A stretch of 36,501 nt of DNA, from positions 1 to 36,501 of the IMG/VR virus record IMGVR_UViG_3300020044_000427. One strand, given 5' to 3'. The notes below the pieces were generated by a model that ran no database searches, was not told the origin of the DNA, and saw nothing but the letters and a program-made list of their open reading frames with translations. This document shows, in pieces, positions 1-36,501 of the stretch. A program made the position numbers and the translations under genes. Position 1 is the first letter of the stretch. The number at the start of each line of letters is the position of its first letter. This stretch comes from a virus. Lineage: Duplodnaviria > Caudoviricetes.

Positions 1-154
1 GATCGAAGAGCATAACGTGCCATTTCTGCTTGAGAAGCGCCTGCACAATGGTAACATCAAGCAGTTCATGGAGGATAATCCGGGCGTCCTTCCAGTCGGC
101 CTACAGGTCGATAACAAGTACGTAGTCCATGTCCGGAAACCAACCGAGAAGTAA
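1..154 (+). CDS. C-terminal part of a conserved phage replication-module protein (5' partial)
   Basis: Frame from base 2 reads IEEHNVPFLLEKRLHNGNIKQFMEDNPGVLPVGLQVDNKYVVHVRKPTEK* (TAA 152-154); the stop overlaps the next gene's RBS. Confidence 0.7.
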   Translation, partial: IEEHNVPFLLEKRLHNGNIKQFMEDNPGVLPVGLQVDNKYVVHVRKPTEK

Positions 155-164
155 GGAGCAAACT

Positions 165-326
165 ATGGATGAGATAGATGAAGCGATGCGCGAGGACGAC
201 CAACGTAAAACTGCATTGCAGTTAGCGATTGCGTACCGGGCCACCGTGGACACCCCGATTTCCCCCCAAGATACCGTCAGCATAGCTGAAGTGTTTTACC
301 CGTTCCTCAAAGGAGAAACCAAGTGA
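165..326 (+). CDS. Small hypothetical protein (53 aa)
   Basis: TAAGGAG RBS at 152-158 before ATG 165; stop overlaps the GTG start of the next gene (GTGA). Confidence 0.7.
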   Translation: MDEIDEAMREDDQRKTALQLAIAYRATVDTPISPQDTVSIAEVFYPFLKGETK

Positions 327-1237
327 ACGAGATTACTATTTTTGACCAGCCCACTGAGGGCGGCTTCGTCCGGCGTGAGTCGGGCCGTATGGATCGCATG
401 GGTGGCAGTGGGGTAACCTCACGCCGCATTAAGATTAGCAACGGACGCGTCTTCAAGCGCGTTGTCAACGGCGAAGAGATCGGTAAGGCTGTCGATAAGC
501 AGCTTGATGTCATCATCGTCGATTGGCTTCTTGACCCAAGCCGTAAGTTCTATGCCGGTGCCTACGATAAAAACGCTAAGGCAACTCTACCTGATTGTTG
601 GTCGAACGACGGTATTAATCCAGAAAGCTCAGCCAAAGCTCCGCAAGCTAAGTCCTGCATGGAATGCCCCAAGAACGTGAAGGGTTCCGGCTCTAACGGT
701 CAGGGTAAGGCTTGCCGTTATGAGCGTCGTCTGGCTGTGCTCGTCGCTGGTGATCCATCGGGTGACGTTTACCAGATCACGGTCCCCGGCGGTTCTCTGT
801 TTAGCAACAACAACGGCAACCTTTATGGGTTTGAAGGTTATAAGAAATTCCTGCTGGCTAATAATGCAGCCCCCGACACGGTTGTAACTAGCCTTATCTA
901 TGACCTCGAAACCGACACGGCCAAGCTGTGGTTCAAGGCAGCGAGCTATTTGAACCCGCAGCAAGCTGCTGCTGTGGACGTTGCGCAGAAGGACCCTACC
1001 ACGGATCGTTACCTCAAGCTGACGGCTGCGGCAGTGGATGGAGCCAAGGCTATTGCTGCTCCGGAACCTGTGGCTGCTATTGCACCGGCCATTGCGTCGG
1101 TTAATCCGTTTGGTGACGATGATGATGCTGATGAGGAAGCTCCCGTCAAGCGTGCCACCAAGAAAGAAACTCCTGCTGCTCCCAAGGCTGAACTGAACGA
1201 AGTTCTTGGTGACTGGCTCGATGATGACGAGGGTTAA
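323..1237 (+). CDS. Putative ssDNA-binding/annealing protein with Cys (Zn) motif and acidic tail
   Basis: AAGGAG RBS; CWSNDG...SCMECPKN...GKACRY Cys cluster; Ala/Pro linker; acidic C-terminus (DDDDADEE, DWLDDDEG); located in the replication module. Confidence 0.6.
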   Translation: MNEITIFDQPTEGGFVRRESGRMDRMGGSGVTSRRIKISNGRVFKRVVNGEEIGKAVDKQLDVIIVDWLLDPSRKFYAGAYDKNAKATLPDCWSNDGINPESSAKAPQAKSCMECPKNVKGSGSNGQGKACRYERRLAVLVAGDPSGDVYQITVPGGSLFSNNNGNLYGFEGYKKFLLANNAAPDTVVTSLIYDLETDTAKLWFKAASYLNPQQAAAVDVAQKDPTTDRYLKLTAAAVDGAKAIAAPEPVAAIAPAIASVNPFGDDDDADEEAPVKRATKKETPAAPKAELNEVLGDWLDDDEG

Positions 1238-1480
1238 ATGATGCAGGGTTACACCATCCGTGTAGCCGAGGCGATTAACAGCGCTGACGGTAATCTCGTG
1301 GGAGTCCAACTTGGACGCTTGTGTATCAAGCACGACATCTCGGTGTCGCAAGTGGCTCGTAACCTCGGGGTTACTCGTCAGACGGTTTATAGTTGGTTCA
1401 GCGGTAGGTCCGAGCCGCAGGTGTATTACGCTACATCTATGCGCCGGATGATCGAAGAGCTTACACAAACCAACACCTGA
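1238..1480 (+). CDS. Cro/XRE-type helix-turn-helix DNA-binding protein
   Basis: ISVSQVARNLGVTRQTVYSWFSG is a typical HTH signature. Confidence 0.8.
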   Translation: MMQGYTIRVAEAINSADGNLVGVQLGRLCIKHDISVSQVARNLGVTRQTVYSWFSGRSEPQVYYATSMRRMIEELTQTNT

Positions 1481-1536
1481 TCCTCGGTACAATTATAAAC
1501 TATTAGCGAGCGCTGCTCGCAACGGAGAGCATTTCG

Positions 1537-4377
1537 ATGGAGAACGTAGACCTCCTAGACATTGTACAGCCAACCACTGGTTGGTTTGCTGTGCTTGGTA
1601 TTAAGGGGCCACGTGACGTCCGACAGGAGTTAGTTTCCACACGAAGGGAAGTTGACGAACTGGCAGAGCAATATGTCGCAGAGGGCCGCAATGTCTTCTT
1701 CGGTGTAGCCAAGTACGCAACGGGGGATAACCGCACCAAAGAAAACGTCAGAGCGCTTAAGGCTTTCTGGCTGGACATTGATTGTGGGGAAGCCAAGGCA
1801 CAGGTCAATCCGGAAACGGGTAGGCCAGATGGGTATATCAATCAGGCCGCTGGTCTGCAGGCGCTTAAAGAGTTTTGTTCCGTCGTCGGGCTACCAAAGC
1901 CCACGCTGGTTAACTCAGGCGGCGGGCTGCATGTCTACTGGCCGCTAGAAGAAGAGATCACACGGGACGAATGGGAACCTGTGGCCGAACGCTTCAAGGA
2001 TGTATGCCGCACCCAGAACTTCTACGTGGACGACAAGGTGTTTGAGGTAGCGCGCATACTGCGCATACCGGGCACTTATAACTTCAAAGAAGAGACGCCA
2101 CGGCCTGTAAGCATAATAGCAGTTGGTAAGCCAACAACGCTGGATGACTTCCGGCGCATACTCGGCGTGGTGGATAAGCCTAAGCGGTCTATCTTCGACG
2201 ACAACTATGAAGCCAGTCCCCGCGAACTCGCAATGTACAACGGTATCGGCTACAGCTTTAAGCGTATCATGCAGCGTACGGCCAAGGGGGATGGGTGTAA
2301 CCAGCTTCTGCACGCCTATAAGAACCGCGCCACCATTAGTTATTACGAGTGGTTCTATGCGCTGTCCGTGGCTGCGATGTGTGAGGATGCTGACAAGGCT
2401 GTCCACATGATGTCGGATGGTTATCCGGACTATGACCCAGATACGGTTGAGAGCAAGGTAGCTACCATCCGGAAGGCGACTAGCTGTGCCAAGTTCAAGA
2501 GCGTCAACCCAGAGATATGCGAAGGTTGTCCGCACTTTGGCAAGATCATGGGGCCAAAGGAATTAGGTAGGCAGATCAAGGAAGCCACGACCGATATAAT
2601 CGAGGTGGAGACAGAGGAAGGCGAAGTAGAAGCCTTCACCGTGCCGAAATACCCTAAGCCCTATTACAGGGGCGACGGGGGCGGTATCTGGTGGGAGCCA
2701 AGCAAGAAGGCCGAAGATGATGAGGCTATGCCGGTACAGGTCTATGAGTACGACCTTTATCCGGTGAAGATCATGGATGATAGTATTGATGGAAACGTCG
2801 TGCTGTTCCGGTTGCACCTTCCCCACAACAACACCAAAGAATTTATTTCCCCGCTTAAGCATGTGCTCGACCCAACGGAACTACGCAAAGTGCTTAGTTC
2901 TAAGGGCGTCATCAGCACTGGTAAGAAGCAGGCACACCTGTTGGAGTTCACGGCACTTATGCTCAAGGACCTCCAAGTTAAGTATAAGGAGCAAATCATG
3001 CGTCAGCAATTCGGCTGGGCCGACAATAGCAGCAAGTTCATCATCGGTAGCCAAGAGATCAATGTCGATGGGATTGCGTACTCGCCACCATCCAAGACCA
3101 CGAGACCGCTTGCCAAGTTCATGGGGCCTGTAGGCTCGTACGAGCGTTGGAAAGAAATCTGGGCGCTCTATAACACACCGGGCCTCGAGCCTCACGCCTT
3201 TGCCGCGCTTAGTGCCTTTGGCTCTCCGCTGCTGCGCTTCCTGAACCAGACAGGGGCAGTCATCAACTTGTTCAACCCGCGCTCCGGTACGGGTAAATCC
3301 ACGATCCTTAATATGGTGAACAGCGTCTACGGCCACCCCAAGGAACTGCGCTTGAAGCAGAACGACACGCTTAATGGGCGTTTGCAATGGGTAGGTATAC
3401 TTAACAATATTCCGCCGACGATGGACGAACTGACCAACATGACTCCGATAGAGTATTCCGACTTCCTCTACGCCTTGTCGAACGGGAAGGGTAAGGAGCG
3501 TATGCAGGCTGGTACCAACGAGCTTCGTGAGAACAACACCACGTGGCAATCAATTACTGTAGCTACATCAAATGCTTCGTTTGCGGAAAAGCTGTCGGTC
3601 ATCAAGAACAACCCAGAAGGCGAACTCATGCGCCTAATTGAGTACCCCATCAACAAGGTGGAGGCGCTTAACACGGCTGGGGCCAAGCAGATGTTCGACC
3701 GTGACCTTTTCCATAACTACGGCCACGCCGGGGTGCATTTCACACGGTATGTGCTTGAGAATATGGAGCGCGTCCAACGTAGGTGCGACAACCTACAAGA
3801 GAAGATTGACCGCGAGCTTCAGCTTGAACCAAAGGAACGCTTCTGGTCTGCAACGACGGCAGCCAATATCGCAGGCGGTCTTGTCGCTGCTGAGTGTGGG
3901 ATCATGGACTGGGATATGGACCGCGTCTATATGTATGCATGTGGCCTGATCGACGACCTACGGCGCAATGGCGTGACCCCAGTGGACGATGTGCGTCAGA
4001 CGGTGGCGGACTATCTCTACCGCAACATCCAGAATATTCTCGTTGTCAATGGAGAAGTTGACCGTCGCACCCATATGCAAGCAGCACCGCTGCGCGAACC
4101 GAGGGGTGAGTTGCTGGTACGCATCGAGCCAGACACCAAGCGTATGTTCATCATCGCTAAGTCGTTCAAGGATTATTGCGTCAAGTTCCAGATTAACTAC
4201 CTCGAGACCGTCAAGAAGCTGGAAACCGAGGGGCGTATCATTGAGAAGAAACCCATCCGCTTATCCAAGGGGACGGCGATCAGTGGGGAACCAATCCACT
4301 GCTTGTGGTTTAAGATTGATGACGAGTTCGTAGATACCACGCAGTACGGTGGTACCCAAGTGGCAGATGCTGATTGA
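1537..4377 (+). CDS. Primase-helicase fusion (RepB/AEP-like primase, Cys-rich domain, DUF927/P-loop ATPase), 946 aa
   Basis: FWLDID and LVNSGGGLHVYWPL primase motifs, RILRIPGTYN; SCAKF...ICEGCP; QFGW motif; Walker A SGTGKST; Walker B-like TMDE; NGKGKERM. Confidence 0.85.
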   Translation: MENVDLLDIVQPTTGWFAVLGIKGPRDVRQELVSTRREVDELAEQYVAEGRNVFFGVAKYATGDNRTKENVRALKAFWLDIDCGEAKAQVNPETGRPDGYINQAAGLQALKEFCSVVGLPKPTLVNSGGGLHVYWPLEEEITRDEWEPVAERFKDVCRTQNFYVDDKVFEVARILRIPGTYNFKEETPRPVSIIAVGKPTTLDDFRRILGVVDKPKRSIFDDNYEASPRELAMYNGIGYSFKRIMQRTAKGDGCNQLLHAYKNRATISYYEWFYALSVAAMCEDADKAVHMMSDGYPDYDPDTVESKVATIRKATSCAKFKSVNPEICEGCPHFGKIMGPKELGRQIKEATTDIIEVETEEGEVEAFTVPKYPKPYYRGDGGGIWWEPSKKAEDDEAMPVQVYEYDLYPVKIMDDSIDGNVVLFRLHLPHNNTKEFISPLKHVLDPTELRKVLSSKGVISTGKKQAHLLEFTALMLKDLQVKYKEQIMRQQFGWADNSSKFIIGSQEINVDGIAYSPPSKTTRPLAKFMGPVGSYERWKEIWALYNTPGLEPHAFAALSAFGSPLLRFLNQTGAVINLFNPRSGTGKSTILNMVNSVYGHPKELRLKQNDTLNGRLQWVGILNNIPPTMDELTNMTPIEYSDFLYALSNGKGKERMQAGTNELRENNTTWQSITVATSNASFAEKLSVIKNNPEGELMRLIEYPINKVEALNTAGAKQMFDRDLFHNYGHAGVHFTRYVLENMERVQRRCDNLQEKIDRELQLEPKERFWSATTAANIAGGLVAAECGIMDWDMDRVYMYACGLIDDLRRNGVTPVDDVRQTVADYLYRNIQNILVVNGEVDRRTHMQAAPLREPRGELLVRIEPDTKRMFIIAKSFKDYCVKFQINYLETVKKLETEGRIIEKKPIRLSKGTAISGEPIHCLWFKIDDEFVDTTQYGGTQVADAD

Positions 4378-4561
4378 GGGTGTAACCTACGAAATTAACT
4401 GGCGGGGGTTCAAAAAGGGGACCTCCGTCTTCTTCCCGTGCCTAGACCCAGACCGCGCCAAAACACAACTGATGGTGGTCACCGAGCGCCTGAGGGTCAA
4501 GGTCTTGGTAAAGCCGGTTATAGAAGAGGGGATTAGGGGTTTACGCGTTTGGCGAATGTGA
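4367..4561 (+). CDS. Small conserved hypothetical protein (64 aa), possibly DNA-binding
   Basis: ATG 4367 overlaps the end of the primase gene; MLIEGVTYEINW...GTSVFFPCLD...GLRVWRM; last gene before the terminator. Confidence 0.65.
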   Translation: MLIEGVTYEINWRGFKKGTSVFFPCLDPDRAKTQLMVVTERLRVKVLVKPVIEEGIRGLRVWRM

Positions 4562-4572
4562 GTATATAGTGT

Positions 4573-4636
4573 GGGACAGTTTGCTCCTGTCGCTTAATGA
4601 AAGACCCCGTTGGCCACCTCGACGGGGTCTTTTTTA
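4573..4636 (+). ncRNA. Candidate small RNA with an anti-Shine-Dalgarno hairpin followed by a terminator
   Basis: TTTACG(4540)-17 bp-TATATAGT upstream; hairpin GACAG/CTGTC (4575-4591) spanning AGTTTGCTCCT; ends at the terminator. Confidence 0.35.
4600..4636 (+). terminator. Rho-independent terminator between convergent early and late transcription units (possibly bidirectional)
   Basis: AAAGACCCCGT...ACGGGGTCTTT stem followed by a T-run; the large - strand gene stops at 4634. Confidence 0.85.
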
Positions 4637-7600
4637 TTGCTTCTCAGTTTCGAGGCGACGCAGATAGAGATCGCTCAGGTAGGGGGTCTTCACACCCTTG
4701 GGGTCCATGGGCAGTCCACGAGTGCCATAGCTTTCGACAGCGTTGTTCACCGCATTGTTTTGGACCTCATAGAACGAATCCAGCCCAATCACATGGGTCG
4801 GATAGGTCTGATTGAACTCAACCCACTCCTTCACGATTTGCTGCTGCGCAGCCTCTGTCTCTGGAGTAACACCATACTGGTAGCGGTCGAGCGCAGTCTT
4901 ACGGAGTTTGTTCAGGAAGTCCGCACGGGCCTTCTCGATCTTGACGTTGATAGACTTGGCTTCATAGTTCTGCTGCTGCCTCTGGTCAGCTTCGGTCGAA
5001 GCAAAGCTAAGGGCTTGGAGGATAGCCTTATCACTGCTCCAGAAGTCCGCATCCATACCAACTAATTCACGGTTGTAGTTTGTCTGCCCTTCGGTAGCAA
5101 AGCGGTTGGCCTTGGCCACGTTACCAAATAGCTTAGGTAGCCGCTCCAAAGCACGGTCGGTGTAACCGTTCATCAAGTCTTTACCGGCCTTGATGTAGTC
5201 CAAGACCACGTTACCAGCCGCACCGGTTACGGCGCTGAACGTATAGTCCACTACTTTGCCTTCCGGCGTATCAGCACGGGACTCCCTTGGTAGGAAGAAC
5301 ATGAAGTCCAGTGCCACCGAGTTGGATAGGTCGATGTCGGTGATGGCCGAGATCGGCCCTTTCTCGACCGAACGTGCCAAAACTTCAGCAGTGCCGTCGT
5401 CCAAATCAAATAGATTAGCAACCGTGCCATCCGGCCCAAAGGTCTTTGGTATCCAGACGTTCCGGACCCACCAGTCAATGTTATAGGTGGCCTTGATGTT
5501 GCCGTCCTCGTCGATGTAGCTGAGACCACCTTCTTCCTCATCGTCGTCAAACGCCCATAGCAACAGGCTAGCAATGGTGGTGGCGATACCGTACAACGGC
5601 ACTCCGGTAAGACCTGCATAGAGTCCGATGTTGAACAACACGCCAGTCGCAGTCTGGATAGCAGCTTTCCGCTCTCCGGGTTCAAGTCCGCTAACCTTAA
5701 TAGCCGTGTACATGTTCCGTGCCAGCAGCGACGTCATCATGTACGGGTAGCTCATGAACTGCCCCGCCAGACGCCCTACCCCTGTGTTGAGGACACGTGG
5801 TTTGTTATATGACGAGAAGTCGAACGTAGCTGCTAGTGTGGTACCCACAGCCGCTTCGATGGCGTTCTTCTTTGCTTCGGCGTGGGCCTGACCCTTCTTC
5901 TTATTCTCCCGGTACGCTAGTTCCAGCGCGGCCATATAGGTAGCCTCGCGGTTCACACGCTCCATCTGGTGCATCAGCGTACCCATGGCCTCGAAAGCGA
6001 AGGTCGTGCCACGCCAAGCAGCCGTATGAACACGGCCCTTCATAAGCTCTTGAAGAGCGCTACTCTGCTGGGGGTCATTGTTGCCGTAACCGCCAATCTG
6101 GTTGGCGAAGGTATCCATATAAAGATTTAGATCGCGGCCTTCGTTCCACCCTTCCGATAGCACTTCGTAGAGTTCCGGATCGCTTTCTTCCTTGAGCGCC
6201 GAGATCGGGTTGTCGAGCAGGTTGGGTTGCTCCCAATCAAAGGTAAACCTACCATCCTCTCGCTTGATTGCCTTCAATGGGCTGACAACAAAACCTCCAA
6301 GGCTAGAGAAGCCATACTTGGAGAGCGCCGCCGTAGCCTTGGCCGAGCCATACTTCTGGGCCAGCATGGGTAGTGCCACGATATGAAGCTGCGTAAGCTG
6401 GATGAGCGCAGTCTTAGGGTTAGCGAGATACTGGTAGAAGGCCATCTTGTTACCAAGCTGGATAGCGCCCTCCCAATAAGGGTTGCCCCGCTCAGGTGGC
6501 ATCAGGTCGCTCAACGTGCGGAGTTCGACTTCCTTGATGAAGGCGTTCATCTTCTCGCGGTCAGGCATATCCTTGACCATATCCTTGGCTCGGGAAATCT
6601 CCGTCCGTAGCTTCTCTCCGAACTGGGCGCGTTTCACATCGTTAATGGACGAGCGCCGGAAGTTAGCAAAGTTTTTCAGGATGTCAGTGCTGTAACCAGC
6701 ACGCATTTTACGCGGAGCCATGTGCTTGCGCATATCACCAGCCGACATGGTCTGAAGCCACAGGTCAAAGACTTGGCTCTTGAGCGCGCCGAGGTCTTTC
6801 TGATCGCCCTCAAACAGGTCGAGAACTTCCTTCAGCGGACCACCCGCCGTCTGCCCAAACTGGTTGCGGAGGTCTTCCACATTCCCAGTCTCGGTAACTT
6901 CTTCGCCACGTGACTCCATTACACGTACGAACTTATTCCGTTGGGTTGGGGTCTCAAACAGTTTGAAGATGCTATTGGCCCCCGTACCCACACGGGCGTA
7001 GTACGAACCAAAGCGCATAGCCGGGAAGTAAATGACCTGCTCCCGTGCCGGTTTGAACTGCGCTTCGAGCTTCTCCAATGCCTCGTCGAGTGCCTCGTCT
7101 TTCTTGGTCTCCATAAGGCGCAAACGCAGCGCATCATACTTGGCTTCCAAGTCGCGTCGATGGCCATCCCGCAAGAGCTTAAAGACTTCACGACCTTTAC
7201 CACTACCAAACTCCGGACGGCCAAGGTCACGCCAGCCAAGGACACGTTCGTCACCGGGGACACCTACGTAGACGCTCTCGATATCTTTGGAACGGTTCTT
7301 AAGTTTTGCCTCGAGACGCCCTTTTTTCTTAGGGTCTTTCTCGGTCTTGATCTGTGCCCTAAGTTCCTTGGCTTTACCGTCTACCTTGGCAAAATACTCC
7401 TCTGGGGTCGCTGCCTTTGTCGGGTCAACCTGATACGCCACAGTGGCAAACTCAAGGTCCGATAGAGCCTGCGCAGCCTTGGGATACTTTTTCAGGAAGT
7501 CAGCGACTTGTTCCAACTCGTCGGCAAGCTTTAAGTATTCCTTGGTCTGGAACCGAGTGACATCCTGCTGGATAATACGGTCAGCTTCAGTGAGGCCCGG

Positions 7601-10291
7601 AATGCGTCCATCCAGAATACGGAAAATATCTTCGGTCGAGAGGGTAGGTAGGATCAGTTGCCACTTGCCAATATCAACAGTGTCGATGGCACCACGAAGG
7701 AGTGCCCAGTTTTCCTTGTCGCCACGGGCCAGTTTAACGAGGTTAATTCCATCACTCAGAACGTCAGCCGTATCATTGGTGGCCGCAATCCGCTTCTGGA
7801 TACGGTTCATCTTAGTCCGGATAGCCTTGGCCTTTGCCAGTGCCGTGCGCTTCTGGGCTTCAGTTAGGACAACTGGCTTACCGTTGGAAACCACTTTAGG
7901 TTTTCTAGGCGCAGGCCCGCTCGGGCCACCAGTGGTAGTCGGAGGCGGAGGGGGAGCAGGCGGCGCACCCGTACCACCAGTGGCAGGGACCTCGGACGCA
8001 ACCTCTGCGGATGCTGGCGTAGGCGCAGCTTGCGCTTCAGCGACGCGTTCCTGTGCCCACTGCGCCCCAGCTACACGTGAGAGGGCTACATCGCCGCCTT
8101 CAGATGGCCCAAGGGGGATTTTTGTATTGTCGAGACCGTAGGTTTTAAGCGCGTCGGAGTAGGACATCGGTTCGCGGCCATTGCGGATATCATCTACGCC
8201 CGCAAGGAACGCGTCTTGGTCAAAGTCACGGTCTTGTGCCTCGGAGATAGCAAAGTTTTCAAGGTCTGTTAGGATTTCCTGTGGGGTAGGCGCAGATGTG
8301 GGCTCAATCGTAGGCTCAATCGTAGGCTCAATCGTAGGCTCAATCGTAGGCTCAACCACAGCCGTCTCTGCAACCGTAGGCTCAACCATTTCCGGCGCAG
8401 GCGTAGGCATAGACACGGTGATGCTCGGCGCATTGCGCATCCGTTCATCCATCCCAGCGACGGCTTCATCAATCTTCGCAGATTCTACAGCCTGTTCCTC
8501 GGGGGTAAGTGCAGCCGGGGTGATACCCACTTCACGTGCACTTGCTTGAGCTATTGTTGGGATAGTGCCAGCAGCGGGGGTAGGCGCAACGGCTGCTTCA
8601 ATGGCAGCCTTGACAGGAGCCACAGCCACTTCGTCAATGGAAGGCGCAGCCGGTGCGGCGCGCTCTATGCCCGCTACCTTATACACAATATCGACAGGAT
8701 CAAACTGCTCACCACGGCTGGCTGCATTCACCATCTGGTTGACGGCTTGACCGTATGTTTTTGCGGGTAGTCCTTGCAGTTCAGGCGTAGCAATAACGAT
8801 GTCGGACGCGATGTATTTAGCAGCCGAAGTACGCTCTTTCCGCGTGGGGGCTTCCATGATCGGAGTAATGTCGAATGTAGGTGTAGGTGTAGGTGTAGGT
8901 GTTAGTGTATCGACTCCCGCTCCCTCGCCAACATCAGGAACTGATACGCCAGAAATAGGTCGCTCCAGTCCTCCTGTGACAGCTTCTCCAAGGTCTGGGG
9001 TACCAGTTGTGATTGCCGAGGGTTCGAAATCAGGAGCAGTGCTTGCTCCAACTCCTCCGACGACATCCATTCCGGTATCAACATCGGATGCGACATCAGC
9101 TTCTCCTTCCGGGCCAAGCATAGTGTTAACGATTGCTGTATCGTACAGCTTACCTGCGCCCTTGACGGCTTGATTAAATGCTTGGCGCTGGGTTAGTTCA
9201 GGGTTCTGGTCACGCAGTGCCTGCGTCTCAACGGTCAGTAGCCGCAGATATTCCTGTTCGACTTGAGGAGAATCCCCTAAGTCCGTCTCGGTCTTGGCTT
9301 CTGCCTTACCCCGATTAACCGCTGCATTGACGGCTTCTATACCACCACGACCACCGCCCCCGATACCACCACCGACGAGCGCGCCAAACGCAGCCTGCTC
9401 AAACATTTCTCCAGCGTCGATATCCGATCCGGTAACCACACGTGGGTTAGCATATTCAATAGCCGACTGAATAGCTTCGGTGCCGCCTTCAAGGAGCGCA
9501 GCTTTACCAATGCGCCCGAGGACAGTCTTAGCCGGAGCACCAAATATACCGCCCAAACCCAACTGGTCCAGCGCGGTTACGGCAAGTGCTCCGGGAGCGA
9601 CTTTAGCTAGGTCTGAAAACTCTACGTCTTGCCGACCTTCTAGCTCTGTTGCTTCTCGACCTTGGCTACCAAAATTAGACGCTAACCCCAAACCGGGTAT
9701 CGGAACGGCAGCAGCGAGCATGCCGGGTATACTCTCTGTGCCTTTTTCTAGGATATAAGGTACAACGTTACGTAAGAAGTTTTTCTTTACGTCTTCCTCA
9801 GTGGTAGCACCCTTTATCTCTACGCCCTTGTCGGCTGCAAAACGTCGAGCTTCTTCCGTAAACTGCTTTTTGAGTTCAGGGTCGGATTCGATAGCACGCT
9901 GGGTATCTTTTATATTTGCTGTCGTAGACAGAAGCCCTCTGGAGAAGAAATCCCCGAGCCGATCAAAGAAGCCAGTTTGGGTTTTAATGTCTTCTAGCGC
10001 GCCACGCTGCCCAAGCTCCTGCATATATGCAGTGCGTTCACGTGCTTGTTTTATCGCGGCTTCACGATTGGTGAAGTAATCAAATAGCCCCGGAGCTTCT
10101 ACCTCCTTTAGCGGCTGACGAGCTTGTAACCGCGCTTCAGCGGTAGGCGCAGCCGCCACGGTAGCTGGCACAGGGGTAGGTGCTTTGCTCGCGGCAATCT
10201 GTTCCTTAACCACACGCTGGATAACTTCCATTGGCGTGTCATCAGGAAACTCAAGGACGCGGCCATCGGCAAGTTCGGCGCGTTTTGTCAC
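4634..10291 (-). CDS. Large internal virion / DNA ejection protein (position of T7 gp16 / P22 gp16), 1885 aa
   Basis: Last and largest late gene; N-terminal ADGRVLEFPDDTP motif; Gly/Ala-rich amphipathic segments; Pro/Thr/Ala linker; helical C-terminal half with a hydrophobic stretch. Confidence 0.75.
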   Translation of the reverse strand: MTKRAELADGRVLEFPDDTPMEVIQRVVKEQIAASKAPTPVPATVAAAPTAEARLQARQPLKEVEAPGLFDYFTNREAAIKQARERTAYMQELGQRGALEDIKTQTGFFDRLGDFFSRGLLSTTANIKDTQRAIESDPELKKQFTEEARRFAADKGVEIKGATTEEDVKKNFLRNVVPYILEKGTESIPGMLAAAVPIPGLGLASNFGSQGREATELEGRQDVEFSDLAKVAPGALAVTALDQLGLGGIFGAPAKTVLGRIGKAALLEGGTEAIQSAIEYANPRVVTGSDIDAGEMFEQAAFGALVGGGIGGGGRGGIEAVNAAVNRGKAEAKTETDLGDSPQVEQEYLRLLTVETQALRDQNPELTQRQAFNQAVKGAGKLYDTAIVNTMLGPEGEADVASDVDTGMDVVGGVGASTAPDFEPSAITTGTPDLGEAVTGGLERPISGVSVPDVGEGAGVDTLTPTPTPTPTFDITPIMEAPTRKERTSAAKYIASDIVIATPELQGLPAKTYGQAVNQMVNAASRGEQFDPVDIVYKVAGIERAAPAAPSIDEVAVAPVKAAIEAAVAPTPAAGTIPTIAQASAREVGITPAALTPEEQAVESAKIDEAVAGMDERMRNAPSITVSMPTPAPEMVEPTVAETAVVEPTIEPTIEPTIEPTIEPTSAPTPQEILTDLENFAISEAQDRDFDQDAFLAGVDDIRNGREPMSYSDALKTYGLDNTKIPLGPSEGGDVALSRVAGAQWAQERVAEAQAAPTPASAEVASEVPATGGTGAPPAPPPPPTTTGGPSGPAPRKPKVVSNGKPVVLTEAQKRTALAKAKAIRTKMNRIQKRIAATNDTADVLSDGINLVKLARGDKENWALLRGAIDTVDIGKWQLILPTLSTEDIFRILDGRIPGLTEADRIIQQDVTRFQTKEYLKLADELEQVADFLKKYPKAAQALSDLEFATVAYQVDPTKAATPEEYFAKVDGKAKELRAQIKTEKDPKKKGRLEAKLKNRSKDIESVYVGVPGDERVLGWRDLGRPEFGSGKGREVFKLLRDGHRRDLEAKYDALRLRLMETKKDEALDEALEKLEAQFKPAREQVIYFPAMRFGSYYARVGTGANSIFKLFETPTQRNKFVRVMESRGEEVTETGNVEDLRNQFGQTAGGPLKEVLDLFEGDQKDLGALKSQVFDLWLQTMSAGDMRKHMAPRKMRAGYSTDILKNFANFRRSSINDVKRAQFGEKLRTEISRAKDMVKDMPDREKMNAFIKEVELRTLSDLMPPERGNPYWEGAIQLGNKMAFYQYLANPKTALIQLTQLHIVALPMLAQKYGSAKATAALSKYGFSSLGGFVVSPLKAIKREDGRFTFDWEQPNLLDNPISALKEESDPELYEVLSEGWNEGRDLNLYMDTFANQIGGYGNNDPQQSSALQELMKGRVHTAAWRGTTFAFEAMGTLMHQMERVNREATYMAALELAYRENKKKGQAHAEAKKNAIEAAVGTTLAATFDFSSYNKPRVLNTGVGRLAGQFMSYPYMMTSLLARNMYTAIKVSGLEPGERKAAIQTATGVLFNIGLYAGLTGVPLYGIATTIASLLLWAFDDDEEEGGLSYIDEDGNIKATYNIDWWVRNVWIPKTFGPDGTVANLFDLDDGTAEVLARSVEKGPISAITDIDLSNSVALDFMFFLPRESRADTPEGKVVDYTFSAVTGAAGNVVLDYIKAGKDLMNGYTDRALERLPKLFGNVAKANRFATEGQTNYNRELVGMDADFWSSDKAILQALSFASTEADQRQQQNYEAKSINVKIEKARADFLNKLRKTALDRYQYGVTPETEAAQQQIVKEWVEFNQTYPTHVIGLDSFYEVQNNAVNNAVESYGTRGLPMDPKGVKTPYLSDLYLRRLETEKQ
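8301..8355. repeat. 12-bp tandem repeat (GGCTCAATCGTA)x4 plus partial copy, encoding (EPTI)n
   Basis: Read directly; in frame within the linker of the large protein. Confidence 0.95.
8876..8902. repeat. 6-bp tandem repeat (TGTAGG)x4.5, encoding (TP)n
   Basis: Read directly. Confidence 0.9.
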
Positions 10292-11712
10292 TAGATTGGG
10301 TTACCATTCCTATCAAACTTAATCGTATTGCCGCTACCACCGCCAAACACACGGTTAGTAACCTTTTCAGCCTCGTCCTGTAAATACCTCTGCCCAGCGT
10401 TAATCCCGCCAGCCTTGACGATCCTCTGGTATTCTGGGTCTGTCGCCGCGTTCTGTTTAAAGCTACCGAGCGTATCGGCAAAGAAAGCACCCCTACGCTC
10501 TTGGAGACCCATCCTACCAACTTCGATGTTACCCGCAGTAGAAATCTGCTGCTGCTGGATGCCCGCAGCCGCACTGACTTGTGCCACATAACGACGATCA
10601 GCACTACCCATGTTTTCCCAAAGATTCTGGAAGGAGCGCTGCTTCATGGCGTCCGCCAACGTGCCGTACTTCGCCAGCATATCGAGAGCCTTATCAGCGC
10701 GCTCGGTAATTTCTTTATTACCCATCCGCTCTTCGTCGACCAAAGTTTTCATCACAGCGCGCTGCTCAGCGCGGCGTTCCTTGGCGTTAGCCGCAATACC
10801 CGGTAGAGCTTCCCCGATACCCGCGCTGACAGCCTGAAGCAGAGAACCCGGTGTCGTCGCCATCTTTGCGCCTATTTGACTGAGGGCCGCCCACATGTCT
10901 TCCTTGCGCCGAGCCTTCTGGGTTTCGGGACTCCTCATTTCGTCGAGATACTTGGCGAACTGTTCCGCCCGCTCCGTCTTGCGGGGAGCCGCTTCGGTAT
11001 AACGGTCAAGGTTAGATATTAAGTCACCCGAATAACCGGAGATGTTTTGAGGTGTCTTAAAGTCCGGTGTAGCGGGGAAGTACGACATCCGCGCAGGTCT
11101 GTTGACCGTAGCGTCAACAATAATTTCCCCATCAGGGCCGATCCTGCTTGGAGGCGCAGCGAACTGATCCTGCTCGTCTTCCTCTTCGGGAGGGTTTGCA
11201 AGCAGAGCCGCGACACCCTTAGCTTTAACAGGACCAGCACCAGCGAACGCAACCATACCACCGCCAGCATAGCCGTCGTCAAACCCACCGTTGGTAGGCT
11301 CATCAAACATAGTGTCAGGCACGGGCAGCATAGCTAGACCGCCTTCAGCCATACCCTGTGGAGCCATATCTTGAGGAGGCATAGGAGGCGGAGCCATACC
11401 CTGTGGCGGAGGAGCCATAGGAGGCGGAGCACCCATACCTTGCGCCGGAGCGGGCGGAGCACCCATAGGCGGAGGAGCACCCATAGGAGCCATTTGTGGT
11501 TGACCACCACCTAAAACTTGTTGCGCAACGGACGGTGCCTGCCCAGCTTCCATAACCTGTGCAGAACGCATACGGTCAATAAACATACCGGCAAGTACGG
11601 CAGCAGTAGGGTCAACGACGCCCATCTGCGCAGCCTGCGCAATACGCTGCTTGTTACCAGCATACTCCTTAGCGATGTCTTCTGGTGCTTGAATGCTGAA
11701 CGGCTTAGCCAA
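10291..11712 (-). CDS. Internal virion / ejection protein, 473 aa
   Basis: Synteny; Pro/Met-rich MGAPPP repeats; MAEGG and YAGGG motifs; helical C-terminal half; TTG start with AAGGAG RBS. Confidence 0.7.
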   Translation of the reverse strand: MAKPFSIQAPEDIAKEYAGNKQRIAQAAQMGVVDPTAAVLAGMFIDRMRSAQVMEAGQAPSVAQQVLGGGQPQMAPMGAPPPMGAPPAPAQGMGAPPPMAPPPQGMAPPPMPPQDMAPQGMAEGGLAMLPVPDTMFDEPTNGGFDDGYAGGGMVAFAGAGPVKAKGVAALLANPPEEEDEQDQFAAPPSRIGPDGEIIVDATVNRPARMSYFPATPDFKTPQNISGYSGDLISNLDRYTEAAPRKTERAEQFAKYLDEMRSPETQKARRKEDMWAALSQIGAKMATTPGSLLQAVSAGIGEALPGIAANAKERRAEQRAVMKTLVDEERMGNKEITERADKALDMLAKYGTLADAMKQRSFQNLWENMGSADRRYVAQVSAAAGIQQQQISTAGNIEVGRMGLQERRGAFFADTLGSFKQNAATDPEYQRIVKAGGINAGQRYLQDEAEKVTNRVFGGGSGNTIKFDRNGNPI

Positions 11713-11723
11713 CTTATATCTCC

Positions 11724-13145
11724 TTAACCGGATAACGACCTATACGCACCGAGCGCACCTAAGCCGGTACCAAGTACCTGAGAAGCCATAGATGGGTTCT
11801 GGCCGTATGTAATATTGGTCGTGTTAAGACCTACAGGCAGACCGCGTAGCAGGTTGCTCATATACCCCAACTGCTCGATAGGATAGTCACGCTGACGCAG
11901 GAAGTCAGCATAATACTGGTCGAGCCTCTGCTGTTCCATTGCTTGTGCTTGCCCTGCCGCCGTATTCTGCGCGCCAAGCCGTGCCAAATCAGCCTGCTGC
12001 TGGTACTGCCCAAGGTTACCAAGGGTCTGCGCCATCTGTCCAGTCTGTCCGAAGGCAGCCAGTTGGTTCTGTGCACCAAACTGGTTCGATTGTTCCGCAA
12101 GGCGCTGCGCTTCAAGCGCCGCCTGCTGGTTGGCGAGCAGACCCTGCATACCTGTCTGGGTACCCAACTGCTGCGTACCAAGAGCCGCCTGCAGATTGCT
12201 TTGACCCACTTGTAACCGTGATTGCTGGTTAGCAAGGGCTGCACGAAGTGCTTGATCGGCGTTCATACCCTGTGTCTGCAGCTGTGCTGCGAGGTTCTGT
12301 ACGTTGGCTTGGCTAGATGCGTCGAGGTTAGCGAGAGCCGCCTGCAACCCCGTCTGAGTGCCCAACTGCTGCACACCGAGTTTTGCCTGCAAGTTAGCTT
12401 GAGCCGCCTGCTGCTGCGCCGCCTGCTCGGCGTTAAACTGCTGCATGGCAGCACCATATGCACTCTGCATACCTTGCGCTTCGATATCGCCCATCTGTTG
12501 TCCAAGGGCACGTTCACGCTCTGTGGCAGCGAGAAGTTGACGGGCACCGCCATAAGTACCCTGACGCGCAGCGCCGAGGTCTTGGGCCAACTGCCCCTTA
12601 CGGGCATCAGTAACCGCTTCGCGCTTTTGTACGTCGAGCACGTTGCGCATGTATGGCGACATATACCGCTCAGTCATACCCTGCTGGGTTATGCTGTCTG
12701 GCCCCTGCATCTGGTAGGCGGTTAATTCTGGGGCAAATTGCGTCTGAGCAGCCTGCATCTGCGGAGCATTATAGTTACCCGCTACGACATCCCCAGCGTC
12801 TTGCATCCGGTACTGTTGTAGCTCAGGCAACCCGACTTGTTGCGCAGTAAACTGAGCAGGTGTGTAGTTAGCAGCGCGAAGCGAACCCTGACCGGCAAGT
12901 GCCGCAAGCCCCGAAGCGTCCGCAAGTTGCTTAGGGGAAGTCATGTTAAGGTAGTTTTGCTGGATTTGCTGTTGAGCAGGTGTGAAGTCAGCGATCCGCT
13001 CGTACTTATATGGCGTATAGCCCTCGTTGGACCACGCCTGCGTACGCTGCATCACATTCTCAAAATACGGTCTTGCGTATTCCGGTATGGTATTTGTAGT
13101 CGTGTTTACCGTCTGTTGTGTCGGTGCGCTGCTACCAGAGGCCAT
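11724..13145 (-). CDS. Gln/Ala-rich DNA transfer (pilot/ejection) protein, 473 aa
   Basis: N-terminal SGSS..TQQTV..IPEYARPY, coiled-coil Q/A repeats, C-terminal Gly-rich hydrophobic tail (VLGTGLGALGAY), typical of podovirus ejection proteins. Confidence 0.7.
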   Translation of the reverse strand: MASGSSAPTQQTVNTTTNTIPEYARPYFENVMQRTQAWSNEGYTPYKYERIADFTPAQQQIQQNYLNMTSPKQLADASGLAALAGQGSLRAANYTPAQFTAQQVGLPELQQYRMQDAGDVVAGNYNAPQMQAAQTQFAPELTAYQMQGPDSITQQGMTERYMSPYMRNVLDVQKREAVTDARKGQLAQDLGAARQGTYGGARQLLAATERERALGQQMGDIEAQGMQSAYGAAMQQFNAEQAAQQQAAQANLQAKLGVQQLGTQTGLQAALANLDASSQANVQNLAAQLQTQGMNADQALRAALANQQSRLQVGQSNLQAALGTQQLGTQTGMQGLLANQQAALEAQRLAEQSNQFGAQNQLAAFGQTGQMAQTLGNLGQYQQQADLARLGAQNTAAGQAQAMEQQRLDQYYADFLRQRDYPIEQLGYMSNLLRGLPVGLNTTNITYGQNPSMASQVLGTGLGALGAYRSLSG

Positions 13146-13146
13146 C

Positions 13147-13578
13147 TTACTTCTCCTGCTCTACTGGCATTTCAAAGTGCCGAAGGGTAGGCACATAGCC
13201 ATCATCCTTAAACACTTTTTGCCAACCATCGCGCCCTGCGCCTTCAATGCCGTCACAACCATTATCTTTAGCCCACGAACGCAGTACTGATAGCATAGGT
13301 TCTTTCCAACTGAAACCATCTTGACCACCGCAGAACTCAAGAAAGAGATACTTTTTGCGTGGGTAATCAATGAACCGAGTTATTACCGCACCTTTGATAT
13401 CCGCGTCGTCAAAAGCAATCCACAGCGGGTACTTATAACGCACGACTAAATCAAGCACGTCTTCCAACTCGTATTTACCCGAGGTAAATTTTACCGCCTT
13501 AGCAACGTACTTCTCTATCGCAGGCCAAACCTGCGCAACATAGTCGGTAGGTACAAGGGAGACGTTCACGGTGCTCAT
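13147..13578 (-). CDS. GNAT-fold-like virion assembly protein (T7 gp13 / P22 gp14 positional analogue)
   Basis: 143 aa; GAVIT, WAKDNGCDGIEGAGRDGWQKV pattern; lies among ejection genes. Confidence 0.55.
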   Translation of the reverse strand: MSTVNVSLVPTDYVAQVWPAIEKYVAKAVKFTSGKYELEDVLDLVVRYKYPLWIAFDDADIKGAVITRFIDYPRKKYLFLEFCGGQDGFSWKEPMLSVLRSWAKDNGCDGIEGAGRDGWQKVFKDDGYVPTLRHFEMPVEQEK

Positions 13579-13580
13579 AC

Positions 13581-16031
13581 TTACGCCCCTAAGCCTTTAG
13601 CGAGCTTCGTGTCTTGTCCACGCCCAGCGCGTTTGCGTGCTTTGTGGGCCTTTTCCATCATGGCATAGAGCTTCTGCGTACCGCGCTTCGCACTACCACC
13701 GCCAAGGCGCTTTACAGCTTTGGGTTGGAAGATAACTTCGTCGCGGGCTACGCGTGCTTCTTGTTTGCCACCGATCCGTGCAGGGACAGAGTCGCTTACC
13801 CCATCACCGCGACCGCGCACTGGCTGACCGCCTAGGCGCTGGAGGAGTTCAATACCAGCGTTGCTGCTACCGTTACCGAGTTCTGAAACCGTGCGGGCGT
13901 CAACTACAAAGGCTCCGTTGTGCATGTTTACCGGTCCGCCTGCAGCAAGTTCTGGGTTGTTAGGCATCCCAAACTCTGCATTGCTGCTGCCACCGCCACC
14001 GCCATATTGCTTAGCGAGCGCATCAAAGAACGCATCTGTGCCGATAAGTGATGCTAGGTTAGCGTTTGGATTAGTCTGCACTGCACCTGCGGAAGGCCCA
14101 AAGCCGAAGTCCATCTCGCCGCCTACGTTTCCGGTATCCATAATGGTACCTGCATTCGGGTTAGGTTGCCGGTTAGCCTGCTGGTTATAGATGTTCATGT
14201 ACGGACTGTTTAGGTCAAAGCCTGCAAGCCCATCAAAGCCTGTATAACCCCTATTGCTGGCAGGTCCCGCTGTGTTAGCAGGTCTCGTCGTACCAGCAGT
14301 GTTGGGCAGATCAAAATTCAGTTCCCCGCCAGTACCGGTAGTTGTTGAGGCAGGTGCCGTAGTAGCAGGCGTACCGGCAGCGGCAGCGGCAGCGGCGCGG
14401 GCCGCAGCATTAGCTTGAGCGGCAGCACGGATACGCTCAGAAGGCGAACCACCAACATAAGTACGTGAAGCAGTGATCGCTCCGGGTGATGTTTGGTAAC
14501 GTGCAGTAGCTTCTGGTAGCTTTGCAAACAGTTCCGAACCCATGGTATATGGGTCGCGCTTATCAGTGACGAAGTCATCCTTCTGCGTGAACTTCGGCGT
14601 GTACAGGTCTTTAAGCGTCTGCACACCGGGACTATCGTATGTAGCACCGGGGATATCTGGGCGGTCAGTAAGCGTCGCACCTGTACCGGTACCGGGAGTT
14701 ATACTACCCTTGGTCGGGTCGATGGTCGTCTTAAGTGTATCGGTTACCGTGACTTTGTCTTCGGGGGGCTTAACGCCGCCTCCGCCGCCGGTATCTGGCT
14801 GGGGGAAAGATACTCGAGGTTTATCGTCTATAACCGTTGGAGCAGCAGGGGGTTTTACATATTCCCATTGGTACTGGTCGTTGAGACGGAACTGTTTGCC
14901 ACCTAGATTACTAAGCGTACCTGCCCCCATACCCATTTGTTTTAGTGTCTCACCCGGTGTAAGGCCGGTACGAACGCCTGTATTAGGGTCAACCATACCT
15001 CGAGTAAGCTGTCTTTGTGTGAACGTCGCGGGGTCAAACGCCGAAGGGTCAAAATCACCCTCTTTAACATCACCACCTTCTGCATAGCCACGGCGCTCGC
15101 CTGCGGCAGTTAAGAAACCAACTGGGTTGACTTCGTCGAAGAACTGGATTTCGCCCTCGCCTTCAACCCTAGGGTCAAACTTGCGCGGTATTGTGCGGTA
15201 CGGACCTTCGTACTTGAACTGATAACCCTCTTCGTCGGGATTGTAAGGTTTGTATGTAGGCTGCGAGGCATCCGAAATACCACTTAGTACACCCATACCC
15301 GCGATCATCGGAGCGTTCTTAGCAATGATACCGGGAGTACCAGCAGGGAGGCCAGCACGTGCAGCAGCACCGAAGTTTTGAGCCAGACCAGCAAGACCCG
15401 TTTTAGCTGCTGTAGTACCAGCAGTGGTGGCTGTGTTGGCCAGCATACTGTCCGCCGCGAGTCCACGCGCCATGTTAGCAGATGATCCAAAACCCCCAGC
15501 GGTCGATCCCGCTGCTGTTGACGCTAGTTTAGTTCCAGTAGCCGCAGGTGCGAGACCACCAGCAAGCGAAGCGCCGCCATATGCTTGGAGACCGGCCATC
15601 AGACCTTTCGAGAGGCTACCTGTTTTAGCGACAGAGCCAGCAGCAACAAGGCCAGCAGCAGCAAGGGGGCCGACACCGGGTATAAAGTTAAGTCCGATAC
15701 CAAGGAGTGTAGGTAACAGCTTCTTGAGGAAGCCAGCTTCAGGAAGGCCAGTCTCTGGGTTAATAGTAAGTGAGCCACCATGCGCCATAGCTAGGCCTTG
15801 GAGGCTGTTAACCTCGCCGGGTGTCATATGGACAAGCATGGAGTCATCGCCACGACCGTAGCTCTGAAGCTCCTTCGCCATAGGATTAGCAGTCACAGAG
15901 AGACCACCCTGCGCAGGGAGGCCACCAGACATACCCGGAACTTGCTGACCAAGCACAGGAGGATTACCCATAGTAGGCCTCATGCCACCTACCGGTGTAT
16001 ATGTTGGCGGAGCCGTCTGTACGTCCATCAT
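13581..16031 (-). CDS. Internal virion protein, 816 aa, with conserved termini and a low-complexity middle
   Basis: N-terminal GRGDDSMLVHMTPGEV...TINPETGLPEA, hydrophobic Gly/Ala segment, C-terminal GDGVSDSVPA / NGAFVV domain. Confidence 0.7.
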   Translation of the reverse strand: MMDVQTAPPTYTPVGGMRPTMGNPPVLGQQVPGMSGGLPAQGGLSVTANPMAKELQSYGRGDDSMLVHMTPGEVNSLQGLAMAHGGSLTINPETGLPEAGFLKKLLPTLLGIGLNFIPGVGPLAAAGLVAAGSVAKTGSLSKGLMAGLQAYGGASLAGGLAPAATGTKLASTAAGSTAGGFGSSANMARGLAADSMLANTATTAGTTAAKTGLAGLAQNFGAAARAGLPAGTPGIIAKNAPMIAGMGVLSGISDASQPTYKPYNPDEEGYQFKYEGPYRTIPRKFDPRVEGEGEIQFFDEVNPVGFLTAAGERRGYAEGGDVKEGDFDPSAFDPATFTQRQLTRGMVDPNTGVRTGLTPGETLKQMGMGAGTLSNLGGKQFRLNDQYQWEYVKPPAAPTVIDDKPRVSFPQPDTGGGGGVKPPEDKVTVTDTLKTTIDPTKGSITPGTGTGATLTDRPDIPGATYDSPGVQTLKDLYTPKFTQKDDFVTDKRDPYTMGSELFAKLPEATARYQTSPGAITASRTYVGGSPSERIRAAAQANAAARAAAAAAAGTPATTAPASTTTGTGGELNFDLPNTAGTTRPANTAGPASNRGYTGFDGLAGFDLNSPYMNIYNQQANRQPNPNAGTIMDTGNVGGEMDFGFGPSAGAVQTNPNANLASLIGTDAFFDALAKQYGGGGGSSNAEFGMPNNPELAAGGPVNMHNGAFVVDARTVSELGNGSSNAGIELLQRLGGQPVRGRGDGVSDSVPARIGGKQEARVARDEVIFQPKAVKRLGGGSAKRGTQKLYAMMEKAHKARKRAGRGQDTKLAKGLGA

Positions 16032-16093
16032 GCTAATTCCTACCTTGTTCCTACTTCTATAGCATTAATCTAACGAAAACTAAAATACCAATA

Positions 16094-16765
16094 TCACACG
16101 TTATTCGACATAAACTCAACCTGCACGATAGCCGAAGGTGTAGCTGGTATCGCAGGAGTCACACCTACTGAATATGTAACCGCCGGAAAATGTTCCATAG
16201 ATACGCTTGTGCTTGTGACATGCCACATAACTTGGATGTAATCATTTGCGGCTAGCTCAACCATGATCGGCGTCGTGACAATTAAGTGCGATGGGTTGCC
16301 CGTGCTTTTACGCGCCGGAATAGAAAACCGACTATTGGTGTCGGGGACATCCGCGCCATTCTTGCGGAGCCATATATCAATATCCTGCACATCGTTGGTC
16401 GTGTTTTTGAATTGGAGGCTATAGGTAACGGTATACACGCCCGCAGCAGGCACTGTAAGCCGAGAACCACTACTTAATGTGACCCCATCCACGAAGTCTG
16501 ATGCGTCATAAGTAACCGCATAGGCAGTGTCGATTGCAGCCGCCGTCTGATCGGTTTGGCTCTGGAACTGCCCGAAGGGGAAGGCTAAATGGATGCCACT
16601 CCCATAGAAGAAATCGGCTGTATAAGTCTGAGCGTTATTACCTGCACGTGAGTCAAGCTGTGAGAAGTACGTTTCCAACACACGGATAACCTGCCGCAAA
16701 TACTGTGGGTCGTATTCTGCTGGTGGGTTAGGCAGAGGGGCAGCGCGAAACTTATCAAGTGCCAT
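16094..16765 (-). CDS. Tail spike/needle-like protein with a C1q/BclA-like jelly-roll C-terminus
   Basis: Likely start ATG 16765 (TAATG coupling); N-terminal helix; LTVPAAGVYTVTYSLQF...WLRKNG...VELAANDYIQV pattern. Confidence 0.6.
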   Translation of the reverse strand: MALDKFRAAPLPNPPAEYDPQYLRQVIRVLETYFSQLDSRAGNNAQTYTADFFYGSGIHLAFPFGQFQSQTDQTAAAIDTAYAVTYDASDFVDGVTLSSGSRLTVPAAGVYTVTYSLQFKNTTNDVQDIDIWLRKNGADVPDTNSRFSIPARKSTGNPSHLIVTTPIMVELAANDYIQVMWHVTSTSVSMEHFPAVTYSVGVTPAIPATPSAIVQVEFMSNNV

Positions 16766-18672
16766 TAGCGACGTCCATCGGGGCGAGCATCCAAGCGCGG
16801 TGCACCCAGCTGCCACTGTACCCCAAGTTGATCGGAACTAATTTTTATCGCCATCTGACGCGCACGTGCGCGAACAAAGACCTGATCTGTATACTGGTTC
16901 ACCGACGTAGTTATCACGCGCTGGGCATCTGCAGGGTCGATAGAGACCGGAGCACCGGGGAAATTGCGTGGGCGTACAGTAAGTGTTACTTCAGCAGCCG
17001 TAGCGGTAGAAGTCGCAAAGCTAACGTCTGGCAGTATACGCCGAGTAAGCATGAACTGGTCGCCGTCATCAAGATCAAAGTCAGACGACTGGATATAGCT
17101 CGTCATAGGCAGCGTGTCATCGTTGATACCGTTCTCGTGCTCGTAGATATTCCCGACTGAAGTACCGCCCGGAGTGTTTGCTGCCTGTGGGTAGTAACGC
17201 ACAGCAGTATCGAGCCATGCCGTACGGTCAATCGTACCGTAATACCAGATGCGCTCCAGATGGTTATAGACCACATAGGCGTTATTATAGTCCGAGTCAG
17301 CGGTAGGGTAGAACCACCAGACTTCGTTCCATTGCTCATTGGTGCCGCATACCACTTGGTCGGATTGGTTGAGGTTGAAGTCATTAAACACGTGGTTACG
17401 CAAGGTGCAGGGCAGCGTCTCAACACGACCGGTGTAGGCATAGAACTTATCCTGCCCCATCCAGTAGGTAATGTTAGCCGCTGTAGCTACCGCACGTGGC
17501 GACATAATTGAGATGTTATCCGCATACTCCTGCAGACCGAACACATCGGTCGTACCTAAGAACTGCAGGGTATATAGGTGGCTGTCGGTCCAGACTAAGA
17601 TTTCCTGCCGTGTAGGCAGAGCGCGCACAATGCGTGAACCACGAGAAACGCGTAGGAAGCCAGCGGTATTAGTAACTGTAGGGGTCCAGTCACCCGGCGT
17701 ATCTTGGTCAGCCCAGCGGATTAACAGAGGATCGAAATCAGCGGGGTTAGTAGACCCGAACGGAACTGCACCGAAAGCTAGCAAGTGCTTATCCTGCTGC
17801 GATACCAGCAACTGCATAATCTTAACGGGGACCGATGCTGCCGTAAACCCTTGTGCAGTCGCGTAATCTGATAGGCTAATAGCCCGAGTGCCCAATGCGC
17901 TCTGTGGGTCAGTTGCTACACCACGCTCCCACCAGTAACCTTCACCGTTGCGGATATTCATCACTAGGTCGTTATCGAAGTTATCAAACCACCAGTCGCG
18001 CTGCGGCGATACTAACGGCTGGTCAGCACCTAAACCCCAAGCGTTCCGACCCCATGTACCTACACCCCAGCCATAGCCGTAGGTAGTAATGGCGTTGCCC
18101 GGAGAAATCTCCATCTGTACAATAATGGCAGTGCCGCCCCCACCAGTGACCGTAGATGTCGCAGCGGTAGTTACTTCTATAGTGAATGAGAAGTTGCTGA
18201 TGACTGAGGTGATGCGATGATTGGCATTAAGTTCTGAGGCAGGGACACCACCTACGGCCCCTGAAACACCTGAAATCTGCACATAAGCGCCAGCTACAGC
18301 ATTGGTCGCAGTAACCGTAGTGATTGTAACCGTGCGAGACCCGTTGGTTGTGTAGACGCAGTTGTCCGAGTTTGTGGTGCTGATTGTCGTACGGATGGGC
18401 GTGATGTCGTAGAAGTACCCCCCAACCTCGATGTAGACCTTGTCGTTAGTGCCTACGGCTAGGAAATCATCTGTGAACGTAGTGACCCAGTTCCACATCT
18501 GGCGACATGTACCGATAAACGTACGGGGAGTAGCCTTAACCCACCCACCTAGCTTCTCAGGATAACCGGAGCGGAACCTAATCTTGTCGCACTCATACCA
18601 GCCGCCCTCGTTGGAGTAGTCGGTTTGGTCGCGGTTTACACCGGGTTTGAACTGGAGCTTGATGAAGGCCAT
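16765..18672 (-). CDS. Tail nozzle / packaged-DNA stabilization protein (P22 gp10-like beta-propeller), 635 aa
   Basis: FKPGVNRDQTDY, KIRFRSGYPEKLGGW, LLIRWADQD, EVWWFYP, YVVYNHLERIWY; position upstream of ejection genes. Confidence 0.75.
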   Translation of the reverse strand: MAFIKLQFKPGVNRDQTDYSNEGGWYECDKIRFRSGYPEKLGGWVKATPRTFIGTCRQMWNWVTTFTDDFLAVGTNDKVYIEVGGYFYDITPIRTTISTTNSDNCVYTTNGSRTVTITTVTATNAVAGAYVQISGVSGAVGGVPASELNANHRITSVISNFSFTIEVTTAATSTVTGGGGTAIIVQMEISPGNAITTYGYGWGVGTWGRNAWGLGADQPLVSPQRDWWFDNFDNDLVMNIRNGEGYWWERGVATDPQSALGTRAISLSDYATAQGFTAASVPVKIMQLLVSQQDKHLLAFGAVPFGSTNPADFDPLLIRWADQDTPGDWTPTVTNTAGFLRVSRGSRIVRALPTRQEILVWTDSHLYTLQFLGTTDVFGLQEYADNISIMSPRAVATAANITYWMGQDKFYAYTGRVETLPCTLRNHVFNDFNLNQSDQVVCGTNEQWNEVWWFYPTADSDYNNAYVVYNHLERIWYYGTIDRTAWLDTAVRYYPQAANTPGGTSVGNIYEHENGINDDTLPMTSYIQSSDFDLDDGDQFMLTRRILPDVSFATSTATAAEVTLTVRPRNFPGAPVSIDPADAQRVITTSVNQYTDQVFVRARARQMAIKISSDQLGVQWQLGAPRLDARPDGRR

Positions 18673-18677
18673 ACAGC

Positions 18678-19355
18678 TTATCCGATATAAGTTATCGTGA
18701 GCGAGCCGCCCGAGGGGACGACGATGGGGTAGGACACACCGGGAGTGACAGCGACGTTAGTGAAGTTTGTAGTTACTGCAGGCACCGTAGTACGATATGG
18801 TTCTGTGCCAGTGAGTGTGCCGCCGGGGAATGTTTTACCTACACCTGTAGTAGCAGTGCCATTGCTGCCGAGTTCGTATCCATTTACAACGATGAACCAA
18901 TAGTCTGTACCAGCACTATACAGGATATTTCCGCTAGTCTGGGGTGATCCAAATGTGGTTACACTGTAGCTACTACCGGAAACCCACACGTCCTTATAAA
19001 AAGGAGACTCGTTCCACGTGTCGTCGGTACCTATAAAATACGATAGTCCGGCAGATGGGAGTAAGTTTACTCCAGTGTTACCCGCGACTACGGCAATCTC
19101 TGACTGGTGGTTAGCATAGAGGTCAGCCCACTGCGCGTAAGGTGGATTATCTAGCGCGCTAAGTCCTACTGCAAATGCACCGGCCGACGAAAAACCTAGG
19201 TTAGTCGTAAAGGTATCGGCGGTAGCCGCACCTCCATACCCGCTCATAGTGCGTAGCACGCTGACACCGGTTGGGGCGACCCACGTAGTGTTTGACGTGA
19301 ATGTTACCGTCTGTAAGGTGCCGCCACTGGCGCTTTTAGATGCGGCAGAAAACAT
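18678..19355 (-). CDS. Tail-fibre-associated Gly/Thr-rich protein
   Basis: TFTSNTTWVAPTGVS and VAVTPGVSYPIVV motifs typical of phage glycine-rich tail domains. Confidence 0.6.
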   Translation of the reverse strand: MFSAASKSASGGTLQTVTFTSNTTWVAPTGVSVLRTMSGYGGAATADTFTTNLGFSSAGAFAVGLSALDNPPYAQWADLYANHQSEIAVVAGNTGVNLLPSAGLSYFIGTDDTWNESPFYKDVWVSGSSYSVTTFGSPQTSGNILYSAGTDYWFIVVNGYELGSNGTATTGVGKTFPGGTLTGTEPYRTTVPAVTTNFTNVAVTPGVSYPIVVPSGGSLTITYIG

Positions 19356-20131
19356 TAGAAGTTTTGCCCAAAGGTAGACCCGTAGGTGTTGGTTCCGTCT
19401 TGGAAGAAGGAAAAGATGTCGATCTTACCGTTGACGCTTGTAGCAACCGGGGCGACCCCAGCGTTCCACTTAAGCGTAGAACCACCCGCCCAAGTCAGAG
19501 TATGAGTGCCACCATACTGCACCATGATAACAAACGATTTACCCGCAACCGAGGCAGGTAGTGTGATGGTGGTATTGGCATTAGTCGTGAACCGCTGCAC
19601 AGTGCCGTTGGAGAGCGTGACCGTAAACGAAGAACCCGCCGCAGGCGCATATAGCGTCTCTACGTAGTTAGTCACCGTAGGGTTAGTTAGCGCTTGGTCG
19701 GTGATGGGCGAAGCAACAGTAAGGGACGTCAGGTGAGTAGTCGCAGCTACCACGTTTGTAGCATCATTGTAGACCCACAGCGTCTTACCTGCTGGAACTG
19801 CGATACCTGTGCCGGTAGCGTTCTTGATCGTGATTGCATCTGCGCAATCATTCTGAACGATGTAGACCTTCTCGATGGCAGGCACGATGAGGTTGCGAGC
19901 ACCACCAGTAGTCCCTGTGCAGCGCAGGCGCATGTTGCGCGCCGTCTGTGTAGCGTTGGTATTAGTTAGCGTCAGCGTCACGTTACCGCTAGAGAAGGTC
20001 ACATCAGCAGAGCCAACAATAGCCTCCTCAATAGCCACACCAAGGTTGTCGTTCGTGACGTTACCCCACGTGGTGTTGTTCTCACCTGTGGCCATAAGCT
20101 GAATTTTGAGGTTGCTATATGTGCTCGGCAT
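19355..20131 (-). CDS. Tail fibre protein
   Basis: MPSTYSNLKIQLMATGENNTTWG N-terminus; Thr-rich beta structure; C-terminal LSNGTVQ...TLTWAGG...KIDIFSF domain. Confidence 0.7.
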   Translation of the reverse strand: MPSTYSNLKIQLMATGENNTTWGNVTNDNLGVAIEEAIVGSADVTFSSGNVTLTLTNTNATQTARNMRLRCTGTTGGARNLIVPAIEKVYIVQNDCADAITIKNATGTGIAVPAGKTLWVYNDATNVVAATTHLTSLTVASPITDQALTNPTVTNYVETLYAPAAGSSFTVTLSNGTVQRFTTNANTTITLPASVAGKSFVIMVQYGGTHTLTWAGGSTLKWNAGVAPVATSVNGKIDIFSFFQDGTNTYGSTFGQNF

Positions 20132-20140
20132 CTTCGTTCC

Positions 20141-20845
20141 TTACGTGGGGATTTGCGCCCATACTACGGTATTACCATCGTTTATCTGTGCCCAACCGGT
20201 GCTTTGGGCGTCATCTACTGGTACCCAGTTTGGTGTCTGATTGTCATTAATAACGCTCCACACCAACGGAGTTGTAACTAATCCTGCGGCTTGTACACCA
20301 GTGACAAAGACTTTACAACCAGCTACTACGGTAGCGGTTCCCACCTGACCGGTAGCAGTAACACCTGATACGAGCACGTTTTTAACTACGCGTGCGTCAA
20401 CAGAGTTAAGCAGCGCAGAAGCTTGTAGACCGGTTACAGTGACTGCGGCCTTACCTGAAGTAGTTACCGTACCTACCGCACCTGATGCAACTAAACCGGA
20501 AACCAGCACAGCCGTGTTAACAACTGCACTAGCGGTACCTATAACACCTTGAGCAGATACCGAGGTAAGTGCTGTAGTAGAGGTAGCTTTTACAAGTACC
20601 GAGCCAAGGGAGGCGCTGCCTTCTACACCCGTCACCGGGACTTTAAAAACAGTCTGTACCTGTACCGTGCCTATTTGGCCCGTACCAACGTCGTCATTGG
20701 GGTCTACCGATATACTACCATCACCAGCAACACCTACACCGTCATCAATAACGTCGAGTGTAAAGCCAGTTAACGTAACAGCTACCGACTGCTTTCCTGA
20801 GATATCGGAAAAAGCCGTAGACGCGAAAGGAGAGAAACCGAACAT
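20141..20845 (-). CDS. Virion structural protein with Val/Thr/Gly beta repeats
   Basis: ~25-aa repeats V-[ST]-G-[VL]-x-A-x-G-x-V-G-T; Trp-repeat C-terminus; strong RBS. Confidence 0.65.
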   Translation of the reverse strand: MFGFSPFASTAFSDISGKQSVAVTLTGFTLDVIDDGVGVAGDGSISVDPNDDVGTGQIGTVQVQTVFKVPVTGVEGSASLGSVLVKATSTTALTSVSAQGVIGTASAVVNTAVLVSGLVASGAVGTVTTSGKAAVTVTGLQASALLNSVDARVVKNVLVSGVTATGQVGTATVVAGCKVFVTGVQAAGLVTTPLVWSVINDNQTPNWVPVDDAQSTGWAQINDGNTVVWAQIPT

Positions 20846-20889
20846 TATTTAGCCTCCCTCCTTCCTATAGTTAAGGGTTTAGGTTAGTC

Positions 20890-21072
20890 TTAGTTACCTA
20901 GGTATTGCGAAGCAGCGGCAGCGACAGTAGCGATGGTGGCGAGGATACCAGCCAACTTAACTTTCCAACCCATCTTCGGCTTTTCGCCGTCCATAGGAAG
21001 TATCTTACCTGCGGCTTTCTTGAGGATCGCCTTTTCAGCTTCTTTCTTCAGTGTGCTCTTAAAATCAACCAT
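20890..21072 (-). CDS. Small membrane protein at the end of the lysis cassette (60 aa)
   Basis: AAGGAG RBS; Lys-rich N-terminus and hydrophobic C-terminal helix LAGILATIATVAAAA. Confidence 0.6.
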   Translation of the reverse strand: MVDFKSTLKKEAEKAILKKAAGKILPMDGEKPKMGWKVKLAGILATIATVAAAASQYLGN

Positions 21073-21083
21073 TGTAGTTCTCC

Positions 21084-21695
21084 TTATGCCCAAGCAGCGT
21101 ACTTCTTGGTCTTCAGTTTACGGTCGTCTAAGCCGTGTGTACCACCATTTATGCGTTTTGTCAGCGCAAGTATTGCGGCGTCGTTAATACCTTGGTCACA
21201 GATACCCCACAGCTTGTTCTTGTCAAAGAACCACAAGGCGCTCTCGAAGGCAAGTTCTGTGGCAACAAGGTCTGGGTTCGTCATCACGTCAGGGCGACCG
21301 ATGTAATCAGAGAACGCCTTGAAATTAAATTTGCCCGTCAATTGGAGACTGCCTCGGCCTCGAAAAAGCCAGCCTTCGCCTGATGCTTCGTCGCCATTAC
21401 CCATGCGGTTGGCGTAGACACGGTTGGCAATCTTCTGCGGTTGGCGCTCGTAAGCCTTAGCCAACGCATCGGTTGGGAAGTATTTACGGAAGATGCTGCG
21501 TAGACCCTTCGCGCCGTAGTTCAAGTTCTCGCTGAACGCCTTGAAGTTGCCCGACTCATGCGCCGTTTGAGCAAAGAAATGCGCAGCCCGATTAGGTGAT
21601 AATTTATAGTAAGCCGCAGCCGCCTTAAGTGTACCCGGACCGAACGCACCATCTGCGGTTACTCCAATCTTTTTCTGAAGTTCAATCAAGCTCAT
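21084..21695 (-). CDS. Endolysin, glycoside hydrolase family 19, with an N-terminal PG-binding-like segment
   Basis: AAHFFAQTAHESGNF, ENLNY, FRGRGSLQLTGK, TKRINGGTHGLDDR; N-terminal LQKKIGVTADGAFGPGT. Confidence 0.92.
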   Translation of the reverse strand: MSLIELQKKIGVTADGAFGPGTLKAAAAYYKLSPNRAAHFFAQTAHESGNFKAFSENLNYGAKGLRSIFRKYFPTDALAKAYERQPQKIANRVYANRMGNGDEASGEGWLFRGRGSLQLTGKFNFKAFSDYIGRPDVMTNPDLVATELAFESALWFFDKNKLWGICDQGINDAAILALTKRINGGTHGLDDRKLKTKKYAAWA

Positions 21696-22159
21696 TTGCC
21701 AGCACTCCGCCAATCAGGAAAGTCAAGTTCGTCAACCACGCCGTCGCCGTTGGCATCATAGCGCAGATCGTTGCGGTACTTCTCCCAAGGCTCCATGTCG
21801 TCATCATCGTCATCTTCAGGCTCGTCAACGGGGGTTTCGACATGCACCGTTGTCAGTTCGAGCGGAGCTTCTGGTTCAGGTGCTTCTGGCTCAGGTTCTT
21901 TGTCCCGCGCATTGGCGTTGAGGCTCAGGCCGCCCAGCAGTCCAACGAACGCGCCGATGATGGTCTGGAAGGCGGGGTTAACCATCTCAAGGATGGCGGT
22001 GCTTTCTATGACGTCATTAGGCATGAACAACCCCACGGCGAGCGTCAGTACGACCACAAGGATAACTGCCGACAGCGTGACGATGGCCACGCGCACAACA
22101 AACTCGACGGTGTCGTTGACACCTTCACCCTTGCTCTCAAAACTATTTAGGAAGCTCAT
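21692..22159 (-). CDS. Holin-like 2-TM protein with acidic tail and EF-hand-like loop
   Basis: Two hydrophobic helices; directly upstream of the endolysin (ATGA overlap); DANGDGVVDELD. Confidence 0.6.
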   Translation of the reverse strand: MSFLNSFESKGEGVNDTVEFVVRVAIVTLSAVILVVVLTLAVGLFMPNDVIESTAILEMVNPAFQTIIGAFVGLLGGLSLNANARDKEPEPEAPEPEAPLELTTVHVETPVDEPEDDDDDDMEPWEKYRNDLRYDANGDGVVDELDFPDWRSAGK

Positions 22160-22436
22160 CTTCTTCTCCTTCGATATTCTCTGGCGGCTTCGGCGTCATT
22201 GAGCCGTTGCCCTGACCCGCCATTAATCCTGCCAACGCCCCGACGATAAATGTCGCTATCGGGTTAATCAGCTTAAAAAACTCAGCGTCATTCGGGGACT
22301 GCCCCTCCATCGGCTGCGACACAAACACCAGCGAGTACAGCACGGTCGCCACAATAAACGTCAGTGTTAGCGACAGTACGATGCCGACGATGAACCGCAG
22401 CAGTTCCTCTGGCGACCATTCACTTCTCGGCTTCAT
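22143..22436 (-). CDS. Holin-like 2-TM protein (paralog of the downstream gene)
   Basis: FIVGIVLSLTLTFIVATVLYSLVFV and LINPIATFIVGALAGLMAG helices. Confidence 0.6.
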   Translation of the reverse strand: MKPRSEWSPEELLRFIVGIVLSLTLTFIVATVLYSLVFVSQPMEGQSPNDAEFFKLINPIATFIVGALAGLMAGQGNGSMTPKPPENIEGEEDELPK

Positions 22437-22611
22437 GCTCTTTCTCTTCACCCGTATCAATTAGCCATTCGGTGCAATAGCCCATAGCGATACACTTGGG
22501 CTTCTTGCAAATTTCCTCCTGCCAGTTCTCAGGGTCTTGGCAGTCGTACCGATAGCGGTCTTGGCAGCCCATGAGGACCAAAGCCGCGAGGGGTAGCAAA
22601 AACCGTTTCAC
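22420..22611 (-). CDS. Small Cys-rich lipoprotein (o-spanin-like position)
   Basis: MKRFLLPLAALVLMG-C signal peptide II/lipobox; four further Cys. Confidence 0.7.
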   Translation of the reverse strand: MKRFLLPLAALVLMGCQDRYRYDCQDPENWQEEICKKPKCIAMGYCTEWLIDTGEEKEHEAEK

Positions 22612-22677
22612 ATTACACCTTATACTCGAAGTGGGCTACGTTGCGTGCGTAGAACACGCGGCTGATAAGTTGTTCGA

Positions 22678-23016
22678 TCATGCTGCATTCAACGCTTCTA
22701 GACGCGCCCAAACCCAATCGGCGGCAGCTACAGGGTCGAAGGGTATTTGTGTATCGGGGTCTGTAGGGTCCGGCTGCGTCCAGTCCGAACTGACGGATGT
22801 AAGGTATGTCGCAAGGTCTGCTTGCGTTGGAACCAACTCTGCTGGGGCGTAGTCGTCGTTCTCACTCAAACCTACAAATACAGTATCATCGTGTTGCGTG
22901 GTACCGCCCGGGGTCCCTACACCAAATACACCACCCACACCTTCAGGATGCAGGCAGAGTAGTTCTGGAACCGTCCCATCAGCGTTTAGCCGGTATTTAA
23001 TGCAATGGTGTGCCAT
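22678..23016 (-). CDS. Hypothetical protein (112 aa) of the propeller/GT module
   Basis: AAGGAG RBS before ATG 23016; MAHHCIKYRLNADGTVP. Confidence 0.7.
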   Translation of the reverse strand: MAHHCIKYRLNADGTVPELLCLHPEGVGGVFGVGTPGGTTQHDDTVFVGLSENDDYAPAELVPTQADLATYLTSVSSDWTQPDPTDPDTQIPFDPVAAADWVWARLEALNAA

Positions 23017-23725
23017 GTAAAAACTCCTTATACGCGCCGCTAAAACAGTACGCCCCAAAGTGGCCCAGTTCGCACCACGGTGCGGCCCAAACCGTTCCGC
23101 CGTGTTTACGGTATTCGTGGCAAAAATGATAGTCCTCTGACAACAACTTGCCGTCTTCTACCAAAACGCGAAAAAAGTCGTGGACCTCTTCCTCTGGCGG
23201 AATGCTCGCGCCACCATTGGTGTAAGTCTGCGCGTGCTCTGCGAGGTCTTCGAATACGTCACGTCGGATTAGCATGAAGCCAGTGCCGATGTGCTCGACT
23301 TGGAACGGCTCGTCCGCGCTGACCATGTCGTGACCGGGTAGTAGGTTAAGGTTGAAAATGCCAGTCAGCGCGGCGAGGTTCGGGTGGTTAAGCACCGCCC
23401 CCTGCCGCACGCGGTCCCAGTTGATACCCTTCATGGGCACCGGACCGCCGATGATACCTTTGTCCGCCTTAATCATAAGCGCGACGTCGTTTGCGCGGAA
23501 GCGCTGGTCCGCGTCGATGAAGAGCAGGTGAGTGGCATCGGGAATGCGCAGGAAGTGATGCGCGATTGTGTTGCGTCCGCGTTGGATCAAGCTCTCGTTG
23601 CCGAGGAAGATACAGGTCAACTGAATGTCGTACTGCATGCACGCCTCTTTGAGCGCTAGCAACGACTGCGTGTACTCGGTACACATCATACCCCCGTAGC
23701 AGGGCGTGCCGATGACGAGGTGCAT
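22997..23725 (-). CDS. Glycosyltransferase-like protein (GT-A/GT2-like fold)
   Basis: IGTPCYGG, ESLIQRGRN, HLLFIDAD (DxD), GTGFMLIRRDVF, LSEDYHFC, LGHFG. Confidence 0.8.
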   Translation of the reverse strand: MHLVIGTPCYGGMMCTEYTQSLLALKEACMQYDIQLTCIFLGNESLIQRGRNTIAHHFLRIPDATHLLFIDADQRFRANDVALMIKADKGIIGGPVPMKGINWDRVRQGAVLNHPNLAALTGIFNLNLLPGHDMVSADEPFQVEHIGTGFMLIRRDVFEDLAEHAQTYTNGGASIPPEEEVHDFFRVLVEDGKLLSEDYHFCHEYRKHGGTVWAAPWCELGHFGAYCFSGAYKEFLHGTPLH

Positions 23726-24552
23726 CAGACCGCACTCTCGTCGGTGGGTTGCTTGGTGTTGGTCAGGCTCTGTTGGTCAAGCAGACTGAACCCGCGATAC
23801 GCAGCAAACTTCTCAGGGTCGTCGGCCCACTTATCAGCGCACGCCTCTAACCACTTAAGCGTCATCTCATGCGTAGGCGCAACACCTTTAGAGATTAGGT
23901 CATTCTCCATGTGCAAATAGGCAAAGACTTCTGCCTGTGCCTGCGCGGCGTTAATACCTAGGTCAAACAGGTAAATCATATTACCTTCATCAATAACGCC
24001 TTGGCGGCTACGGGCGGCGTTGAGCCCCTGCTTCATGCAGGTCATTATATGGTAGCGGCACTCCTCGCGCTCGTAATCTTCTTCAGTAATAGTGGTTTTG
24101 CCTACCTTCTCCAGCAACTGTTTGTGCTGGTTCACAAAGAAGTTCATCTTGCGGATTGCGCCGTTTACGTGGTTCTGCGTTCCTTCTAGCTGGTACTGCA
24201 GTTCGAGTATTTCAACCTCAAGTAACTCTTTGTCGAATATATTCTCGGCTGTTTCGAGGTCAGCTTGTTTGCGTTTAAGCTCGACTTGCTTCTTACGCAT
24301 ACCAATATACGCCTCCTGTAGCGCCGAGCGCGTACGGTCAATTTCGGCTAGCGTGTGCTTAATCGACCGGATAGGTGTAATCGCGGTGACGTCGAGCGAT
24401 ACTTGCATAAACTGCGAGTGGCTCTTGTAGAAGTTACTTGTGTCTTGCATTACCACAGGCATCCGCTCGTGGATGTTCTGGAGCATGTTACTGTACTCAG
24501 GCTTAGATACCGGCAAAGCCGTAGTAAGGTCCATTAGGGTTAGGTCGTTCAT
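23725..24552 (-). CDS. Coiled-coil protein of unknown function (275 aa)
   Basis: Long heptad-rich helix LAEIDRTRSALQEAY...LELQYQLEG; TGATG coupling to the GT gene. Confidence 0.75.
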   Translation of the reverse strand: MNDLTLMDLTTALPVSKPEYSNMLQNIHERMPVVMQDTSNFYKSHSQFMQVSLDVTAITPIRSIKHTLAEIDRTRSALQEAYIGMRKKQVELKRKQADLETAENIFDKELLEVEILELQYQLEGTQNHVNGAIRKMNFFVNQHKQLLEKVGKTTITEEDYEREECRYHIMTCMKQGLNAARSRQGVIDEGNMIYLFDLGINAAQAQAEVFAYLHMENDLISKGVAPTHEMTLKWLEACADKWADDPEKFAAYRGFSLLDQQSLTNTKQPTDESAV

Positions 24553-24588
24553 TATATTGTTCCTTGCGGAGAATGGGTCGGGGAAAAA

Positions 24589-25599
24589 TTAAGTTAGGCC
24601 ACCATGCGCGTTCGAGCAAGCCCCCAACCCGTAACGGGCAACCGTGAGGTCGCCAAAGTCCGTAGCACTGCCATTGGTTGCAAAGGTAATGTAATCAATA
24701 ACATTCGAGTATGTTGTGGTATAACCACCAGCAAACACCCCCCTAGTGGCGGAGCCTGTCCCTGATAGGTAAGTCCTAGTTACGCTAAGGTTTCCAAAAG
24801 AAGAAGCATTCCCTAGGGTCGCTATGGTTACTACAGATATAGCAGCCGTATTCGTCGAACCGTTATCGCCGCCCCCAAAGACTGCCCTAGTAGCTGATGA
24901 ACATGCACCGCTATACTCAACCAACGCGTTCAAGTCGCCAAAGTATGTTGCATCCCCGGTGGACGTGAGGGTTACATAATCTATGGTGTTGACCACAGTG
25001 TTTGTGTAGCCGCCCCCAAACAATCCCCGTGTCAGAGACCCGCACCCGGAAAGTGCATATCGCGCCAAAGATAAAGACCCAAAGCTGGTGCTATTGCCAG
25101 TAGTGGCCGTAACCACGTATGTGATTGTGTTAACTCGGGCACCGCTCACCATGCCGCCCGCGAACAAAGAAATTACGTTAGACGCGCACGCCGCAGGGTA
25201 GCCTGTGTTAGCAGGTAAATCCCCAAAATCCGTAGCATTCCCCGTGGACATGATTGTTACGTAATCAATTGTGTTGCCAGAACCGCCAGCACCCCCCGCA
25301 AATAGCCCACGCACGCGAGAGGATGCGCCCGTAAGGAAATACCTAGCGGCTGTAAGATCGCCAAATGTGGTTGCGTTCCCAGTGGTCGTTATAGTGATGT
25401 AGTCAATACGGTTTGTAGTCAGGAAGCCGCCGCCGAAGACTGCTCGGGGTGTAACGCCAGCAGTCGGCCAGAGCCCTTGGTCAGTCCAATAGCTTGCGTC
25501 CGAGAGTGTCCATACGCCCGGAGCAGCCCCATCTTGGAACGGTCCTGCGGGGGTGACGGGAGTACCGCGTATGATACCACCGGGCCAAGTCTGGCTCAT
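24589..25599 (-). CDS. Kelch-like 6-repeat beta-propeller tail protein 3
   Basis: Six ~46-aa repeats RG[VL]FxGG...IDYxTIxxxGNATDFGDL..R; ends SNAHGGLT. Confidence 0.8.
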   Translation of the reverse strand: MSQTWPGGIIRGTPVTPAGPFQDGAAPGVWTLSDASYWTDQGLWPTAGVTPRAVFGGGFLTTNRIDYITITTTGNATTFGDLTAARYFLTGASSRVRGLFAGGAGGSGNTIDYVTIMSTGNATDFGDLPANTGYPAACASNVISLFAGGMVSGARVNTITYVVTATTGNSTSFGSLSLARYALSGCGSLTRGLFGGGYTNTVVNTIDYVTLTSTGDATYFGDLNALVEYSGACSSATRAVFGGGDNGSTNTAAISVVTIATLGNASSFGNLSVTRTYLSGTGSATRGVFAGGYTTTYSNVIDYITFATNGSATDFGDLTVARYGLGACSNAHGGLT

Positions 25600-26561
25600 G
25601 TCAACCCTCCGTTTGCGTTTGACGCGCCAGCTAAATACCGACGCCTGACCGTAATGTCACCAAAGTCGATTGCATTACCGACTGACGCGATGGGAACATA
25701 GTCAATCACATTTACAAACGCCGAGGTGTAAGCGTCGATGCCTGCCGCGAAAACTCCCCTACTGCGAGACGAGCACGCACCGATCGCCGTGCGAGCGACC
25801 GTTAGGTCCCCAAAGAAAACCCCGTTACCAAGCGTTGCGATGGTAACATACTGGATATTCCCGGCGGATACTTGAAAAGTGCTTGACGCAAAGAGGCCGC
25901 GAGAATTAGACGAACAGCCAGCGTTGCCCCCCTTGTTGCCAGATAGCTGCCCGAAGGTGATAGCATTCCCTGTAGAAGCTATAGTGACGTAGTCAATTAC
26001 GTTGGTGGTGTTCGAAATACCGGCCCCGAACAACCCACGTGTTGGGGAAGAACAAGACCCTGTGGCGTAACGCGTGGTAGTCAAACTACCAAAAGAGATA
26101 CTGTTACCCGTCGATGCAATTGTGATATAGCGAATAACTTGAGTAGCAATAGTAGCCGTTTGACCGCCTCCAAAAACCCCCCGCGTACTAGAGTTACACC
26201 CCCCGAACTCGTACGCCGCAGGAGACATAGACCCAAAACTGATAGCGTTACCAGTAGACGCAATCGTGATATAATCCATCGTGGTAGAGACAGCAGCAAC
26301 ATAACCGCCAGCCCAAACACCGCGAGTGCTGGAGGCACATGCACCGGTACCATACCGGGCAACCGTGAGGTCACCAAAGTCCGTAGCGTTACCAGAACTA
26401 GTTATGGTGATGTAGTCTAAGACGTTTGAGCCAGTAAACGACGAGTCCTGCCCACCGCCAAATACACCCCTTGCGGAAGCATCGTCTGTGACTGGCCAAA
26501 GACCGTCTGCAATAGCCTGTGTAGCTTGCCTAAGTGTCCATACTCCAGAGGCGCTGGGCAT
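25596..26561 (-). CDS. Kelch-like 6-repeat beta-propeller tail protein 2
   Basis: Same six repeats; N-terminal ASGVWTL...GLWP; ends SNANGGLT. Confidence 0.8.
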   Translation of the reverse strand: MPSASGVWTLRQATQAIADGLWPVTDDASARGVFGGGQDSSFTGSNVLDYITITSSGNATDFGDLTVARYGTGACASSTRGVWAGGYVAAVSTTMDYITIASTGNAISFGSMSPAAYEFGGCNSSTRGVFGGGQTATIATQVIRYITIASTGNSISFGSLTTTRYATGSCSSPTRGLFGAGISNTTNVIDYVTIASTGNAITFGQLSGNKGGNAGCSSNSRGLFASSTFQVSAGNIQYVTIATLGNGVFFGDLTVARTAIGACSSRSRGVFAAGIDAYTSAFVNVIDYVPIASVGNAIDFGDITVRRRYLAGASNANGGLT

Positions 26562-27748
26562 CAGAGACCTCCGTGACCGTTAGAGCAGGCTGCCAAAGAC
26601 CCTCGTGGAGTCGTGAGGTCACCAAAATCAACTGCGTTACCCAACGACGCAATAGTCACGTACTGGATTACATTTTGCTCGCCCCCGCTGGTGTTGCCTC
26701 CTCCAAATGTAACCCTAGTCGGTGAAGAGCACGCGGACAACCACGTTGAACCGCCGAGTAGATCACCGAAGTCTAGCGCGTTACCCGTGGTGGCGATTGT
26801 TACGTACTGGATAACATTATTGCTATTGACGAACCCACCACCAATAATACCCCGAGTTGAATTAGAAGCGGCGGCGCTAGCGCGTGGAAACAACAATGTC
26901 TGCCCAAAGTCAGTGCTATTTCCTGTAGTGGCTATAGTTATAAACACGATATTATTGACGTCGGAACCGCCCCGCTCCCCGCTTATAGAAAGCCCTCGGG
27001 TAGTTGATGCACATCCGCTACTTCCAGCGGTACCTCCAGCTGGTAGCTGACCAAAAAAGATGCTGCTCCCCGTAGATGCTATAGTTATATATTCAAAATT
27101 GGCAGTTATGAAGCCGCCGGATATATACCCCGTCGAAAACACCCCACGCGTGCCGTTGGATACCGCCGAAAACTGTTGGGTCTGGTTTGTTAAATCTCCA
27201 AAGTCCACTGCGTTCGCGGGTACTGTAATCGACACATAGCATATAGTGTTCGTGTAGGACGGGTTTGCACCTCCAGCCCACACACCCCGTGTAGAGGACG
27301 AACAGCTAGCCGAGTAATTAACTGTCTCAAGCAGGTCACCAAAGTCAGTAGCGTTTCCGGTAGTCGAAAGCGCAATTCGGTCTATTACGTTACTAAAAGC
27401 TCCGCCACCAAAGAGGCCAAAAACGGCTGTCGGGGAGACGCTGGCGCTAGGTGCACTGTTTTCCGAGACGCCGAAAGTGTTAATCGCAGTGACTGTAAAC
27501 GTGTAGCTTGTGTCATTGGTTAGTCCAGACACCGTAACCGGGGAGATAACCCCGGTCCCCGTAAAGTTTCCGGGACTACTCGTTATAACGTAGCTGGTTA
27601 TAGGCGTCCCCCCCTGCCGCGTAGGGGCAGTAAAAACTACGCTAGCTGAAGCATTCGCAGGGTACGCCACAACCCCCGTAGGCGCGTACGGGGTCACGAG
27701 AGGATTAAGTCCTACGCTAAGGTTAGCTGCCGGAAACCGCTTAGACAC
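26561..27748 (-). CDS. FN3 domain plus kelch-like 6-repeat beta-propeller tail protein 1
   Basis: Probable GTG start 27748; FN3 pattern APTGVVA...FTAP..GGTPITSY...GLTNDTSYTFTVTAIN; six repeats; ends SNGHGGL. Confidence 0.8.
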   Translation of the reverse strand: MSKRFPAANLSVGLNPLVTPYAPTGVVAYPANASASVVFTAPTRQGGTPITSYVITSSPGNFTGTGVISPVTVSGLTNDTSYTFTVTAINTFGVSENSAPSASVSPTAVFGLFGGGAFSNVIDRIALSTTGNATDFGDLLETVNYSASCSSSTRGVWAGGANPSYTNTICYVSITVPANAVDFGDLTNQTQQFSAVSNGTRGVFSTGYISGGFITANFEYITIASTGSSIFFGQLPAGGTAGSSGCASTTRGLSISGERGGSDVNNIVFITIATTGNSTDFGQTLLFPRASAAASNSTRGIIGGGFVNSNNVIQYVTIATTGNALDFGDLLGGSTWLSACSSPTRVTFGGGNTSGGEQNVIQYVTIASLGNAVDFGDLTTPRGSLAACSNGHGGL

Positions 27749-27758
27749 CGAGCGATGC

Positions 27759-28154
27759 CTAACTAAGTTCTTCGTAGCTGACGCTGTAAGTAATCTGACC
27801 GGCGGTACCAGAAGTGACGGTGATGCTGGTGCCCTCTTCAAGATAAAGGCCAGTTGTCTTGTCAACCACAATTAACGAGGCGTCAGCAGGTACCGAAACC
27901 GTAGAGGCAATCGGGAAGGCCGTGCCGCCTGATGGGGCTGACCCCTGCGCTACCGCGCCGTTGGTGTAGATTGACACCGTTGCGTCAACGGCGTTCGTAC
28001 CATTAATATTGGCGGCCACAACCTGATTGATCTTCAGCACCGTATTAGATGCCGCCGCGTTCCGTACCAGAACAAGGGCCACCGTGCCTCCCGGTGTTAA
28101 GTACGTTGTCTTACCCGTAATCGTTGTGAGTGATGCTATATTCGGCGCTGCCAC
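27759..28154 (-). CDS. Tail-fibre-associated small beta-sandwich protein
   Basis: MAAPNI...IASTVSVPADASLIV...YLEEG...SYEELS; AAGGAG RBS. Confidence 0.65.
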   Translation of the reverse strand: MAAPNIASLTTITGKTTYLTPGGTVALVLVRNAAASNTVLKINQVVAANINGTNAVDATVSIYTNGAVAQGSAPSGGTAFPIASTVSVPADASLIVVDKTTGLYLEEGTSITVTSGTAGQITYSVSYEELS

Positions 28155-28171
28155 GTCAATATCTCCTTAAA

Positions 28172-29038
28172 CTACAGCCCGAAAACCAACGCCAATGCGG
28201 TAGCGCGTGCTTGCGATACCCCTGACGAGGACGGTGCTTGTGAAACCCATGTCGTACCATTGCTGACCAATACGTTGCCATTGGTGCCCGGCGCAACAGT
28301 TTGAAGCGCGCTTGTACCATTACCCAAGAGGACGTTGTTCGTCGTCAATGTGGTAGCACCCGTACCACCGTTGGCAACAGGGAGAGTGCCAGTTACGTTT
28401 GTTGCAAGGTTGACCGTCGATAAATATCCACTCGGGTTGGCATCACTGTAGGGTGTAAAACCAAGAGCAGTAGTCACCTGCCCCGACGTTAAAGCCAGCG
28501 TACCCCCAAGGGTCAAAGACCCCGACGTTGTAATTGAGCCTGTAAGTGTAAGCCCACTAACAGTTCCCGTCCCACTTACCGACGTTACCGTACCAGTATT
28601 AGAGGTAAACCCGCTTGGGTTAGCCGCCGGATACGCACCGAGAGACGTCAGAGCAGCGCCAGCGGTCGTGGCGTTTGTACCACCATTGGCGATGGGGAGT
28701 ACTGCAGAACCTGCGGCGATAGCCGAGCCGTCTTGATACACCGATCTTTCTGCAGGGTATGTAAGGAACACATCCTTGGTGCCCGCAGCAAAGTCTACAA
28801 GCGAACCAGCATTACTGGACTCAAGAACCGTATCACGGGAAAGCGTAGGGCCAGCACCGAGATACGTACCGATACCAACTTCCCACTGATTATCCACATT
28901 GATCGTATAGTACGTCGTGTTAGCGTTGCCGACTACGGAGAAAGACTGGTAGCCGGGTACGGCCCCAGCAAGGGTTATAGTCCCCGTACCAGTGGTAGTA
29001 GTAGTCTCCCGAACGCGATCAGCAACGACTAAAGGCAT
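28172..29038 (-). CDS. Tail fibre protein
   Basis: ADRVRETTTTTGTG N-terminus, WEVGIGT, LP[IV]ANGGT repeats, GTVTSV, ANPSG repeats. Confidence 0.75.
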   Translation of the reverse strand: MPLVVADRVRETTTTTGTGTITLAGAVPGYQSFSVVGNANTTYYTINVDNQWEVGIGTYLGAGPTLSRDTVLESSNAGSLVDFAAGTKDVFLTYPAERSVYQDGSAIAAGSAVLPIANGGTNATTAGAALTSLGAYPAANPSGFTSNTGTVTSVSGTGTVSGLTLTGSITTSGSLTLGGTLALTSGQVTTALGFTPYSDANPSGYLSTVNLATNVTGTLPVANGGTGATTLTTNNVLLGNGTSALQTVAPGTNGNVLVSNGTTWVSQAPSSSGVSQARATALALVFGL

Positions 29039-29047
29039 TGGTTTTCC

Positions 29048-29518
29048 TTATACGATACGGATAATAGCGGTGGTATTAGAAGCCGTTGGGAAGATGATGG
29101 TGAAGTCACCGTCCGTTGAGGTTTTATCCGAGCCAAAATCCAAAGTAGCTACTGCAGCGTTCGTCAGCGTAGCCCCAGCGTTAGAAAGCGCCGAAGGTGT
29201 GGTGTTATAAATAAGCGCGCCACGTGCGGTAATGGTCGAGTTAGCGAAGGTTAGGTCGGAGAAGTCCGTGAAACCCGTGCCTGAAGACGCACTGTTGTTA
29301 GACGTAACGACGCCCAGATTGACGAGCGTACCGCCACCAGCAGTGTAGTTAGTGCCTGTAACTTCGTTCGACGCAGTGTATGCTGTCGTGTTCGCATCAA
29401 TCGAAGCGGACGAAGTATATAGCGCGAGCTTGAAAGTATCACCGCTTACGCGGAAGTCGTGTACGGCTAGCATAAGCTCGGCCTTAAACGATGTGGTCAT
29501 TGCTTGAGTAATTGCCAT
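29048..29518 (-). CDS. Virion structural (tail) protein
   Basis: MAITQAMTTSFKAELM, FKLALYTSSA, TARGALIYN, LDFGSDKTS conserved phage pattern. Confidence 0.7.
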   Translation of the reverse strand: MAITQAMTTSFKAELMLAVHDFRVSGDTFKLALYTSSASIDANTTAYTASNEVTGTNYTAGGGTLVNLGVVTSNNSASSGTGFTDFSDLTFANSTITARGALIYNTTPSALSNAGATLTNAAVATLDFGSDKTSTDGDFTIIFPTASNTTAIIRIV

Positions 29519-29530
29519 CTTAAGGCCTCC

Positions 29531-29815
29531 TTATGTATCGAGTATAGCGGTTAGCTCTGGATGCCCCGCCTGCTTAAATTTGTTCACCAGAGTTACGTTA
29601 TGGGACCGCACGGCCTCATGCATATAGTGCACAAGCACGGCACGGATGCTATCTTTGAAGGCTTCAGCTTGGTCACGAATGGCGGGGTGCGCTGCGCTAC
29701 CTACGTAGATAATCTTATCCAGCGCACGCTCGGCAACTTCTTCCGGCGTAGAACCACGGCCCTCGGTAGCCATAACCATGACGTTACCAATAGTGCCTGA
29801 AACGGGGTCAAACAT
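29531..29815 (-). CDS. Conserved hypothetical phage protein (94 aa)
   Basis: AGGAG RBS; GRGSTPEEVAE...IRDQAEAFK. Confidence 0.7.
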   Translation of the reverse strand: MFDPVSGTIGNVMVMATEGRGSTPEEVAERALDKIIYVGSAAHPAIRDQAEAFKDSIRAVLVHYMHEAVRSHNVTLVNKFKQAGHPELTAILDT

Positions 29816-29824
29816 CTATATCTC

Positions 29825-30505
29825 CTACCCTACCGGATACCGGACTTGTGGTGTCCGGTACATATCTTGACGGTTTTTGCCTTCGCCAAGCTGTTTGAGC
29901 ATACCCATCGCTTCCGAATACCGTTTCTGATACTCAGCGTTGATGTCCTGCTCGCCCTTCATGAAGATATACGCCTCAATAAGCGCACCATAAAGCAACG
30001 CACTGTCGAAGTTATCACCCAACCACGACGTACCCGCAGTCACAATCGACTCTGGGTAGTAGAAGTAATGTAGTTCGACTGCATAGTTAGCGTCCGGCGT
30101 CGGCCCCAAAATGTACGAGTTCTCGTCAAAGTAGGCGTAGTGCGTGGGTATACCTGTCGTAGCCGGATTAGGGAACGACTGCCGGATGTAGCTCACATCC
30201 TTGTTGAGTAGGTACTCATAGCGTCCAGTAGCGTCGATAACAGCCATGGAGAAGTTAGCCAGCCAGTCTGAAGGCACCGAAAGATACTTGTTACCTGACG
30301 TCATATTACCCGTCACGTTCTTACGTAGGTCAAGCAGCTGCACCGTGTTAAAGATGCGCTGCTCAGCCTGTTCGATAAACGTGTTGATCTGTTCGGCAGA
30401 CGTAAACGTCACCGGAGTGGAGCCGTCAGAGCCGGTCCATGAGGTGTTGGGGAAGTCGTTTTCGACGTACCCCTTGATTGTCTCGAACAGTTCAGCGTAA
30501 TTCAT
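29825..30505 (-). CDS. Head-tail adaptor / tail tubular protein
   Basis: INTFIEQAEQRI, LGPTPD..Y.VELHY, ALLYGALIEAY pattern of phage adaptor proteins. Confidence 0.7.
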   Translation of the reverse strand: MNYAELFETIKGYVENDFPNTSWTGSDGSTPVTFTSAEQINTFIEQAEQRIFNTVQLLDLRKNVTGNMTSGNKYLSVPSDWLANFSMAVIDATGRYEYLLNKDVSYIRQSFPNPATTGIPTHYAYFDENSYILGPTPDANYAVELHYFYYPESIVTAGTSWLGDNFDSALLYGALIEAYIFMKGEQDINAEYQKRYSEAMGMLKQLGEGKNRQDMYRTPQVRYPVG

Positions 30506-30705
30506 TATGCCAACTTCTTGCTGCTATGCGTGCCCTTAGTCGCCGCACCCGTACCGCGAGTTTTCACAGTCTGAGTGTTAGCTACTTTATTAGGGTAGCC
30601 GTTGTTGCCCATATCAACCGTGTAGTTCATTGGTTGTTTTGCACGCGATGGAAGCGGGTTTTCACCTGCACCAAGAAACGGCCAACCTGTGTTATCCTTA
30701 GCCAT
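30505..30705 (-). CDS. Small basic protein (66 aa)
   Basis: Likely ATG 30705; C-terminal KTRGTGAATKG motif shared with neighbouring basic proteins. Confidence 0.6.
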   Translation of the reverse strand: MAKDNTGWPFLGAGENPLPSRAKQPMNYTVDMGNNGYPNKVANTQTVKTRGTGAATKGTHSSKKLA

Positions 30706-30706
30706 A

Positions 30707-30916
30707 TTAGATACCCTTCTTAGGTACGCTACGTACAGATTTCTTCTGGTTTGCGACTTTAGCAAGATTGCGGCCCATAGCACCCATTTGTGCGTTGGTC
30801 TTGCCGCCCTTGGCCATCTTAGTCAGGGGTTTGCCCTTGTGCATTGCGCGCTCGTGCTTGTGCACGGCCTTCGCTGCAGTGGCTTTATCCTGCTTCATAT
30901 CTTTCTTATCCATCAC
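30707..30916 (-). CDS. Small Lys-rich protein with MAKGG motif
   Basis: 69 aa; AVHKHERAMHKGK, KMAKGGK. Confidence 0.7.
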   Translation of the reverse strand: MMDKKDMKQDKATAAKAVHKHERAMHKGKPLTKMAKGGKTNAQMGAMGRNLAKVANQKKSVRSVPKKGI

Positions 30917-31308
30917 TAATTCTCCGTCTCGATTGTTACGGTCCCTACTTGACCATTACCTAATAGCGTATTTGGAAGACCAAATAAACCCAAAGGATTA
31001 TCTAATCCAACAGGGTTCCATCCCCACTGAATTACACGGCTACCATCGCTTGGGTTGTTATTTGGGTTAAGGCCCGATTGGTAATAGCTGTTGTCTGGGC
31101 GTGGGTCGCGTAGTGCCTGTGGGTCATCCACGGGATACATACCCAACTGAAGCTGGGGCTGATCTGGTTCCCAGCAAGTGGGGCATACAAGGATGTTGAC
31201 ATTCTTGGTCTTAATGACGAGCCGCTTGAGTTCCTTCAGCTTGTACCGAAAGTTACAGCGGTCGCACTGGGCGATTGCCCATTTACCAGATGCAAACCGA
31301 TTAGGCAC
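30916..31308 (-). CDS. Zn-finger-like protein (CxxC...CxxC)
   Basis: CDRC and CPTC; DPQALRDPRPD. Confidence 0.7.
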   Translation of the reverse strand: MPNRFASGKWAIAQCDRCNFRYKLKELKRLVIKTKNVNILVCPTCWEPDQPQLQLGMYPVDDPQALRDPRPDNSYYQSGLNPNNNPSDGSRVIQWGWNPVGLDNPLGLFGLPNTLLGNGQVGTVTIETEN

Positions 31309-31311
31309 AAA

Positions 31312-32022
31312 TCACCGGAAATACTGACGAGGTGCGATGCGCAATGGCGCTTTCTCACGGTCCTCATCAGCAGCCTGTTGCCAGAGTTCTTCGTATTCAG
31401 CCTTCAACATCTGGCTGCGCTCAAGCGCGCCGGGAACCTTCAAGGATAGGTGATACGCGAGACCAGCCACCAAACAAGGGAGGAACCTAAACGGTATATC
31501 TTGCGTAGTAACACCATCACCAGCATCCTGTAAGCGGCGCAAGCGCCAGTAAACAAAGGTATAATAGTTGCTCTGGTCTGGGGCTGGCCACACATTAATC
31601 TGCGGTTCTTTCACACCAGTAACCGGATAGTCTGCACCTGACTGGCGGTTGATCCACACTTGGATAGGCCGACCCTGCGCGTTCTTGTTTGGAATAGTCG
31701 AGTATGTGTCGATGCTGATACGGCTAATAGTGATGTCGGTTTGCTGCTGCCCAGTCTGGGTGCGCACGACATGCTCAAGTAGGTCTATGGTATCTACAGG
31801 TAGGTCATAGACAATCTGCCCCTGAACCATAGGGATCGAACCTTGCTCGATGGTCCACAGGTTAATACCACGGTTAGCCCACTCAATGGTAAGCAGGTTC
31901 AAACTACGACGTGCAGTGCGTAAGTCATAGCCCGTGCGAAGCTCAGCCCCGCAACGCTCAAAAGCCTCTTCGACTAGGTCGTTGAGGTTAAGATTAAATG
32001 TGCTGGTTCCGCTAGTGGTCAT
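31312..32022 (-). CDS. Head completion / head-tail connector protein
   Basis: EEAFERCG, ARRSLNLL..EWANRG.NLW, VWPAPD, FLPCLVAGLAY. Confidence 0.7.
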   Translation of the reverse strand: MTTSGTSTFNLNLNDLVEEAFERCGAELRTGYDLRTARRSLNLLTIEWANRGINLWTIEQGSIPMVQGQIVYDLPVDTIDLLEHVVRTQTGQQQTDITISRISIDTYSTIPNKNAQGRPIQVWINRQSGADYPVTGVKEPQINVWPAPDQSNYYTFVYWRLRRLQDAGDGVTTQDIPFRFLPCLVAGLAYHLSLKVPGALERSQMLKAEYEELWQQAADEDREKAPLRIAPRQYFR

Positions 32023-32414
32023 CGGTATTTAGCTGCCTTCTTCGCTATGGCCTTCGGCTGCTTAACGAACTGTTTGCCCGCCTTAATGCCTGCGCGTTTC
32101 GCCTTACTTGTAGCAGAGTATTCCTGCGAACTCAAAGCCTCACGTGCTTTCTTAGGTAAGTAGCGCTCGCCCGTAGCTTTCTTGCCCTGCGTAGACGGCT
32201 TGCCCGACTTGGTTCCCCAGTCTTCCTTGGTCCATTTGGACAGAGACTTCTGAGCTTCCGTCTTCGGACCGCTATAGCCACCGCCAGACTTCTTGTACCG
32301 CTGCGTAGCAAGCTGAGCTTTTCTCGCGGACCATTGCCCCGGATTGCCGCCTTTGTCGCCAGCTTTTACACTAGCGACAATGCGTTTCCATTTGGGTTCG
32401 TCCGACCGGGCCAT
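32019..32414 (-). CDS. Basic protein resembling the DUF5872 family (recalled, not searched)
   Basis: KGGNPGQWSARKAQ, KKSGGGY, KWTKEDW, ERYLPKKA. Confidence 0.65.
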   Translation of the reverse strand: MARSDEPKWKRIVASVKAGDKGGNPGQWSARKAQLATQRYKKSGGGYSGPKTEAQKSLSKWTKEDWGTKSGKPSTQGKKATGERYLPKKAREALSSQEYSATSKAKRAGIKAGKQFVKQPKAIAKKAAKYR

Positions 32415-32704
32415 TACTTCTTCTTGAAGCCCTTAAGCATCTGCGCAAACCGTGCACGCTGACCTAGCTTACCGGGGGCCTTAGCGGCCTTAGCAAGCTT
32501 ACCGGCTGGGATCGGCTTACCCTTCTTGGCACCAAGTGCCGAGCGCAGTGCACCCGGCTTCTTGATCGCTTTGGAGATGTCAAGCTTCGCCTTACCGCCC
32601 TTAGCATACACAGCCACCTCGTCGGGGTTATCCTTACGGCGGATTGTCTTTTTACCCGGCATTTTGGAAGGGTTTATGGCCCCCATACCCCGACAAGCGC
32701 GCAT
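32414..32704 (-). CDS. Small Lys-rich protein with YAKGG motif
   Basis: MRACRGMGAI segment, YAKGG, then AIKKPGALRSALG segment. Confidence 0.7.
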   Translation of the reverse strand: MRACRGMGAINPSKMPGKKTIRRKDNPDEVAVYAKGGKAKLDISKAIKKPGALRSALGAKKGKPIPAGKLAKAAKAPGKLGQRARFAQMLKGFKKK

Positions 32705-33771
32705 TACTTACGTGCCCCTTTGCAACGGGTCTTACCCTTAGTAGCAATACCGTCAATCCCACGAACGGAGCCACCCTTAGCGTAGCAAGCACCGCCCTTG
32801 TTCATCTTGACCTGCTTGCCTTTGGTGAGACCCTTTTTGGCAACGCCGTTAGCAGCTTTGTGTCCGCTAGTAAGACCACCCGCAGCAAACTTTTTCGCCG
32901 CTTTCATAGAACCGCCCTTTGCGGCTTTCTTAGGTACAAGGCTATTCATACGCGCTAGAATGCTCTGTATCGCCGCCTGATGCTGCGCTGGGGTACTGCG
33001 ATTATCCATCTGGAGCTTACGCAATTCACCTTGCGCCCGAGTAATTTCTTTCAGTGGTACGCCCTGATTAAGGAAGTTCCGAGAAACAGAGCTAAAATCC
33101 CTAGTAGACTGATTGCGGTCAAAATTTGCGGGAGTGCTTGCTTGGGTAGTGGGATTAGCAGTAGCCGACGCATTCCTGTTTGGCGTAGCCGAACTGTACT
33201 TCGCCTGAAGAATAGCTTGCGCGTTGTGTGCGCGGCGTTCTGCATCAGTCCCCTGAGTAGTAGCCGACATGCCCGGACCCACAGTGGGCCGTGCCGCAGT
33301 ATTAGCCGCTGGTGGTGCAACCGAAGTAGTAGTGGGCCGTGCAGCGGTATTAGCCGCTGGCGGTGCAGTGTTTGATGCTGCTGGTGGCGCGGTGTTTGTC
33401 GTTGCTGGTGGCATAGTGGACATACCACCCACAGCCATTTTCTTGACCTTGCCGCCTTTTGCGTAGCCTTTGCCGCCATCGGCCTTCTTGACCATTGCAC
33501 GACCCTTGGTGTCAGCAGACTTCTTCATCATCGCAGCGCCAAACTTAGTTGCCGCAAATGACTTAGCTTTGCCACCATTCTTCAAACCGCATGACGCCGT
33601 TTTCCCACCTTTAGCCATACCCGGCTTAGCATTGCGCTTTTCCAGTTCCTTAAGGAACTCTTTACGCTCTGGGGTCAACGGTACGGTGTTTGCACCGCCA
33701 GTGATTGGTTCTTTCGGCGTTGGCCTGCTTGACTGGCTACCGCCTGTCTTTGGCTTTTTCTTATCCATCAT
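32704..33771 (-). CDS. Lys-rich, multi-GG-motif low-complexity protein (355 aa)
   Basis: Nine xxxGG motifs flanking a Pro/Ala/Thr-rich insert; coupled start and stop with neighbours. Confidence 0.7.
   Translation of the reverse strand: MMDKKKPKTGGSQSSRPTPKEPITGGANTVPLTPERKEFLKELEKRNAKPGMAKGGKTASCGLKNGGKAKSFAATKFGAAMMKKSADTKGRAMVKKADGGKGYAKGGKVKKMAVGGMSTMPPATTNTAPPAASNTAPPAANTAARPTTTSVAPPAANTAARPTVGPGMSATTQGTDAERRAHNAQAILQAKYSSATPNRNASATANPTTQASTPANFDRNQSTRDFSSVSRNFLNQGVPLKEITRAQGELRKLQMDNRSTPAQHQAAIQSILARMNSLVPKKAAKGGSMKAAKKFAAGGLTSGHKAANGVAKKGLTKGKQVKMNKGGACYAKGGSVRGIDGIATKGKTRCKGARK
33283..33367. repeat. Imperfect 37-bp direct repeat, period 48, encoding APPAANTAARPT
   Basis: agtgggccgtgccgcagtattagccgctggtggtgca vs agtgggccgtgcagcggtattagccgctggcggtgca. 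Confidence 0.85.
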
Positions 33772-34016
33772 GACTTTGTCCTTCCTATCTCTTCTACCTT
33801 AGCTTCAAGACGTTCAAAGGCCCGATCAAACCGGTCCCCTAACCTATCGACCATCGTATTCATCTCACTACGTGTGACATGGTCACGTGCCACTTCTTCA
33901 CGGGTTTTGTTGAGTAGGATGCCGAGACGATCCAACTCGTCGATCTTGCCTTTAAACAAGAAGCCCATGATTGCCACCGTTGCGCTTAGTGCGATGTTCC
34001 ATACCATCATCTCCAT
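33768..34016 (-). CDS. Small protein with N-terminal TM helix and coiled coil (82 aa)
   Basis: MEMMVWNIALSATVAIMGFLF then charged helix KTREEVARDHVT...LEAKVEE. Confidence 0.7.
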   Translation of the reverse strand: MEMMVWNIALSATVAIMGFLFKGKIDELDRLGILLNKTREEVARDHVTRSEMNTMVDRLGDRFDRAFERLEAKVEEIGRTKS

Positions 34017-34017
34017 G

Positions 34018-34272
34018 TCAGCACTTCCAAGCCCGGAGTGACTTGTTGATGCGGCTGTTAGGGTCATTTGCGGTCTTCTTCGATGTGAGCTTCTTCTTCA
34101 TCCCAGACATCCGAGCGCAGAATGACTTCTTACGTGGGCCACCTTCAGGCTGGGGTGCCTTGAGACCGGGCTTACCCGGATTGGCTTTGTTGTAAGACGC
34201 ACGACCCTTGGCGTTCAGCCCGCCAGACTTCGCTTTGCCTTCTTTGCGTGTCCAAGCGGGCGTCTTAGCCAT
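34018..34272 (-). CDS. Small highly basic conserved phage protein (84 aa)
   Basis: MAKTPAWTRKEGK..GGLNAKGRASYN...SFCARM...SLRAWKC. Confidence 0.75.
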   Translation of the reverse strand: MAKTPAWTRKEGKAKSGGLNAKGRASYNKANPGKPGLKAPQPEGGPRKKSFCARMSGMKKKLTSKKTANDPNSRINKSLRAWKC

Positions 34273-34592
34273 CAGACGAACCGTCCTTTCGTCTTACCCT
34301 TGGTAGCGCAGCCGTCGGCACGCTTCGAAGCAGTTGAGCCACCCTTGGCCATTTTCTTGACCTTGCCGCCCTTACGCATCGTAGGCTCGTTTTCTTCCCC
34401 TACCAAGGGACGAGTGCCTTTTTTCTCTTTCTCTTTCTCTTCGTCTTTGTCGCGGGCGCTTTTAGCGAGGTACGACATAGGAAGAAGCATACCCATACCC
34501 GAGTCGGCCAGCTTGGCCATACCTTTACCGAACATGCCCTTACCGGTTAGCGCCCCTGCGAGCGGCGAAATGTCACCTAACTTAATACCCAT
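34272..34592 (-). CDS. Small basic protein with MRKGG/MAKGG motifs (106 aa)
   Basis: C-terminal KKMAKGGSTASKRADGCATKGKTKGRFV. Confidence 0.7.
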   Translation of the reverse strand: MGIKLGDISPLAGALTGKGMFGKGMAKLADSGMGMLLPMSYLAKSARDKDEEKEKEKKGTRPLVGEENEPTMRKGGKVKKMAKGGSTASKRADGCATKGKTKGRFV

Positions 34593-35329
34593 TATGCTGC
34601 GTCCTTCTGTGCGGGGACAACCATCGGATAGAGGATGTCTTGACCGTAGTTACCTGTATATTCCTGTACGCCCATGTGACCTAACGAGATTGATGGGTCG
34701 ATCCAGACGTCGAAACCGAGTTCACGTGCACGGTCGCAGAAGAGGAAGTCTTCCCCCATGTAACCTTCCGACGTAACTTCGAAATCAAACATCGCAGTGA
34801 GCATACGATCCGTGCGTGTGTCATAATATTTCCACTCCGGATGGGCGGCTTCCATCTGTTCAAAGACTTCACGACGCACCAACATAAAGGCAGTCGCCAC
34901 GCGCTTCGCACGTACGAGACCCATACCATTCATGGTGAGTTCGCCATTTTCGTCATGGTCAAGCGTAGCGATGTAGGTTTTGGTTTCGCTGCGGGTGCGC
35001 GGGACACCAGCGACGATGCCCTTCTTGGGGTCTGTGCCCCACGCCATAAGGCGGAAAATATCGTCGGCCTCGAAGTTGATGTCCGAGTCGATGAACATTA
35101 GGAAGTCGCAGTTAGACTCAAGCAAGTCTTGCGCCAACAGGTTGCGCGCACGAGAAACAACAGAGCAACCACAAATGCTGCCAATCTGAATATCAATCCC
35201 GTGCTGCGCAGCCTGTTGCGCGAAACGAGCAAGAGAAACAGCTAGCTTCAAGGATACCTTGAAGTCGTACGCTGGAAGAGCAATGAAGATGCTCTTACCA
35301 GCTAAGTCGTAGCTTTTTTCCTGCTGCAT
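34592..35329 (-). CDS. Glycosyltransferase-like protein (GT-A/GT2-like fold)
   Basis: IFIALPAY, SVVSRARN, LMFIDSD (DxD), ATAFMLVRREVF, GEDFLFC, LGHMG. Confidence 0.8.
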   Translation of the reverse strand: MQQEKSYDLAGKSIFIALPAYDFKVSLKLAVSLARFAQQAAQHGIDIQIGSICGCSVVSRARNLLAQDLLESNCDFLMFIDSDINFEADDIFRLMAWGTDPKKGIVAGVPRTRSETKTYIATLDHDENGELTMNGMGLVRAKRVATAFMLVRREVFEQMEAAHPEWKYYDTRTDRMLTAMFDFEVTSEGYMGEDFLFCDRARELGFDVWIDPSISLGHMGVQEYTGNYGQDILYPMVVPAQKDAA

Positions 35330-35332
35330 ATA

Positions 35333-35809
35333 TCACCCGTAGAAAGCTGTAGCGGTTATGTTAGCAGGCAATCCCACGTAAATCCCGTTTTCAGCAAGGA
35401 TGCCTTCGCCGGGAACAAGGATAGAGTAAGCAACAGCATTATAGCTATCGGCTTCCAACAAAACAGTTACATAGACATTCACGTTACCCGTACCAGATGC
35501 TGCCGTAGTAACCGTGAAGGAAGTGGCATTAGCCGTAAGAACGGTGTACTCGCCGTCCACGCCGCTACCGCTGGTGAAATCCATCCATACCGTATCACCC
35601 GCAGCTAGGGTATTCGCTACCGTAACCGTCATCGTGGTGGAAGCGATGCTATACGTACCCGCTTGCGGGTCGTTGTCCATAAAAAGGACGTTCCTCGCTG
35701 CCGCAGCCGCGTTAGCGGAAAGGATAGCCCCCTTCAGACGAGTACGGGAACCGTATATAACACCTGAAGTGGACCGGTGTTTGGATTTGACATCATATTG
35801 CATACCCAT
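35333..35809 (-). CDS. Virion structural (capsid-associated) protein, 158 aa
   Basis: Second gene after the capsid; beta-rich; LVPGEGILAENGIYV C-terminus; AAGGAG RBS. Confidence 0.6.
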   Translation of the reverse strand: MGMQYDVKSKHRSTSGVIYGSRTRLKGAILSANAAAAARNVLFMDNDPQAGTYSIASTTMTVTVANTLAAGDTVWMDFTSGSGVDGEYTVLTANATSFTVTTAASGTGNVNVYVTVLLEADSYNAVAYSILVPGEGILAENGIYVGLPANITATAFYG

Positions 35810-35840
35810 CAGTATTCTCCTTCTTAGAGGTTGTTACCGA

Positions 35841-36209
35841 TTAAGCAGCGGTTGTGAGCGCAGTCCAAGTGGTCGAGCCGTTCGTATTGATGTACGCACG
35901 GTCACCTGTACCGGAACCATCGCTACGCAGGTAGAGCGAACCCTTAGCAGCCGCAACAGTCGGAGCGCCTGAACCAACATAGATACCCATGCCAGCAGCG
36001 ACGTTAGTTGCGATGAACGCAGAAGCACCACCAGCGACAAGACCCGAAGCGCTGTCAGCAGTGATGTTGCCGGTTGCGGAAAGCGTGGTCACCGAAGTAG
36101 CTGCGCCGAAAGTACCTGTTACGGTTACAGCGCCGGTCGTGCCATTGATTGAAATTGTTTGGAAACCGTTCTCAGAACGAACTGGACCGTTAAATGTAGT
36201 ATTAGCCAT
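35841..36209 (-). CDS. Putative capsid decoration / head fibre protein (122 aa)
   Basis: MANTTFNGPVRSENGF N-terminus; GAPT..AAKGSLYLRSDG...YIN.....W fibre motif; AGGAG RBS; first gene after the capsid. Confidence 0.6.
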   Translation of the reverse strand: MANTTFNGPVRSENGFQTISINGTTGAVTVTGTFGAATSVTTLSATGNITADSASGLVAGGASAFIATNVAAGMGIYVGSGAPTVAAAKGSLYLRSDGSGTGDRAYINTNGSTTWTALTTAA

Positions 36210-36221
36210 GATTTATCTCCT

Positions 36222-36295
36222 GTGTAGTAGCACTCGTACGTACCGTCTCTACTAAGTCCGCTGGGCCGGTCGGTACGAATAATATCCCTAGTAAC
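36222..36295 (-). ncRNA. Structured RNA downstream of the capsid gene, probably the Mu-gpT-DE motif
   Basis: Stem CGUACCG/CGGUACG enclosing ACCGGCCCAGCGGACUUAGUAGAGA; position downstream of a gpT-like capsid gene matches the described context of this motif. Confidence 0.55.
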
Positions 36296-36312
36296 GCAGA
36301 TATAGCACATAT

Positions 36313-36346
36313 AAAAAAGAAGGGAAGAGATTTCTCTCCTCCCTTC
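36313..36346 (-). terminator. Rho-independent terminator after the major capsid gene
   Basis: Minus strand GAAGGGAGGAGAG-AAAT-CTCTTCCCTTC followed by TTTTTT. Confidence 0.85.
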
Positions 36347-36382
36347 CCCCCGTTCCCTTGAGCTACGCTCTCGGGGAAACTA

Positions 36383-36501
36383 TTAGGCTGCGCCTTCGCT
36401 GCCGTACATACCCAGAGGGTCTGACCAGCCGAACGAATAACGCTCACGAGCCTTGTAACGTACGTTACCAGTATCGAAGTCACCGTCCATGCCCGTCGCC
36501 A
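36383..36501 (-). CDS. Major capsid protein, C-terminal fragment (Mu gpT-like; 5' partial)
   Basis: Reverse strand reads ...ATGMDGDFDTGNVRYKARERYSFGWSDPLGMYGSEGAA*; too short for the ORF track. Confidence 0.85.
   Translation of the reverse strand, partial: ATGMDGDFDTGNVRYKARERYSFGWSDPLGMYGSEGAA

Follow-up and report, generated by a model that had tools for sequence, protein, structure and literature searches.

An Ala-x-Gly-Gly tag on predicted head-cargo proteins of a short-tailed phage may mark a maturation cut site

The window, i.e., the whole stretch of DNA analyzed here, comprises the 36,501 nucleotides of the IMG/VR virus record IMGVR_UViG_3300020044_000427 (Caudoviricetes) and belongs to a short-tailed phage that is kin of HTVC023P and DSL-LC04. 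Pfam and PHROG profiles identify adaptors of the SU10 type, a gene resembling ejection genes, and small basic proteins. Six of its 43 annotated proteins share a tag of five residues: a bulky residue, Ala, any residue, and two Gly. The strict pattern, [MYFL][ARKN]xGG, occurs exactly 16 times in these six proteins and never in the other 37, matching the count made by eye in the first-pass annotation, and the variants KADGG and AAKGG listed there are also present (Table 1). The tagged proteins are 69–816 residues long, of low complexity, and are not tail tape measure proteins. Where they lie in the virion is predicted from the positions of their genes, their composition and a single PHROG match.

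Table 1. Tagged proteins and associated features of the window.
Feature	Position	Strand	Remarks
473-aa predicted ejection protein	10291..11712	-	Tags MAEGG (11338-11352) and YAGGG (11257-11271); 29/29 homologues tagged
473-aa DNA-ejection-like protein	11724..13145	-	PHROG 4287; without tag here
816-aa predicted ejection/cargo protein	13581..16031	-	Tags YAEGG (15072-15086) and LAAGG (13935-13949); 125/131 homologues with a strict match
Tag-led C-terminal module of the 816-aa protein	13584..13946	-	Residues 696-816; variant of the tape-measure 'hook' module with an internal duplication
N-terminal 'type A' domain of the 816-aa protein	15735..15857	-	Led by the full tag in many homologues; here decayed to PAQGG
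MAHGG (residue 82 of the 816-aa protein)	15774-15788	-	Chance match
69-aa basic protein	30707..30916	-	Tag MAKGG (30803-30817); 58/58 homologues tagged
96-aa basic protein	32414..32704	-	Tag YAKGG (32594-32608); 42/50 homologues tagged
355-aa basic low-complexity protein	32704..33771	-	7 strict tags, KADGG and AAKGG
DUF6321 basic protein	34018..34272	-	Without strict tag; presence tracks the tag across genomes
106-aa basic protein	34272..34592	-	Tags MRKGG (34365-34379) and MAKGG (34338-34352); 43/43 homologues tagged
25-residue basic C-terminal peptide	34275..34349	-	Conserved; starts at the tag Ala; common to several paralogues per genome

MAHGG, originally counted as a tag, lies inside the conserved N-terminal domain of the 816-residue protein, where the homologous column reads ARGG, QMGG, RRGG or SRGG, and is therefore a chance match; 15 strict tags and the two variants are left. 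In type A sites of the LAH form, GG lies upstream in 60/60 and Ala is present in 96%. The alignment of the 25-residue peptide, a second copy of which forms the C-terminal end of the 355-residue protein (32707-32781), shows conservation beginning at Ala, with variable residues upstream. Some tag copies in one chain are only 7–11 residues apart. Homologues of the DNA-ejection-like protein, itself untagged in the window, carry MAKGG at or adjoining their start in 6/50 cases; loss of the first Met alone would yield the same new end.

When shuffled with GG pairs kept, the whole window is expected to hold about nine copies against the 16 seen (P(≥16) = 0.017, 2000 shuffles), a total only modestly above chance for a pattern chosen after the data had been seen. 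Enrichment over shuffled sequence is thus slight for the window as a whole and pronounced in the 355-residue protein, with seven copies against 0.6 expected (GG kept). The true signal is the concentration in a few proteins together with conservation in other genomes. In 10 complete relatives, the homologous cargo families (69 proteins) contain 125 tags against 30 expected, one of these held-out families having been clustered by BLAST partly via a tag-led module, while the 199 other virion proteins contain 25 against 46 expected. The enrichment that the first-pass annotation proposed to look for in related phages is therefore present, and so is the conservation: across 240 related loci, all or most members of the six families are tagged (23/23 in the family that lacks a count in Table 1). 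Among non-cargo proteins of these loci, tags occur in 1/137 nozzle proteins, 0/152 adaptors, 0/25 capsid proteins and 0/18 portals. Chance-type matches can also be fixed in relatives, e.g., FRRGG in terminase (10/10 genomes), and glycosyltransferases of the same 10 relatives hold nine matches in 20 proteins.

Sites anchored on the module downstream, and found without using the tag, have GG in 201/203 cases, Ala in 92% and F, Y, L or M before Ala in 73%, while residues further upstream are free (3.7–3.9 bits). The residue before Ala, three positions before the first Gly, varies among F, Y, M, L, A, K, R and N. The tag might have no reader and simply form the conserved first turn of some mobile modules, doubling as a recombination joint that duplication has spread through low-complexity proteins; many copies do lead a recognizable module (type A, type B or the 25-residue peptide), which together with the modest window excess fits this view. 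The same spacing, however, leads at least four modules without demonstrated mutual homology (0.9% by hhalign for type A against type B). Single tags also occur in one scaffold (1/18) and at the N-terminus of an ejection protein, and the tag is absent from all small basic proteins (0/138) of a clade that lacks the C-terminal module described below. A tag without a reader is quite unlikely.

The LAAGG site of the 816-residue protein is followed by a 'hook' module homologous to those of phages lambda, JBD30 and Douge, and the other tags of the window lead different modules. The core of this module is only about 50 residues long, with an invariant Asp and Glu in the alignment, and homologues of the 816-residue protein are 75–100% identical in this part. 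Each relative genome has two matches. An AF2 model (pLDDT 83) places the start of the first strand just after GG, with the tag at low confidence. Foldseek returned no match in the PDB at E ≤ 0.001, a wide VIA search of solved folds gave a best Z of 3.4 and matched no protease fold, and BFVD yielded only uncharacterized phage proteins. By phmmer, the module matches JBD30 gp46 (E = 0.004) and Douge gp16 (E = 0.005). It occurs as well in tape measure proteins of siphophages, where tags usually flank it on both sides; the first-pass annotation had overlooked this occurrence of the tag. Every hit of a scan for lambda-type modules was a near-identical copy.

Some of these tail proteins are known to be processed. 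Lambda gpH matures to gpH* and gpHC, reported at ~78 and ~14 kDa, and a 2025 paper states that the cut site and the enzyme are unknown (PMC12617516). In gpH, F733-ATGG is followed by a homologue of the window module (94.5% by hhalign; shuffled and other-window controls ≤18.5%), and a second tag follows the module. Cutting at F733|A734 computes to 79.6 and 12.5 kDa, a rough fit only to the reported masses. In JBD30 gp46 the 'hook' spans residues 1022-1066, and a cut is merely speculated, at 1066 (PMC11445458). The available texts of PMC8954989 and PMC13033339 give no cut sites. Unlike in lambda and JBD30, the module of the window resides in a podovirus protein and is internally duplicated, and the tag is also found on proteins without the module.

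The only cut mapped by mass at such a tag is that of T5 pb2, which is cut after R1127 into pb2* and pb2C with intact masses of 121,683 and 9,702 Da (PMC10038345, PMC11937500). The site is disputed (PMC11937520), an older study having placed it at V1148 ± 1, and trypsin, too, would cleave at R1127. Around the mapped position the sequence reads FVPR|AEGGMM, and the calculated mass of residues 1128 to the end is 9,701.7 Da. All three distant T5-like phages that were compared retain R-A-[E/N/S]-G-G, with a fixed Ala and a free x as in the tag. Like the predicted cargo proteins of the window, pb2 carries x-A-x-G-G, there at the mapped cut, and it is an ejected virion protein; its cut is followed by a short Gly-Glu-containing element, though this element scores only 0.07% by hhalign against the profile of the window module. 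In contrast to the 15–17 sites on six predicted head-cargo proteins in the window, the T5 site is the only one and lies in a tail protein, and its residue before Ala is R rather than mostly M, Y, F or L.

Because the tag matches the mass-mapped cut in the T5 tail ruler, it likely marks a cut site on the predicted head proteins. The reading favored here, with a probability of roughly 55%, is that of a maturation site cut between the bulky residue and Ala (x|A-x-G-G) in proteins whose predicted place is the head interior. The first-pass annotation had suggested a maturation-cleavage or packaging code; support exists for a heritable tag common to predicted internal and small basic proteins and for cleavage as its likeliest role, while the proposed position after Gly-Gly and the model behind it are not supported, as the T5 cut (R1127|AEGG) and the start of the resolved domain of phage crAss001 gp45 (A425, see below) both point to a cut before Ala.

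A protease of the adenain or deubiquitinase type that cuts behind the Gly pair, or between its two residues, would agree with the near-equal constraint on both Gly (205/234 and 205/239 sites) and with the modeled first strand beginning just after GG, and the lambda masses fit equally (79.9 against 79.6 kDa for the larger product), failing to separate the two positions. The T5 mass data, on the other hand, place the cut four residues earlier, and no such protease family was found in the window or among 34 other proteins of the complete relative G005. In the adenovirus consensus, the bulky residue is P4 in a cut after GG, one position nearer GG than in the tag. Altogether, a cut at Gly-Gly is improbable.

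The crAss001 cargo protein C1 (gp45) sits on the portal wing, and its portal-bound domain, PF25725, is resolved as segment 425-552 (PMC10172136). This segment starts at the Ala (A425) of N|AFGG and ends just before F|AYGG. The start at 425 may only mark where the density turns ordered, and the main text of that paper makes no mention of cleavage. The protein has three copies of the strict or loose tag patterns, with further [AK]-x-GG copies discernible by eye, and 33 gp45 homologues contain 132 A-x-GG against 73 expected. Like the predicted cargo of the window, gp45 is carried in the head and contains multiple [A/S]-x-G-G joints. Homology of the window module to the C1 domain did not emerge: crAss_CARG1 (PF25725) has no Pfam match in the window and was found in 0/5 genomes by genome search, hhalign gives ≤1.8% (17- and 12-row profiles), and the two folds share no top-50 BFVD matches (second AF2 model, pLDDT 73), the crAss domain being absent from the PDB search listings.

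These observations also bear on the idea that the tag is an uncut docking peptide, binding the tag-led module, portal or scaffold and thereby gathering cargo under the portal. Its restriction to predicted cargo, its co-occurrence with the module, and the many, sometimes closely spaced copies per chain, which would suit avidity, are in keeping with docking. In crAss001, A-F-G-G lies within the modeled range of the portal-bound domain, and crAss_CARG1 is the nearest named family in two ESM-atlas queries (0.84; 0.80 and 0.79; leads only). Yet tape measure proteins, which share both tag and module, assemble in tails and not in heads, the T5 cut mapped by intact mass falls exactly on the tag, and the searches above gave no homology to the crAss domain. 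Docking is unlikely.

In agreement with the first-pass annotation, Pfam and PHROG profiles recognize no head-protease family among the scanned proteins of the window. At the profile level, no adenain-like cysteine protease was matched by the window proteins scanned (29/32) or by the 34 further proteins scanned in G005, where a co-occurring protease had been suggested as worth seeking; a T4-type head protease was likewise not found in either set, and the head modules of G005 and DSL-LC04 yielded no known prohead protease (T4, HK97 or phiKZ). Several other candidates were discarded. Portal, GroES, scaffold, capsid and the proteins of 158 and 205 residues are encoded in the tag-negative clade as well, and the presence of the phage GroES does not track the tag. 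G005 has a putative metallopeptidase (DUF2201_N), but its gene is in the early region and is found in only 6/10 relatives.

The module at the C-terminus of the 816-residue protein is a candidate reader of the tag that the first-pass annotation overlooked. It is present in 10/10 close relatives and 5/5 tag-bearing GenBank records and absent from 13/13 records of the CRP-901 clade; correspondingly, 171/281 small basic proteins carry the tag in module-bearing phages, compared with 0/138 in that clade. The module-negative clade amounts to just one loss, and DUF6321 follows the tag almost as closely (4/5). The module gene of HTVC103P is flanked by the portal gene and by a 309-residue unannotated gene, probably the scaffold, that immediately precedes the capsid gene. 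Head protease genes usually reside near portal, scaffold and capsid genes, as this module gene does. Given cutting, the module, or a complex built by it, and a host protease are equally plausible as the cutter, each falling somewhat short of an even chance, whereas another phage protein is less likely.

A more specific and rather doubtful proposal is that the ~50-residue module is a self-processing peptidase with an Asp/Glu pair. In tape measure proteins of siphophages, including lambda (F733|A734), it would cut x|A-x-G-G in cis, and it would have been redeployed in HTVC023P/HMO-2011-type podoviruses as a head maturation enzyme acting in trans on many ejection and basic core proteins. A Ser nucleophile was rejected since the position is not conserved, being Ala in the window, HTVC023P, MinM2 and others.

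Under the favored reading of a cut before Ala, tagged proteins would enter the procapsid as precursors. Cutting would then split ejection proteins into separately threadable pieces and turn basic proteins into short cationic peptides starting with A-x-G-G (e.g., 25–63 residues, net charge +6 to +19), which would aid in condensing or neutralizing DNA. The adenovirus protease processes basic core precursors, and the T4 and phiKZ head proteases process internal proteins. As in these systems, one short motif is common to unrelated internal proteins, including small basic ones. Unlike in them, no protease of those families was found, the capsid protein and portal are untagged, and the cut would likely fall before Ala and be recognized chiefly through what lies downstream of it.

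A search of the open-access literature found no description of the tag. The tag would connect the maturation of siphophage tail rulers with the processing of cargo in podoviruses of a widespread group, and perhaps of crassvirus cargo too. The many unannotated small basic genes of these phages could be tested as coding for precursors of short cationic core peptides, the CRP-901 clade being a natural negative control. The peptidase proposal, if true, would explain the 50-year-old unmapped lambda gpH cut, and the tag itself predicts cutting of gpH at F733|A734 (and Y778|A779), an exact and cheap test.

All 16 strict copies of [MYFL][ARKN]xGG counted by eye in the first-pass annotation were recovered in the six late proteins it had named, and the other 37 window proteins hold none. 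One copy, MAHGG, had been wrongly counted as a tag and belongs to a domain. The window (36.5 kb; 59% complete) carries genes for SU10-type adaptors and a nozzle-like protein as well as an ejection-like gene, and a search with its adaptor gives matches in the cultured phages DSL-LC04, CRP-901/902, HTVC023P/027P and MinM2. Because it does not include terminase, portal, scaffold or capsid, ten close relatives (G001-G010, 93-100% complete) were brought in. The window total is weak by itself (16 copies, where a background that preserves GG predicts about 9; P=0.017) and the pattern is post hoc, so the tag was tested on other genomes. In G001-G010 the suspected enrichment holds, with 125 copies in the homologous families against 30 expected; among 199 other virion proteins the copies number 25, fewer than the 46 expected.

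Across 240 loci the six families carry the tag in 58/58, 42/50, 23/23, 43/43, 29/29 and 125/131 members, counts that measure conservation, not independent origins, since the sequences are related by descent. Elsewhere in these loci it occurs in 1 of 137 nozzle proteins and in no adaptor (0/152), capsid (0/25) or portal (0/18). When sites are located through the module behind them, GG is present in 201 of 203 and Ala is fixed in 92%, mostly preceded by F/Y/L/M, while positions farther upstream are free. On these sequences, the true consensus is bulky-Ala-x-Gly-Gly. The Gly/Thr-rich proteins with a recurring ~42-residue 'FGDL' repeat are abundant in GG pairs and have no tag, and one of 18 scaffold homologues has a tag close to its N-terminus.

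Features in the window and in related loci (L numbers)
Location	Strand	Feature
10291-11712		Tagged late protein
11724-13145		Ejection-like gene
13581-16031		Tagged 816-aa protein
24589-27871	-	Three neighbouring 'FGDL' repeat proteins (336, 321, 436 aa)
30707-30916		Tagged late protein
30916-31308	-	130-aa conserved protein between adaptors, two CxxC pairs
32414-32704		Tagged late protein
32704-33771		Tagged late protein
32707-32781	-	25-residue basic peptide
34018-34272	-	DUF6321
34272-34592		Tagged late protein
34275-34349	-	25-residue basic peptide (also in L004, L024, L052, L056, L067)
L048:1686-2621		Scaffold homologue, FAEGG
L162:38688-41261		CRP-901 gp72
L163:21530-21982		DSL-LC04 150-aa gene annotated 'ATP-dependent protease'
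G005 7278-7724 (L180)		GroES-like co-chaperonin
L182:17174-18361		G005 DUF2201_N protein
L417:6136-7431		HTVC103P gp79 (431 aa)

The final 121 residues of the 816-aa protein form a module that begins at a tag; its AF2 model is confident (pLDDT 83). Identity is 75-100% among the 120 homologues listed, and a search with the module matches 5,422 cluster representatives at E<=0.001. The window form is an internal duplication of a shorter module, giving two matches per genome; the shorter form occurs in five phages that all have tags, HTVC023P, DSL-LC04, HTVC103P, MinM2 and MW202675 (counted by eye beyond the script patterns). In HTVC103P the module gene lies after portal and before the gene preceding the capsid gene; its product, gp79, has the module at the C-terminal end, several tags, and the G-D-ending variants YAIGD and YAEGD alongside the GG form.

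By profile search, the module is present in 10/10 close relatives and 0/13 records of the tag-negative CRP-901 clade (five contigs at least 96% complete and one isolate among them). This search missed lambda, T5 and crAss001, which limits its sensitivity. In loci around the capsid or adaptor gene, 171 of 281 small basic proteins of the window clade are tagged, and 0 of 138 of the CRP-901 clade; the negative clade counts as one loss event. In CRP-901 gp72 the type A domain, the N-terminal domain of the 816-aa protein, is still weakly traceable in decayed form without a tag (E=0.03), which suggests loss rather than primary absence. Among 38 families profiled, core head genes are common to both clades, and the tag is tracked only by DUF6321 (4/5) and by the module, for which a dedicated profile was used. 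DUF6321 is found in four of five tag-bearing GenBank records and in 0/4 profiled CRP-901-clade genomes; in HTVC023P a tag precedes the DUF6321 protein itself. The CxxC protein has counterparts in HTVC023P and CRP-901 without these Cys.

The module extends to siphophages. The DSL-LC04 module retrieved 493 phage records, and the 60 matches listed are mostly tape measure proteins. Eight, picked for host diversity, were fetched (five annotated tape measure proteins, the Pan1 tail tape measure gene and two hypothetical proteins): all have a tag upstream of the module, and a second downstream, by eye, is clear in six and weaker in two. Lambda gpH has the layout FATGG(733)-module-YATGG(778), and its module matches that of the window at 94.5% probability (controls at most 18.5%). 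Phmmer also connects the tape measures of JBD30 and Douge with the module; in JBD30 the authors predict a 'hook' in this stretch, and speculate about a cut there (PMC11445458). As tails assemble separately from heads, we infer that the tag is not purely a head-packaging code.

The T5 pb2 cut was placed after R1127 by intact mass (Linares et al.; PMC10038345, PMC11937500). The site reads FVPR|AEGG, the calculated mass of the C-terminal piece (9,701.7 Da) agrees with the measured 9,702 Da, and R-A-x-G-G is kept in three of three distant T5-like phages. This position has been contested (PMC11937520), as an earlier study gave V1148 +/-1 and R1127 is a trypsin site; the rebuttal states that trypsin was not used. 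A lead from the ESM atlas pointed to crAss001 gp45. In this cargo protein, which has several joints of this kind, the modelled portal-bound density begins at residue 425, the Ala of N-A-F-G-G; the main text of the paper reports no cleavage (PMC10172136). M-A-K-G-G stands at or next to the start of 6 of 50 ejection-like homologues. A lambda gpH cut at 733|734 computes to 79.6 + 12.5 kDa, compatible with the ~78 and ~14 kDa pieces in the literature (PMC12617516) and not discriminating.

Maturation cleavage, as first proposed, is the likeliest role, with the cut moved: the T5 masses point to a position before the Ala, and a cut after GG is improbable. The favoured reading, at roughly 55%, is that tagged proteins would enter packaging as precursors and be cut before the Ala, which in the window would release, e.g., the free 121-residue module and basic pieces such as a 25-residue C-terminal peptide. 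Conservation of this peptide begins exactly at the Ala; it recurs near-unchanged on several basic paralogues per genome, often with Cys, and looks like a binding module in its own right. That the tag is an uncut docking peptide is a possible but unlikely alternative, to be set against the T5 mass; a tag without any reader is somewhat less likely still. That tape measure proteins and head cargo can be cut is already known. The open-access literature searched yielded no description of a common bulky-Ala-x-Gly-Gly code, which would span siphophage tails, HTVC023P/HMO-2011-type podovirus cargo and crassvirus cargo.

As first noted, no protease was recognised in the window: searches there and in 34 further proteins of G005 detected neither a known head protease nor an adenain-like family. 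The sole peptidase-like match is the DUF2201_N protein, present in six of ten relatives. Among phage proteins the module is the best candidate cutter, by co-occurrence, position and its invariant acids (one Asp and one Glu in a 20-row alignment of podoviruses and siphoviruses); it is small and has no fold match among solved structures. For the T5 tail cut, the title of a 1973 paper reportedly speaks of 'selective host involvement', which keeps a host enzyme among the possible cutters. In the early region of G005, the DUF2201 putative metallopeptidase/VWA gene lies beside one for a MoxR-type ATPase. The GroES-like gene lies within the head module of G005, HTVC023P, CRP-901, DSL-LC04, MinM2 and MW202675, in tag-positive and tag-negative clades alike.
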